A DNA stretch of 64,000 nucleotides from Candidatus Omnitrophota bacterium. Its GTDB lineage: Bacteria; Omnitrophota; Omnitrophia; Omnitrophales; Aquincolibacteriaceae. Both the position numbers and the translations under genes were made by a program. Where the stretch lies: contig JAUYMS010000030.1 of assembly GCA_030698625.1 (NCBI GenBank), positions 20,016 to 84,015 of the forward strand, given 5' to 3'. The stretch's first letter is position 1, and every line of letters begins with the position of its first letter. This document shows, in pieces, positions 1 through 64,000 of this stretch. The notes under the pieces are model-generated. The model worked only from the letters and a program-made list of their open reading frames with translations. It was not told where the DNA came from and made no database searches.

Positions 1-15
1 GCACGCGGCGGCATC

Positions 16-3000
16 ATGATGCGTCAGGGAAAACTCGTGCGCGTAAGTTTTACCGATCCTGTTGTTATTCACGAGTTTGTGGACTATACGGATTCCGCAA
101 TTCAAGTGAATCGCAATTTTCAAGAGCGTGTCCGCAAGCTGGGTATTTCGATGCCGTCACATCCGGAGACGGACGAATACATTTACCGCAAGGACGTCGC
201 AACCATGATCCTGAGCGGGCTCAAAGGTGTGAACATCCCCGAAACCACGCTTGTAATGGCCGATCCGGACGAGCGGCTCGCGGAGCGTATCCGGAAAACA
301 AGAGCAGCCGATCCGGCGAATCTTGAAATCATAGAAGTCAGTCCGCGCGACTGGAGCATTCACGAAAAGGTCCGCCGCATCCTCGATGATTTTCTGAAGC
401 CGCCGGGCAGGGAAGAGGCGGTGCTGAAGCCGCACCACGGCAGCGGCGGTGTCGACGTAATGATCTTTGGACGGGAGAACCTGGAACTGGCGATCAATCA
501 CGCGCTGCGTCTTCTGCGATCGGGGAAGAACCTCATCCTTCAGGAAAGGATCCGCTCACCTTTGATACGGCATGAGGGTGTGCTTAAAGACTGGACCCTG
601 CGTGATTTTATTGCGCTTACGCCGGAGGAGGGGCGGACCGTCGTCAGCGACGTCCTGATCCGTTACGACCGGGCCGGCCGGCCCGTCAATATTACGCAAT
701 TCGCCGATGTGATGACGCGCGAAGACCTTGTTCTAAGCGAGATGGACGGCGACTTTGAGTGGAACAGAGAGAGGCTTGAGACCCTCAACCATGACCTGCG
801 AGAGACCGGCGAGCACATTTATGCACCTATAGCCCGGTTGATGAGGGAAGACGGTGTCCTCGGAGAAGACGAATATCCGACAGAATTCATGAGTGCCGAC
901 CTGATGTATGACGGCGGCAAGCTCTATGTCATTGAACTGAATAATGACAAGACGGGCGGGATGGGCTGGTTGAACGATCACCTGCGGCGCCGCGCCGAAG
1001 CCGGCGACAAAGATGCGGAGGCCCGAATCGGGGCCTCGGTGCGGGACTGGACCAATTATATGGTGCATCGTGCCGGTGTTTATAAGAGCACGATCCTCGG
1101 CATGGAGGCACAAACGGTTTCCGCCGCCGAGATTTATGCCGCTCTGCCCCGCGAACACCGCGACTATCTCGATATTATCGAGTTACTCGCAGAGGTGTCC
1201 GATTTCTTATATTTGCCGGTGAAGCCTAAACTTTCAGCGGTGCGCGAATGGGACGAAAAACGATTGAATCAGATGAAGCAAGCGCTCAGCCGCCTGATCG
1301 ACGGTAATTTCCGCAAGGATAACTTGAGGGAAATGCCCGCGAAGAGTCAGGCAAGACTGCTGGATTTGACGGCAAGGCTCGGCATAAAACTTGATCCTGC
1401 GGCTGTTCGAAGCGCGCTTGCACCGTCTCATGAAAGCGCGGCTGGATGGAGAGACGACAATACCGTCGAACTGAAAAGGCGCCGGGAACTCTTCGAGGAA
1501 ATTGAAGGGGCATTGCTGCGCTCGCCCTATGCGGAAAAACTGGCCGAGACTCTTCCCGGACGCAATATCGAAAAGACGACCGAGCAGATATTGGACGCCT
1601 TCCTCCGCACGCCGCGGCATCTGTTCGTCCCCGATCGTTTGCGCGAGCGTGCCTACGAGGACAAGGCTTTTCACGTCGGACTAGGCCAATCGATCTCACA
1701 GCCCAGCCTGATGGCGTTCGTTCTGGCTGTTTTAGACATTGATGAAAACAAGAAGGTCCTTGAGGTCGGCGCGGGGACCGGATGGTTTGCAGCATGGATG
1801 GGACGTCTCGCCAAAGAAGTCTATGCCGTCGAAAGAATTGAAGCCCTTACCGAACTCGCGCGCCAAAATATTGGAAATCTCGGCATCGAAAATGTGAGCG
1901 TTATCACCGGCGATGGACACAAGGGTCTGCCGGAAGAGGCGCCCTTCGACGCGATCGTGGTTTCGGCAAGTACGCCGAAAGTGCCCGACAACCTGCTCCG
2001 TCAGCTTTCGGCCGCCGGCGGCCGTATTGTGATTCCCTTAGAGAAAGGCAATGGACAGCAGGAGCTGACCCTGATTACGCGCTATGCTGACGAATACACA
2101 TACACACCGCTCCGGGAAGTGCGCTACGTGCCGCTGCTTGACGGAAACCGTGACGATTCTACCCGGTCCGAGCTGAGGGTTACGGTCGATCACATGGCCG
2201 CCAAGCTGCAGCGCGAGATTAGCAGCCGGGGCGGCCGTAACATTCGCGTGGAAATCTCACCTTCCCTCGGGGAGTGGCTTCGCCGCGATGCCGTTTTTCC
2301 GGCCGGCCTCTTCAACGGCTATGCGAGTTTTATCGAGGCCCTGAATTTTTCTCCCGACAACAAGGTGCGTATTATTTTTGCCAGCTGGAGTGACGAGCAT
2401 TTCAATGTCAGGATCGACGGCACATGGCGTTCCATTGAAGAAATGCGGGCTTTTGTCACGGATAAAAATATTGTGGTCCTTAACCTGAGGGAGGCTATGG
2501 CCGACCCCGACGGACTGCGTGATGACGCCTATCACGAGCTGGCCCACGTCAAAACATTCGAGCGTATTTATGACGTAGTGCAAACTGACGCGACCTATTA
2601 CGTGCTTGAGACCCTGGCGGATGCACTGCCTTATGAGGCGCTGTTGTCGAAAAACAAAACGGCCGCAAGAAAACACTTTAACCGTGTGATCCTGCCGCAA
2701 ATGCGCGGCTACACAGCAAAAGAATTACGCGGCGAAATGGCGGATCTCGCTACGGGCCGCTACCGGCACGCCGAGAAGCTCATCAAATTTCTGTTCTTCA
2801 CGAAGCGCTACGGGAAGGAGAAGGACTATGAGGCCTTCTTCGAACGCCTGCGGCAGCACTACCCTAAACGGGGAGTCGTGACCCGCTTGAAGACCGGTGC
2901 CGGCAAGATGGTCGACGAAATGAATAAGGCCCTCGACGACCTTGCGCAATTTGAGAAGACTGAAAAGACGATGGTCTACGACGCAATCGGCGCTTCCCGA

Positions 3001-6000
3001 AAAACCGCCGAGGCATTTTTAAAAGCCGTCAGCGGCCGCGGGCGTTCGGAACTGCGGGAGTCAACGCACGAGGATGCGTGGTTGACGCATCCGGCGGAAA
3101 CGGACTGGACGAAGCGTACTCCTTCGCAGATCGGTCTGTTGGTGCGTCTCATGCTGCAACGCGCCGAGATTAGCATAGACCGGTTAATGCAATTGCCTGC
3201 GGAAGAAGCCGAAAGGGTTTTCAGGGCCACGCCAATTGAGCCGCTCAGTAACGGCGAACCTTATACACTGGAGCCGCTGTATCGGGCCTATGACAATCTC
3301 CGCGAAGCCGAAGGCTCAACCCTCAGCACCTTACAGTTCCTGTTTTATAGAAACAGGATTCCGTTTAAGGGGCAGGAAAGCGCGGCACGGCGTCATATCC
3401 TGGATGAACACATCAGCGGCAATGAGCGGCAGTGGTTTTCAACGATTGCGCAGGAACTCGATTTCGAAGCATGGATGCATCTCTTCGACACCGACCAGGG
3501 CCAGGCCGCGCTTTTCCTGCTCCTGGCAAAACGCTACCCCGATTTTCCGAAGACCGCCTTGCTCGCCTTGATTAGTGAAAAGTTCATGGACTACGAAGAG
3601 CGCAACGGCATCGAGCCCTTTACGCGCGAGGTCTTGATGGGCGAGAGGACGGAAAAGGCCTTGGCAGCGTACTGGTCGGGCAATATTACGACACGACTCG
3701 AACAACAGGAAATCGAAGATTTGCGTGACACGATTGCCCGGCAAATCATTATTCGCATTCACAACTCCATTTGGGACAAGGCGCATAAGGTGAAGCGCGC
3801 CAGAGGAAAATCCGCTGCGCACAAAGCTGTCGAGATAGGCCGTCAGTGGTTTTCCGCGCGGCTAAATGACAGGGAGCATCCGGTGCCGCGTGATGTGCGC
3901 ACGATCTTTACTCGAATCAGAAAACATTACGACAAGCTGAGTCAGGTCAACTATCAGCGGCATGTGAAATTCCAGAACGGTAACGGGATGTCGCAGTTGA
4001 TGCTTCACCAGGTGGAAGGCATTTACTTTGCGCGCCATCAAAATGACGGCCGTGTCATCCTCGGTGACGAAATGGGCGTCGGTAAAACGGTGCAGTCCCT
4101 CATTGCCGCTGAGGATGCGGGTGCTGAGAGTGTGCTCATCGTGGCGCCGACCCGGTTACTGGCGAACTGGGAAAAAGAGATCAGGGACTGGTTGGGCAAG
4201 GACCAGAAAATTGCGGTTATTCGCGGGAGCGGGAAGGCGAAACTGCGTCAGATCGAAGAGGCCAAAGAGGCAGGTGCGCGGTTTATTTTGATCAATTACG
4301 AGGCCATGGCCAATGTCAAAGAGAGTAGGAATGGTGACGCCGTCGTTGATGCGCTTAATGACTGGGACTTTGATTTTCTGATTGCCGACGAAGTTCATTG
4401 GGTCAAGAACCCGAGCGCGGAGCGCACCAAGGGTTTCCGCAAGCTCAACAAGAAAAAGGCGAAGGCCATGTACCTCTCGGGAACTTCGGTGGTTAACGGT
4501 GTCGGCGATCTTTTTACGGCACTTAATGCGGTAGACCCCGAGCGTTTCCCCACGTTTAAGAAGTTCGTCGGAGAATTCACCGAAGACGGAAGGCGGGCGC
4601 GCGGAACCGTCTCGGACCCGCTGAAGTTTGCGCAGCTGAACGTCGAGCTCAACCAGAAATACTTCCTGCGCCGGACGCTCGAGCAGGTCATGGGGCATTT
4701 GCCGAAAAAACATGACCTCGAAGAGATTCATATCGGGCTGGATCCCGAGCAGATCGAAGTCATGGAGGATGTGGAGGAGCATAATGATCTCCTGCGCAAA
4801 GGGGAGCTCGAAATTGATGACGACGAAGAGCTGCCCGAAAACGGTAAAAGGGGACCCAGCCGCGGTTTCGGGCCCTATGAGATTCAAAAGCAGGTCTTGA
4901 TCGACCTCGAGCTTCTGAACGGCATGGATTACAAACATTCGGATCCGCCAAAGTACCGGGCCGCGCTTCAGAAAGTGCGTGAGGTCATCGCGAAGGGTGA
5001 CAGGATTTACATCACGAGCCGGTACCGCAAAGTGATTTATCGCCTGCGTGAGTTTCTCGCCGATGCCATCGGTGCAGATGCGATCAGCTATATCGTCAGC
5101 AGCGAACACGACGGCGTGGAGCAGGACGCGATTGTCCGCGAGTTCAACGAGAACCAAAAGAAGAAGGTCTTTCTTTCCACCTATGGAATCGGCGGTGAGG
5201 GATTGACTCTCAAAGCAAACCATGTGCTCTTTGTCGATCTGCCTTATACGCCCGCAAAGATGAATCAGGTTATCGGCCGCGTTTATCGCTATGGACAGGA
5301 GAAGGAAGTTTATGTCTACGCCCTCGTGGTTCCCGATACCGTTGATGAAGATATTTTGGATATCTTGAGCCGGAAGGAATCCCTTTTCGATCAGATTATT
5401 CGCGGCAAGCTCAATGTCGAAGATACGCGGAAGATGCTCAAGCACCTGGAAGAGCAGGAAGACAGACGTTCGGGGCGGAAGTCTCAGGCCCAGAAGGCGC
5501 GGGCGCGCATTGCCGACATCTACAATCTTCTCAACGAGGGTGAAAACGAACTCGCCCAACGGGAATGGGACGACTTCATGGAACTTTACGAAGAAGCCAT
5601 TGAAGACGTCGCGGCCACGGCGGCCACCCAAGCCCTTTACTCCTACATGCTGCAGGAACATGACGGCAATCGAATCGATCTCGGTTACAAGTCAGACGAT
5701 TATGAAAACCCGCGCTGGGGCTTTCTTGCCTCGGGGCCGTCGGTCGATCTCCGTGTCCTCAGACAAATGCAGGAGCACTTTTCGGAGCGGGGGGTTGCAG
5801 TAGAAGGAATTGATTACTACGAACTCGACTCGTCCGCCAAAGCCCGTGCCCTCGGACATGCCTGGCAGGTCACGAAATCATTCCCGAATCGGCCGAGCAG
5901 TCAGCTGACTTACGACCTCTATAACGATAACCTGCCTCAAAATCAGTTCGATTTTGTGAGCTCCTCAGAAATCGCCAGGCCGCGCCCGCGAATCAAAAAC

Positions 6001-9000
6001 AAGAAAGGCATCAGCATGAAACTTTGGGCGCTCTCCCAGATGGTGCAGTCCGCCACCGCAGGCGGCCTTGTTCTTATCTGGGATCATCACGGGGCTTTTT
6101 CGAAGAAGGCCATGGATTTTCTGTCGAACGAAGAGACCTTTGATCTGGAAATTATTAACACCGAGGGTTCGGCCATAAAGATTCCCGGTCTGGATGAGGC
6201 GACGCGCAACATGGTCGACGGGGTTACCTTTATTTTGGCGCGCAAGCGCAGTCACAAAACTTTCAGCGTTGAGGACCTGAAACGCATTCAGAAAAAATGG
6301 CCCGATGGTCTGCATATCGACCGGGATCAGCAGCTGGGTAGCAGGATTGCCAAGAGACGGCCGTTGAAAATGACGGACGAGGCACCGGATGACAAACCGC
6401 GCAGGGGAGTGCTCGATGTCATTACGCCCGGCGCTCCGGCGGGCCTCATCTCTTTGGTGCAGCGAGTGATCAAGAACAAAAAGCGCACCGGGGCCGACCA
6501 AAATATGGAGGAACGCCTCATCGAAGTGTTTGAAATTCTGCGCAGCGGTTCAAGAAAACCCGAAGACGTTCGGAAGCTTCATGAGCACCTTCGCAAGATT
6601 CTCGAACGCGGTCTGGAGCCCGACGGGATCAGGATCTTGCTCAGCCGCGTCAAGCGCTACAAGCGTTATCAGAATCGCAAGGACTTGAATGCGGTGATTG
6701 CCATGCTTGAAGGCACCCTCGCCAAGGCTGATGATGAGACCGAGCCCCGTGAAAAGGGCGAAAAGGAGACGGGAGGAAAAGGCGCCGGCGCAAGTAAACG
6801 CGGCCGTCGTCCGGGGAATGAACTGCCGAAAATTATTATCAATGACGGAGACGTGCTTCAAGCCCTGTCGTTACAGGGGATCATCTTCCGTAAGAGCTCC
6901 AAGTCGATTCGCACGGGTGTTCATGTGGAAGGCGCCACGGTATGGGTGGACCCTTACCTTATCGCTTCTCGCGTGCTCTCGCCGGAAGAACGGCAGTATA
7001 TCCTGCAGCTTCTCGTCTATATGCACCTCGAGCTGGTTCACCCCGACAATCCCGCGGCCGCGCTGCTCGTGGGTCTGCGGCATTTCCGCGAGCTCCTGGA
7101 CAAGGACGAGGTTCACGCTGCGCTCCAGAAAATGGAGCCGGATAAGACGAATATCTTTTACTTCTTTTTTGACAGCCATGATCTGCCGACCTGGCAGGAA
7201 GTGGAGCAAATCATCGCGGTGGACCCGTCAAGTGTGCCGCCTTACCGTGTGCAGGATATTCTTGGGCGCTTTACTCAATTTTTGCTGAAGCACCGTAGTT
7301 CCGAACACCTGCCGCCGGAATTGCCGGATGAGGGCGCGATTCCCGCGTTGCTCGTGAAGGCTGGTGAAATCGACGGAAAGCACGGCAAGAAAATAGCCGC
7401 CGCGCGTAAGACGCAACCCAAGAAGATGCGCTCGAAGCATCGTCAGGAAGAGAGTCTGCGCATCGTGGAAAGGGTTCTGGCGGCGCATCAGATTACCATT
7501 ACCGATTGGAATGACGATGCGGCGGCCGACGTCATTCGCGAGAGAATGCTCACCGGTCCGGTAAATCACGACAGCCTGTGGCGGTACTTTCACGAACCCC
7601 TGCTTCGCGTCAACCAAGACTGGCGTGCCAGTGAGGAAGCCAAGGAACGCGTGCAGACCGTCTATCGCGCGCTATTGCCGATGCAATTTAGAGCGGTTCT
7701 CAAAGCCGGCAGTTATCGATGGGATGAATCTCGGGAAAAGTTGAATGAGGCGTGGATGAACGAGAGGGATTACCTCACGCTCGGCGAGGAGATGAAACAG
7801 CAGAACGGCGACTATGTGGAAGATGCATTCTGGAAGCGGCGGGAACAGGATCTGGGAATTAAGAACGGGATGAACGAACGGCGCTGGGCCATGTCGGCTC
7901 GTGCAGGCATTCGCAAAGGGTTCAGTGAAGAGACCAACACCGAGATTATTCGGGGATTCCGGGCCTATTTGACCAATCCGCTTTCGCTCTTCGAAGAGAA
8001 TGAGGTGATCGCCCCGTATGCGGAGATCTCCGTGAAGGTCGCCGACATTCCGGGCGCGAAAGGTTCCCGCGTCAGCATCGCGTTTGAAGATCGGGAAGTT
8101 GCTTATCTCGGCACCGGTTACAGCGAAGACAATTTGATCGGGCGCTGGTATGTCGTCCAGAAATTCCCTTCGTCCGAAGTCGAGTATCAGGATAAAGATC
8201 TAAGGGCCATCGATGATATTCTTTTGGAGCTGAAATACCATTTTGAGAAAATAGATACACTGACGCGTTCTCAGCATCGCGAGTTTGTCCCGCATTACAG
8301 CTCACCCTTCTTTGCCGACTCGGCGCGCCTTATGTCGCAGTTGGACTCCAATGAACTCGGCCTGAACCGGGACCGCTTCGGCGGAGACGCCATGAAGATT
8401 GTTAATATCTTGATACCCATTCTCAAAGGCACGGGCACCTCGGACGAAGCGAAGACAGCGGCTCGGAGGTTTTTGACCGCGGTCGCCCCAAGCATGGCGG
8501 ACGAAATCGCCGAAGGCTCAATCGACAAGACGCTCCTTAGCAGAGCAATTCTCACGGAGAGGAAAATTCAGGTTGATTACGAAGACAAATACCGGGAGGG
8601 AGGTTTTTCGGACGAGGAACAGCAGCTGGAAACGGACAAAGTCAGGCACGCATCGATTATGGCGAGGCATGTGGCCAAACTCGCACTTACCGAACAGTCG
8701 CAACAAGCCCTTATCGCCGACTTTGTCGAGAAACACGCCGGCGATTTCCCCGAAGGACTAAAAGCAGAGGACTTACGGATAGACATTGTTTGGAACCAGA
8801 CACTTCGTGATGAAGGGATTCAGGAGCGCGCGGCGGTATTCGCCTCTCATTCTAATGTTCGCATCATACGCGATGACGAAGTCCTGGCGGTTCTCGGACT
8901 TAACTTTATGCCGGGCGACATGCAGGGCCGGTGGCATCTGAGCCAGAAGTTGTACAAGAACGGTAAGTTTGAATTCCCGAGAGGTAAGTTTATCCGCACG

Positions 9001-12000
9001 GGGCAGATGGATGCGGCAGAGCGAGAGGCGGGGATTGATCTCGGCCTATTGCGGCATCAGGGAGTGGTCATCGGACGGCCGAACTATAAATCACTCGTGC
9101 TGGTCGAGAATCCGGCTAAAGAGGGGCAGGTGTTTGTCCTGCGCATGACGACGCCCGGGAGTTTGTTCGGGACGGCCGCAGATCGTGAGCCCGTTACGAA
9201 GATTGACATCGCCCAAGATGCGGTTTACAGGATGCCGGACAGTGGAGTGGTGCTTCACGTCAAAGACGGCCTGATAACCGTTAAGGCCGAAGTCAAACCG
9301 GGCGCGTGGGAAAGTTACCACTGGATTTACCACGCCGTTTTTGACGCAGACGAGTGGCCGCAAATGGACTTCCCCGAATTTAGCGGCGGCGACTTTATTG
9401 TCGACGATGAGGTCCGCGACGTGGCCCTGCAGAAAGTCGAGCGATGGTCTCAGGATACGACTTATGCCGCCATTACGGCGGCGGATGTGGCGGACGGCCC
9501 GCTTTTCTTCCGGCCGAGCGCGGAGGCGGCCTACGGCCTTGCGGCCGTCAGGAACCCTTGGCTGGATGATTCAATTCTCATTTTTCAGACAGACATCGAC
9601 GGCCGCATGATCGCGCCCAGTCCCAAACCGATCCTCGGTGTGGATCTCGACGCGAATGAGACATGGCGGAGTCCTATTAGGGGTGTCGGACGTGATGGGA
9701 AGACACTGTACTTTTGGCTGCATCCGCAAACGGGTTCGATCTACTGGGCGCATTTTGAGATCAATAACGGGGCATCGTCGGCTGAACCGCCTTCAGATGG
9801 AGACGAGATCGTACACCCTGCTTATCCTTTCAAAGAGGGGCATTTGGAGCAGGCCGCGAATGCAAGGGCCGGTATTATTCAAATCCAAGATAAGGGAGGC
9901 CGGAGCGGTGTTCGTGACGTCTATGAAATTAGCCGCGATGTCTTGGCCCATGACGGGGTCATAGTCACTTACTATTCAACCATGAATCGCTATGCCGGTG
10001 TTAGTCACCTGCATGTCATCCAGAGCCGCGAAAATCCGAATCTGGTCTATATCTACGGTCTTGACGAAAATTTCCGTTATGTGCCTCGCGACGAGCGTGA
10101 CCACTTGCATGTTCTGGATCTCAGAAACCCCGATTCGCGTACCACCGATGCTGATCGCAGGGGAAACATCACATTCAAGGTCATTAATGCGGGTAATGCC
10201 CTGAAAATTATCCGTTCTCACAGTGATATGGAAGGCCAGAGAGCGCGCGGCGAAGAGGTTTATGCCGCCAAGTTCGTGCCGGATGATGAAGGCGACGACG
10301 ATTGGAAAACGATTCAGAGCATACTAAATGCAGCGGCCGTGATAAACGGCAATGCACAGTTCCCGCATTATGATTCGCCTGTCTTCGGGGAATTTGTAAG
10401 GAAAATCCTGCACGAACTGAGTCCCGAGGAACTGGGCAGCCGTGATGGAAGCACGCACCGCAGATTCCACGAGCGCGGTAAAAACCTGATCGAGCCGTTG
10501 CTCGTGATGGCGGAGAGCACGACGGCGCCGGCTAGGGTGAGAGACACGGCGAAAAAAATGCTCATCGCGTTTGCGCCCGAGATGCGCCGTCAGATTCTTG
10601 CGGGTAATATCGACCGCCAGCAGCTCATGCGTGAGCTCATCGGCGAAAAAACAGAATATGTCGGACTCGAAAGAAATCTACAGGCCGAAGGATCCACAAG
10701 GGAAAAGCAGGCCCTCGAAAACATGCGGTTACCCAATGCGAGGTTCGCCTCGATTCTCGCGCGATACAATTCCGCCCTTAAGCTCGACGCAAAGGCCCGC
10801 GACTTACTCCTCGACGACTTTATGGAAAAACACGGACAAGGTCTTGACCGAGAAACTCTGAGGGTCGAGGTCGCACAGGAGCAGGAAATAGAAGATTACA
10901 CATCCGGCGGCGGCTTTCTCGACCATGTAAGCGATTTGGTTTCACGCATCCGCATCATTGACGGCGAGGAGCCGCTCGCCGAACTTGGTGTCATGTACAG
11001 CGAAGACGATATGCAGGGTGAGTGGCGCTTGCTGAAGGATGCCGGCCGGGAAAGTGTCCCGACTGGCAGCTACTTATTTCCCGAAGGCGAATTCAAAAAA
11101 AATAAGTTGATGCCCAAGAATGCGACGGAGATCAATCCCGAGGACTGGAATGACGGCGCGATTGTCTTCCAACAGTTGGGAAGCGCCTATGCTCCCTCGC
11201 CGATTGCTCTCGTGCCTTCCTTCGTAGATCCGAATAAGATTCTCGTCCTTCCCGTTACGAGCCATTTCAGGACATTTAAAGAAACAGCACTCAGAGAACC
11301 GCTCGGCGTGCTGGACCTGAGCAACCCTTCGGAGGACTACCTTAAGGTTTCGTTCTGGCCCGATCGCCAGGACCTTCAGGGGAGGGAAACCCTGCTGCGC
11401 GTCATTGACGGCGGTAAGGTGGAAGTCGTGCAGTTAAACGGCGAAGCGGTCCCCACGATGTCCCGTGCGGCCTTCGGCGCGGATGATTGGACGCAGGTGC
11501 CCATGGCCGAAGTGGTGGGCGGCACGTTCAAACGCGGTCCAAAATTGCAGTCGAAGGACCCCAGGAAATTTGCTTATTTGGCCCGTAAGAAGTTTGAGAA
11601 CGGGCGGTCCCTGATGATTCGTGAGCCGGAGGATACCTATCTCGTGGCAGGTCAGAATCCTTGGGATGCAAAGTCGGTCATCGTTTTCCGTACGGATGCG
11701 GAAGGCCACATGCTCGACGAAATGGACGGCCGGCCGATTCTGGCCTTTTCTACGATCAAGGCAGGCGTTCACCAAGTCGGAGACATCCATTTTCAGTTTG
11801 ATGACTTCGTGGTTGATGGTCTCATGGCAATGCGGAAGGGCGAAGGCGAAGACGAAGAAACAGCGGCCTATGAAGCGACTTTTGTTCCCGGCCCGGAACC
11901 GTATCCTTTCTTAGGCGGAAATTTCGCACCCAAAGCAGGTCAAGAACTCGAAGGGATTGAAATTACCGGCGGCGGCATCACGGAAGAATATGAGATCAGC

Positions 12001-15000
12001 GGCGAGGTGCTCGGCGGGGACGGCGCCGTGGTTACCTATTACAGCAGCCACTCGAGTTACCGCGGCGTTTCTCACCTGCATTTCATCCGCAGCCGCAAGA
12101 ATCCGGACTGGGTTTATGCCTATGGCCTGGACGGCAATTTTCGCTACAGCCAGTGGCGGAACACTCCGCTCATAGCAATCAATCTGAACAAGCGAATTAG
12201 CTCATACGCTCGCGGAGAGCATATGGGCAACATCGAAGTCAAACCCAACTCTTCGGCAGACGGTATTGTGGTCCATCGCCGTAACCAGATGAACGTTGAG
12301 ACCGCTAAAGATGAAAACGGAGAGGTTCAGATTCTGGACGTGAGTTTCGACAGGCGGCGCGCGGAAGTCGTTTTCGCCGCCGAATTTCATCCTGATGGCG
12401 CCGAGTCCGAAGGGCGTCTCAACACGTTCAAAGCGCGCTTCATGGCGGATGAAGGATGGTTCGCGTATCCTTACGTGCACGGCCGCCTCAAAAAAACAAG
12501 TGTCGATGCCCAAGACGGTATTCAGTTCAGCCGGCGGAATGGGAGTTCCACGAGCAAGATTTCGCGTGAAGCACTGGCCGGTAAGGGTGTTCTTATCGCG
12601 CAATATAAATATACAAAGGCCGAATCCGAAGAGCTTGTTTACTATCATCTGATGTTAGACCCCGAGAATTCGAAGAGGCTTTATATCTATGAACTGGACG
12701 GAGACGGGCGGGCCGTGCCGGCCGACCCGGAGCCGCTTGCGATACTGAACCTGTCGGACTCGCAGTTTGAATGGAGTAATAAGCACAGTAACTTGTCGGT
12801 AGGAGCAAATTACGGCGAGCCTGGGTTTCTCCTTAGTGTTAATCACAACAAGGGACCCTTCGGTGAAGTGTACCGCGCCGAATTCATCGCCGATCCGCCG
12901 GCAGAAAGAAGTGTAAGCGAAACTTATCCGGCTTACCCGTTTGCCGAAGGTGCGTTTAGGACTCTTGCGACCGGCGAAGGCATGACCCGGGGGCATAGCG
13001 ATGTCTTCCAGACTGCAGAGATTGACCGAAGCGTTCTTGCCGCCGAGGGTGTGGTCGCGACCCACTACGTGCCATACGGACCTCACCGCGGAGTTTCACA
13101 TCTTCATATTTTCCAGGACCGCAGCAACCCCGATCTCATCTATGTGTATGGCTTGGATGAAAAATTCCATTATGGCCAGTGGAGGTCAGGCCCGCTGGCA
13201 GTTCTTAACCTGGCCGATCCCGCCCTGAATGTGGGCGAGGGCGTGCGCCGCGGGAATGTCTGGGTGCAGAAGTCAGCTGACAAGAACAAGGTTCTGATCA
13301 CCCATAAAAATCCGCGCTACCCTAGGCGGCCCGACCGCGATGAAGGAATCTACCGGGTTCAATATGTCTCGCGGGAGCAGGCGAAGTATCCCTATGCCGG
13401 AGGACGTCTCGTAAGACCTGCCGGAAATGAGGCGACTGCCGGAATCACCTTCGGCCTTAAAGCGGCCAAAGGCTCGGCGGCCTATGAATTGAGTCCGGAG
13501 TCGCTGAGCGGCACGGGTGTGTTGGTGGCAGAATACGTGCGCAGCCCGAGCTGGTCACAGGAAATTTTCCATCATCATCTATTCCTGGATCCTCTTGATC
13601 CTCGAAAGCTTCTTCTCTATCGCCTCGACGAAGAGGGCCGCGCGACCGGTGAGCATCAAACGCCAGTCACGGTCCTGGACCTGGATGAAGAGTTCCGCTG
13701 GTCGACCGGTACCTTTATCCTCATGAATGATAAGAACGGAAAGGGATTGTCTCTAACCCGTCGCAAGGGTCCGTTCGATAAGGTTCACCGCGCTCGCTTT
13801 GTGCCGGACGGCGGAGAGGCAGTACCGGACAAGGCGCTTGAGAGATCAAATCTCGTTCGCAACGGTGTCTTCAAGCGCCTAACGCAATTGAGGAGATTTA
13901 AGTTCGGGGAATTTACGGATCATGCGGCATCGTCGAAGTTCCGATGGACGGCCAGCGTAGGCCGTCCTCAATTGGATGCCGGGCAGGCCCTGTTGGTACT
14001 TGAGAGCAAACTGGGGTCGGAACGAACATCTCTGGTTGCGGTGAGGCACTCGTCCCGGGTAGGGGTGGTTCAGATTTACCGGCTTGGGAATGACGATCGC
14101 ATTGTTGATGCCCGGGCCCAATTGGTAACCGAACTGAATGCCGAAGAGTCCGAGAGCTTGGGGCTGTTCACCTTTACAGTTAAATCGAACGGCGCGGTTG
14201 AGGTCAGCAAGGCCGACGGACGCGTCGTTGCCTACTCCGCAGAATTTATTCCGGGCGAATCGGCTGCGAGCGGCGATGACCGCCTGCTTGAAGAGGCCCT
14301 CACTTATGTCGGAGGCCACTACCCCGATTACGACTACCTTTTCGGCGTGTTCTCTTACGACGATCTCGAATGGCCCTCGGCTTTTAAGCCCTTCTTCGAA
14401 ATCCTTAAGAACCCTGATGCCTCTGCCCAAGCCAAAGAATTCGTGCGGCGTATCTTTTTAGCGCGCGCGCCTTCGCTCTATGAGGCGATTGTGAGCGGCG
14501 AAATTTTGGGGATGGATGAAGACGAATTACTCAAGATATTTAAGCAGGAAGAAGCGCTCTGGGATTTTCAGCAGAAATTCGACGGAAAGGGCGGAGAGAT
14601 TCATACGGCTTATTACGCGATTGAGGAGGCGCAAAAGGAGAAAGGGCTTGAAGGCGTTGAGATTTCGGCGGTGCGCATGGCGGGATTGCTCGCCGATAGC
14701 GAGCCGCTTGTCCCGCGCGGGCCTTCGGCCGGATTCAGCACGGCCACCCAAGCGGCCCTTAAGAACGACTTCTTCGATCGCTACGGGGCCCTGTTTGACG
14801 GGTTAGAACGCAAAGACCTCTATATCGATTATGAATTTGACGTCCCGGCTTACGAGAATCTTAAAATCGCACGCATCATCATGCGGCGCGGAATAGACGG
14901 TCCCGAACTGGCGCATCTCGGCACGGGGCGTACCTTCGACAATGTCCAAGGGGTATGGCATCTGAATCATGAGCTCGTTAAGGCGTCGGTGCCCGGGGAG

Positions 15001-18000
15001 TATATTTTCTTCCGGTCCGAAGAACCCCTTGAGGGCGAGCGTGCACCGGACGGCCGGGACCTGATCCTGCCGCTTGCGGCATTCAGACAAACGGTGGGCG
15101 AGGAAGAGAAAATTACCGGCGGTGTCTTTATCATCGGAGACCGGTTCGGCTCAATTCCTCACGGTGATGCCATTGCCGTGCAACACCCGGATCACCCGCA
15201 TCTGATTTTTATTTTCAATAATCTCGGCAGAGAAGGGAACATTATCGACGAGTCTTACCGTCAGCCTCAGCCGGCAGCGATCCTTGATCTACTCGACCCG
15301 CAACCGGTCGAGGTCGAAGGGACCCGATACAGCGTGACTCCCGACGGCCGCATCCGGATCGGGAATGCCAATCTGGATAAAAGAGGCTCCGCATCAGTTT
15401 TTGGCCTGGTCGGGGGCTCACTCGTGTGGTCATCGAAGCCCGGGCAGAATGAGGCGACAGGGGCATCCGACGATATAGAAGTGCCTCTGGATCCGCAGAC
15501 GACAGCGCTTAGAGAATTGCTCGGAGGCGATCTGCTTCACAAGATATTGCGGCCGGATTACAAAGGAGCGGACATCCGCCAAGCCGTCAGGAAACTCAAA
15601 AAGGATAAATTCTGGTGGCCGTTCGACCAAAACGCTTCGCCGTATGCACGCCTTGTCACCGAACGCATTTATGCCGCGACGGTTCCCGCGCTCGCGGACC
15701 GCGTTCTGTCAGGTGATCTTGATAAAGAGACTTACAATGCGGAACTTGACAGGGATCTCGGCGGCAAAGACTTCTCCAGGCTTCGCAGGATGTCGATGCG
15801 GGACAATGACGGCAAGGCGCGGGAATTGAGCCGTCCGGATAAGGAATGGCTGATCGCAGATTTCTTTAGCAGACACGCTGATGCTTTGGACGAGGACCTC
15901 GGGCCCGAAGCCCTTGATCTCCGGATTAAAGAGACCGATAGCGAAACAGATTTCCTTATTGTGAGACGGTATAAGGTGCAGGGTGAAACGGAAGCCCTGG
16001 CGCGGCTCGGCACCGGGTTCGAATTCGGCAACTTGCAGGGCCGGTGGTATATAGAAGGCGGCGCCCTTCGGGGAGCCTTCAAGACAGGGAAGCACTTTGG
16101 TTCCATCGGTGACGGTGCGACAACCGTAACCCTAGAGCCCTCGGTCCTGGATACCGGCGGCGTCTACCTTGACAGTGCCCATCATGATGTCAGCCGGGGT
16201 TTTGTATTGCCCGTTGTCTTGAGGCGCGACATAAACAGGCCCACACTGGTGCACGCCTACATGCTGAGTCCGCAGGGAAGTTATGGCGGTATCAAGTCGG
16301 GTTGGGAATATTCGCTGGCGGATATCGATCTCACAAAAACGGGCTCGGAATACAGGGTCGAAGAAACTCGCATCACCGTTCTTGCCGGCGGGCGGCTCCA
16401 GATTTCACTCACCGAAAAGAGCAATCTCAGTCACGGTGTCTATGCCGCGGAATTTTCTCCGGTGCGTCGTGAATCAAACGCACCGGATTTGGCTGTCGTC
16501 CACGATATTATTGCCGCCTACGGGCTTCATCGCTACCTCGGATCCGATCAATTCGGTTCCTGGGCGCGGCCGCATATATTGCATGGCGGGCTTGATGCGA
16601 AACGTTGGCATGACAGTTTCAAGCCGCTGCTCGGGATCGTCAATAACGCCGAAGCCGACCCCGAAGCCCGCAGGCTGGCGCAAAGAGTCCTGGTGGCCCT
16701 CACGCCGCGCCTGCGTGATCGCATTTATCCCGATGGGGCTGCAGAACAGGCAGCGCTGAATGTTCCGGCGGCGACAGAGCTAACCAAGGACGATATCTTC
16801 AATTGGGCTCAGGGCAAAGCCGATCCTGCAGTTGGAGCGACCCTGGTCATGCCCGTTACTTATTATGACGAAAAGAAGGGCGGGGCCGACGTCATTCCGC
16901 GGGCCCGCGTCGAGGTAAAATCGGCCGGTACGGGCAAGAGTTTCGCCGTCCCCATCGACGATCTCAGATTGAAACGGAAAGAATTGAAGAATGCCACTTT
17001 AGCCGTGATCGAAGACGCGAACCTCGGCAAGGTGCTCGCCATTTTTGCGCCGGACGATTACGAGTCCTGGCGATTCGGAAATTACACGGTCACCCCTCTG
17101 GCAGTTTTTCCGGTGACGGCAAAACACAACGGTTTCCGGCAGCTGGCCGTACCTTTTCTCGTGGATATCGATAAGCTCAGCCGCGGGGAACTCGAGGAAG
17201 TGCGCGTGCCCGGTCATCCCTGGAGCTATATTAAGACTGCGGCCCGTGTGGAACCGCCTTCCGGCAAGATGGAGTCAACCACGGCGAGAATCATCTTGAA
17301 GTCGACCGCATTTGGGGTCCTTGTCCAGATGGGATTTACGCCGACCGCCGCGGACCTCGAAAAGATCGATCTCGAGAGCGGTGAGCGAAACATGGACGTT
17401 TATGTGGTGATCAGGCAGCATCCCAACCGCGGGCCCATGGTACAAGTCTTTCGTTTGAAGGATTATGATCCCGCGAAGCCCGCTGAATACGGCGAGCCGA
17501 TCGTGACCTATGCGTACGTCGACGAGAAATGGACTCAGATTATCCCCGCAGTGAATGACATCATTGATGCCGCCTATGGCCGTAAGGACTTGGTCGAAAC
17601 CGCGGATGCCTTCGAACAAAAGGTCGCGATCAATCAGGATGGTCGCAGGGCCTCGATTACCATCACGACCGGAACGCACGGTAAGAACAAAAAAGCATTC
17701 TCCTTTACCTTCTCAAAAGAGGAAATAGATGAATTTAAGCTGGCAGAGAATCCGGCAATCGTCCGCCTCAAGGTCGATCGCGATTACGGCCCCTATATCG
17801 CCGTCTCGGCCAGGGTGAACGGGGAAGAGCGTTTGATCGGTAATAGTGTCGAGGTCAAGAATGAGGCGCAGAAAACACGTCGCGTCGATTTTGACAAGGA
17901 GGCCTTCGCCGACTTCCTTAATAGTGCAAACAATATTCACGGTGAACCCATCGCGCCGCGAATTTATACCCATGCCCATGAATTAACGGAACAAAACAGG

Positions 18001-21000
18001 TACATGGTGGATGTCCTGAACCGCGCCCAGGTCCGCAGTCTGGACGAACATGGGATTAAGCGGCCGGTCTTTATTCCCAGGCCGGATGCGAAGTACGGAT
18101 GGGTCTTTGAGACGCATGATGTGGATACGTACAACAAAGACCCCGGCAAGAAACCGGAAGTCGTTTTAGCACGGCGGCCGGGCCATACAACATTGATGAA
18201 AGTTAACAGAGTGAGTGCTCCTGCTGAGCCCGAAGCGAAGCGGGATACAGAGGGCTCCATTCTCGATGAAGCCACGCTTCTTTCAGAGCTCATGAGCGAA
18301 TCCCACCTGCAGATGTTTCACGAGCAGGACGCCATGTATTGGAACCGGAATTATGGTGAAGCCGAAGACATCGCGCGCTGGGCAGAACGTGCCGGCGAAT
18401 GGAAAGACCGGTGGATTCACAGTGACCCGGTCCGCGAGGCGTCGCTGCAGGCCAGTATCTACGGCAAGCTCAAATTAAGTTCGGATAGCCAGAAACTTTT
18501 GATTCGGGATTTTCTTGATAAACACGGGGATCAATTTGCAATCCCGCTCGGTGCGCAGGACCTCTGGATCCGCATCTTTGCCTTCGACAAGCATTATCCC
18601 GATGGGGAGGTTCGTCAGGCCTCCCGTATTGCCGTGGCGCATAAGGACACCGGCCGAATCCTGGCGACGCTCGGGAATTTCCACGAACCCGGCGACCTGC
18701 AGGGGTATTGGCGGCTTGAGCCGTGGAGCAACCCGCCGGTGCCCGCGGAGCGATTTAAACAGCACGGCTTCAAGGAACGCGACTATGTGCGAGACGCCGA
18801 CGGCACAGTCAGAATGCCGCACATCAATGTCCCGGCCTTACTCGCGACAAGGGTTGCCAATGAACAGCCGGGCGTCACCAGCGGTTGGATGCTGACGCGG
18901 CGTCAGAGGGATTCAAAACACGTTCTCATCGCGAAGGGAAGGAGCCATGAGCCCGGCGAGATATTAGGTGTGCTCGATCTCACCCGGCCCGGTTCGTCGG
19001 TGACGCTGGATCATGCGACCTTTACCGTGGAGTCCAATGAAAAAGTCGCCGTCGTGCAGGCGCCTGATCCCGCCCTTGCTGCCATAGCCACGGTGCTCGG
19101 AAGTGTCAAGGTCAAGGGCTCGTCGACGCTTTCCGAAGGCTCTGCTACCGTGCGTTATGTCACGGACGAATACGGCGCCCGGCGGTTTCGACACGCATTC
19201 TATGACCAGCGCGGCAGCGCAACGGATCAAAGTGACTGGGACCGGATCCATGAACCCTTAGTCCGCGTTCTTGAGGATCCGGCTGCGTCCGAAACGGCCA
19301 AACGCGTTGTCCTGCGAATCTACCTTGCGCTTGTGCCGGATCTCCGGGAAATGATGGAGTCCGGAACGATCGATCGCGCGCGCTTGCGCGAGGAACTCCG
19401 CAATGAGCACAAGATCTGGGAGCATATCGAAGCGAAAATCGAACGCGGTCACGCCAAAGCCCGAGGGGAACATAATTATCCGAAGGATTTTGGGCCGGGA
19501 TTCAAAGCAAAACGAATCCCCGCAGGCGTTTCGATCCGGCGTCTGACGCCCGTTAAGTGGGCGGCGATGCTCGCGAACGAATATAAAATCGAAGAGCTTG
19601 AAACGGGCGACGAGGAGCTCCTCAAGAAAGATTTCCTGACTCGGCACGGCACGGATTTTGGAGATGTTCTCGACAGCGGCGATACCAAGATTCGCATGAG
19701 ATTTTCAGGGGTGGAAGTTGTGTTGGCAGAGGCAGAGGAGACCGTCATTGCAACATTGGGAGACGGCTATCATCCGAAGGAACTTCGGGGTACCTGGTCT
19801 ATTGACAATGAATTTAAGTTTGATGCCAGTCTGCATCAACTAAAGAAGATCCTCTATAAGGGGGCCATGGTGCGCATGGAAGACGAGATCTGGAATCGCG
19901 AGATTTTCGGCGAGATCGTTCGCGGGGATCTCTACGTCTTAGCCGGCAAGGCGAAATGGGAGACGGTGCATGAGCCCATGCTGGAAATACTCCGGGACGA
20001 AAAGGCATCGGCCGAAACCAGGCGTGTCATCAAATTGATTTATCTGGCGATCACACCTTCTCTTCACGCCGAGATCCTCGGCGGGGAACTGTGGAATCAT
20101 AAAGCGGCGATTCAAAATGAACTGGAGAAGGAAGTAGAACGGGCGGGGCAGGAGTATCGGGCAGCGAAGGCGGAGCAGGAGTTCCCCGACATGACCCTAA
20201 CGCGGCAGGCTTCGGCCTATGCCAGAGTCGGCCAGAATAGAATTTTTGTGGGCGCGGATGAAGAAGCGTTGATCGATGACTTCTGGCAGCAGCATAGCAG
20301 TGACCTCCCTCCCTGGTTTGAGAGGGAAAGGCTGAAGCTGATTGCGACACAAATCCATATAGATAAGATTCATGAGCTCATGCCTCATGGCGAGAGGCTT
20401 TATGTCACGATTGCTCATACCGCCGATGACGGTAAGCAGACAACCCTCGCACGGTTGGGCACGAGTTTTGCGCCCAATAATCTGGTGGGGCAGTGGAGCA
20501 TCTTGTGGGAAAACATTGTAATGCCGGCGCTCTCGCGCGAAGCTCTTAATTTTGAGGACTACAAACAACTCGGTATGGGCAGCGACCGCGCAGAGATTAT
20601 TGTTGATGCACAAACGCTGCTGCAAAGTGGTGGTTTGTTTATAGACCGGTCTTCTCAAAGCGAAAGATACCGCAATCTCGCCTTAATGCCTGGGCCTTCG
20701 AGTAAAAACGTACTGCTTGTTATCGCCGTTGACGATAAAGCGCCCGATGGAGATCAGCTGCCATTAGGCACGCTGCGTCTCGACCAGCCGGGCTTTAGCC
20801 GGGTCGAGAGGAATGAGACGCAGTTCGAAGTGCTCGAAAACGGTCAAGTCGTCGTCAGACCCGGGGTCTTTGATGGTTCCATCCCCGAGGGCTATATCCG
20901 GCACAATCCGGTCTATCAATTGGCCTCTAAAAAACGCTCCGAATTACGTTCGTCGATACAGGTCGGTAATCCCCTCTATCCCGGAAAACTCGAGATGTTC

Positions 21001-24000
21001 GGTGATGCGATTATGTTTCAATGGCCGGCCGAAGGCAGTGAAGACGACGCGCTTGTCCTGATGGGAGGGAAACATAGGGAGGATCAACTGATTTTGAACG
21101 GCGTGCTGATACGGCCCGGGACGAAGATCCAGGAAATGCAGGGGACTATGGCTCTTGAGCATGTCATGGGTGGTCTCGTGAAAGTAACCCGCGAGCACTA
21201 TGCGGCCAGCGAATACCCGCTCGAATTGCACAATGTTCAGAATCCTTATATTCTGGCAGTTGCCAACCAGCTGTTCGAACCAGGCACGCTCGAGATTGTA
21301 CCAGAGATGATGAGTGCCGAGGAAGTTCTTGAAAACGAAGGCCGCCCGGCGCGCTGGCGCCCGCTGGATGACATCGATTTTTACAGCGAGTTCGGACCGG
21401 TTACGGTTTATACTGACGATTTTTTGAATGCCAAAGAATTAGCGGAATTCCAGCTAACGAAAAAAGACGGCCGCTACGAAGTGACGGGGCCGGCGCCGGA
21501 GGGGATGCGCGTTCATGTCAGCGGGAACATCCTGCGCGTCACGGATCCGGCGACCAACCGCAAGATTCGCGTGCTTGCGCTTGAACGTCCGTTCAAGCTT
21601 CGTGGTAAATTGCGCGAAAGTTTCGGTCTCGCTCGCTCAGAATTAAGGGCGGATAACAACGGTCGAGTCGTTATGACAACTTCGCTTGAAGGCTTTGAGC
21701 CGGATGAAACAGCGCTCGGCGCCGAGGCAAGAGCTCACCTCAAGAGTTTTCGTAAGAGCGACGCCGTCGGCCGCGGCGATATGGCGCGGCTCTTTTTCGA
21801 CTTCCTGCTGCAGGATGAGATCGACGTTGAACTTCTCGACATCGGTTATGAAAGAGCACTAAAGCGCTATATGAAGGACAGGATTACTCCTCAGATTCGA
21901 AACGGACTCTTGATAAAAGTGCCTATCGCGGGTTTTATGGGAGATGAAGCCAGAAATCTACTGACGGCGTTGCTCATGGGCCGTGTGAGTGCGCGCGAAG
22001 TGCTCACGATCGCTATCCTTGAAGGTGTGCGTATCCCCGATGTCTTTCCCGACACCGAGGCGTTTACGGCTGAGCAGAAAGAGAAACAGCGGGACAGGGC
22101 ACAGAATTTCAGCGAGCGGTATTCGGCCCTGCTCAGCGGCAAAGAGGAGATTAGCATTTCAGTAAAGCTTCCGCCCGAAGATGAAGTGGACTCGCTTTTC
22201 GGGGAAATAAGCCGCCTCGGACGAGACCTATCTGAGATCCATATTTTTGCCGACCGTGACCTCGGAGACTTGAGGGAGTTCTGGCGGGCTTCCCGCAAAG
22301 GAACCCCGAAACCCCGTCCGTCTTATCTGACCCCGGTCGAGGCCGCCCTCATAGTTAGAATGCCGCAGCGGACTTTTGAGTCTTATCTTTATCACCTGGA
22401 ATCGCAGCAAATCGAATCGATGGACAGTTTTATTCAGAAGCACCTGGTTGCGACGGGTCATATTAAATTGTCCGATATCGAAGCGAAGCTTGATACCGCG
22501 CCGAAAGACTTGACCGAAATCATAGAGGATGCACGCAGAGGCGATGTGTTCGCTTTCTTTGACCTGATTCAGCGGCTTCACGTTCAGGTCATTGCTTTCA
22601 AGAAAATCAAGACAGGGGTGGATGTCGCGGAAAAGCAGAAGCGTGCGCTTCCGTCCCTCGCAAGGATTCTAGATAAACATATTACCGCCTTCGAGGGCTA
22701 TGATGAAAAATTCCGTGCCGGCTTCGGCCGGCTCGTCGGGTATCTCGACGAGTTGCTGGCCTTGCCGGCGCTCAAGCGGGCTGTCCTTGAGGATGCGTTT
22801 TATCGGGCGCGCATGATCGAGCTCATCGAGACATTGTTCCGCAATGATGATCTGGCCACGGCACAAGACCGTGCCCGGCTCCTGCAAGCCTTGGCGCATC
22901 TCACCACGGCCGAAGATAATACGCATATCTTCATTATGGAAGAGATGGAGCTTGAGATGCTGGGCGAAGGCCGCGAGATCGAAGGAGCGATAGACGCCTA
23001 TATCACTGCTCTTCGAGAACTCAGTGCCCGCGATCCAAAGATCTTGAGATTTCTGAAACTACGCATTCAATATCTTTCAATGAAGGAGCACAAACAGGAC
23101 GCCGGAAATGAGGATGCGGCGATTGCAGCACGGCGCCGTCGTGTTGCGAAGACGCAGCTGGATGCGTACCAAACCGTTCTCGGACGCATTGACGAGAGTT
23201 TGCTTCGCGCCGTGACACGTGACCCCGTCAAGGAGAACGCACTTGACGAGTTCCTTGCGCTGGGAGAAGGGTCCTGGAAAAAGAAAGCGACCCTTTTAGC
23301 GGAGATTCAAAAAGACCCTGAGCTGAAAAGGAGCTCAAGGGTGATTGATGAGGCGTTTGTGGGTAGGATACGCCAACAAATCGAAAAGCTCTATGCCGCC
23401 GAAGACATCAGCCAGGATCAGCGCGACGAAAAACTCCATGCCGCGGAGGCTTATCGCCGGGCATTAAAGCTCGCTGAGCCGCAGGGTGCATCTGCGGTTG
23501 CCTCAAGTGCGGTGTATTTTACGCAGGCTGAAGCAGCTGCTCACTTGGTTCTTGAGATTGAAAACGAAGTGAGGCACCTCTTTGATGAAGACCCCAACCG
23601 CAACCCGATAGAAATTTATCAGGCGGCCCGCGACGTCTATGCTGACTCAAAGGCGTTTCTCGGGAGTGAACAACGAATCTATTTCGAGACGGCCCTTGTC
23701 ATTCTGCTCAGAGAGCTCTATACGATTCAACGTCTGCGGTGGCGGACTTATGAACTTGGGCTCCTCAAGGATCTTAAAGACCTCGGTTTTTCTTCGACGT
23801 CCGGGGTCACCAATGAAGATCCCAAACAAGCCGAATTCATGCGAAATCTTCTCGGGTTCCTCCCGGGGCAGTATCAGGTCATGTTTTACCCGGGTTCGGT
23901 TGAAGTCACCATGGACGAAAGTTCCTTTAAACGCGCATGGAAACTGACGGGCAACGGTTTCGGGCGCGAAGTCGAGAACCTGAGCCAGGTTGAAATTGCT

Positions 24001-27000
24001 GTCTATAACGGAGAGGGGGCGGCCGGGTTCTATAGTGAGGGGTTTCCGCTTCGGCTCGGAGACGTGGCCTATCAGGGGATTACCAGTTTTGGGACCAACA
24101 GTTCGCTTGGAACCGGCGACTGGGTGGCGCGCCATGAACAGGGGCATTCGCTTTTCCGAAATTACCGTATCTATGATTCGTTCCTTGACCAAAGCGATTC
24201 GGGCGCAGCCTTGCTCGCTCCGTGGGTGGATAAGTGGGAGAAGGAATTTCTTGAGGGCGGCGTTCAAGACCCCGATCTTCGTGAGAAGTTAGTGCGCCTC
24301 TACGGGGACCATTTTCGCTGGTTCCAGGAGGAAATGATGATGAAGTACCTGCAGGCCGAAGACGGCCACATCATTAAACCGCAGGGGAATATCAAAAGTT
24401 GGTTCCTGAGCTATATTAATATGGAAGGATACGGAAGCGCGCGTGCCCGTTACCTCAACCGCGTGAGGGATCCGGATCTGGTGGAGAAATTTCACAATGA
24501 GATGCGGGAATTTACCAATGACAAAGAGCCGCGTATCGGCCGCATGCTGGAGCAAAGTGCGGCTGAGTATCTCGACATATACGAGGCATGGAAAGACGAA
24601 CTCCGGCCGGAAGGCTTTAGCGAACGGGATGTTATGCGCCTCGTCGGCTACTTCGGAGCGTTTCTCGGCCCGATCTTCAAGCTCCGGCGGCTCCGCAAGG
24701 CAACCGAGTGGGCCGTCGATCCGGCGCGTCGCGTTGAAGGTTCTCAGCGGTCGGAATTGCGGATGGACGGGGAAGAGGAACTGATTGAGGCGCGCGAAGC
24801 CTGGAAGAAAGCCCATGAGGCTTTAGAGGCGGCCGGTTCAACCGCCACGCTTGAACTTGGGAATTTTGCGCATATGGAAGGCTATGAGGGCTATCTGGGG
24901 GCGATGCCTAATGTGCCTGCGGAGCTTTTCGACGACATGTATCGCGGTGCTACGCTGGCCACCTTTGAGTTGAATCAGCACTCCTTTTTAAATTACCTCA
25001 CACATGTGCGCGAGGGGTATATGGGTCCGGCGCAGGGGGAGTCGACCTTCTACAAGAAGGCAATCGCATCCGTTATTCGCACCGGTGTGAAATACGGGGC
25101 AGGGGTCGATGCCGACGGGAAGCTGAATAACCCCATGTTGCGGATTATGGACGACAGCAGACCGAGCGATGTCATACAGGTCCCGTGGGGAGGACGAACG
25201 CTGCATGTGCGCGATATCGGCGGAGAACTTAAAGAGGCGGCTCCGATTACCGAACAGGAAATTCTTGCGGGCCTGGAACGCATGGACGGCATCTATCATT
25301 GGAATTTGCGCGTCAATCGACTCATCTCGTTTGACGCGCCGGGAAATACTTTCGGCCGCGCCCTTTCGGTTTACGAACCGCCCCACGAATCGATTCGCGC
25401 AGTGATTGCCGGCATTCAAAAGCAGTTTGGCGACCGGCTGCGTTCCCTGGGGCTCAGTGATGACGATATGCACTCCTTTATTGCCAACGACTACATCATT
25501 CCGTTGTTTGTAAGTATGCGTGATGTGCGTCAGCTAAAACACATTGCCGGAGAGATCCTCGAATTGATAGAGCATTCGCAGGACAAAGTGCCGGCCGAGA
25601 TGCGTATTGTCCATCTCGGCGGTATGGCGCATTATGCCTCGCTTAAGTCTCTGATCAAAGTTTTGGAGTTTGCCGGCCGAGGCACTCCGGTAACGGTGGG
25701 TAAAGCCTGGAATGATCCGCGTTATGAGGCGCATCGCCATGAAAAAGATGATACCTTGCGCGAGCGGCTCGTCACACGGCATATCAGGGAGATCTTTAAC
25801 CACGTGCACTTGGAAGACGGCGACGTGCGAATGGATGTGGACTTCTTTGTGGAGCGATTTGGGCGATTTCTGGACTCCGGCGGGTCTGCCTATGCTCAGC
25901 CATTTATGACGAGGCAGGCGCTTCTCCTTCGGCAAAAAGGTGAGCTTGAGGCCGCTGAGATGACGTTGATGCGGGCCCTTAAAATTGACCCGCGTGATCC
26001 CGGCGTGTTGATCAATCTTGGTATGGTCTATGCCGAGATGGGGCGGTCGGCAGAAGCCGCCGAAGCCTATGCAAAAGCTCTTTCGCTGGATCCGTATCTG
26101 GCTTCGGGGCATTTTAATCTTGGAAATCTCTATGCGCGGAGCGGAGACATGGCTGCCGCAATAAGCGCCTATCGCAAAGCGGTTCAGGTGCAGCCCTATT
26201 ATCTTCCGGCATGGCAGAATCTGGCTAATACCCTGGTTGCGGTCAACGACTATCCTGAAGCGATTAAGGCTTATGCTCAAGCCGTGCATCTGGCCCCGAA
26301 TGATCCGGAGTTGCTTTATAATCTGGGCATACTCAGCATCATGACAGGCCGAGTCAATGCCGCGCTGGAAATCAAAGACAGGCTCCAAACCTCTGAGCCG
26401 GAGCGCGCGGCCCAGCTTGAGCTCTATGCGCGGTCTGTCTTGCGAAGTACTGCACTCGCCGGAAAGCTCTTGGAGAAACGCGATGTTGTAAATCTGGAGC
26501 TCGGGAAATTGCGTTACGGTCAAGACGGTCGTCTGGCTGAGGGGCAAGAAGCGGACATAGGTAATTTGATCCGCGAAGGTAAGTATCTCCTCGTGCAATT
26601 TGGCGGGTATGGCAGCGATGCGCAGGCTTGGGCACGCGCAAAGCACGACCTGAAGAGTTTTGCCTATGCGCTGACCCTGGCCTTGAAAGATGAAGGAGAT
26701 CAGGCTGCCGCCGATGTGATCCGCGAAATCCTCTATAACGGTTTTGTTCACGGCAATAAACTTGCCGAGCGGCTGCCGATGTTCTTGCATCTCGAGTTGG
26801 ACGCTGAGCGCCATGATACCGTTCAAAAGATTGAAGTTGTCGATGCGGCTTCCCTCAAGCCGTTAACGACCGAGCAGATCAAGACCGGTAAAGACGAGGC
26901 CAAACTCTGGGGGGCCGAAGACGGTATCCCGGGGATCACGGCCCGGGGCTGGTCTTACGAGCGCGAGGCGATTCGCCACGAGAGTTTGGATGATGCGATC

Positions 27001-27627
27001 GGCACTCGCGTCGTCTCAGAGCGCGGCTCACCGGAACGGTCCGAACTGCGGACGGCACCGGGCCTTCATGCCGGTGAAGCGCTTTCTGCGGTTTCGCACA
27101 AGAGAATCTTTGTTGATTTCGCGGACCTTGCGGCAAATTTTTCGGATGAGCAGATCAAAGAAATCATCTATGTGGCCGAGAGAACCGGTGAGGATGTCGG
27201 CGTCGTTGTCTACAACCTTGATCCTCTGGAGGCGAACGGCCTCGGCAAGTTTTTCGAGAGCGTGAACCTGAAGAACCTCGTGATTGAATCGGCGGGGCTG
27301 GAAGAGGCCTACCGGAACAATACCCGCGAATTCCAGGGAGAGATCATTCACCTCTCAAGCCAGGCCTCTGAGATCAAAGCTGAGACGGTCCGGCAAATAG
27401 TGCAGGGTCAATACGAGGTGTTTGCCATGGCGCATACCGGCAACGCAAGCGGGGCCCTCGGGCTGGGGCTTATCGAATTGCGGGACGGCGATCTGAGCCA
27501 TACGCTTCCCGATTATCTCGACTACGACCCTCGCGGCCGCATCTTCGTTTCCGACCCCGAATATTCCGCCTATACCGATCTCCAGGAACTCTACGACACC
27601 ACCGTCGCCTTCGCCCGCGCCGCGTAA
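16..27627 (+). CDS. Giant multidomain protein (9,203 aa) with ATP-grasp, PIMT-like methyltransferase, SNF2 helicase, internal repeat modules, an HExxH motif region and TPR repeats. Possibly 5'-partial, because the frame is open from nt 1.
   Basis: Single uninterrupted 27.6 kb ORF in the provided track. Enzyme motifs recognised by eye are listed in the sub-features below. The five codons upstream of the first ATG contain no stop, so the true start may lie outside the window. Confidence 0.85.
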   Translation: MMRQGKLVRVSFTDPVVIHEFVDYTDSAIQVNRNFQERVRKLGISMPSHPETDEYIYRKDVATMILSGLKGVNIPETTLVMADPDERLAERIRKTRAADPANLEIIEVSPRDWSIHEKVRRILDDFLKPPGREEAVLKPHHGSGGVDVMIFGRENLELAINHALRLLRSGKNLILQERIRSPLIRHEGVLKDWTLRDFIALTPEEGRTVVSDVLIRYDRAGRPVNITQFADVMTREDLVLSEMDGDFEWNRERLETLNHDLRETGEHIYAPIARLMREDGVLGEDEYPTEFMSADLMYDGGKLYVIELNNDKTGGMGWLNDHLRRRAEAGDKDAEARIGASVRDWTNYMVHRAGVYKSTILGMEAQTVSAAEIYAALPREHRDYLDIIELLAEVSDFLYLPVKPKLSAVREWDEKRLNQMKQALSRLIDGNFRKDNLREMPAKSQARLLDLTARLGIKLDPAAVRSALAPSHESAAGWRDDNTVELKRRRELFEEIEGALLRSPYAEKLAETLPGRNIEKTTEQILDAFLRTPRHLFVPDRLRERAYEDKAFHVGLGQSISQPSLMAFVLAVLDIDENKKVLEVGAGTGWFAAWMGRLAKEVYAVERIEALTELARQNIGNLGIENVSVITGDGHKGLPEEAPFDAIVVSASTPKVPDNLLRQLSAAGGRIVIPLEKGNGQQELTLITRYADEYTYTPLREVRYVPLLDGNRDDSTRSELRVTVDHMAAKLQREISSRGGRNIRVEISPSLGEWLRRDAVFPAGLFNGYASFIEALNFSPDNKVRIIFASWSDEHFNVRIDGTWRSIEEMRAFVTDKNIVVLNLREAMADPDGLRDDAYHELAHVKTFERIYDVVQTDATYYVLETLADALPYEALLSKNKTAARKHFNRVILPQMRGYTAKELRGEMADLATGRYRHAEKLIKFLFFTKRYGKEKDYEAFFERLRQHYPKRGVVTRLKTGAGKMVDEMNKALDDLAQFEKTEKTMVYDAIGASRKTAEAFLKAVSGRGRSELRESTHEDAWLTHPAETDWTKRTPSQIGLLVRLMLQRAEISIDRLMQLPAEEAERVFRATPIEPLSNGEPYTLEPLYRAYDNLREAEGSTLSTLQFLFYRNRIPFKGQESAARRHILDEHISGNERQWFSTIAQELDFEAWMHLFDTDQGQAALFLLLAKRYPDFPKTALLALISEKFMDYEERNGIEPFTREVLMGERTEKALAAYWSGNITTRLEQQEIEDLRDTIARQIIIRIHNSIWDKAHKVKRARGKSAAHKAVEIGRQWFSARLNDREHPVPRDVRTIFTRIRKHYDKLSQVNYQRHVKFQNGNGMSQLMLHQVEGIYFARHQNDGRVILGDEMGVGKTVQSLIAAEDAGAESVLIVAPTRLLANWEKEIRDWLGKDQKIAVIRGSGKAKLRQIEEAKEAGARFILINYEAMANVKESRNGDAVVDALNDWDFDFLIADEVHWVKNPSAERTKGFRKLNKKKAKAMYLSGTSVVNGVGDLFTALNAVDPERFPTFKKFVGEFTEDGRRARGTVSDPLKFAQLNVELNQKYFLRRTLEQVMGHLPKKHDLEEIHIGLDPEQIEVMEDVEEHNDLLRKGELEIDDDEELPENGKRGPSRGFGPYEIQKQVLIDLELLNGMDYKHSDPPKYRAALQKVREVIAKGDRIYITSRYRKVIYRLREFLADAIGADAISYIVSSEHDGVEQDAIVREFNENQKKKVFLSTYGIGGEGLTLKANHVLFVDLPYTPAKMNQVIGRVYRYGQEKEVYVYALVVPDTVDEDILDILSRKESLFDQIIRGKLNVEDTRKMLKHLEEQEDRRSGRKSQAQKARARIADIYNLLNEGENELAQREWDDFMELYEEAIEDVAATAATQALYSYMLQEHDGNRIDLGYKSDDYENPRWGFLASGPSVDLRVLRQMQEHFSERGVAVEGIDYYELDSSAKARALGHAWQVTKSFPNRPSSQLTYDLYNDNLPQNQFDFVSSSEIARPRPRIKNKKGISMKLWALSQMVQSATAGGLVLIWDHHGAFSKKAMDFLSNEETFDLEIINTEGSAIKIPGLDEATRNMVDGVTFILARKRSHKTFSVEDLKRIQKKWPDGLHIDRDQQLGSRIAKRRPLKMTDEAPDDKPRRGVLDVITPGAPAGLISLVQRVIKNKKRTGADQNMEERLIEVFEILRSGSRKPEDVRKLHEHLRKILERGLEPDGIRILLSRVKRYKRYQNRKDLNAVIAMLEGTLAKADDETEPREKGEKETGGKGAGASKRGRRPGNELPKIIINDGDVLQALSLQGIIFRKSSKSIRTGVHVEGATVWVDPYLIASRVLSPEERQYILQLLVYMHLELVHPDNPAAALLVGLRHFRELLDKDEVHAALQKMEPDKTNIFYFFFDSHDLPTWQEVEQIIAVDPSSVPPYRVQDILGRFTQFLLKHRSSEHLPPELPDEGAIPALLVKAGEIDGKHGKKIAAARKTQPKKMRSKHRQEESLRIVERVLAAHQITITDWNDDAAADVIRERMLTGPVNHDSLWRYFHEPLLRVNQDWRASEEAKERVQTVYRALLPMQFRAVLKAGSYRWDESREKLNEAWMNERDYLTLGEEMKQQNGDYVEDAFWKRREQDLGIKNGMNERRWAMSARAGIRKGFSEETNTEIIRGFRAYLTNPLSLFEENEVIAPYAEISVKVADIPGAKGSRVSIAFEDREVAYLGTGYSEDNLIGRWYVVQKFPSSEVEYQDKDLRAIDDILLELKYHFEKIDTLTRSQHREFVPHYSSPFFADSARLMSQLDSNELGLNRDRFGGDAMKIVNILIPILKGTGTSDEAKTAARRFLTAVAPSMADEIAEGSIDKTLLSRAILTERKIQVDYEDKYREGGFSDEEQQLETDKVRHASIMARHVAKLALTEQSQQALIADFVEKHAGDFPEGLKAEDLRIDIVWNQTLRDEGIQERAAVFASHSNVRIIRDDEVLAVLGLNFMPGDMQGRWHLSQKLYKNGKFEFPRGKFIRTGQMDAAEREAGIDLGLLRHQGVVIGRPNYKSLVLVENPAKEGQVFVLRMTTPGSLFGTAADREPVTKIDIAQDAVYRMPDSGVVLHVKDGLITVKAEVKPGAWESYHWIYHAVFDADEWPQMDFPEFSGGDFIVDDEVRDVALQKVERWSQDTTYAAITAADVADGPLFFRPSAEAAYGLAAVRNPWLDDSILIFQTDIDGRMIAPSPKPILGVDLDANETWRSPIRGVGRDGKTLYFWLHPQTGSIYWAHFEINNGASSAEPPSDGDEIVHPAYPFKEGHLEQAANARAGIIQIQDKGGRSGVRDVYEISRDVLAHDGVIVTYYSTMNRYAGVSHLHVIQSRENPNLVYIYGLDENFRYVPRDERDHLHVLDLRNPDSRTTDADRRGNITFKVINAGNALKIIRSHSDMEGQRARGEEVYAAKFVPDDEGDDDWKTIQSILNAAAVINGNAQFPHYDSPVFGEFVRKILHELSPEELGSRDGSTHRRFHERGKNLIEPLLVMAESTTAPARVRDTAKKMLIAFAPEMRRQILAGNIDRQQLMRELIGEKTEYVGLERNLQAEGSTREKQALENMRLPNARFASILARYNSALKLDAKARDLLLDDFMEKHGQGLDRETLRVEVAQEQEIEDYTSGGGFLDHVSDLVSRIRIIDGEEPLAELGVMYSEDDMQGEWRLLKDAGRESVPTGSYLFPEGEFKKNKLMPKNATEINPEDWNDGAIVFQQLGSAYAPSPIALVPSFVDPNKILVLPVTSHFRTFKETALREPLGVLDLSNPSEDYLKVSFWPDRQDLQGRETLLRVIDGGKVEVVQLNGEAVPTMSRAAFGADDWTQVPMAEVVGGTFKRGPKLQSKDPRKFAYLARKKFENGRSLMIREPEDTYLVAGQNPWDAKSVIVFRTDAEGHMLDEMDGRPILAFSTIKAGVHQVGDIHFQFDDFVVDGLMAMRKGEGEDEETAAYEATFVPGPEPYPFLGGNFAPKAGQELEGIEITGGGITEEYEISGEVLGGDGAVVTYYSSHSSYRGVSHLHFIRSRKNPDWVYAYGLDGNFRYSQWRNTPLIAINLNKRISSYARGEHMGNIEVKPNSSADGIVVHRRNQMNVETAKDENGEVQILDVSFDRRRAEVVFAAEFHPDGAESEGRLNTFKARFMADEGWFAYPYVHGRLKKTSVDAQDGIQFSRRNGSSTSKISREALAGKGVLIAQYKYTKAESEELVYYHLMLDPENSKRLYIYELDGDGRAVPADPEPLAILNLSDSQFEWSNKHSNLSVGANYGEPGFLLSVNHNKGPFGEVYRAEFIADPPAERSVSETYPAYPFAEGAFRTLATGEGMTRGHSDVFQTAEIDRSVLAAEGVVATHYVPYGPHRGVSHLHIFQDRSNPDLIYVYGLDEKFHYGQWRSGPLAVLNLADPALNVGEGVRRGNVWVQKSADKNKVLITHKNPRYPRRPDRDEGIYRVQYVSREQAKYPYAGGRLVRPAGNEATAGITFGLKAAKGSAAYELSPESLSGTGVLVAEYVRSPSWSQEIFHHHLFLDPLDPRKLLLYRLDEEGRATGEHQTPVTVLDLDEEFRWSTGTFILMNDKNGKGLSLTRRKGPFDKVHRARFVPDGGEAVPDKALERSNLVRNGVFKRLTQLRRFKFGEFTDHAASSKFRWTASVGRPQLDAGQALLVLESKLGSERTSLVAVRHSSRVGVVQIYRLGNDDRIVDARAQLVTELNAEESESLGLFTFTVKSNGAVEVSKADGRVVAYSAEFIPGESAASGDDRLLEEALTYVGGHYPDYDYLFGVFSYDDLEWPSAFKPFFEILKNPDASAQAKEFVRRIFLARAPSLYEAIVSGEILGMDEDELLKIFKQEEALWDFQQKFDGKGGEIHTAYYAIEEAQKEKGLEGVEISAVRMAGLLADSEPLVPRGPSAGFSTATQAALKNDFFDRYGALFDGLERKDLYIDYEFDVPAYENLKIARIIMRRGIDGPELAHLGTGRTFDNVQGVWHLNHELVKASVPGEYIFFRSEEPLEGERAPDGRDLILPLAAFRQTVGEEEKITGGVFIIGDRFGSIPHGDAIAVQHPDHPHLIFIFNNLGREGNIIDESYRQPQPAAILDLLDPQPVEVEGTRYSVTPDGRIRIGNANLDKRGSASVFGLVGGSLVWSSKPGQNEATGASDDIEVPLDPQTTALRELLGGDLLHKILRPDYKGADIRQAVRKLKKDKFWWPFDQNASPYARLVTERIYAATVPALADRVLSGDLDKETYNAELDRDLGGKDFSRLRRMSMRDNDGKARELSRPDKEWLIADFFSRHADALDEDLGPEALDLRIKETDSETDFLIVRRYKVQGETEALARLGTGFEFGNLQGRWYIEGGALRGAFKTGKHFGSIGDGATTVTLEPSVLDTGGVYLDSAHHDVSRGFVLPVVLRRDINRPTLVHAYMLSPQGSYGGIKSGWEYSLADIDLTKTGSEYRVEETRITVLAGGRLQISLTEKSNLSHGVYAAEFSPVRRESNAPDLAVVHDIIAAYGLHRYLGSDQFGSWARPHILHGGLDAKRWHDSFKPLLGIVNNAEADPEARRLAQRVLVALTPRLRDRIYPDGAAEQAALNVPAATELTKDDIFNWAQGKADPAVGATLVMPVTYYDEKKGGADVIPRARVEVKSAGTGKSFAVPIDDLRLKRKELKNATLAVIEDANLGKVLAIFAPDDYESWRFGNYTVTPLAVFPVTAKHNGFRQLAVPFLVDIDKLSRGELEEVRVPGHPWSYIKTAARVEPPSGKMESTTARIILKSTAFGVLVQMGFTPTAADLEKIDLESGERNMDVYVVIRQHPNRGPMVQVFRLKDYDPAKPAEYGEPIVTYAYVDEKWTQIIPAVNDIIDAAYGRKDLVETADAFEQKVAINQDGRRASITITTGTHGKNKKAFSFTFSKEEIDEFKLAENPAIVRLKVDRDYGPYIAVSARVNGEERLIGNSVEVKNEAQKTRRVDFDKEAFADFLNSANNIHGEPIAPRIYTHAHELTEQNRYMVDVLNRAQVRSLDEHGIKRPVFIPRPDAKYGWVFETHDVDTYNKDPGKKPEVVLARRPGHTTLMKVNRVSAPAEPEAKRDTEGSILDEATLLSELMSESHLQMFHEQDAMYWNRNYGEAEDIARWAERAGEWKDRWIHSDPVREASLQASIYGKLKLSSDSQKLLIRDFLDKHGDQFAIPLGAQDLWIRIFAFDKHYPDGEVRQASRIAVAHKDTGRILATLGNFHEPGDLQGYWRLEPWSNPPVPAERFKQHGFKERDYVRDADGTVRMPHINVPALLATRVANEQPGVTSGWMLTRRQRDSKHVLIAKGRSHEPGEILGVLDLTRPGSSVTLDHATFTVESNEKVAVVQAPDPALAAIATVLGSVKVKGSSTLSEGSATVRYVTDEYGARRFRHAFYDQRGSATDQSDWDRIHEPLVRVLEDPAASETAKRVVLRIYLALVPDLREMMESGTIDRARLREELRNEHKIWEHIEAKIERGHAKARGEHNYPKDFGPGFKAKRIPAGVSIRRLTPVKWAAMLANEYKIEELETGDEELLKKDFLTRHGTDFGDVLDSGDTKIRMRFSGVEVVLAEAEETVIATLGDGYHPKELRGTWSIDNEFKFDASLHQLKKILYKGAMVRMEDEIWNREIFGEIVRGDLYVLAGKAKWETVHEPMLEILRDEKASAETRRVIKLIYLAITPSLHAEILGGELWNHKAAIQNELEKEVERAGQEYRAAKAEQEFPDMTLTRQASAYARVGQNRIFVGADEEALIDDFWQQHSSDLPPWFERERLKLIATQIHIDKIHELMPHGERLYVTIAHTADDGKQTTLARLGTSFAPNNLVGQWSILWENIVMPALSREALNFEDYKQLGMGSDRAEIIVDAQTLLQSGGLFIDRSSQSERYRNLALMPGPSSKNVLLVIAVDDKAPDGDQLPLGTLRLDQPGFSRVERNETQFEVLENGQVVVRPGVFDGSIPEGYIRHNPVYQLASKKRSELRSSIQVGNPLYPGKLEMFGDAIMFQWPAEGSEDDALVLMGGKHREDQLILNGVLIRPGTKIQEMQGTMALEHVMGGLVKVTREHYAASEYPLELHNVQNPYILAVANQLFEPGTLEIVPEMMSAEEVLENEGRPARWRPLDDIDFYSEFGPVTVYTDDFLNAKELAEFQLTKKDGRYEVTGPAPEGMRVHVSGNILRVTDPATNRKIRVLALERPFKLRGKLRESFGLARSELRADNNGRVVMTTSLEGFEPDETALGAEARAHLKSFRKSDAVGRGDMARLFFDFLLQDEIDVELLDIGYERALKRYMKDRITPQIRNGLLIKVPIAGFMGDEARNLLTALLMGRVSAREVLTIAILEGVRIPDVFPDTEAFTAEQKEKQRDRAQNFSERYSALLSGKEEISISVKLPPEDEVDSLFGEISRLGRDLSEIHIFADRDLGDLREFWRASRKGTPKPRPSYLTPVEAALIVRMPQRTFESYLYHLESQQIESMDSFIQKHLVATGHIKLSDIEAKLDTAPKDLTEIIEDARRGDVFAFFDLIQRLHVQVIAFKKIKTGVDVAEKQKRALPSLARILDKHITAFEGYDEKFRAGFGRLVGYLDELLALPALKRAVLEDAFYRARMIELIETLFRNDDLATAQDRARLLQALAHLTTAEDNTHIFIMEEMELEMLGEGREIEGAIDAYITALRELSARDPKILRFLKLRIQYLSMKEHKQDAGNEDAAIAARRRRVAKTQLDAYQTVLGRIDESLLRAVTRDPVKENALDEFLALGEGSWKKKATLLAEIQKDPELKRSSRVIDEAFVGRIRQQIEKLYAAEDISQDQRDEKLHAAEAYRRALKLAEPQGASAVASSAVYFTQAEAAAHLVLEIENEVRHLFDEDPNRNPIEIYQAARDVYADSKAFLGSEQRIYFETALVILLRELYTIQRLRWRTYELGLLKDLKDLGFSSTSGVTNEDPKQAEFMRNLLGFLPGQYQVMFYPGSVEVTMDESSFKRAWKLTGNGFGREVENLSQVEIAVYNGEGAAGFYSEGFPLRLGDVAYQGITSFGTNSSLGTGDWVARHEQGHSLFRNYRIYDSFLDQSDSGAALLAPWVDKWEKEFLEGGVQDPDLREKLVRLYGDHFRWFQEEMMMKYLQAEDGHIIKPQGNIKSWFLSYINMEGYGSARARYLNRVRDPDLVEKFHNEMREFTNDKEPRIGRMLEQSAAEYLDIYEAWKDELRPEGFSERDVMRLVGYFGAFLGPIFKLRRLRKATEWAVDPARRVEGSQRSELRMDGEEELIEAREAWKKAHEALEAAGSTATLELGNFAHMEGYEGYLGAMPNVPAELFDDMYRGATLATFELNQHSFLNYLTHVREGYMGPAQGESTFYKKAIASVIRTGVKYGAGVDADGKLNNPMLRIMDDSRPSDVIQVPWGGRTLHVRDIGGELKEAAPITEQEILAGLERMDGIYHWNLRVNRLISFDAPGNTFGRALSVYEPPHESIRAVIAGIQKQFGDRLRSLGLSDDDMHSFIANDYIIPLFVSMRDVRQLKHIAGEILELIEHSQDKVPAEMRIVHLGGMAHYASLKSLIKVLEFAGRGTPVTVGKAWNDPRYEAHRHEKDDTLRERLVTRHIREIFNHVHLEDGDVRMDVDFFVERFGRFLDSGGSAYAQPFMTRQALLLRQKGELEAAEMTLMRALKIDPRDPGVLINLGMVYAEMGRSAEAAEAYAKALSLDPYLASGHFNLGNLYARSGDMAAAISAYRKAVQVQPYYLPAWQNLANTLVAVNDYPEAIKAYAQAVHLAPNDPELLYNLGILSIMTGRVNAALEIKDRLQTSEPERAAQLELYARSVLRSTALAGKLLEKRDVVNLELGKLRYGQDGRLAEGQEADIGNLIREGKYLLVQFGGYGSDAQAWARAKHDLKSFAYALTLALKDEGDQAAADVIREILYNGFVHGNKLAERLPMFLHLELDAERHDTVQKIEVVDAASLKPLTTEQIKTGKDEAKLWGAEDGIPGITARGWSYEREAIRHESLDDAIGTRVVSERGSPERSELRTAPGLHAGEALSAVSHKRIFVDFADLAANFSDEQIKEIIYVAERTGEDVGVVVYNLDPLEANGLGKFFESVNLKNLVIESAGLEEAYRNNTREFQGEIIHLSSQASEIKAETVRQIVQGQYEVFAMAHTGNASGALGLGLIELRDGDLSHTLPDYLDYDPRGRIFVSDPEYSAYTDLQELYDTTVAFARAA
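170..990 (+). other. Domain of giant protein: ATP-grasp-like ligase fold
   Basis: The motif VLKPHHGSGGVDV resembles the ATP-grasp phosphate-binding loop seen in RimK and glutathione synthetase type enzymes (VLKPxxGxxGxGV). A downstream LYVIELNNDKTGGMGW segment resembles the C-terminal ATP-grasp metal-binding region. Confidence 0.55.
1560..2150 (+). other. Domain of giant protein: protein-L-isoaspartate(D-aspartate) O-methyltransferase (PIMT/Pcm)-like SAM-dependent methyltransferase
   Basis: PRHLFVP...AYEDKAFHVGLGQSISQPSLMA matches the PIMT signature (RxxFVP...AYxDxxLPIGxGQTISQPxxVA). The SAM motif I is VLEVGAGTGW, and post-I acidic motif VYAVERIE follows; post-II motif FDAIVVSAS follows. Confidence 0.75.
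3990..5400 (+). other. Domain of giant protein: SNF2/SWI2-family helicase ATPase (N-terminal DEXH lobe plus helicase C lobe)
   Basis: Motif I is GDEMGVGKTVQSL. Motif II is DEVHWVKN (the SNF2-type DExH followed by KN). Motif III is LSGTSVVNGVGDLFTALNAV. The helicase-C motif VI is QVIGRVYRYGQEKEVYVYALV. Order and spacing are typical of SNF2. Confidence 0.85.
7500..21000 (+). other. Internal repeat region of giant protein with at least three diverged repeated module types
   Basis: Eight copies of ...L(A/I)xLGxGxxxxxNLQGxWxL... occur near nt 8101, 8881, 10981, 14910, 16000, 18661, 19741 and 20440. Each is preceded by an (L)IxDFxxKHGxxF...DLRI segment and by an HEPL..DxxAxAxxxRVxxxIYLAxxPxL helix-like segment. 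Three copies of VVTYYSxxxxYxGVSHLHxIxSRxNPxxVYxYGLDxxFRY occur near nt 9961, 12030 and 13045. There are recurrent (V)YxAEFxPD motifs and GxNPWxxxSxIxFxTD motifs. Confidence 0.7.
23800..24500 (+). other. Region of giant protein with an HExxH motif (possible zincin-like metallopeptidase)
   Basis: WVARHEQGHSLF is encoded at nt 24124..24153. Acidic residues occur downstream (WEKEFLEGG). Only the short motif is visible, so catalytic status is uncertain. Confidence 0.3.
25890..26390 (+). other. TPR repeat block of giant protein
   Basis: Consecutive 34-residue repeats carry the W-LG-Y-A-F-A-P pattern: ...ALKIDPRDPGVLINLGMVYAEMGRSAEAAEAYAKALSLDPYLASGHFNLGNLYARSGDMAAAISAYRKAVQVQPYYLPAWQNLANTLVAVNDYPEAIKAYAQAVHLAPNDPELLYNLGIL. 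Confidence 0.8.
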
Positions 27628-27642
27628 ACGAAGAGGACGCGC

Positions 27643-27788
27643 GAGGTGAAAACGAGTCTGCCCGAAACGCTCCGGATTTCTTGGCCTATCCTGCCCATCA
27701 AAGTCTTGTCGAAAACCGGCGACTTTGATACTCGCTGATACGGCCCAAGAAATCCTCCGCATGTTTCTGGCAGCCTCTTTCTCACCTC
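27643..27788 (+). repeat. MITE-like palindromic repeat element, copy A (~146 bp), with 14 bp terminal inverted repeats gaggtgaaaacgag / ctctttctcacctc
   Basis: It lies in the intergenic gap just 3' of the giant gene. It is about 90% identical to the reverse complement of 61993..62138. It has extensive internal complementarity (ggatttcttggcc / ggcccaagaaatcc and atcaaagtc / gactttgat), which predicts a long hairpin. Confidence 0.75.
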
Positions 27789-27979
27789 GAACACAAGCTG
27801 GTGACCAGACACCCAAAAGAGAGCCAGGTTAACTCACGTTAGCCTGTCCTTTTTTGTTTCTACCTCAGTGAGTGTAGGGTCGTTATGGTGGGAGCCCGAA
27901 GTATGCATCCTCTATGGCAATGCGCTGTCCTCCCGAATATAATAAAGCCCACGTGACCACCCCGCGGGAGGTCTTAGTT

Positions 27980-28552
27980 ATGGAAAATAGGTTAAAAGAG
28001 CTCTATGGGCTACTTAATGCGACTAGCCGAGAGGATTCACAATATTCAAGCAACATGATGCGCGCTCTGGTCTTGGCGAATCAATTCATTCAGGACGTGC
28101 GCTACCCAATTGAAAGCCGGGCGCAGGTGCTAACTAATTTCGTGGAAGTTGCTGTGATTTGCGCGGACATGAGCGGATCGAAAGATGAAATCTTCGCGCG
28201 GAGGAACGAACTTTCGAAGGATAACTACTTTCGCTCTGTTTTTGTTTGGAGCTACCTCAGGGACGCTAGTGATCCACATCTATGCAGACGCTGGGCAGAC
28301 CAAGAGATCGCAGCAGGGCGGCTACCGGCGGACATAGTTACAGCAGAGGACAACGCTGCATGGGATAGATTCTTTGAAGAAGCAGATAAGAGGGAGCTGA
28401 GCATCGAAGAGCAGAACGCGCATGAGCGGCAATTCGAGCGGCTGGCTAAAGAAACGTGCGAGGATGATATTAGATGGGACGGTAGTGATCATGAGAGTTT
28501 GTTGCTGGATGAAGTTGTCAGGTATACTCGGGCCGCTAAGGATTCTAAGTGA
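27980..28552 (+). CDS. Hypothetical protein (191 aa from the ATG with a Shine-Dalgarno sequence)
   Basis: ORF 27914..28552. The preferred start is the ATG at 27980, preceded by gggagg 8 nt upstream. I recognised no conserved motif. Confidence 0.5.
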   Translation: MENRLKELYGLLNATSREDSQYSSNMMRALVLANQFIQDVRYPIESRAQVLTNFVEVAVICADMSGSKDEIFARRNELSKDNYFRSVFVWSYLRDASDPHLCRRWADQEIAAGRLPADIVTAEDNAAWDRFFEEADKRELSIEEQNAHERQFERLAKETCEDDIRWDGSDHESLLLDEVVRYTRAAKDSK

Positions 28553-28579
28553 TACTCCCCGATTTTTTGGCGAAAATCT

Positions 28580-29295
28580 ATGAGTTGTATTTTGCGGGAC
28601 TGCGGTTGGGCCGATAGCAGCTGCCAAGGGGCACTTTTTCGCTGCCCCGAATAATAAGTTTTGGCGGACTCTCTATGATATAGGCCTTACGCCTCACGTA
28701 CTCTCCCCGGAGGAGGATTGTGAGATAACGAAGTATGGCATTGGTTTGACGGACCTGGTGAAGAAAAAAGCGGCGGTGGACGCCGGTCTTTCAAAAGAGG
28801 ACTATGATGTGGGTAGACTTATTGATCTGAATAATGGACGTCGCATTTCAAAACTTGATCAGAATGCTCGATTGGCGAAACATCGCTCAGTTGTACTGCT
28901 ACGTACTGGAGCGGAAGGAGCATGAGACGTTGCTTGATGAGAAAGAGCTGCACCACGACCGCAAGATTATCAAAACCGCGTTATTGGAAGGCATTCATGA
29001 AAATAGTCTCACCGACCCTGCTTTCAAACAGTACCTAGAAAAAGCCTATATTAGATTGGCAACCTTCGTGCCTGAACAAGACAGAGCAACGGTAGAAAAG
29101 AGCAAGTGGCTTCAGCATCGATTACGGTTCAGGAAAGGTATTCTTGACGACATGTCACCGGAAGACCGGCATATCTTCCGTGAGGAATCTGCCGCAGCAG
29201 AACCCATACGTTTGGCGACCCGGAAAATCATGCAAGCGATGCACAAGCGAAGGCAAGGATATCGTAGGGAATTGCGCGCTCAGCTTAAGGCTTAA
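28580..29295 (+). pseudogene. Decayed Mug/TDG-family (UDG family 2) G:T/U mismatch DNA glycosylase
   Basis: Three colinear segments in three different frames align to E. coli Mug in the correct order. Segment 1 is MSCILRDCGWADSSCQGALFRCPE followed by two stops, against Mug [23 protein letters not shown]. Segment 2 (28659..28925) is VWRTLYDIGLT...CEITKYGIGLTDLVKKK...GRLIDL, against Mug RFWKVIYQAGFT...CGVTKLVDRPT...GRKLIEKI. Segment 3 (the 28834..29295 ORF) is ...IAQLYCYVL...HENSLTDPAFKQYLEKAYIRL, against Mug ...[21 protein letters not shown]. The GINPG and NPSG motifs are mutated and the frames are shifted. The alignment is from memory of the Mug sequence. Confidence 0.5.
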
Positions 29296-29366
29296 ATCGT
29301 GCCAAAACATTGAAAGCTGGTGACACCAAAAAGAGCGACAGTCCTATAGACGGTGCCAAGGCCACG

Positions 29367-29651
29367 TTAAGCGGCTAAAAGATTTCCTGTCGCATACTTA
29401 TGAATAATGCTTGCAACCAGGGTTTGATACGGGATGCCTTCCTCAGCGGCTTTGGCTTTGATACGATCCATGTCGGCTTTTGAGATTCTGATGTTCATTC
29501 TTTGGTCTTTTCGAAACGTGTTCTTGGCAATTTTAGCGTAGTAACTTAATTCGGCTTTTTTTGGTTTTACCGCCTCCCATTCACCATTTTCGATGGCGTC
29601 AAGGATCTCTTGCTCTTCTTTTTCCAGCTTCTCTTTTTTCATGCTATACAC
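29367..29651 (-). CDS. brnA: BrnA antitoxin (RHH/CopG-like, type II toxin-antitoxin)
   Basis: The sequence ...EEQEILDAIENGEWEAVKP...NTFRKDQRMNIRISKADMDRIKAKAAEEGIPYQTLVASIIHKYATGNL matches the BrnA family pattern (inferred from the RKDxRxNIRxSxxDLxxxxxKAxEEGIPYQTLIxSILHKY family signature). It overlaps the upstream brnT by 8 nt. Confidence 0.8.
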   Translation of the reverse strand: MYSMKKEKLEKEEQEILDAIENGEWEAVKPKKAELSYYAKIAKNTFRKDQRMNIRISKADMDRIKAKAAEEGIPYQTLVASIIHKYATGNLLAA

Positions 29652-29919
29652 CTCCAGATAAGTACTTTTTTGTCAGCCTGCGGCTTGGAATAATAGTTTT
29701 GAGAAAAATCCGATGTCTTTCTTCTACAAAAGGGACTACATAAATGTATCTGTTCATTTCCACGATAAATTGTTTCTGATGCGCATATTTACCCTTTCCT
29801 ACTACCGTTGAAACGACGTTTCCGCTCGCAATCAGCGAAACAATGGCTTCAAACGAGATGTTTCTTTCGCGGATCAGCTTTTGGTTTTTCTCGTTATCCC
29901 AATCAAAGACCTTTTTCAC
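29644..29919 (-). CDS. brnT: BrnT toxin (DUF497 ribonuclease toxin, type II toxin-antitoxin)
   Basis: The sequence MKKVFDWDNEKNQKLIRERNISFEAIVSLIASGNVV...YVVPFVEERHRIFLKTIIPSRRLTKKYL is of BrnT/DUF497 type (FEWDxxKxxxNxxKHGISFEEA). It sits upstream of and overlaps brnA. Confidence 0.8.
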   Translation of the reverse strand: MKKVFDWDNEKNQKLIRERNISFEAIVSLIASGNVVSTVVGKGKYAHQKQFIVEMNRYIYVVPFVEERHRIFLKTIIPSRRLTKKYLSGGV

Positions 29920-30076
29920 AAAGAAAGTTTACACAAGTGTGTGCCTATTGTCAATACACTCACTTGGGGACAAAAGGGCGGCGCGGCAAGTTCTTTTACG
30001 ACAACGTCTTGTGATGAAAGTAATGCGGTACCGCATACTAGTTTTTGGGGGGTGTAAGTTGTATAATTAAGACGAG

Positions 30077-30538
30077 ATGCGCATTTACTCTCTTCTACTC
30101 CTACTGTTTGGCTATATCGTGTGCGCAACGCCGGCGGCATATGCGCAGGAGGAGCTTACTGTCGAGGAGGTCACTGACGGCGAAAGTTTGGTCCTCAGCG
30201 ACGGGCGCCGCGTGCGTCTCATCGGTATCCGCACCCCGGTAAGCGGCAGCGATGTGACAGACCTGGATTATGGCCGCCGCGCCCAAGAGTACCTCGTCTC
30301 CCTCGTTATAGATCGCACGGTCCGCACAGAGATCGATCTCATGAATGATATTACTCACCATCATGATTCAGAGGGGCGGTTTCTGGCCTATGTTTATACC
30401 GGTGATGTCCTCGTCAATGAAGAGATGGTTCGCGAGGGTTATGCCGAGGCATTCGCAAAGTTCCGATTTCGCTACAGGGATCGCTTCCAGGCCCTTGAGC
30501 AGACGGCAAGGGACCAAGGCGAGGGTTTATGGGCATAG
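30077..30538 (+). CDS. Secreted SNase-like thermonuclease (micrococcal nuclease homolog)
   Basis: It has a signal peptide (MRIYSLLLLLFGYIVCATPAAYA) and an SNase-like core (VTDGESLVLSDGRRVRLIGIRTP...EEMVREGYAEA...ARDQGEGLWA). Confidence 0.7.
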   Translation: MRIYSLLLLLFGYIVCATPAAYAQEELTVEEVTDGESLVLSDGRRVRLIGIRTPVSGSDVTDLDYGRRAQEYLVSLVIDRTVRTEIDLMNDITHHHDSEGRFLAYVYTGDVLVNEEMVREGYAEAFAKFRFRYRDRFQALEQTARDQGEGLWA

Positions 30539-30780
30539 ACCGCGACCGCACATTCCATTACATGGGCGGCTTTTCGGCGGTTTGCCTGATCTGGACACTC
30601 ATCCTTATTTTACCGAACCTGATTCGAGGCGACATGGAAAGTATCCGCATGATCTTTCAGCGGTATCCCGGCATGGAGCCCTTTATTATTTTCTTTCTTC
30701 CGATTATCGTCGTCGGGGGCGGGGCCTGGATTTGGCGGCAGATTTATAACCGGCAGCATACTCCCGGCCCGGAAGAGTAG
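30529..30780 (+). CDS. Small hypothetical membrane protein
   Basis: Two predicted TM helices. It overlaps the upstream gene by 10 nt. No homology recognised. Confidence 0.35.
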   Translation: MGIDRDRTFHYMGGFSAVCLIWTLILILPNLIRGDMESIRMIFQRYPGMEPFIIFFLPIIVVGGGAWIWRQIYNRQHTPGPEE

Positions 30781-30788
30781 GCCGGACG

Positions 30789-31193
30789 ATGGCGCTGAAA
30801 CCCTGGAATCTGGACCGTTGGATTTTCAGAGTCAATGTGGCGGCTACGGGCGCGGTGTTTGTGCTGCTATTACCGACGACCGAATACATCACGGAAAATT
30901 TTTTGCCCCGAAAGGACGCGGTTTGGATCTATCCGCTCACGGTACTGGGGGGCTCGGCGCTACTGTGGTTCTTGACGAGCCTGTGCTTGCCTCTCCTGAT
31001 TCGTTGGGGTATCGTTGAAGACAGGCGCGCGGGTCCCAGACCGGGCATGACTTTGCTGCTCAGTTTGTTTCGGCGTGTGATTCCGATCGTCAATCTTGGC
31101 GTCCATGTCGCGCTGCTTGTTTTTTTGTCAGTATGCCTGATCGCATTTATGCGGGGCGACACAATGCTCGACTTGTTTAAAAATTTACCCTGA
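30789..31193 (+). CDS. Hypothetical integral membrane protein
   Basis: Three to four hydrophobic helices. No motif recognised. Confidence 0.45.
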   Translation: MALKPWNLDRWIFRVNVAATGAVFVLLLPTTEYITENFLPRKDAVWIYPLTVLGGSALLWFLTSLCLPLLIRWGIVEDRRAGPRPGMTLLLSLFRRVIPIVNLGVHVALLVFLSVCLIAFMRGDTMLDLFKNLP

Positions 31194-31201
31194 GGCGGAC
31201 A

Positions 31202-31606
31202 ATGGATGATAAGGTTCAGAGATCTGAAGAGGAGTGGAAAAAGATGCTGACGCCCGAGCAGTATCAGGTCTGCCGCAAGAAGGGGACGGAGCGCGCCTTT
31301 ACCGGCTTATACCACGATTGCAAGAAACCCGGTATCTACCAGTGTTGTTGTTGCGGCAATGACCTTTTCGATGCGAAGACCAAGTTTGATTCCGGAACGG
31401 GGTGGCCGAGCTTCTCGGAGCCGGTTCGTGATGACCGGATCCGCCACGAGACGGATCGGAGCCGGATGATGAAGAGAACCGAAGTGGTTTGCAGGCGATG
31501 TGATGCGCACCTCGGGCATGTCTTCGACGACGGCCCCGCACCCACGCATAAACGGTATTGCATTAACTCGATGTCTTTAAAATTAAAGGAAGGGACTCGC
31601 GGGTAA
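31202..31606 (+). CDS. msrB: Peptide-methionine (R)-S-oxide reductase MsrB
   Basis: EQYQVCRKKGTERAFTG, the CxxC zinc pairs (CCCCGNDLF...CRRCDAHLGHVF), GWPSF and RYCINS are hallmark SelR/MsrB motifs. Confidence 0.85.
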   Translation: MDDKVQRSEEEWKKMLTPEQYQVCRKKGTERAFTGLYHDCKKPGIYQCCCCGNDLFDAKTKFDSGTGWPSFSEPVRDDRIRHETDRSRMMKRTEVVCRRCDAHLGHVFDDGPAPTHKRYCINSMSLKLKEGTRG

Positions 31607-31609
31607 CCG

Positions 31610-32437
31610 ATGAAAAAATTCCGTTGCATTGCCAAAGACGAAAAGGGCCGGCAGTACGCGGGCTCTTTTGATGCCAATACAGAGGAAGAGGCGCGCGAGA
31701 TGGTGCGTGCCGAAGGCTTTGAGATCGCTGACATCTACGAGGAAGAAGAGGCGACCAAACCGATTACGGTTTTGAAGCACACGTCCTGGGGGGATATGCG
31801 GCAGTTGCGCCAGCAGAGGACCGAAGCCGAAGAAGAACACCTCGCGCGTTTTCGGAAGGAGCAGAAGCGGCGAAGAATCGGAGATCTCCTCGGCTATGTC
31901 ATCATCCTGACCGGCTCGCTCATCGCCATTTCAGGCATTTTCTTCGTGCTGCAGCGGATCACTCCCGTGACCCCCGAGAAGTCTCCTAAAGAAGTGGTGG
32001 AGGCCTATGTCTCTCTGGAGAATAGCGGGAATTACCGGGACCAGTTTGAACTCCTGGGCAAAATGAGAGCTGCCCAATTTGAGTCCGCCGATCAGTATGC
32101 CGAAAGGAGAAAATTCATGAGTATGCCCGCGATGGGGAAATTCGGCGGAGCGGAAGAAGTTGAAAGCGAAAGGAAGCGGGTTGTCATCGAGGTCCGGGCC
32201 TTGCGTGAGACAGGAATCAATCCAGTTGAGTTTCACCTTGTCTTGCAGCGGACGGGATGGAAGATTAACTATGTCCGCGACCCGGAGCGTATTGATATCT
32301 ATTTGGAACAATTGACGATTGCCTTTGACGCCGATGATGCGCGTAAGTGGATGCAGATCCTAAAGGGTGAGACGGGTCTGGCAGATCTGAAAATTCGTGA
32401 AATGGTGAAAGCGCACAAGAAGAAGACTTTTCGTTGA
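31610..32437 (+). CDS. Hypothetical single-TM protein with an N-terminal domain resembling the GspF/PilC N-terminal cytoplasmic domain
   Basis: MKKFRCIAKDEKGRQYAGSFDANTEEEAREMVRAEGFEIADI follows the MxxFxYxAxDxxGxxxxGxxEAxSxxEARxxLxxxG pattern of the type II secretion F-protein N-terminus. The remainder (one TM helix plus a soluble domain) is not GspF-like. Confidence 0.45.
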   Translation: MKKFRCIAKDEKGRQYAGSFDANTEEEAREMVRAEGFEIADIYEEEEATKPITVLKHTSWGDMRQLRQQRTEAEEEHLARFRKEQKRRRIGDLLGYVIILTGSLIAISGIFFVLQRITPVTPEKSPKEVVEAYVSLENSGNYRDQFELLGKMRAAQFESADQYAERRKFMSMPAMGKFGGAEEVESERKRVVIEVRALRETGINPVEFHLVLQRTGWKINYVRDPERIDIYLEQLTIAFDADDARKWMQILKGETGLADLKIREMVKAHKKKTFR

Positions 32438-33120
32438 AGATGCGAAACCGAAAAATATTTTTGTTGTTAGCTTTTCTCGGTGTTTCCTCGATCAGCTGTG
32501 GGTCCAGGGCCCCGCTTGAAACCGCCAAGATCACCAAAGTCATGGGCCGTTATGTCGAGATCAACGGCAGCCGCCCGGCCGCCATGGTCGGCGTGTACGT
32601 TCCGTTCCCGCAAGAGAAGAATTTCATGATCGATTCCTGGCAGAATATGGAAAGGCTCCTCAAGGATCAGGAGGTGCAGATTCGCCTGGTCGAGAAGAAG
32701 CATAAAGTGGGTTACCCCGAGTTTGACTTGGTTGAGATTTACCGGGAAGACGTGAATCTTAATAAACGGCTTCTCGAAACGGGGCTTGCGCTGTTTAACG
32801 AGGACCACTGGGATTCTAAAGAGAAGGCCGAGTATAAGGCCTTGGCCGAAGAGGCGCGCCGGCAGCGCCTGGGAATCTGGGCGTATCAGGAAAGCCTTGC
32901 AATCGTTTACCGGCGGCCGAGCAACGGGCGTTTCGTTCATTTTCCGCATTGTCCGCATGTCAAGGATCTTCCCGAAAGCGAAAGGGAAGATTACTACGCC
33001 CCGATTCCCGACACCCCGTTTCTAGCGATTCGTTACGCTTACTTTTGTGACTTCTGCCGGAGTATTTGGAATGAGCAACTGGAAAAGAAGGACCCCAAAA
33101 AGGTGAAGTTAGGCAGCTGA
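32434..33120 (+). CDS. SNase-like thermonuclease lipoprotein (second paralog)
   Basis: It has a lipoprotein signal (LLLAFLGVSSISCG) and ...RLLETGLALFNEDHWDSKEKAEYKALAEEARRQRLGIWAY, which is typical of the SNase C-terminus. Confidence 0.65.
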   Translation: MKMRNRKIFLLLAFLGVSSISCGSRAPLETAKITKVMGRYVEINGSRPAAMVGVYVPFPQEKNFMIDSWQNMERLLKDQEVQIRLVEKKHKVGYPEFDLVEIYREDVNLNKRLLETGLALFNEDHWDSKEKAEYKALAEEARRQRLGIWAYQESLAIVYRRPSNGRFVHFPHCPHVKDLPESEREDYYAPIPDTPFLAIRYAYFCDFCRSIWNEQLEKKDPKKVKLGS

Positions 33121-33122
33121 TC

Positions 33123-34007
33123 ATGATTCGCATCGGTGTCGATCTCGGCGGGACAAAGATTGAAGCTGTTGCCCTCGACGAACAGGGCAAAGTCCTCTGC
33201 CGGGAGCGCATTTCCACGGAACAGGAGGGCGGCTATCGGCACATTCTTAACCGGGTAAAACAGCTCGTGGCCACGTTCTCCGAGCTGTGCTCGGCGGAGG
33301 AATTTACCCTGGGCATCGGGACTCCGGGAGCGGTATCGTACGAAACCGGTTTCCTCAAAAACTCCAACACCGCCTGTCTCAATAAGAAGCCGTTCAAGAA
33401 AGACCTTCAGGAAATTCTAAAAAGGGACTTTTCAGTGGAGAACGATGCCAATTGTTTTGCCATGGCAGAGGCGGCCTACGGCGCCGGCCGGGGCAAGGAT
33501 ATGGTTTTCGGCGTTATTATGGGAACCGGTTGCGGCGGCGGCATTGTTTACCGCGGCAAACTATGGCAGGGGCTGCAGGCCATTGCCGGGGAATGGGGAC
33601 ATATGTCGATCGACCCCAAGGGGCCGGAATGTTACTGCGGCCAGCGCGGTTGCGTGGAGACGTTCGTCAGCGGGGGCGGTTTGCAACGGCTCTATCTTAA
33701 GGAGTTTGGGCAGGTGCGCTGTCTGGAGGATATCGTGTCTGACTACCGAAAGGGTGTTGTAGAATCGACCCAATTCATGAAGGCCTTTTTCGAAAACTTC
33801 GGCCGTGCCATGGCGAATCTTATCAGTGTTTTAGATCCCGACATTATCGTGATGGGCGGGGGAGTTTCTAATATCGATGAAATCTATTCGCTCGGCGTGG
33901 CTGCCGTAGAGAGAAAGATTTTTAGCGACCGTCTTCGGACGCCTATCGTAAAACATGCGTTGGGAGATTCCGCCGGAGTACTCGGTGCGGCTCTGATCGG
34001 TATATGA
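33123..34007 (+). CDS. mak: ROK-family sugar kinase, Mak-like fructokinase/mannokinase
   Basis: MIRIGVDLGGTKIE, NDANCFAMAEA, VIMGTGCGGGI, AGEWGHM, CYCGQRGCVETFVSG and DPDIIVMGGGVSN are closely colinear with E. coli Mak. The ROK zinc motif is CxCGxxGCxE. Confidence 0.8.
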   Translation: MIRIGVDLGGTKIEAVALDEQGKVLCRERISTEQEGGYRHILNRVKQLVATFSELCSAEEFTLGIGTPGAVSYETGFLKNSNTACLNKKPFKKDLQEILKRDFSVENDANCFAMAEAAYGAGRGKDMVFGVIMGTGCGGGIVYRGKLWQGLQAIAGEWGHMSIDPKGPECYCGQRGCVETFVSGGGLQRLYLKEFGQVRCLEDIVSDYRKGVVESTQFMKAFFENFGRAMANLISVLDPDIIVMGGGVSNIDEIYSLGVAAVERKIFSDRLRTPIVKHALGDSAGVLGAALIGI

Positions 34008-34072
34008 TTCCGGGTCGGTAGATCGACTGAATAAATTACGGCCAAAGCGTGTCTAAGGGGGTATGGCGATTC

Positions 34073-35140
34073 ATGAACATGGATATGGAACATGTCAGGG
34101 TCTTGGAGCAGCTTTTCAGGTGCCGCTTCGTGGACCTGGAAAGGGAGGACCCCAAGAAACTCGAGATGGCCGGCGAGTTTATGGACCCGGAGCACGTAGT
34201 GATTCAACACACCCAAAAGGGGTTCTTCGCGGTACCCAAGCGGAGGATGGGCACCCTGACCATGATCGTACTGCACGACCATACGGGACTCACCGCCCAG
34301 TTGAAGGTGTTTTGCTGTCTGTTGGCTCGGAGGGGAATTATCGCTTATGCGCCGGACCTGTTTAGCGATCCTCTCATGGACGAGGGCCCCAAAAACGTCC
34401 GGAGATTGGCTCTTTACAGCATGGGCCCGCAGGGGGTTCAGATGGTAAAGCACATTTTTCAATATCTCGGCACATTTCCTTTCATTAAAAAGGACCGTAT
34501 CGGTGTTGTCGGTTTTCAGTTGGGGGGCACTCTCGGGCTGTGGGCAGCCGCACATCTTCCTAATATCAAAGCCATCATCAGTTTTGATGGAGGCTTCCCG
34601 ACGGAAAGTTCCCGGGTCACGGAATTGACCTGCCCCTTTCTCTATTTCGCGGGTGTCGAAAGGGGGCTTACGGATCAAGCCGCACTCGACCACAAGAAGA
34701 AGGAAGCAACGCAGCTTAGCCTTCAGGGAGAATACTACCAGTGCCCGAAAGAAGCCGGGTCCTTCTTTGGGGAGATTTACCCTCTCTTTTATACTCCTGG
34801 TAAGGCCCATGCGACCTGGGAGGACCTCATGCGGTTTTTGAAGCGGACTTTCGGTTTGGAGCACCTGATTCTGGCGGACGAAGAAATCAACGTTCGGAAG
34901 CTGTGGGCTAAGCGAGTGATCGCGGCAATCCTGATTGTTGTCGCTGTCCTTTTCTCTTATGTTGCGGTGACTTATGACTTTTCGCACCTTCTCGAGGTCC
35001 ATCGCAAGAACCGCGGAACCCAGAAAATTCAAGTCTATGATCCCAAGGCCATGGCGTGGAAGGATCGCCGGCTGAATGATGAGGAATGGAAGAAAGAGAA
35101 GGCACTCCGGGCCGCAAATGCGGTTTTGCGGAAAAAATAG
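34073..35140 (+). CDS. Dienelactone hydrolase-family protein with a C-terminal membrane anchor
   Basis: IVLHDHTGL, GIIAYAPDLF, and GVVGFQLGG (nucleophile elbow) followed by a C-terminal hydrophobic helix. Start set at the ATG at 34073, which has aaggggg 10 nt upstream (the track ORF begins at GTG 34049). Confidence 0.65.
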   Translation: MNMDMEHVRVLEQLFRCRFVDLEREDPKKLEMAGEFMDPEHVVIQHTQKGFFAVPKRRMGTLTMIVLHDHTGLTAQLKVFCCLLARRGIIAYAPDLFSDPLMDEGPKNVRRLALYSMGPQGVQMVKHIFQYLGTFPFIKKDRIGVVGFQLGGTLGLWAAAHLPNIKAIISFDGGFPTESSRVTELTCPFLYFAGVERGLTDQAALDHKKKEATQLSLQGEYYQCPKEAGSFFGEIYPLFYTPGKAHATWEDLMRFLKRTFGLEHLILADEEINVRKLWAKRVIAAILIVVAVLFSYVAVTYDFSHLLEVHRKNRGTQKIQVYDPKAMAWKDRRLNDEEWKKEKALRAANAVLRKK

Positions 35141-35243
35141 GCCATAACCGTGATTGTAGCCACCGGCGATTTTTATTGCTAGACTATAGTATTCTCGTGA
35201 CAGTTATTCCCGGCATAAGTTTTAAGATCAAGGTGAGGTTTCT

Positions 35244-36014
35244 ATGAGATTTAGACTCGTTATTTCTATGGTGCTTTGTTTGATTGTTGCCGCCGGTTTT
35301 GCGTTTTCCGGATCGGGCTTTGCGGTGGACGAGCTGCAGTCCTATGTGGAAACGGTTCAGCAGGCCGAATCGGGGATGACGCTCTGGCAGGTTCTGCAGT
35401 CGGGCGGCATCGTTATGGTTATCCTTGCGGGGATTTCGATCTTGATGTTCTCGCTTGTGAATGTTCTCTATATGACGCTTGATGTGGAAAAACTCCTACC
35501 CGACGAATTTTCTCATACTGCGATTGACGATATCCGGAAGGGAAAGCTCGATCACGTCCGGCGCGTTTGCACTCAAAGCGATAATATGATGTCGCGTATC
35601 ATATTAGCGGGTTTGAGTAGGGTATCAAAAGGCGCCGAGGTCACCAAAGAGGCCGTCGAGATTGAGGCGCGCAAAGAAGTAACGGGCTTGTGGAATCAAC
35701 TGAGTTATCTCTCCGACATTGCGGCTGTAGCGCCGATGCTTGGTCTCTTGGGCACAGTGATCGGCATGATCCAGGCCTTCAATACCATCGCGTTTCAGTC
35801 AGCCGTCGTCAAACCCATTCTTCTGGCAGGCGGAGTTTCGAAAGCCATGGTCACCACAGCCGGCGGCATGACGATTGCCATCATCGCCATGGTTTTTTAC
35901 TCTTACTTCCGGTTTCGTGTTCAGAATATCACAGGGACCGCTGAAACACTGACTGCCGAAGTTATGGCAGCCTTCGCCTCACCGAAAGCGGCCGGGGAAA
36001 CAGGACGCTCATGA
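35244..36014 (+). CDS. exbB: MotA/TolQ/ExbB family proton channel
   Basis: It has a signal/TM helix plus three TM helices, and PMLGLLGTVIGMIQAF...LLAGGVSKAMVTTAGGMTIAI is typical of ExbB/TolQ. There is a good Shine-Dalgarno sequence (aaggtgagg). Confidence 0.8.
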   Translation: MRFRLVISMVLCLIVAAGFAFSGSGFAVDELQSYVETVQQAESGMTLWQVLQSGGIVMVILAGISILMFSLVNVLYMTLDVEKLLPDEFSHTAIDDIRKGKLDHVRRVCTQSDNMMSRIILAGLSRVSKGAEVTKEAVEIEARKEVTGLWNQLSYLSDIAAVAPMLGLLGTVIGMIQAFNTIAFQSAVVKPILLAGGVSKAMVTTAGGMTIAIIAMVFYSYFRFRVQNITGTAETLTAEVMAAFASPKAAGETGRS

Positions 36015-36430
36015 GACCCCTTGTTTCAAAGGATATGCAGAAAACGGATTTGGGGTTTCCTTTGGCCCCTTTGGTCGACATCGTTTTCATCACGTTGATC
36101 TTCTATATGACGCTCTCTATTTTTTATCAGCTGGAGAACGAGCTTTCCATTAGCGTACCGAAAGCCGGGCAGTCTGAAGAGGTGGTCCGAAGCCCGGGTG
36201 AAATTATCATCAATATTGATCGCGAGGGAAAGGTCGTCGTTAATCAAAAGACATTTGAGCAGGATGCCCTGGAGACAATGCTCAAACGCATTGCTTCATT
36301 ATATCCGAACCAGCCGGTGATTATTCGGGCGGATCAGAAGACCTATCACGAATCCGTGATTCGTGTGCTTGACGCCTGCGCCGCTGCGGATATATGGAAC
36401 ATTGCCTTCTCCACGCTGAAGGAGGAGTAG
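36011..36430 (+). CDS. exbD: ExbD/TolR family protein
   Basis: N-terminal TM helix (LAPLVDIVFITLIFYM) followed by a periplasmic domain. It overlaps exbB by 4 nt. Confidence 0.75.
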   Translation: MRPLVSKDMQKTDLGFPLAPLVDIVFITLIFYMTLSIFYQLENELSISVPKAGQSEEVVRSPGEIIINIDREGKVVVNQKTFEQDALETMLKRIASLYPNQPVIIRADQKTYHESVIRVLDACAAADIWNIAFSTLKEE

Positions 36431-36433
36431 GCT

Positions 36434-38815
36434 ATGGGGCGAAGGATTGTGATGCTCCTCATGTCTGCCGCCCTTTTTTCCGGTACTCCGGGCCTGCTGG
36501 CTGAGCCCGCGGAAAATCCCGCCTCCGAAGCCCCTGCCGCTGATATTCCCAATGAAGGCGCCATCACCGACCGGCTGGATTTTGCCAATGGCCTGTTCTC
36601 GCGCGGCATGTACGACATGTCTGCTGCCGAGTATGAATCTCTGGCTCAGGAATACCCCGATCACCCCCAGATCGCACTTGCTCTGATCAGGCGCGCGGAG
36701 TCGCTTTTCCTCCTGAACCGTTTCGAAGAATCCGTACCCGTATTCAACGAATTTATCCAAAAATTTCCCGACGACTCTAATACCGAGCGCGCCCGTCAGC
36801 GTGTGGCGGAAGCTTTCTATCATTCGCAGAAGTTCGATGAAGCCGAAGAGGTCCTAAACGGATTGGCGGCGGGCGGTTCAAATGCCGCACAGCGTATTGC
36901 GCATTACTACCTGGGCAGGATCTTATTCGACCGAGGGACCCTGCCCGAGGCGGAGGGGCATTTTGAAAAGGCTTCCGGCGGCGGAGCGGAGAACCCGTTT
37001 TTTTATCTTGCCCATTTTTATTCGGGAGAAATCATGGTGGCAACGGAACGCGTCGAAGAGGCGGTTCGGGAGTTCAAGGTTGTCGCGGAAAGCGACAAAG
37101 AAGATTTGCGCCAGCTGGCCTATTTCGGTCTGGGGAAAGCGGCCTTCGTAGCGGGAGATCTGGAAACGGCAATCGCCAATTTTAAGCGTGCCCACGAGAT
37201 TGAGCTGAGCCCCGGCATTCGGGAGGACGCACTTATCAATCGCATCAAATCCCTGTATAACCTGGGGCGCTTTCCCGAGATTCTGGAAATCGCGGACTCC
37301 GGAGGAGCGCTTGTCGGCGACCCTAAAAAGATCGTCGAATACAAATCTATCGTAGCAAACAGCTATTCTCAAGTGGGGGCATTCGAAGACGCCAATGCCG
37401 TGTTCGGCGAGTTGCTGGAGGACCCTTTTAGCACTGCCGAAGAAAAAAAGCGTGCAGGTCTTCAGATGAGTGAGAACCTCTTCAACTTGGAGCGGCCCAC
37501 CGAAGCCCTTGTTGTTCTCAACCGGTGGCCGGTCACCGACACCCACCTTAAGGACCGCTGGCTTTATTTGCGCAGTGAGGCTCTGAAACGCACAGGTCTG
37601 TACCAGGAGGCTATTGATGCCCTGGATCAGTTGGTTTTGGAATTTCCTGAATCCGAGTTGATTGCGCGCGCTTATCTGAGCCGGGGTTATGTCTTCATTG
37701 AATTTGAAAAGTTCTCAGAGGCCGAAACAGCGCTCGGTGAATTTGTGGAACGGTTTCCCGAGCACGACCGGGCCCCGAAAGCGTTATCCGATAAAATTCT
37801 GGTGCAAATCAAACTCGAGCAGTGGCAGCCGGCCACGCGGGATGCGGAGATGTTTCTTGAAAAATACGCAGGCGCACCGCAATCCCGTGATGTTTATCAC
37901 CGCTTGGGGTCTCTATACTCCGAGACCGGTAATTATGCCGCGGCGCATGAGATTTACGCGAAATACCTGGAGCGTCCGGATACGACTGAGGAGCATTCGT
38001 CGGTTTCCTTTCTCATGGGGTATAACAAGCAGATGGCCGGTGAGCTTGCCGCTGCCGTCACGCTTTATAAGCAAGTTGAGAAGGATAAGGTGACGGGTGA
38101 GGTCTTTTATGCGGCGTTGAAGAACAGCGCGTTCTGTCTCATCAGCCTGGAGCAGTACGCGGAAGCCGTAGCGTACTACAGCAAGATTATTGCCGAATTT
38201 CCGGAAAATGACCTGAGCGGCGAGGTTTACTCCTGGCTTGCCTTCTATTATGTTGAACACGGGGATACGGCAGCCTTGAGAAAAGCGCTTGAACAATTCC
38301 AGGGAAAACCCGAGGGCGCGGCCCAGAAAAACGAAATCGAATTTTACTGGGGGGAACTCAATCGACTGGAAGGAAACTGCTCAGAAGCTTTGCTTCACTA
38401 CGATGCATCGGTTGTCGGCGACGGTTTTTTTGAAACCAATGCGTCCTTGGGCAAAGGACTCTGTGCGGTTGATGGCGGGGACCTCGACACGGCCGTTACC
38501 CATTTGGAAAAGGCCATTAAAGGCGCGCATCAGGATTACGCCCTTGCGGTTCGCGCGCGGACTGAATTGGCGAAGGCCCTCAGAGTTCAAGAGAAGTACC
38601 TCGAAGCGGCTAAGGCCTTTATGGCGGTCGCAATCCTTTATGAGGATAAGGATAAAGTCCCGCAGGCCCTGCTGGATGCCGGTGATTCATTCGAAAAGGC
38701 CGGCCGGATGGACGATGCACGCCGTGCCTTTTCCGAGCTTGTTAGCAACCACGAAGGGCATGAACTTGTAGAAGAGGCGCGGGGTCGCCTTGAACGGTTA
38801 CCTCATGAAGAATAA
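36434..38815 (+). CDS. TPR-repeat protein (secreted/periplasmic)
   Basis: Signal peptide followed by many TPR-like repeats throughout. It is in the operon after exbBD. Confidence 0.7.
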   Translation: MGRRIVMLLMSAALFSGTPGLLAEPAENPASEAPAADIPNEGAITDRLDFANGLFSRGMYDMSAAEYESLAQEYPDHPQIALALIRRAESLFLLNRFEESVPVFNEFIQKFPDDSNTERARQRVAEAFYHSQKFDEAEEVLNGLAAGGSNAAQRIAHYYLGRILFDRGTLPEAEGHFEKASGGGAENPFFYLAHFYSGEIMVATERVEEAVREFKVVAESDKEDLRQLAYFGLGKAAFVAGDLETAIANFKRAHEIELSPGIREDALINRIKSLYNLGRFPEILEIADSGGALVGDPKKIVEYKSIVANSYSQVGAFEDANAVFGELLEDPFSTAEEKKRAGLQMSENLFNLERPTEALVVLNRWPVTDTHLKDRWLYLRSEALKRTGLYQEAIDALDQLVLEFPESELIARAYLSRGYVFIEFEKFSEAETALGEFVERFPEHDRAPKALSDKILVQIKLEQWQPATRDAEMFLEKYAGAPQSRDVYHRLGSLYSETGNYAAAHEIYAKYLERPDTTEEHSSVSFLMGYNKQMAGELAAAVTLYKQVEKDKVTGEVFYAALKNSAFCLISLEQYAEAVAYYSKIIAEFPENDLSGEVYSWLAFYYVEHGDTAALRKALEQFQGKPEGAAQKNEIEFYWGELNRLEGNCSEALLHYDASVVGDGFFETNASLGKGLCAVDGGDLDTAVTHLEKAIKGAHQDYALAVRARTELAKALRVQEKYLEAAKAFMAVAILYEDKDKVPQALLDAGDSFEKAGRMDDARRAFSELVSNHEGHELVEEARGRLERLPHEE

Positions 38816-40445
38816 ACCCCTAGTTTCCACTTCTGTCCTTGTTTCCATTCTAGCGCACCTCCTCGTTTTTAGCTCTGCGCAGTACATCTGGGTTCCCGGA
38901 GCGGATGCGCTAATCGATCAAACGGCTAAGATGTTTCATTTGCAGAAGACGATGGCGGAAATCCCCAGCAGCATTTCGCGTGAGCAGATCAATATAAACC
39001 GCGTCGAGAAGATAAAGTTTGAAAGACCCGGGGCGGAGGTCAAGGAGATGCTGAAGCAGTCTTTGAAATTTTCCGGGGAGATTAAAAAACCGGATACGGA
39101 GATGGCCTTAAAAGACCTCAGAGAGGATATCGAGGATCTTCGGACTAAGGAAAAGCCGAAAGAGGCGTTACTGCCTTCAGTAGAAAATATCGAGGTGCAA
39201 AAGAGGAAGGTCTTTGATAAGGAAACCCGGATCGAACTTGATGTCCTCGGTGCGGTGCAGAACGCTCCCGAGAGTGATGCACAGGACATTACGATCCCCC
39301 AGGAATTTCTGGAACAGATGCCCGCGTATACGCCGCTTCGAGCGGCCTTGAGCGCGACTCGGACGCGTCAAAAGATGCTGCTTGGAATTCAGGTCGCCGA
39401 GGCCGAGATGACCTATGAATCCATCGACGAGTTTCTCAACGTGCGAACCTCTGTCTGGCGGGATCCCGAAAACAACGAGACCTACTTTCAGGTGGCAATT
39501 TTCCCCGGCAACGAGACGCAGAGCCTGGAAGTCATGTCGAAAGAGATCGTGTTTCTGGTCGACGCCTCGTCCAGTATCAATCATAAACGAATGCACCAAT
39601 TCAAGAATGGCATCCGTTATGCGCTGGAAAATCTCAATGCCGGTGACAGCTTTAACGTGATCACCTTCAAGGAGAAGATCGACCGTTTCGGGGAAACTTC
39701 AGTGGCAGCGAATCAGCTGACCGTGACCGGGGCCATGTACTTTATCGACAACATCAAGACAAGCCGGCGCACGGATCTTTACGGCGCGTTTCTGGAAAGC
39801 ATCAAGAGCCCTTCCGCGATGCACCCTTCTTATATTATATTGCTCAGTGACGGCGTGCCGACGTATGGCGTGACATCTTCGGCGAAGCTCATTGGTAAGA
39901 TCACGGATGTCAATAGTAAGGAGCGGTCCTTTTTTGCTTTCAGCGGCGGGGCGCGGGTAAATCGCTTTTTGCTCGACTTTCTTTCCTACCAGAATCGCGG
40001 CTGGTCCGAGTACTCGAAATCGATCGGGAACATTTCACAGAAAATCTCGGAGTTGTACGATAAGATCAAAAACCCGGTTCTCGTTAATGTGCGATTTCAG
40101 CTTAGTCAGCTTGACGCTTCCCAGGTATTTCCTAAAGACCTTCCTGACTTTTACCGCGACACGGAATTTGTTCTATACGGCAAGGTAAAGGAACCCGGCA
40201 AGTTTTCCATGCGTGTTTTGGGTGAGATAAACGGTCAGACTAAAGAGCTCATCTTTTCACAGGATCTTCACAAGGCCGTGCCGGGACAGAGTCTCATCGC
40301 CGAGCGATGGGCGTTCAATAAAATTTATCATCTCATCAGCCTTATGGCACTTCACGGGCCGAACCCCGAAGCCAAGGAAGAGATCCGCAGGTTGAGCAGC
40401 AAATTTGGAATTCGGATTCCTTACGAATTTGAGAATCTCGTCTAA
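38790..40445 (+). CDS. von Willebrand factor A (VWA) domain protein, Bat-like
   Basis: N-terminal TM helix. The MIDAS motif is VFLVDASSSI, followed by ...IILLSDGVPT. It overlaps the TPR gene 3' end (the alternative start MKNKPLV is at 38805). Confidence 0.7.
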   Translation: MNGYLMKNKPLVSTSVLVSILAHLLVFSSAQYIWVPGADALIDQTAKMFHLQKTMAEIPSSISREQININRVEKIKFERPGAEVKEMLKQSLKFSGEIKKPDTEMALKDLREDIEDLRTKEKPKEALLPSVENIEVQKRKVFDKETRIELDVLGAVQNAPESDAQDITIPQEFLEQMPAYTPLRAALSATRTRQKMLLGIQVAEAEMTYESIDEFLNVRTSVWRDPENNETYFQVAIFPGNETQSLEVMSKEIVFLVDASSSINHKRMHQFKNGIRYALENLNAGDSFNVITFKEKIDRFGETSVAANQLTVTGAMYFIDNIKTSRRTDLYGAFLESIKSPSAMHPSYIILLSDGVPTYGVTSSAKLIGKITDVNSKERSFFAFSGGARVNRFLLDFLSYQNRGWSEYSKSIGNISQKISELYDKIKNPVLVNVRFQLSQLDASQVFPKDLPDFYRDTEFVLYGKVKEPGKFSMRVLGEINGQTKELIFSQDLHKAVPGQSLIAERWAFNKIYHLISLMALHGPNPEAKEEIRRLSSKFGIRIPYEFENLV

Positions 40446-40459
40446 AATCTTATCGGGGG

Positions 40460-41224
40460 TCAGCGGAGAAGACGTTTCTTGAGAAAACGTAAAGCCGCGT
40501 AGGTAAGCAGCGGAGCGGCCAACACCGATAGATAGTGGCCCAGCGGAAGATAAATCGTCTTCGGGCAGCCAAGGGCCTGCCTGAGAGAGCGGCCGTAAAC
40601 GGGGCGCACGACCCAGTCCCATAGAGCGAGAATCATTAACACCTGGTCACTTTGCACATGTTTGGCTGCTTGCAGCGGGTCCTTGTGAAATATTTTTTTC
40701 AGTGCACTGAGCAAATCGTTTCCCGTAAGCCCCGTCGCGTCCTGGGTCGATTTGAGGTAGCTGCGCATCAGCGGGTCCATGGACGTCATGAATATTTTCG
40801 GAAGGTTTCCTCCCACGAGGGCGAAGATATGGCACTTTATCCGCGGATCTTCGGCTGCCCAAAGGCAATTAATGATACCGCCGAAACTGATTCCGAGGGT
40901 TGCAACTTTTTTGGGGTGGACCAAAGGGTGATCGATCAGGGTATCCAATACGGCTTTGTTGCGTTCCACTGCCTGAGTGACATAGTCGGCGACTTGTTCC
41001 AGTCCGCGGCCCAGATCATAGGAGAAAAAGGGTCGGTCCACGAGCGCGGCCGCAAAGCCGCGGCGGGCATAGAATTTGGCGAACTGGCGCTCGAAATGAA
41101 GGTCCTCGAAGAGCGCCAAGCGGCCGAGCAGCGGAGTGATGAATAAAAGAGGGAAAGGGCCGGGACCTTCCGGCCAGTAGGTTTCAAACGCGTATGGAGA
41201 TTCAGAAAATTCTTTTCGTACCAT
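40460..41224 (-). CDS. Alpha/beta-hydrolase (dienelactone hydrolase-like)
   Basis: GISFGG nucleophile elbow in an alpha/beta fold-like arrangement. Confidence 0.6.
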   Translation of the reverse strand: MVRKEFSESPYAFETYWPEGPGPFPLLFITPLLGRLALFEDLHFERQFAKFYARRGFAAALVDRPFFSYDLGRGLEQVADYVTQAVERNKAVLDTLIDHPLVHPKKVATLGISFGGIINCLWAAEDPRIKCHIFALVGGNLPKIFMTSMDPLMRSYLKSTQDATGLTGNDLLSALKKIFHKDPLQAAKHVQSDQVLMILALWDWVVRPVYGRSLRQALGCPKTIYLPLGHYLSVLAAPLLTYAALRFLKKRLLR

Positions 41225-42125
41225 GAATAATCCATTTTATCTCTTTTTGAGACAGAAATACATGCTGATCCTGATTCCGCTGGTGCTTTCAGGCTGTGCC
41301 GGAATTTCGTTTCAACGTATCCCCGTTGATTTCGTTAATCCCGCCACCCGGCTTGAAATTGTCGAAGTCGACGCAACCGAAATTGAAGCCCAAGGTGTGC
41401 TCCTCCGGCTAAAACAACCTGAGGAAAGGACGGTGCGGTCGACCGAAGAGATGGCACTCTATGTACGCATTCAAGAGGGGCTGGGGTCGCGCATGGATTT
41501 TGTGAAGAATAGAACCGACAGCTATCATCCGGGGGAGCGAGACGATTCTTATATCCTGCTGTCAGAGTCGACTTTTGAGAAGCAGCCGGGCAAGTTGGTC
41601 GAAGCCGTGGAAATGACGGAGCGAGGTGAGGTGGTCCGTTTTATTCGGGGTGAACACGAATCCAAGATTGGTCAATTTCACATCGAATCGTGGGAGAGGA
41701 CGCCCCTTTTTCCGCTGGGGCCTGTGAAAATCGGGGATGAGTGGAATTATCAAGAAACGATGGCCGTGCGGCTGAAGTCTTTTTGGGTGAAGCAGATAGA
41801 CCCGTCGCCTTATGTCATCGAAGCAAAGAGCACTCTCGAGGGGTTTGCGCGCGTCGGCGGTGTGCGCTGTGCGGTGATTAGAACCGAAGCCCTACAGACG
41901 AAACAGGAGCAGTTGAAGATTTTCTTCAAGGATATCACGTTAAATATTCGTGCGCACATCCGGGAGTGGGTCTATCTCGATTACGAAAAGGGGCGGGTAC
42001 TCGTGCGCGTGACGACGATCGACAGCCAGACCACGAGTCCCGATCTGAAGATTCACGATCAAGGTCAGAGCCAGGCGGTGTCCTATTTGCTTCAAATGCA
42101 GCCACAGCAGGCAGCGAACATCTAA
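41223..42125 (+). CDS. Hypothetical lipoprotein
   Basis: The signal peptide has the lipobox LSGC (MNNPFYLFLRQKYMLILIPLVLSGCAG). No other motif recognised. Confidence 0.5.
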   Translation: MNNPFYLFLRQKYMLILIPLVLSGCAGISFQRIPVDFVNPATRLEIVEVDATEIEAQGVLLRLKQPEERTVRSTEEMALYVRIQEGLGSRMDFVKNRTDSYHPGERDDSYILLSESTFEKQPGKLVEAVEMTERGEVVRFIRGEHESKIGQFHIESWERTPLFPLGPVKIGDEWNYQETMAVRLKSFWVKQIDPSPYVIEAKSTLEGFARVGGVRCAVIRTEALQTKQEQLKIFFKDITLNIRAHIREWVYLDYEKGRVLVRVTTIDSQTTSPDLKIHDQGQSQAVSYLLQMQPQQAANI

Positions 42126-42985
42126 GACTCTATTTTTTTTACGATTCGAGGACTGTGTGTGCTGTAAGACATGGCGACGATGGCCCCATACTTCCAGTAA
42201 GGGGAGAGTTTAGGAATCAGCCCGCGAATCGTCAGCGTTCCGAATCGTCTGACGCGAGCGACATCAAGAGCGTCGAATTTTTCGTCTTCCTTGAATATGG
42301 TAACGGTGTGTGCGTCCAGCGGGCTGACGATGGCCAATACAAAGGACTTCCTTCCGTTCATCTTTAGGATCGTGTGCGAGAATACGGCAAAATCCTCGCA
42401 GTCTCCTTTTCTCGATAGGAGGAATTCCTGCGGGGTTTGCCAATAGTCCTCGATTCCGAATTGGCTTTGATCCGTCTCGTAGGTGAAGTTTTGATGAAGA
42501 TACCGTGCGATGCTGTCCGGATTGCCGGCCAGGCGCAGCTCAGCCGGTATCCTCTGAGCGAGCGATGCGTCTTCGGATTCCTGCAGGTATCCCTCCCATG
42601 CCGCAGGGTTAGGTTTGTCAGTATCCCGGTTTTCCGGGTCCGGGCGGCCATCGGGGTATAGGACCACAAGATCGACATTGTCTGTATTCTGTAGGATATC
42701 AATACGGGGGATCTCGACGGGTAAAAGGGTGCGGCCGCCCTCGGCCAGCCAGTCCTGAGTCGAGATCATCGGCCTGGGATTTCCGGGCAGAGGTCCCCGG
42801 GGGCGCGGATCCTTACCCTCCGTGTTATTTGCGTCCGTTGTTGGGCTGTAAGGGGTCGTGGCATGGGACCCACCCAAAGGACCCTCTGCCGCATTGACGA
42901 CAAACGGATCCGAGAAAATGAGGCTAAACAGAAAGGGGATTATGAAGGATTTCCAGCCATCCCTACCAAAGCGTCTTGGGCCCAT
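42122..42985 (-). CDS. Secreted transglutaminase-like cysteine peptidase domain protein
   Basis: Signal peptide. GDCEDFAVF is the catalytic Cys motif of the transglutaminase-like superfamily. Confidence 0.65.
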   Translation of the reverse strand: MGPRRFGRDGWKSFIIPFLFSLIFSDPFVVNAAEGPLGGSHATTPYSPTTDANNTEGKDPRPRGPLPGNPRPMISTQDWLAEGGRTLLPVEIPRIDILQNTDNVDLVVLYPDGRPDPENRDTDKPNPAAWEGYLQESEDASLAQRIPAELRLAGNPDSIARYLHQNFTYETDQSQFGIEDYWQTPQEFLLSRKGDCEDFAVFSHTILKMNGRKSFVLAIVSPLDAHTVTIFKEDEKFDALDVARVRRFGTLTIRGLIPKLSPYWKYGAIVAMSYSTHSPRIVKKIES

Positions 42986-43131
42986 TGTTCTTATGCATGT
43001 CGTCCCCTCTATCCTGTAACGGAGTATAGCCTGTTTAAGCGCTGGCGCTAGAAAGTCAGGCCAAGAGGGAGAAAATCGATGCTAAGCGGTACCATTTCGA
43101 GTCAAAAAGAGATAAAATAACCGCCACCAAG

Positions 43132-43602
43132 GTGATCCACATGAGTAAATTCACAGAAGCCCTTAGAAAAATCCAGGAAGAACGTCAACCGGAAGTTTTG
43201 GCCTATCAGGCGACCGCTCCCGTCAAGGCGTCCGCATCCCCCAAGATGATGTGGGGTGTGTTTGTCGCATTGCTGTTCCTGTTGTTAGCGGCAGTGGTCA
43301 CGGCGATTTACTCGACGAATATGAATCACATGGATGGACCCGCGTCTCCGACGAATATCACGGCACCCTACTTTACCGTTCAGCTCGCGACCTACCGCCA
43401 CGAAAGTCGCGCGGCGCAGGAAGCGAAGAAGTTAAGGCGTCAGGGACATGAAGCCATGGTGGTGGCTAACGGGGGATATCATCAACTTTGCATCGAGCGC
43501 TTCTCCACGGAGCGCGAAGCCGTCATGAAACTGGCCGAACTCGAGGCGCTGGGTTTTCAAAAAATCTACCATGATGCTTTCGTGCGGTCGATCAACTCCT
43601 AG
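43132..43602 (+). CDS. SPOR-domain (peptidoglycan-binding) membrane protein
   Basis: TM helix followed by a C-terminal YFTVQLATYRHESRAAQEAKKLRRQGHEAMVV...ALGF SPOR-like fold pattern. Confidence 0.6.
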   Translation: MIHMSKFTEALRKIQEERQPEVLAYQATAPVKASASPKMMWGVFVALLFLLLAAVVTAIYSTNMNHMDGPASPTNITAPYFTVQLATYRHESRAAQEAKKLRRQGHEAMVVANGGYHQLCIERFSTEREAVMKLAELEALGFQKIYHDAFVRSINS

Positions 43603-43620
43603 CCTAAGTTCGGCGATTCA

Positions 43621-45741
43621 ATGAGACCCTCTCTTCTTTTTAGTGTCCTAATCTTACTTGCCATCTCCGTCTTTGATCGTCCGGGATTCACCGCGTCTGT
43701 ACGCAGCGCGAACGCAGAAGCGGAACTTGTTTCGGAGGTACGCTCGCTGAGGCCCGGCCAAAATTTCTGGATAGGCCTTCGGCTGAAGATGGACCGCGGC
43801 TGGCACACCTATTGGAAAAATCCGGGTGATTCGGGTTTGCCGACGGAGATCCAATGGGAATTACCGCCCGGGTTTAGCTCAGGAGAAATCGAATGGCCCT
43901 ACCCGGGATTTTTGCGATACCCTCCGCTTGCCGCTTACGGATACAGCGGAGAAATTGTGCTTCTTACTCAGATGCAGGTTGCGGACTCGGTGCCTGCTTC
44001 GGGGACCCAGGTTATTCGCGCAAAGGCAAAGTGGCTTTCGTGTAAGTTGATTTGCATTCCGGGTGAAGCCGATCTTGAAATGAAACTTCCCGTGCGCGGC
44101 GAAATGCCTGAGATCGATCCGCTGTGGATTAAGAGGTTTGCCCAGGCCCGCGAAAGGCTTCCGCTTGAAGTCAGTGACTGGGAGGTGAGGGGCTATGGCT
44201 CCGACGACAAGATAATGTTGGAGATCGTACCGCCGTCCTGGGTCGATTATAAGTTATCATCGGTTAGCTTCTATCCGGAAAGTTCAGAGTGGATTCAGCA
44301 CGCTTCCGACCAGCATTTGGAATCTTGGAGCGGCGGCTACCGCCTGTGGCTGGAACGCTCATCCTTAGAGTCTAAGTTGCCCGAATTAATCCGGGGTGTT
44401 TTGGTGTCTCCCGAAGGGTGGCGCGGGCGCAATTCCGAGCGAGCCCTCGAGTTTCAATCCGCTTTGAAACCGTTAACGGCCGCTCCGGCGGGAGGGGTGA
44501 AGACAAGTAAGACGGGGTTGCTGCTTGCCCTAGTATTTGCTTTTCTGGGCGGCATGATTCTCAATCTGATGCCCTGCGTTCTGCCGGTTTTATCCCTGAA
44601 GATTCTGGGGTTTGTCCAACATTCCGGTGAAAAATCCATGAGAATGTGGGCACAGGGGCTCTTTTACACTTTGGGGGTCGTGGCTTCTTTCTGGCTGTTG
44701 GCGGGACTGCTTCTCGTTATTCGAGCGGGCGGAGAACAAATAGGGTGGGGGTTTCAGTTGCAGTCGCCTGTTATCCTTGGGGCGTTGTCGCTTCTTTTCT
44801 TCGTTCTGGCGCTCAACATATTCGATGTTTATGAAATAGGAACATCGCTGACCGGGGCCGGAAAGCATGCCGGGGCCCTAAAGGGCGGGGTCGGTAGTTT
44901 TGCCAGCGGAATTTTGGCGACGGTCGTTGCAACGCCCTGTACGGCCCCGTTCATGGGTGCGGCTTTGGGTTTTGCCCTGACTCGGCCGCCTGCCGTTGCC
45001 ATTGCCGTGTTCACGACTCTCGGGCTTGGTATGGCATTCCCTTATCTTTTCCTGTCTCTCTTCCCCGGATTGGTTGCCCGACTTCCCAAACCGGGTCCCT
45101 GGATGATTCGTTTAAAGAACCTCCTGGGGATGCTGCTCATGGCGACGGTTGCATGGCTTGTCTGGGTTCTTCACATTCAATCCGGAACGACGGCAGTTTT
45201 GGTGCTGACGGTGTGTCTTGTCGCCGCGGGGCTTGTGTGTCGGCAGTGGGGAAGCCGCCAGGGCATGGTGCGGGGGAGACAATGGGTGGTGGGTGTGTTG
45301 CTCTACGCCTTATTGCTTCCGGGCATTGTTTTGCTTGTTCGAAGTGAAGTCCTTACACAGAAACAAAGTACCGTGAATTGGGAAACTTTTTCACCGGAAC
45401 GGCTGGAGTCGCTTCGCCGTGAAGGTCATCCCGTTTTTATTGATTTTACAGCCGCTTGGTGCCTGTCTTGTCAGGTGAATAAAAGGGTGGTGCTGGACTC
45501 GTCGAAGGTGGCGGATCGGTTGCGTGAGTTGGGGGTTGTGACCTTGCGGGCTGATTGGACATCCCGCGATGAAACCATCACACGGAGCCTTGCCGGCTAC
45601 GGCCGCAATAGTATTCCGCTCTATGTGCTCTACGGTCATGGCCCCGATCGAGAACCCGTGTTGCTTCCCGAGATCTTGACTTCAAAAATTATTCTGGATG
45701 CTTTGGAAGAGAATGTTGTAAGATCATCGCGGAGGTCATAA
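43621..45741 (+). CDS. dsbD: Thiol:disulfide interchange protein DsbD
   Basis: The N-terminal periplasmic domain, the central TM domain with LMPCVLPVLSLK, and the C-terminal thioredoxin domain with AAWCLSCQ are the canonical DsbD alpha-beta-gamma architecture. Confidence 0.85.
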   Translation: MRPSLLFSVLILLAISVFDRPGFTASVRSANAEAELVSEVRSLRPGQNFWIGLRLKMDRGWHTYWKNPGDSGLPTEIQWELPPGFSSGEIEWPYPGFLRYPPLAAYGYSGEIVLLTQMQVADSVPASGTQVIRAKAKWLSCKLICIPGEADLEMKLPVRGEMPEIDPLWIKRFAQARERLPLEVSDWEVRGYGSDDKIMLEIVPPSWVDYKLSSVSFYPESSEWIQHASDQHLESWSGGYRLWLERSSLESKLPELIRGVLVSPEGWRGRNSERALEFQSALKPLTAAPAGGVKTSKTGLLLALVFAFLGGMILNLMPCVLPVLSLKILGFVQHSGEKSMRMWAQGLFYTLGVVASFWLLAGLLLVIRAGGEQIGWGFQLQSPVILGALSLLFFVLALNIFDVYEIGTSLTGAGKHAGALKGGVGSFASGILATVVATPCTAPFMGAALGFALTRPPAVAIAVFTTLGLGMAFPYLFLSLFPGLVARLPKPGPWMIRLKNLLGMLLMATVAWLVWVLHIQSGTTAVLVLTVCLVAAGLVCRQWGSRQGMVRGRQWVVGVLLYALLLPGIVLLVRSEVLTQKQSTVNWETFSPERLESLRREGHPVFIDFTAAWCLSCQVNKRVVLDSSKVADRLRELGVVTLRADWTSRDETITRSLAGYGRNSIPLYVLYGHGPDREPVLLPEILTSKIILDALEENVVRSSRRS

Positions 45742-45745
45742 CCCT

Positions 45746-46357
45746 ATGAAAAACATCTGGATTTTATCAGCGATCATTTTTTTAACAGCCGGTTTTGCAC
45801 AACAGCCTCAGGGTGTTGTCACCGGAGAGACCGCGCCGGACTTCAGTCTCGTTGATATCAACGGAGTCCGTCATTCTCTTTCAGACTCCCGGGGAAAGTT
45901 CGTGGTCTTGGAGTGGGTCAACCACGATTGCCCGTTTGTTCGCAAGCACTACGATAGCGGCAATATGCAGCAACTGCAGCAGACCTATACCGGAAAAGGG
46001 GTCGTGTGGCTTTCGATCGGCTCCTCAGCGCCCGGCGGGCAGGGACATTTCCCGCCCGAAAAATGGGTTGAGCTGACCAGCGAAAAAAGGGCTGCCCCTA
46101 CGGCGGTTCTTTTGGATGCTGACGGTAAAACCGGAAAGCGGTACGGGGCTCAGACAACACCTCACATGTACATCATCAATCCTGAAGGGACATTAATTTA
46201 CCAAGGGGCTATTGATAGTATCGCCAGTGCGGATAAAGCCGATATTGCGGAGGCTACCAACTACGTGCAGACCTCTCTCGATCTTGCCATGGCCGGAAGA
46301 CCCGTACCCGTCGGTGCGACGAAGTCATATGGCTGTTCGGTAAAGTACAAACACTAA
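45746..46357 (+). CDS. Secreted thioredoxin-fold/redoxin family protein (likely DsbD-linked)
   Basis: Signal peptide. FVVLEWVNHDCPFVRKHY is a redoxin/peroxiredoxin-like motif. It is adjacent to dsbD. Confidence 0.5.
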   Translation: MKNIWILSAIIFLTAGFAQQPQGVVTGETAPDFSLVDINGVRHSLSDSRGKFVVLEWVNHDCPFVRKHYDSGNMQQLQQTYTGKGVVWLSIGSSAPGGQGHFPPEKWVELTSEKRAAPTAVLLDADGKTGKRYGAQTTPHMYIINPEGTLIYQGAIDSIASADKADIAEATNYVQTSLDLAMAGRPVPVGATKSYGCSVKYKH

Positions 46358-46587
46358 TGTCTGAAGAAAAGCCCTTTCAACTGACGAAAATTCTATTGGA
46401 GCACGGGATCTCACTGCTCGAGCTCGCGGCGCGGACGGGTTTGCCTAAAGATTACCTGAGTAAGATTGAGTGCGGTGAAATTCTCGCTCTTGAAGGGGAT
46501 GTAAAGCGCATCCGGAAAGCCGTTGCCGACGGAATGCCCGCCGACATCTTTAGGATGGGCCCAAGGCCGAGCGAAGAAGACGCCTGA
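46357..46587 (+). CDS. Small helix-turn-helix (XRE-like) protein
   Basis: ISLLELAARTGLPKDYLSKIECGE is an HTH_3-like pattern. The ATG overlaps the upstream stop (taATG). Confidence 0.5.
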   Translation: MSEEKPFQLTKILLEHGISLLELAARTGLPKDYLSKIECGEILALEGDVKRIRKAVADGMPADIFRMGPRPSEEDA

Positions 46588-47215
46588 GCAACTGAGTCGG
46601 TAAACCGATGACATTGCTCAGGGATCCGCGGCGGGCCGCAACAATAAACGGCCGTTTCTGGATCGCGTAGCCGGCCGCTTTATCAAGCGGGTTGACGCGG
46701 GTCACGTAATCTTTAATCTTCTCCTCCGGCCATTTCTTGAACGTGACTTTCGTTTTGTCGTACCCCATAAAGACTTTCCCCGTATCCCAGCGTATGAGCG
46801 CGATGGCCGTATAGACCCGGTGGGATTTCCCGGATAGGGCACTCAAGATCTTGATTGCCTCTCGCAGGGTGGCCGGCTTTCCGATCAACCGCCCGCGAAA
46901 GCTGATCAGGGTATCCGCGCCGAGAACAATTCCGACAGAGCGGTTACGCCCTCCGGGTTTTAACTGAGCATGGCGGGCCTTGCCGAGGGCATGGCGCAAC
47001 GCCAGTTTGTGCGGGGATCCGCTTTTTTCGTGCCGCTCACGATAGCTTGATTTTACCACTTGGAAGGGGATCTTCATCTGCCTAAGAAGAGACCGACGTC
47101 TGGCAGACTGTGAGGCGAGATAGAAGTGAGCTTTACTAGGGAGCGGGTGAGCCTTCGGATTCGGACGTCTTTTTCGGGATGATCTCTTCGATTGCCTGCT
47201 CAATAACGTTCTCAT
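46550..47215 (-). CDS. maf: Maf-like nucleoside triphosphate pyrophosphatase (septum formation protein Maf). Start uncertain.
   Basis: YLASQSARRRSLLRQMKIPFQVV...IVLGADTLISFRGRLIGKPATLREAIKILSALSGKSHRVYTAIALI... matches the Maf signature. The nearest in-frame ATG (47215) overlaps the upstream gene by about 80 nt. The remainder of the 350-aa track ORF is an out-of-frame shadow of the upstream gene. Confidence 0.7.
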   Translation of the reverse strand: MRTLLSRQSKRSSRKRRPNPKAHPLPSKAHFYLASQSARRRSLLRQMKIPFQVVKSSYRERHEKSGSPHKLALRHALGKARHAQLKPGGRNRSVGIVLGADTLISFRGRLIGKPATLREAIKILSALSGKSHRVYTAIALIRWDTGKVFMGYDKTKVTFKKWPEEKIKDYVTRVNPLDKAAGYAIQKRPFIVAARRGSLSNVIGLPTQLLRRLLRSALGPS

Positions 47216-48275
47216 TAACAATTTCCTCTTTGAACCGTTCGCCGAACTGCTCCTCGAATTCCCTTTCCTGAAACTGCTCTTTGAATTCTTTCTCTTGAAA
47301 ATGCGCCGTGAATTCCTTCTCCTGAAATTGGTTTTCTCGCTCCGGGGCATTGCGGTCGTTGACCGTCCTAGACATCGGGCTATTTTGATGAGTCGTTTTG
47401 CCCGGAGATCCTCCGTGGCTGTACGGGTCGCTGCCGCCGGGAGGCCCGCCGTTGCCGATATGGTTTTTATTGTCGACGTCCTTATGGGCAGCTGCAATAT
47501 AAGCTGAGGAACTGCCATCTGCAAGCACCTCTTTGAATTTGCTGTGTGCCTCCGTGATTTTTTCAGCCCCGCCGGCAAAAGTCTCAAGTTCGGTTGCGGC
47601 AAATCGGTATTCTTCTTCGGCCGACATCTTTTCGGCCTCGGTCATTTCTCGCGGCCCTTCTATGCGGCCTGTATCGATATTCGCTTGGTCGATAATGAAC
47701 GCCTCATCTTGGCCGACTTGGTGGGATCCTACCAGACCGCCTGCGCTATCGAAAATGAAATGTTCTACGGACCCTTCCGTGACAAAGGTGCGTGACTCGT
47801 TGATCTTGGCGTCATGTTCTCTAATAAAATGCGTTCCGCGTACCCCGGCTACGGACGTGGGTGTTGCGACTTCATAGGTGGACCCCGGGGGCAGACCGTC
47901 CAAAGCGTTAAGGACTCTGCCGTCGCTCAGAAAGACATCAGTCGGTTCGATGGCTCGAAACTCGGCAAAGGTGTTTGATCCCATGCGCGCAATGTTAAGA
48001 AAGTAGGCGTCGTAATAGATTTCGACAAAGGAATTCTGTTGTGTGCGAATCTGATCGCCCTCGTTGATAGCGTCTTTAATCTTTAAGGGGACCCAATCGG
48101 TCGAATTGTTTCTGAGAACAAGAACTGTTCCGCCGAGATTGAATACGCCGGCTTCGTGATCGACCAGAGATTTAGCCTGTTCGGCATCGCCCCCAATGTC
48201 CGCAGCCAGGGAGGGTGCCGCCACGGTCACGGCGGCAACAAGGACTAGCAGGACAAATTTTTGATGGAATTTCAT
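47136..48275 (-). CDS. FecR-domain protein (secreted) with a C-terminal EKEF-repeat tail
   Basis: Signal peptide. The FecR-like core is GDQIRTQQNSFVEIYY...TPTSVAGVRGTHF. The C-terminus is (F)QEKEF repeats. Confidence 0.55.
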   Translation of the reverse strand: MKFHQKFVLLVLVAAVTVAAPSLAADIGGDAEQAKSLVDHEAGVFNLGGTVLVLRNNSTDWVPLKIKDAINEGDQIRTQQNSFVEIYYDAYFLNIARMGSNTFAEFRAIEPTDVFLSDGRVLNALDGLPPGSTYEVATPTSVAGVRGTHFIREHDAKINESRTFVTEGSVEHFIFDSAGGLVGSHQVGQDEAFIIDQANIDTGRIEGPREMTEAEKMSAEEEYRFAATELETFAGGAEKITEAHSKFKEVLADGSSSAYIAAAHKDVDNKNHIGNGGPPGGSDPYSHGGSPGKTTHQNSPMSRTVNDRNAPERENQFQEKEFTAHFQEKEFKEQFQEREFEEQFGERFKEEIVNENVIEQAIEEIIPKKTSESEGSPAP

Positions 48276-48370
48276 GACTTCCTAGTTACCTATCTCTTTT
48301 TAAGACAGCCAGTTGCGTATTCGAATAAAGCTTAACCGGTGTTGATGGGCATTACAAGCTCCCGCTATCT

Positions 48371-49546
48371 TTACAGATAGGAAGGCCTGGGAAGGTTAAA
48401 TTGCTCAAAGATTTCCGAGGCCTTGAGACTGGTATACACCCCGAGTGTGAATGTTGATCCCTGATATTCCAGGTCGGGAAAGTTCGAGTCGCTCTTTACA
48501 TAGCTGGCATTGAATCCGAGATTGATATACTCAGAGAAGGCATAAAAGATGCCGCCATAGAGCGCAGGCAAATCCTCCCACTGCGCTGAAGACGTTGTGT
48601 TGAAACGGCGCCCGTGGTAGTTGCGTCTTTGAAACTGAAAACCGGCAAATGTGTACCACTTCTCGTAACTGACGCTTGCGGTGTGAGAAGTCTTGAAGTA
48701 TTGGTAATCGTAAAAATCCTGATGTTGGTCGTTGGACTGATTGAATCCGACTTCGTTTTCAGAGACGATCCGCAAGAGCTTGAAGGGTTCGATCTTGATC
48801 TCGTGACCGATGCGGTAGATGGAGTCTTTTCGGTCATTGGGAGTATTGATCGTGCTAGTGGTTGTTCCCGGGCTGGTGATGCGGGCCTTGCGGTAAACGT
48901 AATCCTTGTATTCATAAGTAAAATTGGGACGATGCGAAATCCGACGTGTATCGAAAGGAGAGTGCTCGAGCCCGACGCGAACACGGTGGCGCCAATAGCT
49001 GGATTGTGTGGATTTCTGGAATCGCGCATACTGGATATCGTAATCCGAATCCAGCAGCAGAGATTTGTTGATTTTGTAGTCAATCTTACCGCGTATGTCA
49101 TTGCGGAATGAGTCGTTCTTAGAAAAATGCTGATGAAGGGCTGTGTTTAAACTGTAACGGATTTGATAGCGTAGGCGCTTGAACGCTATGTCTGTAAAGG
49201 TTGTGAAGAAGTTGATTTCCTGGGTCAAATCGCGCTTGTGAGCCGAATCAAGATTGGCGTTCCGGTCAAAGCTTTCGATGAATGCGAACGAGAAGCGGAT
49301 CTTATTAAGAAGACGCTCCTCCATAGCCTTCTGCTGTACCGCCTTTTCGTCGGCGAGGGCAAGCTCCCGAAAGCGGAACATGGCTTGTTCTCGCCGGTCC
49401 TGTTGGCCCACGACGCGGTCTTGTTGTTCCTGTTCCGCGGCCTCCGCGGCGAAGCCCGGCCGCGACGGCTCCAGGCAAACAACGCCTAGAGCCAGCAAGA
49501 CGATTCCGATGAACGTTTTGCGGCTAAACCCTTTCATAGATAGCAT
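48371..49546 (-). CDS. Putative outer-membrane beta-barrel protein
   Basis: Signal peptide with alternating hydrophobic, Tyr- and Asn-rich strands through to the C-terminus. No specific family recognised. Confidence 0.4.
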   Translation of the reverse strand: MLSMKGFSRKTFIGIVLLALGVVCLEPSRPGFAAEAAEQEQQDRVVGQQDRREQAMFRFRELALADEKAVQQKAMEERLLNKIRFSFAFIESFDRNANLDSAHKRDLTQEINFFTTFTDIAFKRLRYQIRYSLNTALHQHFSKNDSFRNDIRGKIDYKINKSLLLDSDYDIQYARFQKSTQSSYWRHRVRVGLEHSPFDTRRISHRPNFTYEYKDYVYRKARITSPGTTTSTINTPNDRKDSIYRIGHEIKIEPFKLLRIVSENEVGFNQSNDQHQDFYDYQYFKTSHTASVSYEKWYTFAGFQFQRRNYHGRRFNTTSSAQWEDLPALYGGIFYAFSEYINLGFNASYVKSDSNFPDLEYQGSTFTLGVYTSLKASEIFEQFNLPRPSYL

Positions 49547-49620
49547 CTAATCGTTATTATCGGCCCCAAAGCAGGCGATATGAACTTCAGCGTCGCGAGA
49601 GGCGTGGGCGTAAAAAAGAC

Positions 49621-49660
49621 TTGATGAATAGCGGTAAATGATCGATAACTGACAATAATT
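49621..49660 (+). promoter_or_regulatory. Candidate sigma70-like promoter for the pseudopilin gene
   Basis: The -35 element ttgatg and the -10 element gataac are separated by 17 nt. A Shine-Dalgarno sequence (gggaga) lies 7 nt before the ATG at 49677. Confidence 0.2.
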
Positions 49661-49676
49661 TTCGGGAGATAATAGT

Positions 49677-50135
49677 ATGAACAGAGCCAGAGGGTTTACC
49701 CTCGTAGAAATAATGATCGTAGTCGCCATCATCGGGATTTTGGCCTCCATGGCGATTCCGAATCTGCTGCGTATGCGGCTGAATGCGGTCGAATCCAAAG
49801 TGAAAGCCGATCTGCGGACGTTTAGCTCGGCGTCGGAGAGCTTTCGAACGGGCCAGAACCCTCCGCGTTATCCGGCAAGTGTTGATGAACTGATCGAGGC
49901 CGCACCGCCTTACCTGGATGAGACCTGGGATGGCGACAGCCGCAACGAGTTTGAATACACGTTTGCGGTCGATGAAGAAGGAACCGCTTATTCGATGATT
50001 GCCGTGCCTCGCGAGAATGCGGGCATCAACACCTATTGTATTGATGCCACCGGAATCCTCGTCGGATCGGTGGCTGGGGAAGGCCCGCCTACCGGCGATA
50101 CGGACGGGTGCGCGGACGGTACCGTGGTCCAGTAG
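49677..50135 (+). CDS. Type IV pilin / type II secretion pseudopilin (prepilin N-terminal methylation domain)
   Basis: GFTLVEIMIVVAIIGILA is a class III signal peptide with a conserved Glu at +5. Confidence 0.8.
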   Translation: MNRARGFTLVEIMIVVAIIGILASMAIPNLLRMRLNAVESKVKADLRTFSSASESFRTGQNPPRYPASVDELIEAAPPYLDETWDGDSRNEFEYTFAVDEEGTAYSMIAVPRENAGINTYCIDATGILVGSVAGEGPPTGDTDGCADGTVVQ

Positions 50136-50139
50136 TTCG

Positions 50140-50185
50140 GATTTCAGTAGATCCCTCCTGTAGAGAGTGTTATAATCCCGCCTCA
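50140..50185 (+). promoter_or_regulatory. Candidate extended -10 promoter (TGtTATAAT) giving a short-leader bolA transcript
   Basis: gtgttataat at 50167..50176 is about 16 nt upstream of the bolA ATG at 50192. No Shine-Dalgarno sequence lies between them. Confidence 0.3.
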
Positions 50186-50191
50186 TACGAT

Positions 50192-50425
50192 ATGATTTCT
50201 CCAGAGCAAATACAGCAAATACTAATAGAAAAAATGCCGGGCGCTCAAGTCGAAGTAAGTGACTTAACGGGCACCATGGATCATTTTGAAGCACGTGTGG
50301 TCTGGACTGAATTCAAGGGGAAGAGCCTGGTAGAACAGCATCAGCTGGTGAATCGGGCGCTTGCCGCACCCCTCGAAGACGGCCGCATTCATGCCCTCAA
50401 AATGAGGACCATCATTCCGGAATAA
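50192..50425 (+). CDS. bolA: BolA family protein
   Basis: ...GTMDHFEARVVWTEFKGKSLVEQHQLVNRALAAPLEDGRIHALKMRT matches the BolA signature (HFxVxVVSxxFxGxxxVxRHRxV...IHAL). The start is trimmed to the ATG at 50192 (the track ORF is 50108). Confidence 0.75.
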   Translation: MISPEQIQQILIEKMPGAQVEVSDLTGTMDHFEARVVWTEFKGKSLVEQHQLVNRALAAPLEDGRIHALKMRTIIPE

Positions 50426-50449
50426 TCAGATTAAAGGCGAGGTGAGCTT

Positions 50450-50770
50450 ATGTCCGCAGATGTAGAGCAGAGAATCAAATCTGAAATTACAAATAATAAA
50501 GTTGTCGTATTTATGAAGGGCACTCCCGAAGCGCCACAATGTGGTTTTTCGGCGGCAACCTGTGAGATCCTCAAGGCGTACAAGAAGCCGTTCAAAGGAA
50601 TCGACATACTCGCAGACCCCGAAGTGAGGGCAACTCTCCCTTCCATATCGAGTTGGCCGACTTTCCCTCAGGTATTTATTGGCGGTAAATTGGTGGGTGG
50701 CTGCGACATTGTCCACGAGCTCAGAGACTCAGGAGAATTAGAGAAGCTTTTAAACGAGGCATTTCAGTAG
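50450..50770 (+). CDS. grxD: Monothiol glutaredoxin (Grx4/GrxD, CGFS type)
   Basis: VVFMKGTPEAPQCGFSAATCEILK...WPTFPQVFIGGKLVGGCDIV shows the CGFS active site. It is the partner of the adjacent bolA. Confidence 0.85.
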   Translation: MSADVEQRIKSEITNNKVVVFMKGTPEAPQCGFSAATCEILKAYKKPFKGIDILADPEVRATLPSISSWPTFPQVFIGGKLVGGCDIVHELRDSGELEKLLNEAFQ

Positions 50771-50795
50771 TTTTCTATTTCTCATACTTATATAA

Positions 50796-50827
50796 GAAGG
50801 CCCCGGATTCCGGGGCCTTCTTTTTGC
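50796..50827 (+). terminator. Rho-independent terminator after grxD
   Basis: gaaggccccgg-att-ccggggccttc is a perfect GC-rich stem. It is followed by tttttg. Confidence 0.8.
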
Positions 50828-50899
50828 CCGCCAATGGTCCCGCCCCAAAGAAGTGGTATACTTACCTTGATAGGAATGTTAGCTTGAAGAAACACTCAT

Positions 50900-52021
50900 T
50901 TGGAGAATTCCGTGGACGCAAAGGCTTATCTTAGCTCCTGCCTCGGTAAGGTTCTAGAAATGAGGGGGCAGGACCTCTTTCTGAAGGTGGGGTCTGTCCC
51001 CCGGACACGTGCCATGGGCTTGGTGCGAACCATGCCGTTCGAAGTGGTCAAAGCGGAAGAAACCCAGGCCATTGCCGATGCCCTGCTGAACAATCACCAA
51101 AAGGAACTCCTCGCCAAAAACCTGAGTGTCGATTTCGCATTTTCACTCCTGACGGCCGGCCAGCGTTTCAGAGCCAATGTCTTCTACCAGATGGGAACGT
51201 TGTCGCTTGTTATTCGAACTTTGTGGAAGAGTATCCCGTCTTTTGAGGAACTGCATATTCCGGAAGTGATGCAACGAATTGCTCTGGAAAAGTCCGGCAT
51301 CATCCTGATTGCCGGAACCGTTTCATCCGGAAAGACGACGACCATCACGGCTATGTTGGATATGATGAACCAGCGAGTGGAGAGGCATATCATCACGATC
51401 GAAGATCCTGTAGAATATCTGCATGCCGACAAGAAATGTATTGTGAACCAGAGGGAAATCGGCACCGATGCGGTTGATTTTACTTCAGCGCTGAAGTATG
51501 TCGTGCGACAGTCACCCGACGTGATTGTGATCGGTGAAATGAGAGATGCGGAGACCTTCAATTTTGCCTTGTCGGCAGCTGAAGTCGGGCGATTGGTGAT
51601 TGCGACGGTGCATGCAAAATCAGTGGTGCAGATTTTCGATCGCGTTCTGGGGTTTTTCCCGGCCGATGAGCGGGATCAGGCCCTGAGCCATCTTTCATAC
51701 AATATTACATGCCTCTGTTGCCAGAAACTCTTGGTGTGTAAAGATGGGAAGTCGCTCGTGCCTGCCTTTGAGATCATGACGGGTAATTACACGACGCGGC
51801 AGCTGGTGCGTGAAAAGAGATTCGATAAAGTACCTCAGGCGATGCGAAACGCCAATAAAGACGGTATGATGACCTATGAGCAGGCCATCTATAATCTATG
51901 GGAACAAGGGTTTATCACGCCGGAAGAAGCGTTGGCGTCGAGTGAACGGCCCCAAGAGCTTGAGAACCGCATGAAAGGAATCGTGATTGACGGTGAGCGC
52001 GGAAAGATCCTGGGCTCATGA
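50900..52021 (+). CDS. pilT: Type IV pilus retraction ATPase PilT/PilU family
   Basis: GIILIAGTVSSGKTTT (Walker A), IITIEDPVEY, VNQREIG, DVIVIGEMRDAET and VIATVHAKS are closely colinear with PilT. Confidence 0.8.
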   Translation: MENSVDAKAYLSSCLGKVLEMRGQDLFLKVGSVPRTRAMGLVRTMPFEVVKAEETQAIADALLNNHQKELLAKNLSVDFAFSLLTAGQRFRANVFYQMGTLSLVIRTLWKSIPSFEELHIPEVMQRIALEKSGIILIAGTVSSGKTTTITAMLDMMNQRVERHIITIEDPVEYLHADKKCIVNQREIGTDAVDFTSALKYVVRQSPDVIVIGEMRDAETFNFALSAAEVGRLVIATVHAKSVVQIFDRVLGFFPADERDQALSHLSYNITCLCCQKLLVCKDGKSLVPAFEIMTGNYTTRQLVREKRFDKVPQAMRNANKDGMMTYEQAIYNLWEQGFITPEEALASSERPQELENRMKGIVIDGERGKILGS

Positions 52022-52878
52022 TTCTGCCGTGCGTTTTGCTTGTCCTTATCATCCCCCTCTATCTTTGGTCCCGATGGTATGAACCTCGATGCTATGAGCT
52101 TAATCGCCATACGATTCGAATGGACAAGGCTCTCGGTGCTTCTTTAAAGGTACTGCATCTTTCCGATATCCATTTTGCAGGTAAGATTCGAGCCCTGGAT
52201 CAGTTTTTTGATCGAATTGCCGCCGAAGACGTGGACCTCGTGTTTCTGACGGGGGATGTTATCGATCACGAGAAGGGCATCCCTTCGTGTGTTGAGAACT
52301 TAAAAAAACTGAAGCCTCGCATCGGGAAGTATGCCGTATTCGGCAATCACGATTACTACAACTATCGGCTTTCAGACTGTTTTAAGCATCACTTCCCGGG
52401 CCAGGGTGTTCCGGAAAGTCTCAATCCCATAGAACGTCTGGCTGAAGGCTACGCGGACGCGGGCGTACACCTTTTAAAAAATGAAACCGTGGAGATCTTA
52501 AACGGCAGAACACCGCTCTTGATCCACGGCTTGGATGACCCTACCACAGGCAAAGCGAATTTGCGCACGACGATGAAAAATTTTGACCCTGAAAAAATTA
52601 ATTTGCTGCTAACGCACACCATCGATGTCTTTCTCGATATAGGCGAAGGGGAGATTGATGTGTCATTTTCAGGTCATTCGCACGGCGGCCAAGTCCGTAT
52701 GCCCTATTACGGTGCCGTGCTGACGCATACCATGATGGGACGCGCCTATGCCGCCGGTATTATCCGTCATCAGGGAGCTACCTGCGTGGTATCACGCGGT
52801 ATGGGATCGAGTCGCTATACCCCAGTGCGTTTCCTGTGCCGTCCCGAGGCCCTGCTCATCGAGATTCACGGAAGCTAA
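52018..52878 (+). CDS. Calcineurin-like metallophosphoesterase
   Basis: The motifs are LHLSDIHF, FLTGDVIDH, FGNHDY and SGHSHGGQ. Confidence 0.75.
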   Translation: MILPCVLLVLIIPLYLWSRWYEPRCYELNRHTIRMDKALGASLKVLHLSDIHFAGKIRALDQFFDRIAAEDVDLVFLTGDVIDHEKGIPSCVENLKKLKPRIGKYAVFGNHDYYNYRLSDCFKHHFPGQGVPESLNPIERLAEGYADAGVHLLKNETVEILNGRTPLLIHGLDDPTTGKANLRTTMKNFDPEKINLLLTHTIDVFLDIGEGEIDVSFSGHSHGGQVRMPYYGAVLTHTMMGRAYAAGIIRHQGATCVVSRGMGSSRYTPVRFLCRPEALLIEIHGS

Positions 52879-52884
52879 TCTCAA

Positions 52885-53829
52885 TTGCCTGAAATCATTC
52901 CAGTCATCATCAATCCGGCCGCGGGTCGTAAAAAGAGGCTCGCCGTCTTATTGGAGCGTCTTATCCTTTTCTCCCCTGAAGTCCCTACGCTGAGTCTCTT
53001 GTCGCTCGAGCGTGTCCGCGAGCGGATAGACTCCGCGTTCTCGGAATGGGGGATGAATGTACGAATTATCCTAACGAGTGCTCCTGGGGAGGCGACCGAA
53101 ATCGCAACGCAGCTTGCCGAAAAGGGGGAGAAACTCGTAGTGGCGGTAGGCGGCGACGGCACAATCAACGAAGTCGTCAACGGCCTTGCGGGTTCGAGTG
53201 CCGCACTTGGCGTCATTCCTATGGGGACATCCAACTCCTTTGCCATTGGCTTAGGTATTCCGCTTGCGCTGGCGGGCGCGGTTGATGTGATTCGGAGGAG
53301 AAAAATCAGATCGATCGATCTAGGCAAGGTGGGCAACCGGTATTTTGCCATGGGGGTTGGAATGAGCCTGGATACATTGACGCTCGAATCCATCGAGCCG
53401 CACGGAAAAAGGTGGTTCGGCGCGGCGGCCTACCTCAAAGGCTTGTTCGTTGCTTTATTCTACGCGTTTCCCAAATTGGATATTGAAGCTGACGGCGGCC
53501 ATTCGCATAGGGGCTGTTATCATGTGGTCATCTCAAACGTCGGTTTTTACGGAGGCTTTTTTTGCGTGGCTGAGCACGCGCGTACCGATGATGGGAAATT
53601 GGATGTCTCTCTTTTTAAGAAAAAGGGCGTGTTCGATTTAATGCGCTATGTGCTGGCGGCGCGCCGGGGCAATCTGGCCAAGTGCCGGGATGTGGTGCGC
53701 TTTCAATGCCGCAGACTGCAGGTGACAAGCGCAGTACCTGTCGACGTGCATCTTGATGCTGAAATCTGCGAGACGACGCCCTGCGAAATCGAGTGCATCC
53801 GCTCTGCTGTTTCCGTTGTTGCGCCGTAG
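52885..53829 (+). CDS. Diacylglycerol kinase catalytic-domain (YegS/DgkA-like) lipid kinase
   Basis: PVIINPAAGRKK...VAVGGDGTINEVVNGL...GVIPMGTSNSFA is a DAGK_cat signature. Confidence 0.7.
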   Translation: MPEIIPVIINPAAGRKKRLAVLLERLILFSPEVPTLSLLSLERVRERIDSAFSEWGMNVRIILTSAPGEATEIATQLAEKGEKLVVAVGGDGTINEVVNGLAGSSAALGVIPMGTSNSFAIGLGIPLALAGAVDVIRRRKIRSIDLGKVGNRYFAMGVGMSLDTLTLESIEPHGKRWFGAAAYLKGLFVALFYAFPKLDIEADGGHSHRGCYHVVISNVGFYGGFFCVAEHARTDDGKLDVSLFKKKGVFDLMRYVLAARRGNLAKCRDVVRFQCRRLQVTSAVPVDVHLDAEICETTPCEIECIRSAVSVVAP

Positions 53830-53838
53830 GAAACGATA

Positions 53839-54597
53839 TTACGATTTTTTCGCAGCTTTGTTCAAACGGCGCGAGGCAGGATAGAGAACGAAGATCGTGA
53901 GTGCGAGCAGTGCGACGCTGATGACCTGATTGAGAGTCAGCGCCTGCCAATCCGGATGATCATCGATTCGCCAAAATTCGATGATGAAACGTGAGAGAGG
54001 ATAGAAGAGAAAAAAATAAAGCGTGATTTCACCGTCGTATTTCTTGCGAGGGTAGTAAAGATAGAGAAACAGAAACAATGCGAGATTAGAAGCAATTTCA
54101 TAGAGTTGTGTGGGATGAACAGGGGTTATGGATTCGGGGAACTGCAAGGCCCAGGGCAGGTCACAGGCCGTCCCGTAGCAACACCCGTTCAAAAAACAGC
54201 CGATACGGATAAAGCAGTACACGAGCAGCATGAAAGGCAGGATGAAATCGAGCGTCTTCATGACCGTCATCTGCCGCCAGCGTGCGTAGAGGATCACCGA
54301 GAGCCCGCCGAGAAATAGACTTCCGTAAAGCGTCAGACCGCCATCCCTAACTGCGAGAATGTGAAGGGGCCGGCTTAAAAACCAATCCGCATGATGCGCA
54401 ATGTAAAGGAGTCTCGCCCCTACAAATCCCGTAAAAAAGATCAGCAATGTGCCGTCGATAACTTGATGGATCTCCGGAAAACCGTCGTGTCGGGCACGCC
54501 GCAAGGCAAGGACAGAGACGACAATAACGCCTAGAATCATCATGACATAATAGGATCGGAACTCGAAATTACCGAGGCTCCACAGGATCGGTTTCAT
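53839..54597 (-). CDS. lgt: Prolipoprotein diacylglyceryl transferase Lgt
   Basis: Multi-TM protein with the GCFLNGCCYG signature and DGGLTLYG. Confidence 0.8.
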   Translation of the reverse strand: MKPILWSLGNFEFRSYYVMMILGVIVVSVLALRRARHDGFPEIHQVIDGTLLIFFTGFVGARLLYIAHHADWFLSRPLHILAVRDGGLTLYGSLFLGGLSVILYARWRQMTVMKTLDFILPFMLLVYCFIRIGCFLNGCCYGTACDLPWALQFPESITPVHPTQLYEIASNLALFLFLYLYYPRKKYDGEITLYFFLFYPLSRFIIEFWRIDDHPDWQALTLNQVISVALLALTIFVLYPASRRLNKAAKKS

Positions 54598-54603
54598 CGG
54601 GGA

Positions 54604-56070
54604 TTATTCCACCAAGACGAAGGGGGGTTGCTGCCGGATATTATCGAAGATGGTGCCGAGTTGGCCGATGTTTTGTGCGCAGAATGCCTGGCCCCCGGTT
54701 GCTGACGAAATTCTAATCAAAGTCCGGTAACCCTCGGCCATGGTAAATCGCTGACCGCGAAACGAAAAACAAGGCTCGCTTGTCGCGAAATAGACTGTGT
54801 GGAGAACGATACCGTCTCGCGCGGCAACGCGCGATTCTTGAATTGCGTGGTTGATTCCGCGAGCTCTTCCGGCCGTGTTGTCCGCACAGCGGCCGCGCCG
54901 GTCGCAATTTGCAACGCCGTCAGAGAGCAGCACGGCCGTACTGACAAGCCGTGTGTTTGTTTCTTCATCGGCCTGGTTGAGCATAAGGCGAATCCGGCGA
55001 ATGGCACCGAATATATTGGTGTATCCGGTTCTTTCTCCCACTTCGCCCAGCGGATCGTCACCGCCCGGAAAAATCTGTCCGCCGCCCGGATTGAATAAGA
55101 GCGGGTCTTGTGAATCGCTGTAACTCTGCCAGTAATTAAGGCCTTCATTGGTAAGAAAGTTCTGCAAGTCGACTTTGTTTTCGTCGGTATCGAGACTGAC
55201 CAGTTCTGTTGCGGCTGATCCGTACAGGACAAGGCCGACACGGTAATAAGCGTCAAAGAGTTGGTTTTCCAGAAGGGTGTCGCGAGTCACCTCAAAGACA
55301 TTGTAAATAGGCTGCGGCAATCCTCCCAGACAGTTGTTGGGATCATCCAATGCCTTAGGGGCGATCCGGAAATTCCGTTCCTCTGGGGCATCGTGAAACT
55401 CATCGGCCGTCGGACAATTTCCTGCAGCCAATACTGTCGGGCTGGGATTGGTGGGAACACAGGTCCGGCTGTCCGTGCAAAAATGAGGATAGCTGAAGTC
55501 ATCCATGGAACTGGATATGTCCAAGGCAATAACGATATGTCGTCTGCCGTAGCTGGCGATCGCCTGGCGCCTGAAAAGCATTTGATCAAGGCCAAAGATT
55601 CGGGCCAATTGAAATGAAAAAGGCTGGTTTCCTCCGGGACTCTGCCGCACGACGCTGCGGACGGCGTTCGTCCCGGGAGTATCAATGTTGTCAACCGTTG
55701 TAAATCCGCCGTTTTCAAAATTGTAGATACCGACGTCGACATCCTCTTCTTCGAGGATAACGCTGTTACGCAGCGTCTGCTGGCCACATGGGATGCCGAA
55801 AATATTCTCGTTTCGTTGAACCGTTGTTTGGTTCATCCGAATCGTGTTTTTCTCGGCAGTGACTCGGGCCGCGTTATAGACGGCGTCGTAGGATGCGTTT
55901 TGCATTGCCAGGCGCTTTACTCCCGCCAGCGCCGTCAGGTCCGCGGCATTCTGCATTTCCAAGGTTACAAGGTACGCGAAGCTAAGGTCCATAGCGAGAG
56001 CAGCCGCCCCGATAAGCGGTATGAGAAGCATGGCGAAGGTGGATAGAATGACCCCGCGCTCGGATGCCAT
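54604..56070 (-). CDS. TadG-like protein (TadE/TadG N-terminal domain plus VWA domain), Flp/Tad pilus-associated
   Basis: The N-terminus is MASERGVILSTFAMLLIPLIGAAALAMDLSFAYL (Tad pseudopilin-like). The VWA MIDAS is HIVIALDISSSMDD. Confidence 0.65.
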   Translation of the reverse strand: MASERGVILSTFAMLLIPLIGAAALAMDLSFAYLVTLEMQNAADLTALAGVKRLAMQNASYDAVYNAARVTAEKNTIRMNQTTVQRNENIFGIPCGQQTLRNSVILEEEDVDVGIYNFENGGFTTVDNIDTPGTNAVRSVVRQSPGGNQPFSFQLARIFGLDQMLFRRQAIASYGRRHIVIALDISSSMDDFSYPHFCTDSRTCVPTNPSPTVLAAGNCPTADEFHDAPEERNFRIAPKALDDPNNCLGGLPQPIYNVFEVTRDTLLENQLFDAYYRVGLVLYGSAATELVSLDTDENKVDLQNFLTNEGLNYWQSYSDSQDPLLFNPGGGQIFPGGDDPLGEVGERTGYTNIFGAIRRIRLMLNQADEETNTRLVSTAVLLSDGVANCDRRGRCADNTAGRARGINHAIQESRVAARDGIVLHTVYFATSEPCFSFRGQRFTMAEGYRTLIRISSATGGQAFCAQNIGQLGTIFDNIRQQPPFVLVE

Positions 56071-56832
56071 TTAGAACTCTCCCGGTTCCGGAGTCGGCGT
56101 CGGAGTCGGCGTCGGAACGGGCGTCGGTGCCGGTGTCGGAGTCGGTGTCGGAATAGGCGTCGGCACCGGCGTCGGAGTTGGTGTCGGAACGGGCGTCGGC
56201 GTCGGTGTGGGGGTCGGTTTGGGTGTGGGGGTCGGTTTGGGCGTCGGTCTCGGAACGGGTGTCGGAGTCGGCGTTGGTCTTGGAGTCGGTTCCGGAGTCG
56301 GCGTCGGCTGCGGAGTCGGCGTTGGTTCCGGAGTCGGTGTCGGTTCCGGAGTCGGCGAAGGCGTCGGTGTGGGCCTCGGCGTGGGCGTTGGTGAAGGCGG
56401 TAGCTGTGTATTGTCCGCCGGACCGATGTTGGCCGCAAAGACGGAAGCTGTTGCGCGAATGCGCAAACTACTCAAACCTGGGATAAACCCCCCGAGCGGA
56501 GAATTGAATAGAGCCGATGAGGTAACTTCAACCGGATCGGTTTCGAGATTCCCTGGGACATTGACGGAGACGATCGGACTGACGATGTTATCATAGTTTG
56601 CGAGGATATTATTGGCGACGGTTCTTCCGCGGAAGCCTATCTGATCATCCTCGGCCATGGATGCCTGGCGCGCGGCCACCTGACTGGCCCGGTACAATGT
56701 GTGCCAAGTAATTAAGGCGCGTGAAATCTCTACGATGCCTAATACCAGGAGGAGAAAGATGGGAAGGACGAGAGCCGCTTCGACAATGCTCTGTCCGCGC
56801 ATTCCTTTGCGTTGACGATACCGTAGAAACAT
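56071..56832 (-). CDS. TadE-like protein with a C-terminal Pro/Thr-rich low-complexity tail
   Basis: The N-terminus is [28 protein letters not shown] (TadE). The C-terminal roughly 110 aa are (P-T-P-x)n. Confidence 0.65.
56080..56400 (-). repeat. Hexanucleotide-period tandem repeat (ggcgtc / ggagtc / ggtgtc units) encoding the PT-rich tail
   Basis: Clear 6-nt periodicity over about 320 nt. It is a candidate slipped-strand variable region. Confidence 0.7.
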
Positions 56833-56882
56833 TCTAACTGCGACCCCTCTTCCCCGAATTGCCGGCTTTATACGTATTAAGG

Positions 56883-57368
56883 CTAAAAATTAAGGACGAA
56901 AAATTGACTCGAATCTGTTGAATATCCTACAGATTGGGAGCGTACCGCAAGGGGTAATTCATCCATACCCAGAAATCTCAAAACTTGGCCGAAAAAGAAG
57001 GGGGGCTCAAACTCAGCGCGTACCTCGAGGAAATCGTAACGAACGCCTCCGATGAACTCAAAATTCCACTCGGCGTTTACATCGGCTTCCCACCACGGAA
57101 TTCCGGAATCCGTCAAGACACGCTGCGTGCGCGTTACGGCGGCGTCTCGGGTTCTTGTTGAAAAGGCCGCATCCGTACTTTCGGTTGCGACGCGGGCGCC
57201 TTCCCGGGTGGCGGCCGAAAGACGATGTGTTGCCGATACGAGACTGGCAACATCGATTCCTGCCACCGCAATCAGCATGAATAGCGGCAAGACGAGCGCG
57301 AATTCAACCAGACTTTGGCCTCTGGAGCGCTGCTTGGATAGTCTTCTTAAAGATGCAAAGTTAAACAT
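56883..57368 (-). CDS. TadE-like pseudopilin
   Basis: [28 protein letters not shown] is the TadE N-terminal domain. Confidence 0.65.
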
Positions 57369-57547
57369 AAAAATCTCCTTGTTCTCACTACAGAAAGGCT
57401 AGCATATTCCTGACTATAAACAAGTGATATAAAGCATTAGATATCAATTAGCATCAATTGTTAACATTTTTGGCGCTCATTTTCATAAGGGACTAATTCC
57501 GCAGCTATTTCAACCGATACACCATAATTAGATAAGTCTCTTTAAAT

Positions 57548-59521
57548 ATGATACTTACAGAAAATTTAAAATTTGGGCGCTTGGCACGAATCGACTGGTC
57601 TCTTTGGGGCATTCTCGCTTTAGGCTTTGTTCTGAGAATCCTACTGCTCGACAAGCGTCCCCCGCATGTCGATGAAGCCGTCAACGGCTGGTTCCTGGGC
57701 CAGATTACCGCAAAGGGATATTACGCTTATAATGCCTCCAATTATCACGGGCCGCTACATTACTATATCCTGTTCCTGTTCAAGTTCTTATTCGGCAGCA
57801 CTCTCATCTCGTTGAGGCTATCCGCGGTTTGTTTTGGGACGGCAGTGCTCGGCCTGATCTGCTCTATGGGGAAATACTTTGGTCGTCCGGTCGCGTACGG
57901 GGCCGCTCTTTTCCTCGCAGTTTCACCCGGAATGGTGTTTTACAGTCGCTATGCCATTCATGAATCAGCCTTTCTGTTTTTCTCGCTGTTGTGCATCTCT
58001 GGTATTCTTCGCCTCTATGCGGAAGGCGACAAGACGTCTTTGTGGTATCTCGGCGCGGGTATCTCCGGCATGGTGGTTTTGAAAGAAACATTCCTGATTC
58101 ACTTAGCCGCAATGGGCTTGTCGCTCGTCACATGTAAGTCGCTGGAAGCCACATTGCCCACAAGAGAAGGTTTTTCGCTCGCTCGGAGAAGTTTCAGTAG
58201 GCAGGACATCTCTAAAGTCGCAGCTGTCGCAATATTTGCCGTTATTTGTTTCTACTCGGGTTTTTTTCTGCATTGGGAAGGGCTTGTTGATTTCACGAAG
58301 TCTCTCGTGATCTGGACCGAGCGCAGTTTACAACCAAAGGGGCACGCGAAACCCTTTCTCTACTGGGTGGGTATCTTCGTGCGCTATGAGTGGGTCTGTG
58401 CTGCGGGACTCGTGGGGATCTTTACGCTGATATTTTCGGATCAGCGGAGTAAACGTTTTGCCGCACTTTATGGGGGCATAGTCCTCACAGTATATAGTCT
58501 CATCCCGTATAAGACGCCGTGGCTTGTGATCGGTTTCATTTGGCCTTTCGCTCTGAGCGTCTCGTCGTGCTTGAATGAACTGGCCGGACGCTCTCGCCGT
58601 TGCCTGCGCATTGCTCTCATCGCCGGAACGCTATTTGTTGCAGCGTCCCTGTGGAAGACCGTCACGCTCAATTTTTTCCATGAGACGGATCCGAATGAAC
58701 CGTATGTTTATGTGCAGACTTTCACCCCGATCATGGCCGTGAAGGATAAGCTTGACCGCCTCGTGAAGTCAGACCGGACCGAGCGGCATATGCCGATCTC
58801 GGTACTGTTTAAGGATTACTGGCCGCTGCCGTGGCTATTGCGTGATTTCACCAACGTCTCTTACGCGACGAATATCCCCGACAATATCGATAGCCAAGTC
58901 GTCTTTTGTGAAACTGCTCATCAGGGCGTTGTCGAGTCTGCTTTGCGGCGGGATTACTTTGTCGAACGCTTTCCGCTGCGCAATGCCCGGGAGGATATCG
59001 CGGTCTACTTGGAGGCAACCACTTTTTCCGGTCTGGTATCGCCGGATATGCGTCGCGTTGCCGCGGCGACCGCCAGAGAGATCCCCGAGGGGAAGGGGCT
59101 AATGGCTTGGTACTTTGGTAATCGCGAGTGGAAGGGTCCCACTCTGTTTCGACGGCGCACTGCCGATTTGGACTTTCATTGGGAGGATCTAAACCGTCCG
59201 CTGCCGGCCCCGTTCGGGATTATCCTGGAGGGAGAAATTTTTATTCCCGAAGATGGTCCGCGGACATTTCTTCTTACTAGTGACGACGGTGCTGAGCTTG
59301 TGATTGACGGAGAAGTCGTGATAGACAATCTTGGAGTTCATGAGGAACTTACGAAAATGGGCTCAAAAAACCTAAGTCAGGGCTGGCGGAAAATACGAAT
59401 TCGTTATTTTGATGTCGGCGGGGGCGCCATACTGCGGCTTTACTGGCAGGACTCAGCAGGACAGGCTGTCCCGATACCGCTTCAGAATCTTCGTGTCAAA
59501 TCAACGGCGGAGCAAACATGA
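57548..59521 (+). CDS. GT-C superfamily glycosyltransferase (ArnT/PMT-like, family 39-like) with a C-terminal PA14 domain
   Basis: There are about 11 TM helices and a first periplasmic loop with a DE motif (RPPHVDEAVNGW). The C-terminus ...FIPEDGPRTFLLTSDDGAELVIDGEVVIDNLGVHE...IRIRYFDVGGGAILRLYWQ matches the PA14 fold signature. Confidence 0.65.
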   Translation: MILTENLKFGRLARIDWSLWGILALGFVLRILLLDKRPPHVDEAVNGWFLGQITAKGYYAYNASNYHGPLHYYILFLFKFLFGSTLISLRLSAVCFGTAVLGLICSMGKYFGRPVAYGAALFLAVSPGMVFYSRYAIHESAFLFFSLLCISGILRLYAEGDKTSLWYLGAGISGMVVLKETFLIHLAAMGLSLVTCKSLEATLPTREGFSLARRSFSRQDISKVAAVAIFAVICFYSGFFLHWEGLVDFTKSLVIWTERSLQPKGHAKPFLYWVGIFVRYEWVCAAGLVGIFTLIFSDQRSKRFAALYGGIVLTVYSLIPYKTPWLVIGFIWPFALSVSSCLNELAGRSRRCLRIALIAGTLFVAASLWKTVTLNFFHETDPNEPYVYVQTFTPIMAVKDKLDRLVKSDRTERHMPISVLFKDYWPLPWLLRDFTNVSYATNIPDNIDSQVVFCETAHQGVVESALRRDYFVERFPLRNAREDIAVYLEATTFSGLVSPDMRRVAAATAREIPEGKGLMAWYFGNREWKGPTLFRRRTADLDFHWEDLNRPLPAPFGIILEGEIFIPEDGPRTFLLTSDDGAELVIDGEVVIDNLGVHEELTKMGSKNLSQGWRKIRIRYFDVGGGAILRLYWQDSAGQAVPIPLQNLRVKSTAEQT

Positions 59522-61143
59522 GTTTACTTGTCGGAACGCTCATGGCAGTTACTGCATCCTCGGCTCTGGGGCTCATTCTGTCTCTGATCTTTGGGGCTTT
59601 GACGACGTCTATTGCGGGGTGGTCATTGGCCGCAGGTGCCCTTGTCGGGATTTTGATCTTCAGATATGCCGCCGTAACTTGCGAGCGAATGCGGTTTGGT
59701 TATGAAGCATGGATTGTCCTGTTTTTATACTCTCTGTTTTCACTACGCCAGTTTCTTTGGATCTATTTTTATAGAGGCGGCGCGATGTGGACACTTGACG
59801 CCTATAACATCGGAGACCTTCCTCTGCATTTGACTCATATCTTTAATTTTGTAGAAGGAGCGACGTTTTGGCCTGAGAACCCGCTCATGACCGGAGAAAC
59901 GATGAGGTATCCGTTTGGTGTCGATCTGTTCGCGGCACTGTGGCTAAAAGCGGGCATTCCCGTCGAGCGCACTCTACCGCTTATGGGACTTGCCGCAGCC
60001 GCCTTACTTGGCTTTGCTCTCTTTCGATGGGCCGGGGCATTAGGTGTGGCGGCTTTCTTGTTTGGGGGCGGTGCCCAGAATTTAGCATGGAAAAGTCTGC
60101 CTTTGGCCTTATGGATACCTCAGAGAGGTTTCCTCTTCGCACTGCCGGCCGGGCTCTTGCTACTCTGGGCATGGCGTCGGCGATATTTGCAGAAACGGCC
60201 GTCGATGGCAATTCTGACTGAAGGAGTCCTGTGGGGATGTTTGCCTCTCTTTCATGTGCACACGTTTCTTTTTATCTCTCTGATATTCGTGCTCTGGGTC
60301 ATCGTCGGCCGACGCTTTCGCGATGGGATCTATACTTTTTTGTGGGCGGTAGTCCCCGCATCATTGCTGGTATGGAATCTGACCGATGGATTTCAGATGG
60401 TTTCGCTCATTTGGTGGAAACCGGGCTGGCTGATCGGTGAAGAAAATCCCCTTCTTTTCCTCTGGAAGAATTTCGGTCTGATGATCCCTGCCGTTGCTAT
60501 TGCCGTTTATGCCGCATGGCGGCAGCGCAGTGTGGAGCATGCCTGGCTTCTCGGCCCCGGGATTGTCATGTTTGTTGCGCTCTTCTTTGTCATGGTATCG
60601 CCCTGGGATTGGGACAATACGAAAATGATGATCTGGTGTTACCTTATCGTGCTTGCACCTCTTAACGAATTATTACTAAAAGATCCTTCGCCTTTCCTGC
60701 GCATACTGGTTTTTGCCGCTCTTTTTTATCCGGGAGTGTATGCCGTCGCAGATTCCACGGGGAAAACGAAGGGGATCCAAGTGGCAGACCTGAAGGAACT
60801 GGATCCTGTCTGCCAGGCTGTACAGAAATTGAATCCTGAAGCTCGATTTTTGACTGCTCCCGTCTACAATCACCCCGTGAGTCTCTGTGGTCGAAAGGTG
60901 GTTGCCGGCTACGGGGGGCATTTATGGAGCCACGGGATCGACTCAAAGGAAGTTGATGGAAGAATCCGAAAATTAATGTCGGGAGATGCCGCCTGGCATA
61001 CAATAGCGCGGACATTAGGTGCGGGTTACTTATATTGGGGACCGCGTGAAGAAAGAGAATTTCCCGGATCAAAAAAACCATGGGAAAATAAAGCGCGTCG
61101 CTTAGCGCACGGCGACTGGGGAGCCTTGTATGATATTACGTAG
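59518..61143 (+). CDS. Hypothetical polytopic membrane protein (possibly a glycosyltransferase-associated GT-C-like partner)
   Basis: At least 12 hydrophobic helices. It overlaps the upstream gene by 4 nt. No specific motif recognised. Confidence 0.5.
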   Translation: MSLLVGTLMAVTASSALGLILSLIFGALTTSIAGWSLAAGALVGILIFRYAAVTCERMRFGYEAWIVLFLYSLFSLRQFLWIYFYRGGAMWTLDAYNIGDLPLHLTHIFNFVEGATFWPENPLMTGETMRYPFGVDLFAALWLKAGIPVERTLPLMGLAAAALLGFALFRWAGALGVAAFLFGGGAQNLAWKSLPLALWIPQRGFLFALPAGLLLLWAWRRRYLQKRPSMAILTEGVLWGCLPLFHVHTFLFISLIFVLWVIVGRRFRDGIYTFLWAVVPASLLVWNLTDGFQMVSLIWWKPGWLIGEENPLLFLWKNFGLMIPAVAIAVYAAWRQRSVEHAWLLGPGIVMFVALFFVMVSPWDWDNTKMMIWCYLIVLAPLNELLLKDPSPFLRILVFAALFYPGVYAVADSTGKTKGIQVADLKELDPVCQAVQKLNPEARFLTAPVYNHPVSLCGRKVVAGYGGHLWSHGIDSKEVDGRIRKLMSGDAAWHTIARTLGAGYLYWGPREEREFPGSKKPWENKARRLAHGDWGALYDIT

Positions 61144-61768
61144 AACCTATTTGGTCGGTGTTGAGGTTAAACACAGGATCGATTTTGTGATCAACCCCTG
61201 GCTCCTCCAGCTTACGTTGACATGTGACGGTGATAGACTCCTGAGGCGCAGTCTTCTCTTGAAAACGGACAGGTCATTCGAGTTCGGTACGGACGCGCGC
61301 CACCTTCTAGCGGTGTACTTCAATATCTGGGATGCCTTTCGCCAGCAGGAAATATTAGATATGCGGCTCAACGGTCATAAGATTTATCCGATTATGTTGT
61401 CAGCGCCGAGACATGAAAAGATTGAAGGCGCGATTGACGAAGCCGCATGCGCGCTTTTGTTCGTGGCAGTTATTAACGTTGCCTATTCCGTAAAGGGATT
61501 CTTGTTTTCGCGGGCCACTCCTCCATTCGAAGAAAGCTTTTTTTTAATCTTCGGCGGGATGGTTTATTTGTTGCTCGGAGTACGCGTGCTGCGGCGTAAA
61601 TGGCAGGCCCTTGCTTTAGCGACTTTGCTTTATGCTGCGGATTCCTTCTACCGGATGGCTTCGGATTTCAGCGTGCCGGGTCTTGTCGTTCGGATCGTTC
61701 TTCTCTATTTCCTCGTGGCGGGCTTTGCCGCATTTCGCGGCAAGAAAAGCGTACCCGCTGCGAGCTGA
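61130..61768 (+). CDS. Hypothetical membrane protein
   Basis: Four hydrophobic helices in the C-terminal half. It overlaps the upstream gene by 14 nt. Confidence 0.4.
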   Translation: MILRRTYLVGVEVKHRIDFVINPWLLQLTLTCDGDRLLRRSLLLKTDRSFEFGTDARHLLAVYFNIWDAFRQQEILDMRLNGHKIYPIMLSAPRHEKIEGAIDEAACALLFVAVINVAYSVKGFLFSRATPPFEESFFLIFGGMVYLLLGVRVLRRKWQALALATLLYAADSFYRMASDFSVPGLVVRIVLLYFLVAGFAAFRGKKSVPAAS

Positions 61769-61992
61769 AAACAAGCCCGCCCCCATACGCTAAGGAAGGG
61801 CGGCCAGGAAACACTCCTCCAAAACGCGCTGCTACGCTCGGAGTTAATTTTTGGGACTGTCGCCCCAAAAATTTATCACCTCGTCTCCGCAAGAAGCGCT
61901 AATTGTTTTTCCGGAGTATTCCCTGCCCACTCTTCCTTGTCCTCGCTTAACGAACCACAATTCAACTTGCTCCAAGCGCACCCACAACCCGA

Positions 61993-62138
61993 GAGGTGAA
62001 AACGAGACCGCCAGAAACATGCGGAGGATTTCTCTGGCCGTATCAGCGAGTATCAAAGTCACCAGATTTCGGCAAGACTTTGATGGGCAAGATAGGCCAA
62101 GAAATCCGTAGCGTTTCGGGCGGTCTCGTTTTCGGCTC
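61993..62138 (-). repeat. MITE-like palindromic repeat element, copy B (inverted relative to copy A)
   Basis: About 90% identical to the reverse complement of 27643..27788. The terminal 15 bp gaaaacgagaccgcc and ggcggtctcgttttc form a perfect inverted repeat. The internal stems are ggatttctctggcc / ggccaagaaatcc and atcaaagtc / gactttgat. The ORF-track peptides 61851..62111 and 61996..62253 mirror the peptide of 27355..27816. Confidence 0.75.
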
Positions 62139-62249
62139 GCAGCGCCTACTGGAGGAGTGTTTCCTGGCCGTCCGTCGAGAAGCGTTTCAGGCAGACTTGT
62201 TTTTAGGGCGGGCGTCTTCAACGGGCGTAGCCAGGATTGCTACAGAAAA

Positions 62250-62645
62250 CTAAAGAGATACTTGGGTTTTTTTCTTTATCGTGACGACTTCAGAGCGGTG
62301 AAAGCCGACCTCGCTGCCGTCGACGAGCAGCATGAGCCATTTTTCATCCTTCGATACCAATTTGCCGGTGACAATGCGCCCGTTATTAAGATGAACCTCG
62401 ATCTCGGGAGGCTCCGGGATACCTTCGCTGCTCTCGGCCCGGCGCTTATTCCGGCGTTCTTCCCAATTTGATTGCTCACCGCGGATATCATCGGCGGCAA
62501 TGGGCAAGCTTGTCAGGGGAAGGACTCCCGAGAGGTTGACGGCGCCCCCTTGTGTGTAAGAAGAAAAGACTACTTCCAAGCCGAAGGCGGCATACGTTAC
62601 GGCCGCGAATAATGCGAAAGTATTGATAAGCGTTTTCGCCTTCAT
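62250..62645 (-). CDS. Small secreted hypothetical protein
   Basis: Signal peptide (MKAKTLINTFALFAAVTYAA). No motif recognised. Confidence 0.4.
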   Translation of the reverse strand: MKAKTLINTFALFAAVTYAAFGLEVVFSSYTQGGAVNLSGVLPLTSLPIAADDIRGEQSNWEERRNKRRAESSEGIPEPPEIEVHLNNGRIVTGKLVSKDEKWLMLLVDGSEVGFHRSEVVTIKKKTQVSL

Positions 62646-62655
62646 GGCGAGAGGG

Positions 62656-63708
62656 TCACGAGTACTTTTCTTGGAAGATTTTGGCCAGTACGAAGAAGAG
62701 TGTCAGCATTACAGGCGCCAGAAAGATGCCCATGAGTCCGTAAACTTTAAGACCTCCCAAGATGCCGAAAAAAAGCAGGACGTAGGGGAGCTTTGTCTTT
62801 TCGCCGATGAGGGCGGGTTTCATGATGTTGTCTATTAAGCTGATGATAAATAAACCGACGGCCGCCAGGATTGCCGCTTTTACATAGGCTTGAATGGTAA
62901 TCAAATAAACCGTCAGGGAAAGCCAAATCGCCGAAGCGCCGACTACTGGGACCAAGGTTGCCAAAAAGGTTGCGCCCGCAAAAAAGATGGAAGCCGGGAT
63001 TCCGAGTAACCAGAACGCGATGCCGGCGATGACTGATTGTACTAGGCTCGTAAGAAGCTGCCCCCGGATAACGGCCGAGAAGGTGTCGTTGATTTTGGCG
63101 AATATGGACTTTTTGGCATCTTCCTCGATAGGGGCGATGGCATAGACAAAATTATAAATGGCCTCGCCGTCTTTGAAGAAGACAAAGACAAGAAAAAACA
63201 TGAGGACGACGTTGAGACTGATTAGGAACAGATTCTTGGTAAAAACGCCGACCTGAGAGATGGCAAAGTTTGCCGAAGCCTTGGAAGCGCCCAGCAGCGA
63301 GGCCGTCATATTTTCTTTTAACGGCTCCCATTGAAAGACATTCGCCTCGATTCTCTGGATGAGAGGCAGAGCTCGAATCTGATCGATGAGGCTCTCGAGC
63401 CGTCCTTCGCGGATGTAGTCACTGACGGCCTGATACAGATCCAGTGCCTGTCCCGTGACATTGATGATGACTAGGACCACCGGGGGAACGACGATGAAGA
63501 AGATAAAGACGGTCATGACGACGGCTTTGACCGTGTCATTGGCCTTCCAGGAGTGTTTCAATTTCTTGTACAGGGGATAAGAACCGAATGAGAGGATCGC
63601 TGCCCAGAACATGGCCTGCACAAAGGGCAGAAAGATCAAAGAGACCTGGTAGAGAACAAAAACTAGTAACAGGATAAAAAATAGGGAAATGAGCTGGTCA
63701 CGATTCAT
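62656..63708 (-). CDS. AI-2E family transporter (PerM/TqsA/YdiK-like, UPF0118)
   Basis: Eight TM helices with the characteristic C-terminal LLFFGILGGLKVYGLMGIFLAPVMLTLFFVLAK segment. Confidence 0.65.
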   Translation of the reverse strand: MNRDQLISLFFILLLVFVLYQVSLIFLPFVQAMFWAAILSFGSYPLYKKLKHSWKANDTVKAVVMTVFIFFIVVPPVVLVIINVTGQALDLYQAVSDYIREGRLESLIDQIRALPLIQRIEANVFQWEPLKENMTASLLGASKASANFAISQVGVFTKNLFLISLNVVLMFFLVFVFFKDGEAIYNFVYAIAPIEEDAKKSIFAKINDTFSAVIRGQLLTSLVQSVIAGIAFWLLGIPASIFFAGATFLATLVPVVGASAIWLSLTVYLITIQAYVKAAILAAVGLFIISLIDNIMKPALIGEKTKLPYVLLFFGILGGLKVYGLMGIFLAPVMLTLFFVLAKIFQEKYS

Positions 63709-64000
63709 AAGCGTTCAGTCTATATCATTTCTTCATTTATTGACAAGCAGATAGGCTTATCTCATTCGGGTGAGTCTGTTTATCGTCTTTTTCAAAGGGT
63801 TCCAGCATAGCGGATATAAGTAAAGTTACAAATCTGCTCCTGTTATGGAGAAAATTGCTAAGAATCCTAGAGTAGGCGACATTAAGACCACATAACTCTT
63901 TTTATGTTAATCAGTTATGAGGCAATAGATAAACTCCCCTCAACGGTGTTCTTTGGGCTCAAATAGGCCCTTTTGCACCCGAAATCTAAAAAAAAGACGT

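Follow-up and report, generated by a model that had tools for sequence, protein, structure and literature searches.

A cysteine-free giant modular protein of Candidatus Omnitrophota with RSELR junctions, possibly an exported and processed polyprotein

The window analyzed here, a 64,000-nucleotide stretch of contig JAUYMS010000030.1, contains a genuine single gene of Candidatus Omnitrophota bacterium whose product is a soluble, acidic, wholly cysteine-free modular protein of ~1 MDa. The protein belongs to a very small undescribed family that is characterized by an SNF2 core flanked by conserved orphan domains, arrays of two repeat modules termed A and B, near-total avoidance of cysteine, and junctions with the sequence RSE[LV]R. 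In the giant, six RSELR sites divide the chain into seven segments, and this pentapeptide may mark the points at which such giant proteins are cut. The reading that we favor, although it stands somewhat short of probable, is that the giant is an exported, proteolytically processed multi-module protein that is cut at RSELR.

The open reading frame runs uninterrupted on the forward strand from nt 16 to 27627 and encodes 9,203 residues counted from ATG16. As the earlier note had said, this is one continuous giant gene, and its frame is open at the window edge: in translation there is no stop from nt 1 until 27625–27627, giving 9,208 visible residues. Read in its two other frames, this DNA contains 302 and 493 stops, which shows that the giant is not a chance ORF. 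The neighboring proteins are identical to NCBI MDP3920237–MDP3920265, from a MAG of Candidatus Omnitrophota bacterium (217,145-bp contig, locus tags near Q8R76_05475), and the window DNA is 100% identical in Logan SRR13727534 contigs (covering window positions 27,679–39,500 and 43,839 onward). A giant with an M6 or M7 start has no entry in the protein collection searched. A terminator-like hairpin with a T-run lies 200 nt past the stop codon (27825..27856, + strand) and is a consensus match only.

That this frame is an artifact, produced by chimeric assembly, by the collapse of repeats, or by chance read-through of a decayed pseudogene, is hardly credible. The source is a metagenome-assembled genome, and the Logan assembly of that run, made independently, is interrupted 52 nt past the stop codon and lacks a single contig bearing the gene. 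Set against this are 9,208 sense codons with neither a stop nor a cysteine codon, compared with ~300–490 of each in the other frames. Direct DNA repeats of at least 30 nt are absent from the gene, which argues against the assembly collapse that the earlier note had considered, and the catalytic motifs are intact. The composition is also uniform, with a GC3 of 0.59–0.66 along the gene and 0.58–0.63 in its neighbors. Furthermore, the A modules extend across 13 kb, and a homologous protein has the same module order.

That homologue was found with a profile of the A module, which has five matches among 1.84e9 representative proteins, one of them probably spurious, leaving four credible relatives. 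The best relative, P0001 (MBI2167792.1), is a protein of 3,751 residues from a Candidatus Omnitrophica MAG and bears the NCBI name “DEAD/DEAH box helicase.” It aligns to aa 998–2405 of the giant with 32% identity over 1,484 columns (E 5e-174) and, although 2.5 times shorter, shares the order of core, A/B units, and C-terminal domain. The ATP-grasp-like, PIMT, HExxH, and TPR parts are missing from P0001, whose N-terminal cargo is different. A longer gene call of the same protein, P0006, has the N terminus MKPDSKKLCRRGTAFFVSLCFILLETVGNFSPLFA, which is signal-peptide-like (KD15 = 2.1); this beginning rests on an alternative start that is not NCBI's choice. A further relative from Omnitrophota, P0002, is a fragment of 1,297 residues in which RNA-polymerase alpha-CTD/HhH DNA-binding domains are inserted in the A modules. 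Relatives of the giant locus were not found in genome, metagenome, or viral contig collections, and a homologue search with the repeat unit, the A-module alignment, and the core common to the giant and P0001 gave no match among 8,000 candidates, a search that missed P0001 too. The combination of domains had been put forward as one not known; the exact architecture was indeed found nowhere else, although a 3,751-aa homologue was already in NCBI.

The composition of these proteins is distinctive. Cysteine is absent from the giant (0 of 9,208 residues versus ~91 expected), compared with 0.99% in 30 neighboring ORFs (P = 3e-40), and TGY codons number zero in its frame versus 302 and 364 in the other frames. 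Two cysteines are present among the 3,751 residues of P0001 (P = 5e-14), and none among the 1,297 of P0002 (P = 3e-6). The giant is rich in Asp and Glu, and its DG dipeptides are slightly over-represented (62 versus 47 expected). No signal peptide, hydrophobic segment, or TM-like segment is seen in its 9,208 visible residues: the highest 19-residue Kyte-Doolittle hydropathy is 1.49, with no 19-residue window above 1.6. Approximately 85% of the protein is without a Pfam, NCBIfam, or PDB match. The earlier note, which was made from the sequence only, had mentioned neither the absence of cysteine nor the punctuation by RSELR, although these are what is most unusual about the giant.

The pentapeptide RSELR occurs six times in the giant versus 0.025 expected (P = 3e-13), a ~240-fold enrichment, and each SELR in the protein belongs to an RSELR. 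The first site (aa 722–726; 2164..2178, + strand) lies six residues past the end of the PIMT domain, and the second (aa 1015–1019; 3043..3057, +) occupies a position equivalent to that of the RSELR at aa 704 of P0001. The remaining sites, all on the + strand, are found at aa 6979–6983 (20935..20949), aa 7212–7216 (21634..21648), aa 8250–8254 (24748..24762), and aa 9013–9017 (27037..27051). The codons of the motif vary synonymously from site to site, which indicates that selection acts on the peptide and rules out a DNA-level origin. P0001 contains five RSE[LV]R sequences versus 0.026 expected (P = 9e-11), three of which precede A/B units and one of which is positionally equivalent to a site of the giant. 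The sites of P0001 part individual A/B units, whereas the giant holds nine units in one segment of ~6,000 residues. Conservation of RSE[LV]R is thus seen in two independent proteins, the 1,297-aa fragment P0002 having none. Polar or flexible residues flanking the sites are only mildly enriched (P = 0.08 in the giant and P = 0.012 in P0001). In the literature searched, RSELR was found only as unrelated software names.

The segment ahead of the first RSELR site contains two putative or established enzyme domains. The N-terminal domain (aa ~6–380; 16..1140, + strand) is possibly ATP-grasp-like, as judged from the motifs KPHHGSGG, QERI, and YVIELNN picked out by eye. Over aa ~120–190, ATP-grasp enzymes give sub-threshold matches, namely the PDB entry of DcsG (6jil, E 0.021) and the NCBIfam models of DcsG (0.0018) and glutathione synthetase (0.011). 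No Pfam match to the N terminus is obtained even at E ≤ 1, and a single-sequence AF2 model of this region is unusable (pLDDT 35). The ATP-grasp-like domain that had been proposed therefore keeps its sub-threshold matches to DcsG and glutathione synthetase but gains no Pfam assignment. The methyltransferase is clear. A PIMT/PCMT (protein-L-isoaspartate O-methyltransferase) domain of the canonical repair type spans aa 513–716 (1537..2148, + strand) and matches Pfam PF01135 with an E of 9e-52 (176 bits, cutoff 20.3). It also exceeds the curated NCBIfam cutoffs of NF001453 (203.2 versus 188) and TIGR00080 (172.2 versus 159), so that the PIMT-like assignment stands. The closest PDB relative is 1jg1 (E 2e-36), and the translation shows the motifs GQSISQP, VLEVGAGTG, and GDG...FDAIVV.

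The pairing of these two domains brings to mind a self-modifying scaffold, in which ATP-grasp and PIMT would install side-chain ester or amide cross-links and aspartimides on the protein's own Asp/Glu-rich repeats, replacing disulfides. Graspimiditide (fuscimiditide-type) RiPP clusters pair an ATP-grasp ligase with a PIMT homologue as a documented functional pair; in the giant both are fused in one protein, the ATP-grasp being putative, and no precursor peptide is evident. The two domains share one RSELR-delimited segment, and a cysteine-free chain rich in Asp and Glu with a mild excess of DG would suit such chemistry. We nevertheless consider this explanation quite unlikely. The PIMT domain scores 90.3 bits against TIGR04188, the ATP-grasp-maturase-system methyltransferase, far below the cutoff of 380 and in keeping with a repair enzyme. 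In addition, the ATP-grasp assignment is sub-threshold, P0001 has the same repeats without ATP-grasp or PIMT, and no graspetide-like core motif was identified.

The core of the giant is an SNF2-family ATPase at aa 1336–1807 (4006..5421, + strand), which is composed of an SNF2-rel_dom lobe (aa 1336–1597) and a Helicase_C lobe (aa 1657–1765). The former matches PF00176 with an E of 8e-28 (97.8 bits) and the latter PF00271 with an E of 9e-13 (48.9 bits). The region matches PDB entry 1z63 at E 5e-26, and the motifs GVGKT, DEVH, LSGTS, GGEGLTL, and QVIGRVYRYGQ are intact. With both lobes present, the complete SNF2 helicase of the earlier note is borne out. This core is flanked by conserved orphan regions, both of which are common to P0001. 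A domain at aa 1015–1335 (3043..4005, + strand), with conserved strings that include WLT[HN]P[AD]ETDW and LLALISE, precedes it, and a region at aa 1860–2405 (5578..7215, + strand), which contains a basic low-complexity linker and a “WVDPYL” domain, follows it. A Rossmann methyltransferase after SNF2, an impression gained by eye, is unsupported; the region's sole PDB profile match, to a PARP zinc finger, is doubtful and can hardly be real in a protein free of cysteine.

The SNF2 domain bears on a second explanation, in which the giant is an uncleaved, cytoplasmic, DNA-associated megaprotein. Here an SNF2 translocase on an A/B scaffold would organize, remodel, or defend the producer's DNA, RSELR would serve for docking or as a site of modification (the partner being, for example, the TPR block or a kinase), and PIMT would act in cis to repair a protein of very long life. 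The motifs of the ATP- and SAM-dependent enzymes are intact, and the part of the giant within the window shows no TM segment or signal peptide. The DNA-binding domains inserted in the A modules of P0002 also fit a DNA-associated role, and short peptides are commonly bound by TPR domains. The SNF2 domain is nearest to the defense helicases ZorD, DpdE, and DrmD, with a ZorD-type model as its top PADLOC match (E 1e-45). The NCBIfam scores are, however, far under the cutoffs (ZorD, 74.8 versus 1500; DrmD, 72.6 versus 610; DpdE, 64 versus 500), and no partner genes of Zorya, DISARM, or Dpd systems are present in the window. A MotA/ExbB protein nearby, 256 residues long and followed by ExbD, is not ZorA-like. 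A cytoplasmic location also leaves unexplained the complete cysteine avoidance in three family members whose neighbors contain ~1% cysteine, and the homologue starts in a signal-peptide-like manner in its P0006 call. Finally, P0001 has RSE[LV]R without TPR, PIMT, or ATP-grasp, so none of those domains can be what reads the motif. This explanation is a serious one that we judge unlikely, less so than the self-modifying scaffold.

Beyond the core, a repeat scaffold composed of nine A and six B modules extends from aa 2512 to aa 6854 (7534..20562, + strand). Diverged repeats covering about 4,500 residues had been noticed in the sequence; the repeats are confirmed, at 23–41% identity, and span ~4,300 residues. 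The A module is ~225 residues long, combines a helical bundle with a β-sheet, and ends in LAxLGxGxxPxNLxGxW. A modules 1–5 are located at aa 2512–2732, 2775–2996, 3466–3697, 4775–5007, and 5192–5368, and modules 6–9 at aa 5522–5625 (partial), 6030–6258, 6393–6616, and 6640–6854. The B module is β-rich with the pattern YPFxxG...GVSHLH...YGLD; B modules 1–3 are at aa 3032–3150 (partial), 3180–3430, and 3881–4134, and modules 4–6 at aa 4133–4241 (partial), 4233–4460, and 4457–4605. An AF2 model of repeat unit 1 has a moderate pLDDT of 65 and gives TM ≤ 0.1 in a Foldseek comparison with the PDB. Profiles of the A and B modules and all orphan segments returned nothing credible from Pfam and NCBIfam at E ≤ 1 or from the PDB at E ≤ 10. 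Since 1.84 billion representative proteins yielded four credible relatives and no known fold matched, the A/B modules represent new structural material.

Most of the remaining segments are orphans as well. Segment 2 (aa 722–1014; 2164..3042, + strand) contains HELAH at aa 845, and segment 5 (aa 7212–8249; 21634..24747, +), which is mostly helical, contains HEQGH at aa 8045; neither has a family or PDB match. Segment 4 (aa 6979–7211; 20935..21633, +) likewise falls into no family. For the HExxH motif region of the earlier note, neither statistics nor profiles give support: the two occurrences are no more than chance (0.5 expected), and neither region has a match in Pfam, NCBIfam, or the PDB. 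Segment 6 (aa 8250–9012), in contrast to these orphans, contains a recognizable TPR block at aa ~8644–8811 (25930..26433, + strand), which is matched by Pfam TPR_1 (E 1.5e-22) and related models and, in the PDB, by consensus TPR and OGT TPR structures, in agreement with what had been read from the sequence. Segment 7, the C-terminal orphan domain (aa 9013–9208; 27037..27624, +), has no PDB or family match but is weakly similar to, and co-terminal with, the C terminus of P0001 (BLASTP pairwise E 0.003). A C terminus of ~400 residues without a known family had been described, and the last ~390 residues are indeed orphan. Apart from TPR to TPR, no neighboring ORF resembles any part of the giant.

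The neighbors of the giant are chromosomal housekeeping and envelope genes. The window includes genes for T2SS-E, a prepilin, TadE/TadG, two nucleases with signal peptides, and DsbD; within 30 kb of the giant are T2SS-E, TadE/TadG, an N_methyl prepilin, and a weak T2SSF_N match. T1SS, T3SS, or T6SS genes, RTX repeats, and a known translocation module were not found. Just downstream of the giant gene, a patch of low GC contains a BrnT/BrnA-like toxin-antitoxin pair, and a transglutaminase-like protease that is exported is encoded at 42122..42985.

This context weighs on the proposal that the giant is one of the polyvalent proteins borne by phages, plasmids, or integrative elements and would be injected alongside the DNA of such an element to act against host defenses. 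Polyvalent proteins, reportedly treated by Iyer et al. 2017, and DarB of P1 resemble the giant in uniting an SNF2 helicase with a methyltransferase and other enzymatic modules in a single polypeptide, and the mosaic with its possible peptidase motifs, together with the BrnT/BrnA-like pair downstream, would agree with such an origin. In the giant, however, the methyltransferase is a protein-repair PIMT and not a DNA methylase, the context is chromosomal, and the composition is native, with a GC3 equal to that of the neighbors. Integrase, conjugation, and virion genes are absent from the 64 kb window. A tblastn search with aa 1860–3000 against 50,697 phage and 72,556 plasmid records gave no match, and neither did scans of IMG/VR for relatives of the giant. 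The comparison with phage and conjugative-element polyvalent proteins thus fails, and an origin of this kind is very improbable.

A closer likeness is to the giants of the same phylum, and the kind of protein to which the giant belongs, the Omnitrophota giant multi-enzyme/repeat protein, is already known. Giant multi-enzyme and repeat-scaffold proteins are common in Omnitrophota and flanked by T2SS/Tad genes, T2SS/T4P/Tad genes flanking 13 of 14 giants, and 94% of catalogued giants have a TM helix or signal peptide (10.1101/2023.11.21.568195; 10.64898/2026.06.07.730766). Like the Archaeovorin and Dockerin types of West-Roberts et al. 2023 and the multi-enzyme and tandem-repeat classes of Nielsen & Lui 2026, the giant combines unrelated enzymes with diverged repeats that are dark to Pfam and no longer show a tandem signal in the DNA, and its gene is flanked by T2SS, Tad-pilus, and prepilin genes. 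It differs in size, as it does not attain the catalogue thresholds of 10 kAA and 30 kAA; to reach the length of at least 10,000 residues used by Nielsen & Lui 2026, the 9,203 residues from ATG16 would need at least 800 more upstream codons. Whereas the Archaeovorin/Dockerin type has numerous transmembrane regions, the giant has no visible TM helix or signal peptide, and it is without SecA_DEAD, dockerin, TSP3, C39, and S8 domains (Pfam E ≤ 0.01; orphan segments E ≤ 1). Its set of PIMT, SNF2, and possible ATP-grasp domains, its cysteine-free composition, and its RSELR junctions are unmentioned in West-Roberts 2023 and in Nielsen & Lui 2026. Proteolytic processing of Omnitrophota giants has been suspected, with sites not located, and the missing cleavage points blocked even computational dissection (West-Roberts et al. 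2023, 10.1101/2023.11.21.568195).

In the reading that we tentatively favor, a polyprotein-like precursor would leave the cytoplasm. Export is suggested by the avoidance of cysteine, the signal-peptide-like N terminus of the homologue, and the T2SS/Tad context. A protease would cut at the six RSELR junctions to give seven products: the ATP-grasp-like domain with PIMT (aa 1–721), the HELAH domain (aa 722–1014), a piece of ~6,000 residues with SNF2 and the scaffold (aa 1015–6978), two orphan segments (aa 6979–7211 and 7212–8249), the TPR-containing segment (aa 8250–9012), and the C-terminal domain (aa 9013–9208). If there were no export, the RSELR junctions would serve intracellular processing. 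Several observations speak against parts of this scheme. The chance-level HExxH motifs, which P0001 lacks entirely, the mild enrichment at the flanks of the sites, and the occurrence of the motif in two independent proteins only weaken the case for processing. Against export, the visible part of the giant shows no signal peptide, although its true N terminus may lie upstream of the window, and T1SS, T3SS, or T6SS genes were not found; moreover, the need of SNF2, PIMT, and ATP-grasp for ATP or SAM argues for the producer's cytoplasm, and the PIMT domain is of a housekeeping type. As SNF2, PIMT, and the putative ATP-grasp work only in a cytoplasm, export of the giant would mean that it is delivered into the cell of a host or prey, much as multi-effector toxins of the MARTX kind are.

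MARTX toxins are secreted and very large, with a series of unrelated effector enzymes set between repeat regions; cleavage at short inter-domain sites frees these effectors, which are active in the target cytoplasm. The analogy is one of working only, with no sequence homology. Unlike MARTX, the giant has no RTX, GD-rich, or glycine-rich repeats and no cysteine protease domain detected by Pfam, the last being excluded by its lack of cysteine, and no T1SS genes (ABC, MFP, TolC) are found in the window.

The central open question on the giant genes of Omnitrophota is whether their products work as one chain or are cut. RSELR, placed at module borders and conserved as a peptide, provides concrete candidate cleavage sites and a rule for splitting giants for structure prediction. 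Total avoidance of cysteine over ~14,000 residues in three family members is a strong marker that is cheap to screen, and it may separate exported giant proteins from cytoplasmic ones. Should cleavage and export fail, the finding would be one more orphan-rich giant protein of Omnitrophota. A bolder and distinctly less probable proposal is that RSE[LV]R is the first recognizable processing signal of Omnitrophota giants and that the family is an exported, cysteine-free, multi-effector polyprotein acting in the host or prey of an episymbiotic or predatory nanobacterium. If this were true, the modules released would include an SNF2 motor on a DNA-binding scaffold and a PIMT/ATP-grasp protein modifier, among others, and the family would form a bacterial counterpart to viral polyproteins and to MARTX toxins, assembled from parts that are entirely new.

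The giant gene occupies positions 16–27627 of the forward strand and encodes 9,203 residues from the ATG at position 16. Read from nucleotide 1, the frame used here for residue numbering, 9,208 sense codons precede the stop, and the ORF runs off the edge of the window without a stop, as the earlier note had also seen. Stops number 302 and 493 in the two other frames of this DNA, direct repeats of at least 30 nt are absent from the gene, and GC3 along its length is 0.59–0.66 compared with 0.58–0.63 for neighbouring genes, which provides the composition check that the note had called for. Given these three properties, a chance ORF, a collapsed repeat and a recently imported gene are all unlikely. 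The giant is one single gene of Omnitrophota origin, and its neighbours in the window encode proteins identical to NCBI MDP3920237–MDP3920265, which come from a 217-kb contig of a Candidatus Omnitrophota bacterium MAG. Logan, an independent short-read assembly of run SRR13727534, matches window positions 43,839–61,830 with 100% identity; the organism has therefore been sequenced twice. The giant gene was not seen on one independent Logan contig, and an exact look-up found the protein absent from the protein collection. The Logan contig just after the gene, L002, begins at position 27679, 52 nt past the stop (neighbouring region 27628–27730), a break that may mean that the gene or its boundary was hard to assemble.

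Profile searches place three domains in the protein: a PIMT/PCMT methyltransferase (residues 513–716), which scores above the NCBIfam equivalog cutoffs as a canonical repair enzyme, a complete SNF2 ATPase (residues 1336–1807), and a TPR block (residues ~8644–8811). All three had been proposed previously, and the PIMT and SNF2 motifs are intact. The N-terminal domain, previously termed ATP-grasp-like, has no Pfam match even at E ≤ 1, but it gives three sub-threshold matches to ATP-grasp enzymes, which coincide over one stretch of ~60 residues. AF2 applied to the single sequence yielded no usable model. Assignment as a putative ATP-grasp domain is plausible from these similarities. As for the proposed HExxH region, the motif occurs twice (residues 845 and 8045) with 0.5 expected by chance, and neither region has a family or PDB match. 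Approximately 85% of the giant is orphan sequence. The pairing of ATP-grasp and PIMT is known from graspimiditide RiPP clusters; unlike in those clusters, the methyltransferase of the giant is a repair-type enzyme that does not pass the model for the RiPP-associated form.

Two studies describe giant proteins of this kind. West-Roberts et al. 2023 (bioRxiv 10.1101/2023.11.21.568195) reported Omnitrophota proteins of >30 kAA with many TM regions and SecA-DEAD, dockerin and C39/S8 domains, for which cleavage was suspected and the cleavage points were stated to be unknown. Nielsen & Lui 2026 (10.64898/2026.06.07.730766) catalogued 916 proteins of ≥10 kAA in multi-enzyme, tandem-repeat or dockerin classes, with a TM helix or signal peptide in 94% and T2SS/T4P/Tad genes flanking 13 of 14 giants. 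Neither mentions SNF2, isoaspartate, ATP-grasp or cysteine. Similar to the known Omnitrophota giants, the protein described here combines a mosaic architecture with dissolved repeats in a secretion-gene neighbourhood of the same phylum. It differs in its domain set and in that the visible sequence shows neither a TM helix nor a signal peptide.

The diverged repeats noticed earlier resolve, by chunked self-BLAST and iterated HMMs, into nine A modules of ~225 residues each between residues 2512 and 6854 and six β-rich B modules, with 23–41% identity between copies. A B-like domain comes after most A modules. In an AF2 model built with an internal alignment (pLDDT 65), the A module is predicted to fold into a helical bundle plus a sheet and the following domains to be β-rich. 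Among 1.84 billion representative proteins, the A-module profile has five matches, one of which, a HEAT/NACHT protein, is likely spurious. The key relative, P0001 (NCBI MBI2167792.1, “DEAD/DEAH box helicase”, 3,751 residues, Candidatus Omnitrophica MAG), aligns with residues 998–2405 of the giant at 32% identity (E 5e-174), a span that takes in the orphan regions flanking SNF2 on either side, and carries A/B units and a C-terminal domain weakly similar to that of the giant; PIMT, TPR and HExxH are absent from it. P0006, a longer version of P0001 called from Logan, has an N-terminal extension (residues 1–38; MKPDSKKLCRRGTAFFVSLCFILLETVGNFSPLFASEG) that looks like a Sec signal peptide and contains two of its four cysteines; the NCBI annotation uses a shorter start. 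In P0002 (MBP9866096.1, Omnitrophota, a 1,297-residue fragment), RNA-polymerase α-CTD/helix-hairpin-helix domains interrupt the A modules, following the helical half and preceding the last strand, LGNGFxPxNLEGxW, which suggests a family scaffold able to carry DNA-binding inserts. Two short fragments found in other samples, P0003 and P0004, have 30–44% identity to the A modules of the giant.

The pentapeptide RSELR occurs six times in the giant, at residues 722, 1015, 6979, 7212, 8250 and 9013, with 0.025 expected (P~3e-13). All SELR strings in the protein belong to it, no degenerate variants are found there, and the real neighbouring ORFs have none. Synonymous codons differ among the six sites, and therefore the constraint acts on the peptide. 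Site 1 lies six residues past the PIMT domain, and the sites delimit segments of 721, 293, 5,964, 233, 1,038, 763 and 196 residues, with flanks whose polarity exceeds the background only slightly (P=0.08). P0001 has five sites of the wider form RSE[LV]R, with 0.026 expected (P~9e-11); in the alignment, one falls exactly on site 2 of the giant, and three precede A/B units. The motif is thus conserved at the peptide level, at module borders, in two homologous proteins. It is possible, at somewhat below an even chance, that these are proteolytic processing sites and that the giant leaves the cytoplasm. The main alternative, a little less likely, is that the giant stays uncleaved in the cytoplasm as a DNA-associated machine, with RSELR as a docking or modification motif, a reading favoured by the lack of a signal peptide in the visible sequence, the ATP or SAM cofactors that the enzymes need, and the DNA-binding inserts of P0002.

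That alternative leaves the avoidance of cysteine unexplained. The giant has no cysteine in 9,208 residues, where ~91 are expected from its neighbours (P~3e-40; 100 of 10,076 residues in 30 neighbouring ORFs), and the off-frames of the gene contain 302 and 364 TGY codons. The avoidance runs across the family, with two cysteines in the 3,751 residues of P0001 and none in the P0002 fragment. Many S-layer proteins are reported to avoid cysteine, and RTX and autotransporter proteins likewise do so. DsbD and an adjoining thioredoxin/AhpC-TSA family protein are encoded at 43621–46357 on the forward strand, so this organism carries out thiol-disulfide chemistry in its periplasm, which offers an explanation of why an exported protein would be free of cysteine.

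A terminator-like hairpin lies downstream of the giant gene. The stretch directly downstream, 28001–30000, has a GC content of 0.47 versus ~0.54 around it and, with its BrnT-toxin/CopG(BrnA)-antitoxin-like pair (29367–29919, reverse strand; Logan gene calls with weak Pfam marks), may be a small mobile insertion. Genes typical of phages, plasmids or conjugation are absent from the window, as are tRNAs and Rfam matches. Two exported staphylococcal-nuclease homologues are located 2.5–5 kb downstream on the forward strand, one (30077–30538) with a clear signal peptide (MRIYSLLLLLFGYIVCATPAAYA) and one (32434–33120) with a lipoprotein-like N terminus; ROK, TPR, VWA and Lgt genes, ExbB/ExbD (~35244–36430) and an ORF with a weak T2SSF_N match (31610–32437) are also present. 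Genes for a T2SS-E/PilT-like ATPase, an N_methyl prepilin and TadE/TadE/TadG-like proteins (50900–57368) form a cluster of the type reported to flank other Omnitrophota giants. Beyond them are two tryptophan-rich ORFs (57548–61143, forward strand; 18 and 29 Trp), the first with a PMT_2 glycosyltransferase-like membrane domain and PA14 (NCBI name TIGR03663 family) and the second with no family match.

Export of the giant would fit its cysteine avoidance, the putative signal peptide of its homologue and the secretion-gene context, and a protease would then cut the RSELR sites. Since P0001 has no HExxH, a shared cis-protease would have to sit in the conserved orphan parts, or else the protease would act in trans. 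A candidate trans-protease is the predicted exported transglutaminase-like cysteine protease at 42122–42985, with a signal peptide, a GDCEDFA motif and matches to DUF553 (34 bits) and, just below cutoff, Peptidase_C93/BTLCP (26.8 bits), because BTLCPs, for instance LapG, trim very large secreted adhesins; its gene, however, is 15 kb from that of the giant and on the opposite (reverse) strand. Because the SNF2, PIMT and putative ATP-grasp domains depend on ATP or SAM, export of the giant would imply action in the cytoplasm of another cell, a MARTX-like logic, yet without any MARTX parts. The absence of cysteine and the RSELR motif, neither of which the earlier note reported, give the giant two sequence-level signatures that had not been described before.

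Follow-up and report, generated by a model that had tools for sequence, protein, structure and literature searches.

Homologues of protein isoaspartyl methyltransferases, ATP-grasp ligases, or the two side by side are found in the graspimiditide, lassimiditide and imiditide systems, where both enzymes act on peptide carboxyl groups. The RiPP-associated methyltransferase homologues (PAMT) are defined by an extra C-terminal substrate-recognition domain that carries a WxxxGxP motif (Zhu & Link 2026, PMC13001092). Also closely related are the giant proteins of Omnitrophota, of the Archaeovorin and Dockerin types (West-Roberts et al. 2023) and of the 'multi-enzyme metabolic cluster' class (Nielsen & Lui 2026); a multi-enzyme giant-protein class has been described (10.64898/2026.06.07.730766; 10.1101/2023.11.21.568195). 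Numerous transmembrane (TM) regions and a divergent SecA-DEAD domain are reported for the largest Omnitrophota giants (10.1101/2023.11.21.568195), and neither survey mentions ATP-grasp, isoaspartyl methyltransferase or SNF2 domains (10.1101/2023.11.21.568195; 10.64898/2026.06.07.730766).

We analysed a stretch of 64,000 nucleotides from a Candidatus Omnitrophota contig, hereafter the window, in which the same two enzyme superfamilies adjoin within a single plus-strand reading frame. A first-pass annotation had read them as an N-terminal pair of the kind that forms aspartimides and graspetides. We propose that they are probably two independent enzyme modules in a giant multi-enzyme protein of Omnitrophota, at least 9,208 residues long, whose 5' end lies outside the window.

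A giant reading frame open at the window edge

The giant-protein ORF runs uninterrupted from nt 1 to nt 27627 of the plus strand, the strand of all the domains and motifs assigned to it below, and comprises at least 9,208 codons (9,203 when counted from the ATG at nt 16, whose codon is taken here as aa 1). It is open at the left edge of the window. No stop codon occurs in nt 1-15, and the corresponding residues (ARGGI) align to a conserved xSG[LI] that in the homologues precedes a conserved Met/Phe. Moreover, in every homologue that carries the ATP-grasp domain internally, some 75 aa directly upstream of it form a conserved subdomain (VNIAI.G...L.LLEEGSR...F.L). Judging from these alignments, the ATG at nt 16 is therefore almost certainly an internal Met codon and the gene extends to the left, so that the two domains cannot be placed at the head of the giant protein, as had been supposed. 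The pre-ATP-grasp N-subdomain of the window protein would be expected in this upstream part, outside the window.

The host phylum is indicated by a CpaF-like ATPase encoded in the window, the best matches of which (56-73% identity) come almost all from Candidatus Omnitrophota or from unlabelled uncultured-bacterium MAGs, whereas matches in other phyla do not exceed 45% identity. Two members of the ATP-grasp family, P0003 and P0020, are likewise NCBI proteins of Omnitrophota MAGs. The domains detected in the giant protein are ATP-grasp, Pcm, SNF2 and TPR, and the genes that flank its ORF are ordinary chromosomal genes in a housekeeping context. It is thus a multi-domain, multi-enzyme protein of the Omnitrophota type, which shares with the described giants the phylum and the chromosomal housekeeping context, as well as an organization in which unrelated enzyme domains are tiled along one very long ORF with TPR/HEAT scaffolding. 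Its ORF is cut by the window edge, and its visible length falls below the set of at least 30,000 aa termed 'giant' and near the set of at least 10 kAA. In contrast with the giants of West-Roberts et al. 2023, a simple hydrophobicity scan of the window protein gave no TM-like segment and no SecA-DEAD domain was detected in it (Pfam finds SNF2 but no SecA), nor were C39 or S8 domains; a secretion signal was not found either. Scans of genome and metagenome contigs with the window protein returned no close relative of the giant protein.

Family membership of the two enzymes

The methyltransferase is the more readily classified of the two. It occupies nt 1516-2151 (aa ~501-712), and its Pfam PCMT core (nt 1576-2145, aa 521-710) scores 176.4 bits against a cut-off of 20.3 (E=8.6e-52), which is far beyond chance. 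The motifs GQSISQP, VLEVGAGTGW, VYAVERI, GDG..G...APFDAI (as GDGHKG..APFDAI), AAGGRIVIP and VRYVPL are all present, and Pcm chains of the PDB match the domain at 2e-38 to 8e-36, with full-length alignment to the sequences of 1JG1 (P. furiosus), 4L7V (V. cholerae) and 3LBF (E. coli), which carry the same motifs. The domain also passes the NCBIfam equivalogs: NF001453 requires 188 bits and TIGR00080 159.05, and its scores are 208.6 and 177.8, respectively. On the RiPP models, it remains far below the cut-offs: TIGR04188 demands 380 bits and gives 98.1, over profile positions 89-219 only, and TIGR04364 demands 320 and gives 104.4. Control proteins of the RiPP type show the reverse pattern, staying below 188 bits on NF001453 and scoring 181-341 with TIGR04188 or 490 with TIGR04364. 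Within aa 1-1400 there is no WxxxGxP motif, and aa 481-1100 lack even WxxxG. The extra C-terminal domain of the RiPP-type enzymes is also absent, as an RSELR pentapeptide follows 5 aa past the Pcm core and precedes an unrelated module. Every protein among the best 120 relatives has 199-345 aa, and nearly all are single-domain Pcm, with 42-50% identity; a search with aa 401-1010 returned PCMT matches only, of which the top one, P0093, is a tandem-PCMT fragment unrelated to the flanks. By its conserved substrate- and SAM-binding motifs (those of the family being pre-I ..SQP.., GxGxG, GDG and post-III VRFVPL), the domain is thus a canonical protein-L-isoaspartate(D-aspartate) O-methyltransferase (Pcm/PIMT, EC 2.1.1.77) and not a generic class I methyltransferase. 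It differs from the canonical proteins in lying inside a polypeptide longer than 9,200 aa.

The ATP-grasp domain is much more divergent. Its central and C-terminal subdomains (nt 1-1122, aa 1-369) were recognized by homologue alignment, a family profile and an AF2 model. Used alone, the window sequence is nearly silent: E=0.24 for Pfam ATP-grasp_3, E=0.018 (PDB, phmmer) and E=0.0012 (NCBIfam) for DcsG, and no match to Pfam ATPgrasp_YheCD at E<=0.1, the gathering threshold of 26.8 bits not being reached. A word-indexed search of 5.8 billion proteins with it returned nothing, and HMMER, run in full over 1.84 billion representatives, yielded 90 relatives, the best at 1e-42 with 34% identity. The commonest Pfam matches among 33 aligned family members are ATPgrasp_YheCD (PF14398; 26 members, best 2e-14, and 3.9e-19 on full-length homologues) and ATPgrasp_ST (PF14397; 21 members), followed by ATP-grasp_3 (17), TTL (13) and RimK (5). 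Their NCBIfam matches are DcsG (13), rimK_fam (12), MptN (11) and glutathione synthetase (9). As 26 of the 33 relatives match YheCD and the window sequence itself does not, the window domain belongs to YheCD by transitive homology only. The family profile matches D-Ala-D-Ala ligase (Ddl) at 1.6e-8 in three collinear motif blocks, and also GshAB, DcsG, cyanophycin synthetase, LysX, RimK and TTLL7.

Conservation of the key residues is consistent with this assignment. The family alignment identifies K59 (nt 190-192), K138 (nt 427-429), R216, N225, D295 (nt 898-900), E307 (nt 934-936) and N309 (nt 940-942). Of the 16 positions that are invariant or nearly so in the family, 15 are kept in the window, the exception being N194T. 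K138 and D295/E307/N309, which are among those kept, align to the Ddl blocks KP..G and D...E.N. These alignments show that the first domain has the ATP-grasp fold, as first proposed, with the predicted ATP-binding Lys and Mg2+-binding Asp/Glu/Asn triad in place, and that it is apparently catalytically intact. However, this is a divergent member with no Pfam match of its own, with N194T and with F in place of G in the conserved 'IS.GA' motif, and therefore altered or lost activity is possible. The AF2 model of the domain ends in a long C-terminal helix, H340-369; a single-sequence AF2 model of the window domain was useless (pLDDT 35).

We place the domain, from its sequence matches, in an unnamed branch near the YheC/D-like, RimK, LysX, MptN, GshB and TTL families. 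The comparison with ATP-grasp subfamilies that the first-pass annotation had proposed puts it nearest to the amino-acid ligases YheC/D, RimK, LysX, GshB and TTL, with graspetide ligases ranking lower; its closest similarity is thus not with the MdnC-like enzymes or, more broadly, with the MdnB/C-PsnB type of graspetide ligases. Identity to the solved structures of RimK, LysX-ArgX, MptN, GshB and DcsG ligases and of eukaryotic TTL/TTLL is 11-19%, and none of the curated cut-offs is reached. The family differs from these enzymes by its own signature (DWNLRVF, VNIS.GA, DFMG.D and PY[VI]IEVN..SGGMWDL) and by being an internal module of giant proteins. YheC/D proteins are small and stand-alone, and we know of no biochemical characterization of YheC/D itself. 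As a module, the family turns up repeatedly in the multi-enzyme giants of Omnitrophota.

What would the two enzymes do? RimK/TTL and Pcm families act on protein carboxyl groups, and the suggestion that both domains have a protein- or peptide-carboxyl-modifying chemistry remains a reasonable one. The ATP-grasp domain, with aa 1-369 and the upstream subdomain, would be an amidoligase in which ATP and Mg2+, bound by K138 and by D295/E307/N309, would activate a substrate carboxylate as an acyl-phosphate. This carboxylate would most likely be of the Glu/Asp type, carried by the tail of a peptide or protein or by a small metabolite, and the amino group of an amino acid would then attack the acyl-phosphate to give an amide. 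The Pcm domain (aa ~501-712) would methylate L-isoaspartyl (or D-aspartyl) residues in a SAM-dependent manner, and the methyl ester would drive succinimide formation and repair back to Asp.

Module borders and the RSELR pentapeptide

Between the two enzymes runs a linker of some 130 aa (nt 1123-1515, aa 370-500) that has no Pfam or NCBIfam match, and its very first residue is modelled by AF2 as the end of the ATP-grasp C-terminal helix. The pentapeptide RSELR occurs in six exact copies, the first of which (nt 2164-2178, aa 717-721) closes the unit, 5 aa past the end of the Pcm domain. Between this copy and the second (nt 3043-3057, aa 1010-1014) lies a 288-aa module (nt 2179-3042) with no family match and, as a motif only, an HExxH sequence, YHELAH (aa 839-844, nt 2530-2547). 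An SNF2-family helicase module follows at nt 4006-5295 (SNF2-rel_dom aa 1331-1592, Helicase_C aa 1652-1760). PDB sequence searches with the rest of the giant protein recovered SNF2 and TPR only. The third copy (nt 20935-20949, aa 6974) is just past the end of the internal repeat region, the fourth is at nt 21634-21648 (aa 7207), and the fifth (nt 24748-24762, aa 8245) and sixth (nt 27037-27051, aa 9008) are upstream and downstream of the TPR block, respectively.

Six exact copies compare with 0.025 expected in the window protein. Two other giant proteins contain 14 and 7 copies (about 0.02 expected in each), which brings the total to 27 in three giant proteins. The copies sit at domain borders and interrupt no detected domain; in P0020, they leave intact all five domains that Pfam detects, and the family ATP-grasp envelope as well. 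A repeat at the DNA level was rejected as the explanation, since the codons differ synonymously between copies; the flanks are not conserved. A literature search for the pentapeptide found software names only. Its position makes RSELR a candidate for a module delimiter or for a processing site. Giant-protein surveys leave open whether such proteins act as one chain or as cut pieces (10.1101/2023.11.21.568195; 10.64898/2026.06.07.730766), and one of the two gives the cleavage points as unknown. It is conceivable, though on balance doubtful, that RSELR serves, by its specific sequence, for processing or docking and splits Omnitrophota giants into functional pieces, in which case the ATP-grasp-Pcm part would be released with its end at aa 716 and the giant ORF would be a bacterial polyprotein. 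RSELR appears to us the more useful lead from this locus, as a conserved pentapeptide at module borders offers a concrete site for testing by proteomics.

Independent modules or a functional pair

The relatives of the ATP-grasp domain bear on the relation between the two enzymes. PCMT occurs in none of the 90 homologous proteins and in none of the regions within +-10 kb of 14 metagenome ATP-grasp loci, that is, in 0 of 104 family members. The 22 large homologues carry unrelated enzymes and repeats instead (5'-nucleotidase, epimerase, dTMP kinase, APH, LOG-like, transglutaminase, LMW phosphatase, TPR and HEAT). The ATP-grasp and Pcm domains therefore look like independent units strung along a multi-enzyme chain rather than a crosslinking pair of the RiPP style. 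In the latter, as in graspimiditides (fuscimiditide) or lassimiditides, the ATP-grasp enzyme would crosslink side chains as macrolactones or lactams and the PIMT homologue would turn Asp into aspartimide, on repeat modules that belong to the giant protein, or on a target peptide. Such an analogy, drawn from the juxtaposition of the two superfamilies, is now very improbable. Besides the missing pairing, the methyltransferase scores as a canonical Pcm and fails TIGR04188 and TIGR04364, the reverse of true RiPP-type enzymes; it lacks the extra C-terminal WxxxGxP domain; and the ATP-grasp domain is closer to RimK, LysX, GshB, DcsG and TTL. The idea that the protein's own repeats serve as a RiPP-like substrate fares no better, as the internal repeat region consists of divergent, domain-sized units of about 140 aa and not of short core-peptide repeats. 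No precursor peptide was found; the domains are embedded in a giant ORF, and the DNA to their left lies beyond the window edge. In addition, the RiPP-type homologues recovered with an organism name are actinobacterial (Streptomyces, Kitasatospora), whereas the host here is an Omnitrophota bacterium. Two known enzyme superfamilies that adjoin in a giant multi-enzyme protein are a fairly ordinary finding and give no pointer to a RiPP-like pathway; the inventory of Omnitrophota giant proteins nevertheless gains two domain types, a YheC/D-RimK-TTL-like amidoligase family and a canonical isoaspartyl repair methyltransferase.

A coupling unique to the lineage of the window protein is possible, because a single RSELR-delimited unit holds both enzymes and each of them acts on protein carboxyl groups. 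The RSELR-delimited segment, from the upstream edge to aa 716, would then be released, or would act, as a bifunctional protein whose two activities cooperate on one protein substrate, for example in the upkeep of this very long and slowly replaced giant protein or in modifying a host or prey protein at its acidic tails. N[GS] and DG dipeptides are typical isoAsp-prone sites of Asn/Asp damage, and the giant protein contains 39 and 62 of them, respectively. The location of both enzymes between consecutive module borders and the sparing of all detected P0020 domains by RSELR are also consistent with such a unit. However, the pairing is unique to the window protein among everything searched, it shows no co-evolution signal, and processing at RSELR is itself putative; we consider this reading rather unlikely. 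Far less likely still is a 'polyvalent' effector-like giant protein whose modules (ATP-grasp, Pcm-like methyltransferase, HExxH module and SNF2 helicase, plus Fic in the homologue P0020) act inside a host or prey cell or in anti-phage defence. Indeed, matches to the defence helicases ZorD (9.7e-46), DpdE and DrmD were found for the SNF2 module and one to PADLOC 'mad2' (4e-30) for the methyltransferase, P0020 has a Fic domain, and Omnitrophota are reported to be host-dependent or predatory (10.1101/2023.11.21.568195). Yet the PADLOC matches are generic and at the domain level, the partner genes of those systems were not seen, the giant protein has no detected secretion signal or TM segment, and its neighbours are ordinary chromosomal genes. 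We thus favour two independent enzyme modules.

Three minus-strand ORFs opposite the two domains (nt 157-501, 733-1158 and 1234-1795) were rejected as genes and read as shadow ORFs of the 27.6-kb plus-strand frame, which has strong protein homology. Apart from the giant protein and the CpaF-like ATPase, the window also encodes a ROK kinase.

Canonical Pcm domain in a giant protein

A single frame on the forward strand (nt 16-27627 as listed, 9,203 aa) fills the first 27.6 kb of the window. When the whole protein was scanned with Pfam, a PCMT domain (aa 521-710, E=8.6e-52), an SNF2-family helicase module (4006-5295, aa 1331-1760) and, close to the C-terminus, a TPR block were found, and sequence searches gave no further domain. 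The methyltransferase domain, METHYLTRANSFERASE, aligns over its full length with the solved Pcm proteins 1JG1 (2e-38), 4L7V (1.4e-37) and 3LBF (8e-36), and keeps the canonical motifs GQSISQP, VLEVGAGTGW, GDG..G..APFDAI, GGRIVIP and VRYVPL. It scores above both canonical Pcm equivalog cut-offs of NCBIfam (NF001453, 208.6 versus 188; TIGR00080, 177.8 versus 159), and falls below those of the models for ATP-grasp-maturase methyltransferases (TIGR04188, 98 of 380 bits, with the Rossmann core alone matched) and FxLD methyltransferases (TIGR04364, 104 of 320 bits). As controls, we used RiPP-type homologues from our own search, mostly actinobacterial proteins of 336-392 aa together with one FxLD-type protein of 696 aa. 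These reached 181-341 bits with TIGR04188, or 490 with TIGR04364, and remained under the Pcm cut-off, whereas canonical Pcm proteins scored the way the window's domain does. The WxxxGxP motif of RiPP-associated homologues is absent here, and the Pcm core is followed by 5 residues, the pentapeptide RSELR and an unrelated module. The best 120 database relatives are all 199-345 aa long (42-50% identity), and nearly all are single-domain Pcm proteins. Taken together, the scores, the motifs, the missing WxxxGxP and the single-domain relatives mark this, at the level of sequence, as a canonical Pcm domain that forms part of a giant protein. At 1474-2052 (+ strand, aa 487-679), the Pcm domain matches positions 204-400 of the 492-position PADLOC profile 'mad2', a MADS defence-system component (4e-30); this suggests that mad2 contains a PCMT-like domain and is no evidence for a defence role here. 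The top PADLOC matches of the SNF2 module are the defence helicases (ZorD, 9.7e-46; DpdE; DrmD), a likeness that is probably generic to SNF2 proteins, since none of the partner genes of these systems was seen.

ATP-grasp domain and its partners

Taken alone, the window's ATP-grasp sequence is nearly silent (Pfam ATP-grasp_3, E=0.24; DcsG in the PDB, E=0.018; NCBIfam DcsG, 0.0012), and a word-indexed protein search with it returned no match. When 1.84 billion representative sequences were scanned in full with HMMER, 90 relatives were recovered (best 1e-42, 34% identity), many of them embedded in proteins of 2,000-8,000 aa. In an alignment of 33 family sequences, K59, K138, G145, R216, D295 and E307 are invariant and P75, F126, R178, D192, N194, R196, N225, A230, N309 and G314 nearly so; of these 16 positions, 15 are retained in the window, the sole change being N194T. 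Pfam matches among the aligned members are to ATPgrasp_YheCD (26/33), ATPgrasp_ST (21/33), ATP-grasp_3 (17/33), TTL (13/33) and RimK (5/33), and NCBIfam matches of family members are to DcsG, rimK_fam, MptN and glutathione synthetase. The family profile itself matched D-Ala-D-Ala ligase (1.6e-8) through three blocks in collinear order, corresponding to the K..IL..G..P start, the loop KP..G and the Mg2+ site D...E.N, as well as GshAB, DcsG, cyanophycin synthetase, LysX, RimK, TTLL7 and TTL. The motif-based ATP-grasp call of the first-pass annotation was correct, and by these profiles the domain belongs with amino-acid-adding ligases, not with macrocyclases.

The pairing itself is not conserved. 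No PCMT domain occurs in any of the 90 homologous proteins, nor in the host ORF and ±10 kb of 14 metagenome loci carrying the family's ATP-grasp, and no collection searched contained a close relative of the giant protein. Twenty-two large homologues combine TPR or HEAT repeats with an unrelated mix of enzymes (5'-nucleotidase, epimerase, dTMP kinase, APH, LOG-like, transglutaminase, LMW phosphatase). On this distribution we consider the ATP-grasp/Pcm association idiosyncratic and not a conserved module. There is no sign that the two domains work successively on one substrate. They could still be coupled in a lineage-specific manner within one RSELR-delimited unit, but we regard this as unlikely. 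Most likely, the ATP-grasp would activate a carboxylate as an acyl-phosphate and join it to the amine of an amino acid, by analogy with RimK, LysX, MptN, GshB and TTL, and Pcm would methylate isoaspartyl residues for repair. Of the earlier proposal, the presence of both domains stands; their reading as a RiPP-style pair is not supported, given the Pcm scores, the lack of WxxxGxP, the ligase affinity and the unconserved pairing.

Their placement at the head of the protein is not confirmed either. Nucleotides 1-15 contain no stop codon, leaving the frame open as far as the left edge of the window. In homologues with an internal ATP-grasp domain, about 75 aa are conserved ahead of 'MF.EG..V.V.F..P...HY', with the pattern VNIAI.G...L.LLEEGSR...F.L...G+....SGL, an alternating strand-helix-strand signature that looks like a pre-ATP-grasp subdomain. 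At the close of this region, xSG[LI] pairs in the alignment with ARGGI, encoded by the first five codons of the window. The open frame, this alignment and the conserved subdomain argue that the gene very probably extends leftward beyond the window, the ATG at nt 16 being an internal methionine and the protein exceeding 9,208 aa.

RSELR pentapeptide

The exact pentapeptide RSELR occurs six times in the giant protein, against 0.025 expected: at 2164-2178 (aa 717), 3043-3057 (aa 1010), 20935-20949 (aa 6974), 21634-21648 (aa 7207), 24748-24762 (aa 8245) and 27037-27051 (aa 9008), all on the + strand. Its codons vary synonymously between copies, its flanks are unconserved, and it is found in no other real ORF of the window. 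Two other giant proteins with the same ATP-grasp family, P0020 and P0082, carry 14 copies and 7 copies (plus 3 KSELR), respectively, with about 0.02 expected in each of the three proteins; in all three the copies fall at apparent borders between modules. Seven other large homologues checked have none. No detected domain is cut by RSELR in the window's protein or in P0020, where DUF218, His_Phos_1, ATP-grasp, HEAT and Fic (Pfam) each lie inside one inter-site segment, HEAT and Fic sharing the same one. This is consistent with, and does not prove, a role as module delimiter, because the detected domains cover little of these proteins. RSELR is also a candidate processing or recognition site. The pentapeptide is unmentioned in two surveys of Omnitrophota giant proteins (10.1101/2023.11.21.568195; 10.64898/2026.06.07.730766), one of which calls the cleavage points of such proteins unknown, and we consider it one lead worth following. 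Some 2 kb upstream of the P0082 giant gene (locus L095, giant gene 10001-27844) and among housekeeping genes, there is a gene for a trypsin-family serine protease (7150-7893, - strand); no counterpart was identified in the window.

Between the first two sites, a 288-aa module (2179-3042, +) without family match carries a zincin-like HExxH (YHELAH, 2533-2547); a further HExxH motif, RHEQGH, occurs at aa 8040 (nt 24133-24147).

Protein class, host and neighbouring genes

Self-comparison of the giant protein showed divergent internal repeats at aa ~2500-6900 (window ~7510-20720, +), a region without family match. It includes a duplication of ~700 aa (aa 2759-3423 versus 3450-4127) and a family of at least five units of ~140 aa with the motif GVSHLH...Y.YGLD. 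Both surveys describe multi-enzyme giant proteins in Omnitrophota, and the window protein is a further instance of this kind; ATP-grasp, isoaspartyl methyltransferase and SNF2 are mentioned in neither survey. Unlike the largest Omnitrophota giants, the window protein has no SecA-like domain by Pfam and no TM-like segments by a simple hydrophobicity scan. Omnitrophota MAGs in NCBI are the source of two ATP-grasp family members, among them a 7,989-aa 'Fic family protein'. The Omnitrophota placement is based on the CpaF-like ATPase, whose best matches (56-73% identity) come almost all from Candidatus Omnitrophota or unlabelled MAGs; with a TadG-like protein, it is encoded among Tad/Flp-type pilus genes at 50900-56070.

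Downstream of the giant gene, two staphylococcal-nuclease homologue genes (30077-30538 and 32434-33120, +) sit amid several ORFs without Pfam match. A gene at 42122-42985 (-) encodes a transglutaminase-like cysteine-protease-fold protein (DUF553/BTLCP), and one of the large proteins homologous to the ATP-grasp likewise carries a transglutaminase core domain.

Follow-up and report, generated by a model that had tools for sequence, protein, structure and literature searches.

The window analysed here, a 64,000-nucleotide stretch of a Candidatus Omnitrophota genome, is occupied at its 5' side by a single giant open reading frame on the plus strand (nt 1-27627, stop codon 27625-27627), which is open in frame +1 from the first base and encodes at least 9,208 amino acids. 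As the frame is open at nt 1, the 5' end of the gene may fall outside the window, and 9,208 residues is a lower bound on the length of the protein; products read from the ATG at nt 16 or at nt 19 had no exact database match, nor had the giant product itself or the first ORF downstream. Omnitrophota, like other ultra-small symbionts, are known for their giant genes. Ten proteins encoded nearby are all present in the protein collection, eight of them identical to NCBI MAG records and one clustering with an NCBI record at >=90%. The codon usage of the gene is native (GC3 inside the range of the neighbours, RSCU r = 0.93), and the genes over the 36 kb 3' of it form an ordinary chromosomal set without integrase, phage or conjugation genes, confirming the chromosomal downstream context claimed by an earlier, sequence-only reading of this DNA. 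Neither tRNA nor Rfam elements were found across the window. GC content drops at 28-30 kb, Tad pilus genes lie 23 kb from the giant gene, and a Logan contig begins 52 nt past its stop codon. A BrnT/BrnA toxin-antitoxin pair adjoins the giant gene, an AbiEi/AbiEii pair adjoins the gene of its long homologue P0134 (described below), and SNase-type nucleases are encoded close to both.

All features of the protein described below are on the plus strand. The N-terminal part holds a putative ATP-grasp-like region (nt 178-1020), recognised from motifs by eye; DcsG, an ATP-grasp enzyme (6jil), matches it weakly (E 0.034, aa 129-190), and Pfam is negative. It is followed by a protein-L-isoaspartate O-methyltransferase (PCMT) domain (nt 1576-2145, aa 526-715; Pfam PF01135, 176 bits) that also passes NCBIfam NF001453 (203.3 bits vs a cut-off of 188). 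The sequence-only reading had advised looking for a DNA-methyltransferase partner; this protein isoaspartyl methyltransferase is the sole methyltransferase detected. Two HExxH motifs are present: HELAH (nt 2533-2547), a candidate zincin peptidase, and HEQGH (nt 24133-24147), a candidate by motif only; neither gave a Pfam peptidase match at E <= 5 or a match in PDB searches. Past the SNF2 region, an internal repeat scaffold (nt 7537-20574) consists of strand-rich repeats of about 170 aa each (by eye, aa ~3190-4610) and eight copies of a ~200-aa module A (aa 2513-2737, 2780-3000, 3479-3701, 4774-5012, 5184-5374, 6027-6261, 6400-6620 and 6641-6858), the AF2 model of which reached a pLDDT of 74 and had no PDB match. 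The earlier description of an activity "tethered to a scaffold" is fair as far as anatomy goes; the internal repeats, the absence of cysteine and the RSELR copies (below) had escaped that reading, which was made without knowledge of the organism. A TPR array found by Pfam (nt 25912-26433, ~aa 8638-8811) lies nearer the C-terminus. Pfam at E <= 5 gave nothing credible for nine unannotated segments, and no significant PDB match came from sequence searches with the segments at the N-terminus, around HExxH and after SNF2. No transmembrane (TM) helix (19-residue hydropathy maximum 1.49) and no signal peptide or other secretion signal occur in the visible 9,208 residues, the true N-terminus of which may lie beyond the window.

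The SNF2 module had been placed at nt 3990-5400, and the Pfam domains span nt 4006-5295, inside that range. PF00176 (SNF2-rel_dom) covers aa 1336-1597 (E 7.2e-28, 97.9 bits vs a cut-off of 24.9) and PF00271 (Helicase_C) aa 1657-1765 (E 7.8e-13, 49.1 bits vs 23.5). Pfam, PDB alignment and motif positions together delimit an N-terminal lobe with motifs I-IV (nt 4006-4791) and a C-terminal lobe with motifs V and VI (nt 4969-5298). All the canonical motifs are located and intact, as the sequence-only reading held: motif I (GDEMGVGKT, aa 1355-1363), Ia (LIVAPTRLLANW, aa 1379-1390), II of DExH type (ADEVHWVKN, aa 1462-1470), III (LSGTSVVN, aa 1492-1499), IV (YFLRRT, aa 1554-1559), V (STYGIGGEGLTL, aa 1726-1737) and VI (QVIGRVYRYGQ, aa 1756-1766). 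With both Pfam domains above their gathering scores and the motifs intact, the module belongs to the SNF2/SWI2 ATPase superfamily. The solved Sulfolobus SSO1653 SNF2 core (1z63 residues 36-476) matches it end to end (E 3.8e-28), and by sequence comparison the match is far beyond chance. Judged by these motifs, the domain is a genuine compact DNA-dependent ATPase of a type known as stand-alone proteins in phages and plasmids, and it is probably active, in line with the translocase activity that had been claimed.

By sequence, the nearest stand-alone relatives of the core are compact phage and plasmid helicases. PHROG 62 scores 306 bits against it, phage and plasmid SNF2 proteins match by tblastn at 26-30% identity over 95-100% of its length, and the best stand-alone matches adjoin phage replication genes. 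PHROG 62, the proteins of Streptococcus phage Dp-1, the Gordonia phage "DNA helicase" and SSO1653 all share a collinear full-length core of similar size; however, the phage and plasmid helicases are free proteins of ~420-560 aa that contain cysteine, whereas the core described here is embedded and without cysteine. Beyond these, a word-indexed protein search with the SNF2 region returned stand-alone SNF2 proteins alone, none above 28% identity; a metagenome scan gave generic SNF2 genes (22-26% identity) and nothing else, and scans of viral contigs no relative.

We show that the core is part of a conserved cassette of ~1,400 aa (nt 3058-7305, ~aa 1020-2435), in which a helical lead-in precedes the SNF2 core, followed by a conserved region without a recognised fold and then by a tail that is again helical. 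This cassette is collinear with aa 709-2070 of P0134 (MBI2167792.1, 3,751 aa), a protein from another Omnitrophota MAG, at 32.5% identity over 1,484 columns (BLASTP, E 5e-174) and 37% identity in a MAFFT alignment (A2), and P0134, the only long homologue found, keeps all the SNF2 motifs. Scanning genome contigs with the SNF2 region gave no match, and with alignment A2 the sole match was P0134's own contig. The word-indexed search also gave no match for the post-SNF2 alignment or for the joined units 1N, 2, 4 and 7, a result not informative on long proteins, since P0134 is present in that collection and was not returned. A fragment contig (L014) was rejected as a relative because its match is confined to the LGTGF..NLQGxW hairpin and stop codons interrupt it throughout. 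The conserved region past the core (nt 5713-6087) carries the motifs RWxFxxSGPSxD, ELDxS, DFVxSSE and GGxVLxWxH, conserved in alignments A2 and A5. Its likeness by eye to a class I methyltransferase was not borne out: Pfam at E <= 5, a PDB profile search (whose lone match, a PARP zinc finger, is likely spurious) and hhalign against the PCMT domain were negative, the AF2 model reached a pLDDT of only 41, and no DPPY-type motif was seen by eye.

P0134 is without ATP-grasp and PCMT domains, without HExxH and, by Pfam, without TPRs; HTH-like repeats were noticed in it by eye. A longer gene call of this homologue (P0139) adds 38 residues that resemble a Sec signal peptide and form the most hydrophobic segment of the protein, with the in-frame ATG right after a stop codon, although this signal-peptide-like start hinges on the choice of start codon, and PGAP took the shorter form. 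A further family member, P0135 (1,297 aa), has four DNA-binding RNA_pol_A_CTD/HhH domains. The cassette appears to be a single unit within a family of giant proteins that is specific to Omnitrophota and known from two long proteins plus fragments; its members are soluble, depleted in cysteine and built of several units.

Cysteine depletion is common to the giant protein, P0134 and P0135. None of the 9,208 residues of the giant protein is cysteine; for the products of 31 neighbouring genes the count is 100 of 10,271 (0.97%). Read in frames 2 and 3, the DNA of the giant gene contains 302 and 364 cysteine codons. P0134 has two cysteines in 3,751 residues (vs 0.92% in its own neighbours) and P0135 none in 1,297, while every one of 120 stand-alone SNF2 homologues has cysteine.

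The pentapeptide RSELR occurs six times in the giant protein (0.04 expected), and RSE[LV]R occurs five times in P0134 (0.02 expected), with at most two copies reached in 2,000 shuffles. The six copies lie at nt 2164-2178 (aa 722-726), seven residues past the PCMT domain; nt 3043-3057 (aa 1015-1019), marking the start of the SNF2 cassette; nt 20935-20949 (aa 6979-6983); nt 21634-21648 (aa 7212-7216); nt 24748-24762 (aa 8250-8254); and nt 27037-27051 (aa 9013-9017), so that HELAH falls between the first and the second. Because the copies use differing codons, selection acts on the peptide. Most copies are at unit borders. The cassette starts at RSELR in the giant protein and P0134 alike, and its 3' end precedes an RSEVR in P0134; in alignment A2 the corresponding site of the giant protein is degenerate (HRSSEH), and the unit between the second and third copies would therefore be ~5,960 aa. 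In both proteins the last motif site (RAETR in P0134) precedes a C-terminal unit of ~190 aa (nt 27052-27624, 191 aa, in the giant protein), and these two units are weakly similar. RSE[L/V]R tends toward hydrophilic stretches, and at nine of 12 motif sites the flanks score above the 80th percentile for disorder propensity, those of the other three being ordinary. The string's only literature match is the RSELR of PL7 alginate lyases, which we regard as coincidence, as the other signature motifs of those enzymes (QIH and YFKAGxYxQ) were not seen in the translation.

The SNF2 domain is ordinary by itself; what is interesting is its carrier, a cysteine-free, possibly cleaved giant Omnitrophota protein with no recognisable phage-defence system. 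We infer that this is an exported multi-unit protein that is cut at RSELR and whose SNF2 unit acts on the DNA of a target cell, a reading to which we give a probability of roughly 45%. The protein would be exported unfolded, as the signal-peptide-like N-terminus of the homologue may suggest, and export in an unfolded state would explain the exclusion of cysteine. A protease would then cut at the RSELR sites and release separate enzymes and scaffold pieces, the embedded HExxH unit being a candidate for that protease. Since the SNF2 and putative ATP-grasp units need ATP and the PCMT unit needs SAM, the units would work only in a cytoplasm, plausibly that of a host or prey of this small bacterium, which may be symbiotic or predatory. 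In that cytoplasm, translocation of the SNF2 unit along the target's DNA would remodel it or clear proteins from it. Against this reading, the giant protein shows no signal peptide and that of the homologue depends on start choice, the candidate protease domains are without Pfam or PDB matches and without counterpart in the homologue, the 3' site of the cassette is degenerate, and three of 12 sites have ordinary flanks. No delivery apparatus linked to the giant gene was seen, the Tad pilus genes lying 23 kb away.

A tentative extension, which we think the odds are against, is that some Omnitrophota export a cysteine-free "effector polyprotein" which, cut at RSE[L/V]R, brings several enzymes dependent on a cytoplasm into a host or prey cell, among them the SNF2 translocase, which attacks or reorganises the nucleoid of the victim. 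If true, no secreted SNF2 remodeller would have been described before from a bacterial symbiont or predator (we know of no secreted bacterial SNF2 effector), and giant bacterial proteins would have their first defined cleavage code, RSE[L/V]R being previously undescribed as a processing signal. Conserved in two distant proteins, the motif is a concrete and testable candidate for such a code, and near-total cysteine exclusion offers a simple signature that can be screened for across long-read assemblies. A DNA motor points to the DNA of a partner cell, or to the producer's own nucleoid, as the target.

The second of these targets leads to a different explanation, unlikely in our view though the strongest of the rivals, in which the giant protein is a soluble cytoplasmic scaffold that organises or remodels the nucleoid on the producer's own chromosome, with RSELR as a docking or regulatory motif. 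It would fit the absence of TM helices and a signal peptide from the visible residues, the need of the enzymatic units for ATP or SAM, the native codon usage and the chromosomal context. The HhH/alpha-CTD DNA-binding domains among the relatives and the HTH-like repeats of P0134 point the same way, and the TPR array could bind short peptides. Long Omnitrophota proteins without TM helices are a minority (8.6% with a signal peptide only, 6.4% predicted globular), and the giant protein, as seen, falls in this TM-free class. However, a scaffold on the own chromosome leaves unexplained the complete lack of cysteine over >9,000 residues, even in domains that invariably contain it in their relatives; moreover, P0139, the longer call for the homologue, begins signal-peptide-like, and P0134 is without the TPRs that might read the motif.

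Improbable, too, is a mobile-element-derived defence or counter-defence protein, either a relative of the polyvalent proteins or a domesticated helicase of DISARM, BREX or Zorya type acting against invading DNA. The closeness of the SNF2 core to phage and plasmid helicases is consistent with it, as are the toxin-antitoxin pairs and SNase-type nucleases beside both giant genes and the GC dip. The defence SNF2 models of PADLOC (ZorD, DrmD, BrxHI/HII and DpdE) match at 66-161 bits, led by ZorD (161 bits), DpdE and DrmD, and the BrxH model (66 bits) covers the C-terminal lobe only. These proteins share the SNF2 fold with the core, but their curated cut-offs and partner genes are not matched: the NCBIfam models score 75 bits vs a cut-off of 1500 for ZorD (NF041790), and 87.1 vs 950 (NF038318) and 72.8 vs 610 (NF038317) for DrmD. 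Among Zorya partners only a MotA-like neighbour was found, at 17.7 bits vs ZorA, and this MotA/ExbB protein belongs to an ExbB-ExbD-TPR cluster; DISARM partners (DrmA/B/C, methyltransferase) are absent nearby and BREX genes (PglX, PglZ, BrxC) absent from the window. The link to DISARM- or BREX-type helicases drawn by the sequence-only reading, and likewise one to Zorya or Dpd, is accordingly not upheld. Membership of the polyvalent-protein family, which it also raised, is not supported, mobile-element genes being absent from the 36 kb downstream and from either flank of P0134; the viral-contig scans gave no relative, no DNA methyltransferase was detected, Pfam gave no MPTase match at E <= 5, and the codon usage is native. 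The conflict-related origin it envisaged is thus supported in part: the kinship with phage and plasmid helicases is upheld, and membership of a defence system is not.

We give little credence to RSELR as a site of covalent modification, for instance Ser-Glu ester cross-links made by the ATP-grasp-like and PCMT enzymes in graspetide-style stapling. Serine and glutamate are adjacent in the motif, a PCMT-family methyltransferase follows the ATP-grasp-like region in the N-terminal part, and the NCBIfam models of the graspetide (90 bits) and FxLD (98 bits) methyltransferases match weakly, below their cut-offs, but P0134 has the motif without either domain, the threshold that the PCMT domain clears is that for the canonical repair enzyme and not those of RiPP types, the ATP-grasp assignment stands at E = 0.034, and motif positions at unit borders suit cutting better. 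Lastly, the assignment that the sequence-only reading named as contrary to its own, a housekeeping ATPase of RapA/HepA type that associates with RNA polymerase and would here be fused to a large protein, is refuted, as its weak NCBIfam match (NF003426) reaches 73.1 bits vs a cut-off of 576, the 60 best PDB matches (of 79 with E <= 0.001) include no RapA entry, and the RapA N-terminal domain is absent.

The preferred reading, export and cleavage of a multi-unit protein, can be set beside three groups of known giant proteins. Those of Omnitrophota, described as Archaeovorin-type, Dockerin-type and multi-enzyme classes (West-Roberts 2023; Seymour 2023; Nielsen & Lui 2026), are mostly exported or membrane-bound, with cleavage suspected, and have many TM helices, SecA-DEAD, C39/S8 peptidases and carbohydrate-active domains (10.1101/2023.11.21.568195; PMC10066038; 10.64898/2026.06.07.730766). 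The protein described here resembles them in phylum, in being encoded by one ORF longer than 20 kb, in having many enzyme domains while being mostly unannotated, and in poor conservation between genomes. In contrast, the marks of the Archaeovorin and Dockerin types (TM regions, SecA-DEAD, glycosyl hydrolase/transferase, C39/S8, dockerin) are absent from it as seen, possibly with its N-terminus missing; SNF2 and PCMT are unmentioned in the text of the published papers and in one supplement (10.1101/2023.11.21.568195; PMC10066038; 10.64898/2026.06.07.730766), and neither the exclusion of cysteine nor RSELR is reported for the published proteins. Our results indicate that such giant proteins can include a DNA motor besides cell-wall enzymes and adhesins.

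Polyvalent proteins such as P1 DarB are likewise very large and multi-enzymatic, often with a SWI2/SNF2 ATPase, and have been proposed to be delivered into another cell, where embedded peptidases free the parts (Iyer et al. 2017, PMC5512222). They are encoded by mobile elements and combine SNF2 with an N6-adenine DNA methyltransferase and commonly an MPTase zincin (PMC5512222). Unlike them, the giant protein has a chromosomal context over the 36 kb downstream, a PCMT domain and a repeat scaffold of ~4,300 aa, and in place of a recognisable MPTase zincin domain it has the two HExxH motifs, with no Pfam match at E <= 5. From MARTX toxins it differs in the absence of RTX repeats and a cysteine protease domain from the protein and of type I secretion genes from the window, and a cysteine protease is impossible in it because it has no cysteine. 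MARTX toxins are giant exported proteins that carry several effector enzymes and short processing sites, with release in the target cell, and by analogy this concept of a giant exported multi-effector with processing sites resembles what we propose for the giant protein.

According to Pfam, the giant protein, a product of at least 9,208 aa encoded in frame +1 (nt 1-27627), carries an SNF2-related domain (aa 1336-1597, E = 7.2e-28) and a Helicase_C domain (aa 1657-1765, E = 7.8e-13). Together the two domains span nt 4006-5295, and therefore the sequence-only reading, which had put a complete SNF2 ATPase at 3990-5400, had its coordinates right. Its statement that all SNF2 motifs are intact also holds, with motifs I (GDEMGVGKT), Ia (LIVAPTRLLANW), II (ADEVHWVKN), III (LSGTSVVN), IV (YFLRRT), V (STYGIGGEGLTL) and VI (QVIGRVYRYGQ) each located. 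The solved SNF2 core of Sulfolobus SSO1653 (1z63, residues 36-476) is collinear with this core (E = 3.8e-28). By itself, the SNF2 domain is unremarkable within its known superfamily; here it is an intact ATPase inside a conserved cassette.

The best profile match of the SNF2 core was PHROG 62 'DNA helicase' (306 bits), and full-length tblastn matches at 26-30% identity came from compact helicases of Streptococcus phage Dp-1, Gordonia phages and several plasmids. The closest stand-alone homologues (28% identity) are flanked by phage replication modules (i.e., PrimPol-DnaB, PD-(D/E)XK, AAA_24 and queuosine genes). Defence models matched the core weakly (ZorD, 161 bits; DpdE, 109; DrmD, 94; BrxH, 66), curated NCBIfam scores fell far under their cut-offs (RapA, 73 vs 576; ZorD, 75 vs 1500; DrmD, 87 vs 950), and no defence partner genes were found near the giant gene. 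An ExbB-like neighbour scored 17.7 bits against ZorA. The phage and plasmid matches, low RapA and defence scores and missing partners mark the module as a divergent member of the compact phage/plasmid/SSO1653-like SNF2 group. Profile scores and the missing partner genes rule out both RapA and known defence helicases as its identity. The interpretation offered earlier is partly right: the RapA/HepA assignment, which would have refuted it in favour of a non-conflict role, is excluded, and membership of the DISARM or BREX helicases finds no support.

The limits of the cassette emerged from a 3,751-aa homologue (P0134, MBI2167792.1) of a different groundwater Omnitrophota MAG. Residues 687-2059 of P0134 are collinear with aa 998-2405 of the giant protein (32.5% identity, E = 5e-174). 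The shared block starts at an RSELR pentapeptide in both proteins and stops in P0134 just before RSEVR, the equivalent giant-protein site being degenerate (HRSSEH). The SNF2 core is thus one part of a conserved ~1,400-aa cassette, which comprises a helical lead-in (~310 aa), the SNF2 core, a conserved region of ~250 aa and a helical tail; by eye the third part carries class I methyltransferase-like motifs, an identity that no test supported. An independent, longer gene call of the same homologue (P0139) begins 38 codons before P0134, at an in-frame ATG directly behind a stop codon, and its extra sequence (MKPDSKKLCRRGTAFFVSLCFILLETVGNFSPLFA|SEG) looks like a Sec signal peptide and exceeds every other segment of that protein in hydrophobicity. 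These 38 in-frame codons (contig L006, 9887-10000) are left out by NCBI's start and kept in the Logan gene call.

Outside the SNF2 core, only a PCMT (protein-L-isoaspartate O-methyltransferase) domain (aa 526-715, 203 bits vs the NCBIfam equivalog cut-off of 188) and a TPR array (near aa 8638-8811) were recognised by Pfam and NCBIfam, and ~85% of the giant protein had no Pfam match even at E <= 5. Frame +1 is open from the window's first base to the stop at 27625-27627, i.e., 9,208 codons without an internal stop. No in-frame stop precedes nt 16, and the protein may thus be longer than the part within the window; searches for an identical product beginning at nt 16 or nt 19 gave no match. An internal repeat scaffold spans aa ~2500 to ~6860. 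It holds eight copies of a ~200-aa repeat (module A; mutual identity 21-28%), each consisting of a helical part, a DFxxKHG motif and an LGTGxxPxNLQGxW hairpin, and a second repeat set of ~170 aa each that is strand-rich by eye. An AlphaFold model of module A from a 13-copy alignment gave a helical bundle with a small sheet (pLDDT 74, pTM 0.69), for which no PDB match was found (best E = 1.4). By eye, a region resembling ATP-grasp (DcsG match, E = 0.034) directly precedes the PCMT-family methyltransferase (178-2145, +), and DVIREILYNGFVHGN at ~26600-26700 (+; aa ~8870-8900) resembles a GHKL/anti-sigma-factor kinase N-box, with Pfam negative.

The module A profile returned only five matches among 1.84 billion representative proteins, P0134 being the informative one, and the family is so far limited to Omnitrophota. 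One relative, a 1,297-aa fragment (P0135), contains four RNA-polymerase-alpha-CTD/HhH DNA-binding domains that by eye lie within or between module A copies; therefore, other domains may be able to insert into module A, and DNA may be what the family acts on. The word-indexed homology search never returned P0134, even with its sequence in the query alignment. It thus appears blind to very long proteins, its negatives are uninformative on these, and the family may exceed its apparent size.

RSELR occurs six times in the giant protein, at aa 722, 1015, 6979, 7212, 8250 and 9013 (2164-2178, 3043-3057, 20935-20949, 21634-21648, 24748-24762 and 27037-27051, +), against 0.04 expected from shuffling and a highest count of two in 2,000 shuffles. 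Different synonymous codons encode the copies, which places the constraint at the level of the peptide and not of the DNA. The first lies seven residues past the PCMT domain, and a 191-aa C-terminal unit follows the last. P0134 contains five RSE[LV]R (0.02 expected) and RAETR directly before its ~185-aa C-terminal unit, which is weakly similar to that of the giant protein (31% over 75 aa, pairwise E = 0.004). At nine of 12 motif sites, the flanks exceed the 80th percentile of disorder propensity. Two proteins with only ~32-37% identity share this strong over-representation of RSE[LV]R, whose sites lie mostly at unit borders.

Near-total cysteine exclusion is common to the giant protein (0 of 9,208 residues), P0134 (2 of 3,751, vs 0.92% in its neighbours) and P0135 (0 of 1,297). 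Across 31 genes neighbouring the giant gene, cysteine makes up 100 of 10,271 residues (0.97%), a frequency at which zero has a chance of ~e^-90; Cys codons number 302 and 364 in the remaining two frames of the giant-gene DNA. Cysteine occurs in every one of the 120 stand-alone SNF2 homologues (mean 1.1%). Many exported bacterial proteins are known to exclude cysteine. The highest 19-residue hydropathy of the giant protein is 1.49, and TM-like segments are absent. The sequence-only reading had noted neither the missing cysteines and TM-like segments nor the RSELR copies.

The chromosomal look previously ascribed to the downstream region was confirmed, the 36 kb being ordinary chromosome. Of ten downstream proteins looked up, eight are identical to NCBI entries (MDP39202xx) on a 217,145-bp contig of a 'Candidatus Omnitrophota bacterium' MAG, one shares a cluster at >=90% with an NCBI record whose start call differs, and one matches a hypothetical protein; most of them are also present in a Logan assembly of SRR13727534. 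Two small unknown ORFs, a BrnT/BrnA toxin-antitoxin pair (29367-29919, -), two SNase-family genes (30077-30538 and 32434-33120, +) with export-type N-termini (one signal-peptide-like, one lipoprotein-like), MsrB, ROK kinase, DsbD, Maf, Lgt and ExbB-ExbD with TPR and VWA proteins were found, with no tRNA or Rfam elements in the window. The stretch directly behind the giant gene that holds the BrnT/BrnA-type pair is low in GC (0.47). Farther on, 23 kb downstream, is a Tad-type pilus cluster (50900-57368) with a CpaF-like ATPase and TadE/TadG-like pseudopilins; predation in Omnitrophota has been tied to Tad systems (PMC10066038). With a GC3 of 0.631 (neighbours 0.53-0.667) and codon preferences correlated with those of its neighbours (r = 0.93), the giant gene does not look recently acquired. 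The flanks of P0134 are likewise chromosomal; an AbiEi/AbiEii pair lies beside it, upstream (L006 5831-7314), and a DUF1016/SNase gene lies 1.4 kb upstream (L006 7487-8560). The recurrence of SNase genes near both giant genes could be chance.

We tentatively propose, at a probability of roughly 45%, that the giant protein is exported and cut at RSELR and that its SNF2 unit acts on the DNA of a partner or prey. The protein would leave the cell unfolded, a protease would cleave it at RSELR, and its ATP- and SAM-dependent units would work in the partner or prey cytoplasm, where SNF2 would translocate on DNA. Export is proposed because cysteine exclusion is typical of many exported proteins and because the homologue has a signal-peptide-like start. 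The proposal agrees with published work that describes export or membrane binding for the majority of long proteins in Omnitrophota and suspects cleavage without known sites (10.1101/2023.11.21.568195; 10.64898/2026.06.07.730766; PMC10066038). Weighing against it, the true N-terminus may lie beyond the window, the protease is only a candidate (the two HExxH motifs, at aa 845 and aa 8045, drew no peptidase support from any search), one expected RSELR site is the degenerate HRSSEH, no delivery machinery is linked to the giant gene, and the family is tiny.

A cytoplasmic nucleoid scaffold with RSELR as docking motif, which we consider unlikely, would explain why units depend on cofactors and why DNA-binding inserts occur, but leaves both the missing cysteines and the homologue's signal-peptide-like start unexplained. 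Less probable still is a mobile-element-derived defence or counter-defence protein; the phage-like character of SNF2 and the toxin-antitoxin pairs nearby would suit it, but the defence-model scores, the missing partner genes and the chromosomal context stand against it. ATP-grasp and PCMT-family methyltransferases form an enzyme pair in some graspetide peptide-maturation systems, and RSELR could be a cross-linking site for the N-terminal ATP-grasp-like and PCMT enzymes; the PCMT domain scores as a canonical repair enzyme, and the idea is improbable because P0134 carries the motif without either enzyme. A RapA-like housekeeping ATPase is refuted by its NCBIfam score and deserves almost no weight.

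Conceptually, the export and cleavage reading is akin to the phage and plasmid polyvalent proteins (PMC5512222) and to the MARTX toxins. Long ORFs (>20 kb) in which few domains can be recognised are a known feature of Omnitrophota, and a role in symbiosis or predation has been ascribed to them (PMC10066038; 10.1101/2023.11.21.568195; 10.64898/2026.06.07.730766). Literature searched on Omnitrophota giant proteins and on the RSELR string made no mention of TM- and cysteine-free, RSELR-punctuated giants or of the SNF2 cassette. The protein described here belongs to this known group of giants, and is marked by its lack of TM helices and cysteine, its RSELR punctuation and its conserved SNF2 cassette.

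Follow-up and report, generated by a model that had tools for sequence, protein, structure and literature searches.

A palindromic intergenic repeat, probably of the MITE or REPIN kind, behind a giant gene of an Omnitrophota genome

Introduction

What is the long palindrome that lies immediately behind the stop codon of a gene coding for 9203 amino acids, and why does it come back, inverted, some 34 kb further downstream? The question arises in the window considered here, i.e. the whole 64 kb stretch of Candidatus Omnitrophota DNA under analysis. Several roles compete for an object of this kind: a terminator or some other structure of the 3' end of the messenger, a small RNA, a substrate for recombination, an accident of assembly or a small mobile unit without a gene of its own. 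An initial annotation had entertained most of these, while describing a MITE-like repeat family with two members, which we call here copies A and B. The features on which the discussion rests are collected in Table 1.

Table 1. Features of the window discussed in the text; positions are counted from its first nucleotide.
Feature	Positions	Strand	Basis	Remarks
9203-aa ORF (giant gene)	16..27627	+	ORF/Pfam	3' untranslated region would contain A
Copy A	27641..27788	+	repeat search, fold, nhmmer, covariance model	148-nt palindromic repeat, reference orientation
Terminator-like hairpin	27825..27855	+	-12.1 kcal/mol, z -3.5	canonical intrinsic-terminator-like: 9 bp, loop 4, then TCCTTTTTTG
212-aa orphan gene, MDP3920267.1 (Q8R76_05625)	61130..61768	+		converging on the B/C composite
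Left arm of outer hairpin C	61762..61832	+		outer ~30 nt (GAGCTGAAAACAAGCCCGCC...) resemble the A/B terminus
Segment between left arm of C and B	61833..61992	.		160 bp; forms a weak palindrome with the left arm of C
Copy B	61993..62140	-	repeat search, fold, nhmmer, covariance model	reverse complement of A, 89% identity
Right arm of outer hairpin C	62139..62209	-		directly adjoins B; outer end 62180-62206 resembles the A/B terminus
131-aa gene, MDP3920268.1 (Q8R76_05630)	62250..62645	-		converging from the opposite side

Two copies of one imperfect palindrome

The two copies align without a gap in an inverted-repeat search, 132 of their 148 positions being complementary (89%), and blastn finds the same relationship with an E-value of about 1e-45. 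The initial annotation, which read B as the reverse complement of A at some 90% identity, is thereby borne out, and its coordinates were correct to within 2 nt, the length of the unit being now set at 148 nt. The copies differ at 16 positions, their longest identical run is 25 nt and they have no 31-mer in common. In a four-way alignment (both copies, both strands), similarity is lost right outside GCGAGGTG...CACCTC, and the boundaries of similarity are the exact ends of the palindrome; the terminus itself reads GAGGTGAAAACGAG. Searches of the window with nhmmer and a covariance model, with filters off, return A and B as the only significant full-length matches. The two sites are unrelated to each other, and both are intergenic and placed at gene 3' ends, A starting 14 nt past the TAA stop (27625-27627) of the giant gene, directly after it as had been claimed.

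Folding both copies had been proposed as a check, and each does form a long hairpin, at about -70 to -82 kcal/mol with z about -8. The RNA of A reaches -72.6 kcal/mol (z -7.5) and that of B -81.7 kcal/mol (z -8.2), with 0 of 200 shuffled sequences as stable in either case; folded as DNA, the element reaches -38.2 kcal/mol (z -6.5). The palindrome is less regular than had been announced. Terminal inverted repeats of 14-15 bp had been described and they are real, but they are imperfect, extending over 26-27 nt at 85-88% (27642-27668 and 27763-27789 in A, 85% alike; 61993-62018 and 62113-62138 in B, 88% alike), with 12 of 14 positions agreeing over the 14-mer first reported. A near-perfect internal complementarity was likewise overstated, since the arms within one copy are about 70-72% alike, with indels. 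The consensus structure of A and B holds 54 pairs together with several bulges and internal loops, and bulges such as AT and GAG, which have no counterpart on the opposite arm, are found in both copies. This common asymmetry gives the element a polarity, in which A on the plus strand corresponds to B on the minus strand, and it shows that the element was copied whole, its precursor being an imperfect palindrome already.

Does the palindrome belong to the RNA or to the DNA? Hairpins of about equal stability are formed by either strand (A+ -68.9, A- -75.2, B- -75.2 and B+ -81.8 kcal/mol), and the 16 differences between the copies include a single compensatory pair, an outcome to which a rough hand estimate gives a chance probability of ~20% and which is no evidence for selection on structure. 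Equal folding of the strands and a lone compensatory pair point to a DNA-level palindrome, not to a strand-specific RNA gene. Nor is the element coding, because the open frames that run through it are not conserved between A and B (about 10 of 49 residues differ). The initial annotation had also mentioned a small RNA, which would have its own gene or be processed from the hairpin as a precursor. We give this idea hardly any credence. A long structured non-coding unit would suit it, and the only match of Rfam 15 at E<=1 over the whole window is a plant miRNA precursor, MIR918, but the gathering score there is 268 and the match reaches 20.6 bits, as a long hairpin of any kind might; there are 0 matches at the gathering threshold, no promoter-like site was found in or before either copy, the unit has no terminator of its own and neither strand is preferred.

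Near the apex, cATCAAagtcTTG (27696-27708, with its equivalent in B on the minus strand) lies one mismatch away from the IHF consensus, WATCAANNNNTTR; by a hand estimate, some 10% of such elements would be expected to show such a site by chance. Correia elements and BIMEs carry IHF sites.

The 3' end of the giant gene

A stable hairpin located downstream of genes invites another reading, that of a Rho-independent terminator, possibly bidirectional, or of a terminator-mimicking repeat of the SPRITE type, and the ends of the element, which read GAAAAC...GTTTTC, do have a weak A-tract/T-tract symmetry. Yet the T-run is just 4 nt long, lies within the stem and is degraded in A (CTCTTTCTC), and no T-run comes after the stem of either copy, the sequences found there being GAACACAAG, GCAGCGCC and TCGGGTTG. 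A scan for terminators reports none at A or B. The usual stem of a terminator is much shorter than ~55 pairs, and that of the element, about 5x too long, falls far outside this geometry. A canonical hairpin with its T-run (27825-27855) lies 37 nt downstream of A and is probably the real terminator of the giant gene. Because A sits between the stop codon and this separate terminator, it is not itself the terminator, contrary to what had been suggested, and a terminator role for the repeat seems to us very unlikely. Without A, about 50 nt would separate the stop from the terminator, a short gap that makes A look like an insertion into a normal 3' region. From its place between the two, A should be transcribed with the giant gene.

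The giant gene deserves a few words of its own. Its 9203-aa product has recognisable domains in a small part of its length, namely a PCMT-type methyltransferase (aa 521-710), an SNF2 helicase with Helicase_C (aa 1331-1760) and a TPR block near aa 8640-8810, while a search of 5.8 billion proteins found nothing homologous to its C-terminal 423 aa. The pentapeptide RSELR occurs six times, at aa 718, 1011, 6975, 7208, 8246 and 9009, where composition would predict 0.31 occurrences of SELR. The first of these directly follows the methyltransferase domain, and the motif could mark domain boundaries, or sites of proteolytic processing, in a polyprotein-like giant. Further along, 1.6 kb downstream of A, a pair resembling a BrnT toxin and a CopG-BrnA antitoxin is encoded on the minus strand (29367-29919), with Pfam matches to BrnT and to the BrnA-like partner that are around or below the curated cut-offs.

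Copy B within a second hairpin

Copy B lies between two convergent genes with adjacent locus tags (MDP3920267.1 and MDP3920268.1), on a 217,145-bp contig of the Candidatus Omnitrophota MAG. It is not alone there. On either side of it, 61765-61832 and 62139-62206 are inverted repeats of each other (77% over 69 nt, E 6e-10), and in the MFE fold of 61750-62230 (-220.8 kcal/mol, z -10.2) these arms pair, enclosing B. It follows that B and the 160 bp next to it occupy the centre of a second hairpin element, C. The interior of the C arms (GGCGGCCAGGAAACACTCCTCC...) is unrelated to A and B and still self-complementary; what C and A/B have in common is limited to ends of ~30 nt. The likeness of these ends was seen by local alignment (61760-61796 and 62181-62219) and by nhmmer, which places them at mirror positions with E 0.014-0.24, 62180-62205 being found at E 0.014-0.019. 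A 3-mismatch pattern search further returned a fifth terminus site, GAGCTGAAAACAAGCCCGCC at 61762-61781, with 2 mismatches, where 0.06 matches were expected. Within the same region, local alignment finds 61792-61938 to be self-complementary (64% over 158 nt, E 1e-8), and the corresponding weak palindrome of 147-155 nt at 61787-61941 matches the covariance model at 12.7 bits, a score that is not significant alone (E 0.94 window-wide); it is possibly a decayed further unit ('D').

The composite of B and C fills almost the whole 481-nt gap between the convergent genes and even intrudes into one of them, as the TGA stop (61766-61768) and the last codons of the 212-aa gene lie inside the left terminus of C. 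The 3' end of this gene seems to have been provided, or replaced, by the repeat; the gene product matches only itself in 5.8 billion proteins. B on the minus strand stands to the 131-aa gene in the same relative orientation as A on the plus strand to the giant gene.

Could the host have kept these structures for its own benefit? As 3'-UTR elements they might protect or process the upstream mRNA, notably the 27.6-kb transcript of the giant gene, or insulate convergent genes from each other, and the copies would then be functional rather than selfish. Both stand directly downstream of stop codons, in what is expected to be transcribed 3' UTR, and effects on mRNA have precedents in ERIC and Correia elements (PMC3184786, PMC2649163). 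The high stability of the RNA hairpins speaks in favour of this view, but the folding is without strand preference and the one compensatory change is at about the level of chance. The same polarity of A(+) and B(-) with respect to the giant gene and the 131-aa gene would also agree with a host function, although in two cases it amounts to a coin flip, and B equally follows the 212-aa gene, with respect to which it is turned the other way. At B, no independent terminator was found between the convergent genes and the composite takes up most of the space; against this, a copy of the repeat nested within C looks like a history of insertions, not like design. On balance we regard selection by the host as an unlikely explanation, if one to be kept in mind.

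A second assembly and the interval between the copies

Logan contigs of run SRR13727534, the work of an independent assembler, match the window at 100% identity. Three of the four Logan contig ends that fall in 27.6-62.1 kb are inside elements, at 27679 (in A), 61830 (the inner end of the left arm of C) and 62079 (in B), and no Logan contig spans a whole copy. These breaks hint at further copies or at polymorphism in the population; they could alternatively come from a loss of coverage at strong hairpins. The fourth break, at 39472-39500, is inside a VWA-domain gene; this segment contains GAAAACAACGAGACC, which is loosely like the terminus of the element, probably by coincidence.

The lack of a Logan contig across a complete copy, together with the failure to retrieve further copies from the databases searched, could be taken to mean that the repeat is an artefact of assembly (a foldback chimera) or a one-off segmental duplication without a family. 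We attach next to no weight to this possibility. The contigs of the second assembler do agree at 100% identity with 62 nt of B and with a stretch of A that takes in its apex and the inner arms on both sides, 110 nt out of 148, and the copies are internal to the 217-kb contig. A and B differ at 16 positions and are therefore not a mis-join of the same reads; moreover, their boundaries are those of the palindrome and a third related unit is present.

The initial annotation had further remarked that the pair might mediate inversion of the intervening 34 kb (27.8-62.0 kb). Copies that are inverted, 148 nt long and 89% identical make this possible in principle only. For efficient recombination RecA usually requires a run of at least 25 nt, if not a longer one, and 25 nt is the longest stretch of unbroken identity between the copies. 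GC skew is positive throughout the window, without change of sign at 27.7 or 62.0 kb, even under minus-strand genes; no site-specific recombinase gene is adjacent, and the interval carries ordinary chromosomal genes. Inversion thus strikes us as most improbable. The genes in question code for the BrnT/BrnA pair, nucleases, MsrB, a ROK kinase, ExbBD, TPR and VWA proteins, DsbD, Maf, a glutaredoxin and a Tad pilus locus. A composite transposon or genomic island bounded by A and B was also considered and rejected, as both the genes and the composition of the interval are ordinary chromosomal.

The search for relatives and for mobility genes

A degenerate pattern of 19 bases, AGAAATCCN{5,7}GTTTCNGGCNNNCTC, which matches all four arms in the window, was scanned through 185,579 GTDB species genomes, JGI metagenome contigs and IMG/VR viral contigs. 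It matched 21 stretches in the species genomes, 42 in the metagenomes and 0 in the viral contigs, and all 63 are chance matches of ~30 nt to a single arm, with neither extension nor inverted partner when followed by blastn and nhmmer. Plasmid and phage collections gave no match to the element by blastn. A six-frame peptide search of concatenated element frames against 5.8 billion proteins, meant to catch spurious ORF calls on other copies, returned none; its sensitivity is low where no ORF covers the greater part of a copy. Among the contigs that the pattern scan brought in, 11 from soil metagenomes or Verrucomicrobia have identical nhmmer scores for a match of ~37 nt without hairpin partner; presumably they share one sequence, which may belong to a conserved gene and has no relation to the element.

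The neighbourhood is equally isolated. The MsrB of the window is alone in its 90% cluster, and the ORFs 27914/27980-28552 and 28834-29295 have no record in an exact look-up. The host is a singleton Omnitrophota MAG without close relatives in the protein collections. In two papers on giant genes of Omnitrophota, a term search brought up no such repeats.

Signs of the enzyme that would move the repeat were sought as well. Among the ORFs of the 64 kb window, Pfam reveals no transposase, integrase, Y1 gene or reverse transcriptase, and the 8.6 kb past its right end contain no mobile-element genes. No tRNA or tmRNA was found. A scan that allowed boundary shifts of +/-6 nt detected no target-site duplication of at least 3 bp at A, B or C, no shared flank of more than 3 nt and nothing consistent among the three. 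Some specialised candidates were discarded as well: a diversity-generating retroelement, as the differences are not adenine-specific, there is no reverse transcriptase and A is outside the ORF; and an integron attC site, a CRISPR or a tRNA/tmRNA, as there is no integrase, array or tRNA.

Comparison with known palindromic repeats

Bacterial MITEs are usually below 200 bp, and up to ~400 bp, in length; they have TIRs, a hairpin and a target-site duplication, and no transposase gene, and they occur as multiple dispersed copies whose ends match those of a cognate autonomous IS or transposase (PMC3184786). In some of them the whole length is a hairpin, as in ERIC (~127 bp, Enterobacteria), Correia/CREE (~104-157 bp, Neisseria), RUP and Nezha (PMC3184786, PMC2649163), and a location at gene 3' ends with co-transcription has been described (PMC3184786). 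The present element resembles them in its size class of 148 nt, its TIRs, its lack of coding capacity, the hairpin formed by the whole unit and its intergenic position behind genes, with whose 3' ends it would be co-transcribed; one unit extends into a gene and appears to supply its stop codon. Nested or clustered copies are a further likeness, B lying here in C. Unlike MITEs, it has no TA or other target-site duplication and no promoter-like ends, its copy number is apparently low (two close copies and one related nested unit in 64 kb), neither the window's ORFs nor the next 8.6 kb include a cognate IS or transposase, and it is found in Omnitrophota. From ERIC, Correia, RUP and Nezha it is set apart by the absence of any extended match in 185,579 genomes that include the host clades of these families, an indirect comparison made by way of those genomes.

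REPINs provide a second model. They are REP doublets that form hairpins and are mobilised by RAYT tyrosine transposases (PMC3116915, PMC3337134), with conserved ends, a spacer that keeps the hairpin and no target duplication (PMC3116915); the REP ends are palindromes of 20-40 nt with a GTAG or CGTC tag (PMC3733652), and the genome contains a RAYT (Y1 transposase) gene that the repeat flanks. Here too we find two conserved inverted ends, a variable spacer that keeps its pairing (A/B compared with C), no duplication, an extragenic location and higher-order or nested clusters. The termini, GAGGTGAAAACGAGNCNGCC, are in contrast not self-complementary and have no consistent GTAG or CGTC, no RAYT gene is present in the 64 kb and 8.6 kb examined, and REPINs occur in tens to hundreds of copies, where 2-3 units are seen here. 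With IS200/IS605 elements, and with the palindrome-targeting IS110/IS1111 elements, the repeat has in common the lack of a target-site duplication, a possible one-sided flank specificity (CGC(T)GC|GAG) and, in the case of B, insertion into the middle of another palindrome. It differs in that theirs are subterminal hairpins, whereas it is palindromic over its whole length and bears TIRs; no such transposase was found in the window. One account places IS110 transposases near giant genes in other Omnitrophota, which is a lead only (10.64898/2026.06.07.730766). In sum, the element is built like MITEs and REPINs as regards size, TIRs, hairpin, absence of an ORF, 3' extragenic site and conserved ends around a variable interior, but in what would prove membership it has neither the target-site duplication of the former nor the GTAG/CGTC-tagged REP ends of the latter, and no cognate transposase is seen in the 64 kb and 8.6 kb examined.

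A small unit, probably moved in trans

We consider that A and B are members of a lineage-specific, low-copy, non-autonomous and non-coding palindromic intergenic repeat of the MITE, REPIN, ERIC or Correia kind, and put the probability of this reading at about 0.6. The family has no sequence relatives in any database searched; the type of repeat has long been known in bacteria. A MITE-like non-autonomous element, as first proposed, remains the option that fits best, with its sharp ends, its TIRs, its two unrelated sites and the nested unit C, while a target-site duplication and a transposase in the window are both missing from the picture. We would thus be dealing with a small non-autonomous mobile DNA unit, or with the relic of one, moved by an enzyme that acts in trans from a gene located elsewhere. 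Common ends of ~30 nt around an unrelated and yet complementary interior are the pattern expected if one enzyme recognises the ends; the interior would then need self-complementarity and nothing else.

How might such an enzyme work? In the orientation of A, the left flank reads CGC(T)GC|GAG at A, B and C. This common flank and the lack of a target-site duplication would favour a mechanism like those of REPIN/RAYT, IS200/IS605 or IS110 over DDE cut-and-paste. The flank is a lead, not a result, as three sites in GC-rich sequence may agree by chance.

For the messengers the consequences would follow from position, which makes a 3' hairpin in the transcript plausible. A would be co-transcribed with the giant gene, and B/C transcribed from either convergent gene, so that insertion would have placed an interrupted double-stranded RNA stem of ~55 bp in the 3' UTR of a 27.6-kb mRNA. 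Such a stem might incidentally alter the decay of the mRNA, by blocking an exonuclease or as a target of RNase III, an effect documented for ERIC and Correia elements (PMC3184786, PMC2649163).

Beyond this conventional account, a bolder one can be sketched, which we think improbable. The repeat would represent a new REPIN-like system, made of hairpin units that leave no target-site duplication, are recognised by their ends of ~30 nt and insert next to CGC(T)GC or into the apices of other hairpins, driven by an enzyme of a single-strand or site-specific type not yet linked to such repeats in Omnitrophota; or else it would be a domesticated 3' cap, whose double-stranded RNA controls the fate of very long mRNAs, e.g. 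the 27.6-kb transcript of the giant gene.

The significance of the repeat beyond annotation is little. It shows that palindromic repeats of the MITE/REPIN type are present in an Omnitrophota genome, and it explains to the annotator at which two loci short-read assemblies of this organism are interrupted, namely 27.64-27.79 kb and 61.76-62.21 kb. A warning is attached to it as well, in that the sequence which follows the giant gene looks like an inserted repeat and is not its terminator. Should many copies exist in the full genome, the family could help to tell strains apart and might lead to the enzyme behind its movement.

The window harbours a repeat of an altogether different sort at 56047-56433, a tandem array with a period of 12/18 nt within the gene at 56071..56832 (minus strand). 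It encodes ~115 residues of (P-T-P-x), with which a TadE-like protein, encoded in the Tad pilus locus, ends at its C-terminus.
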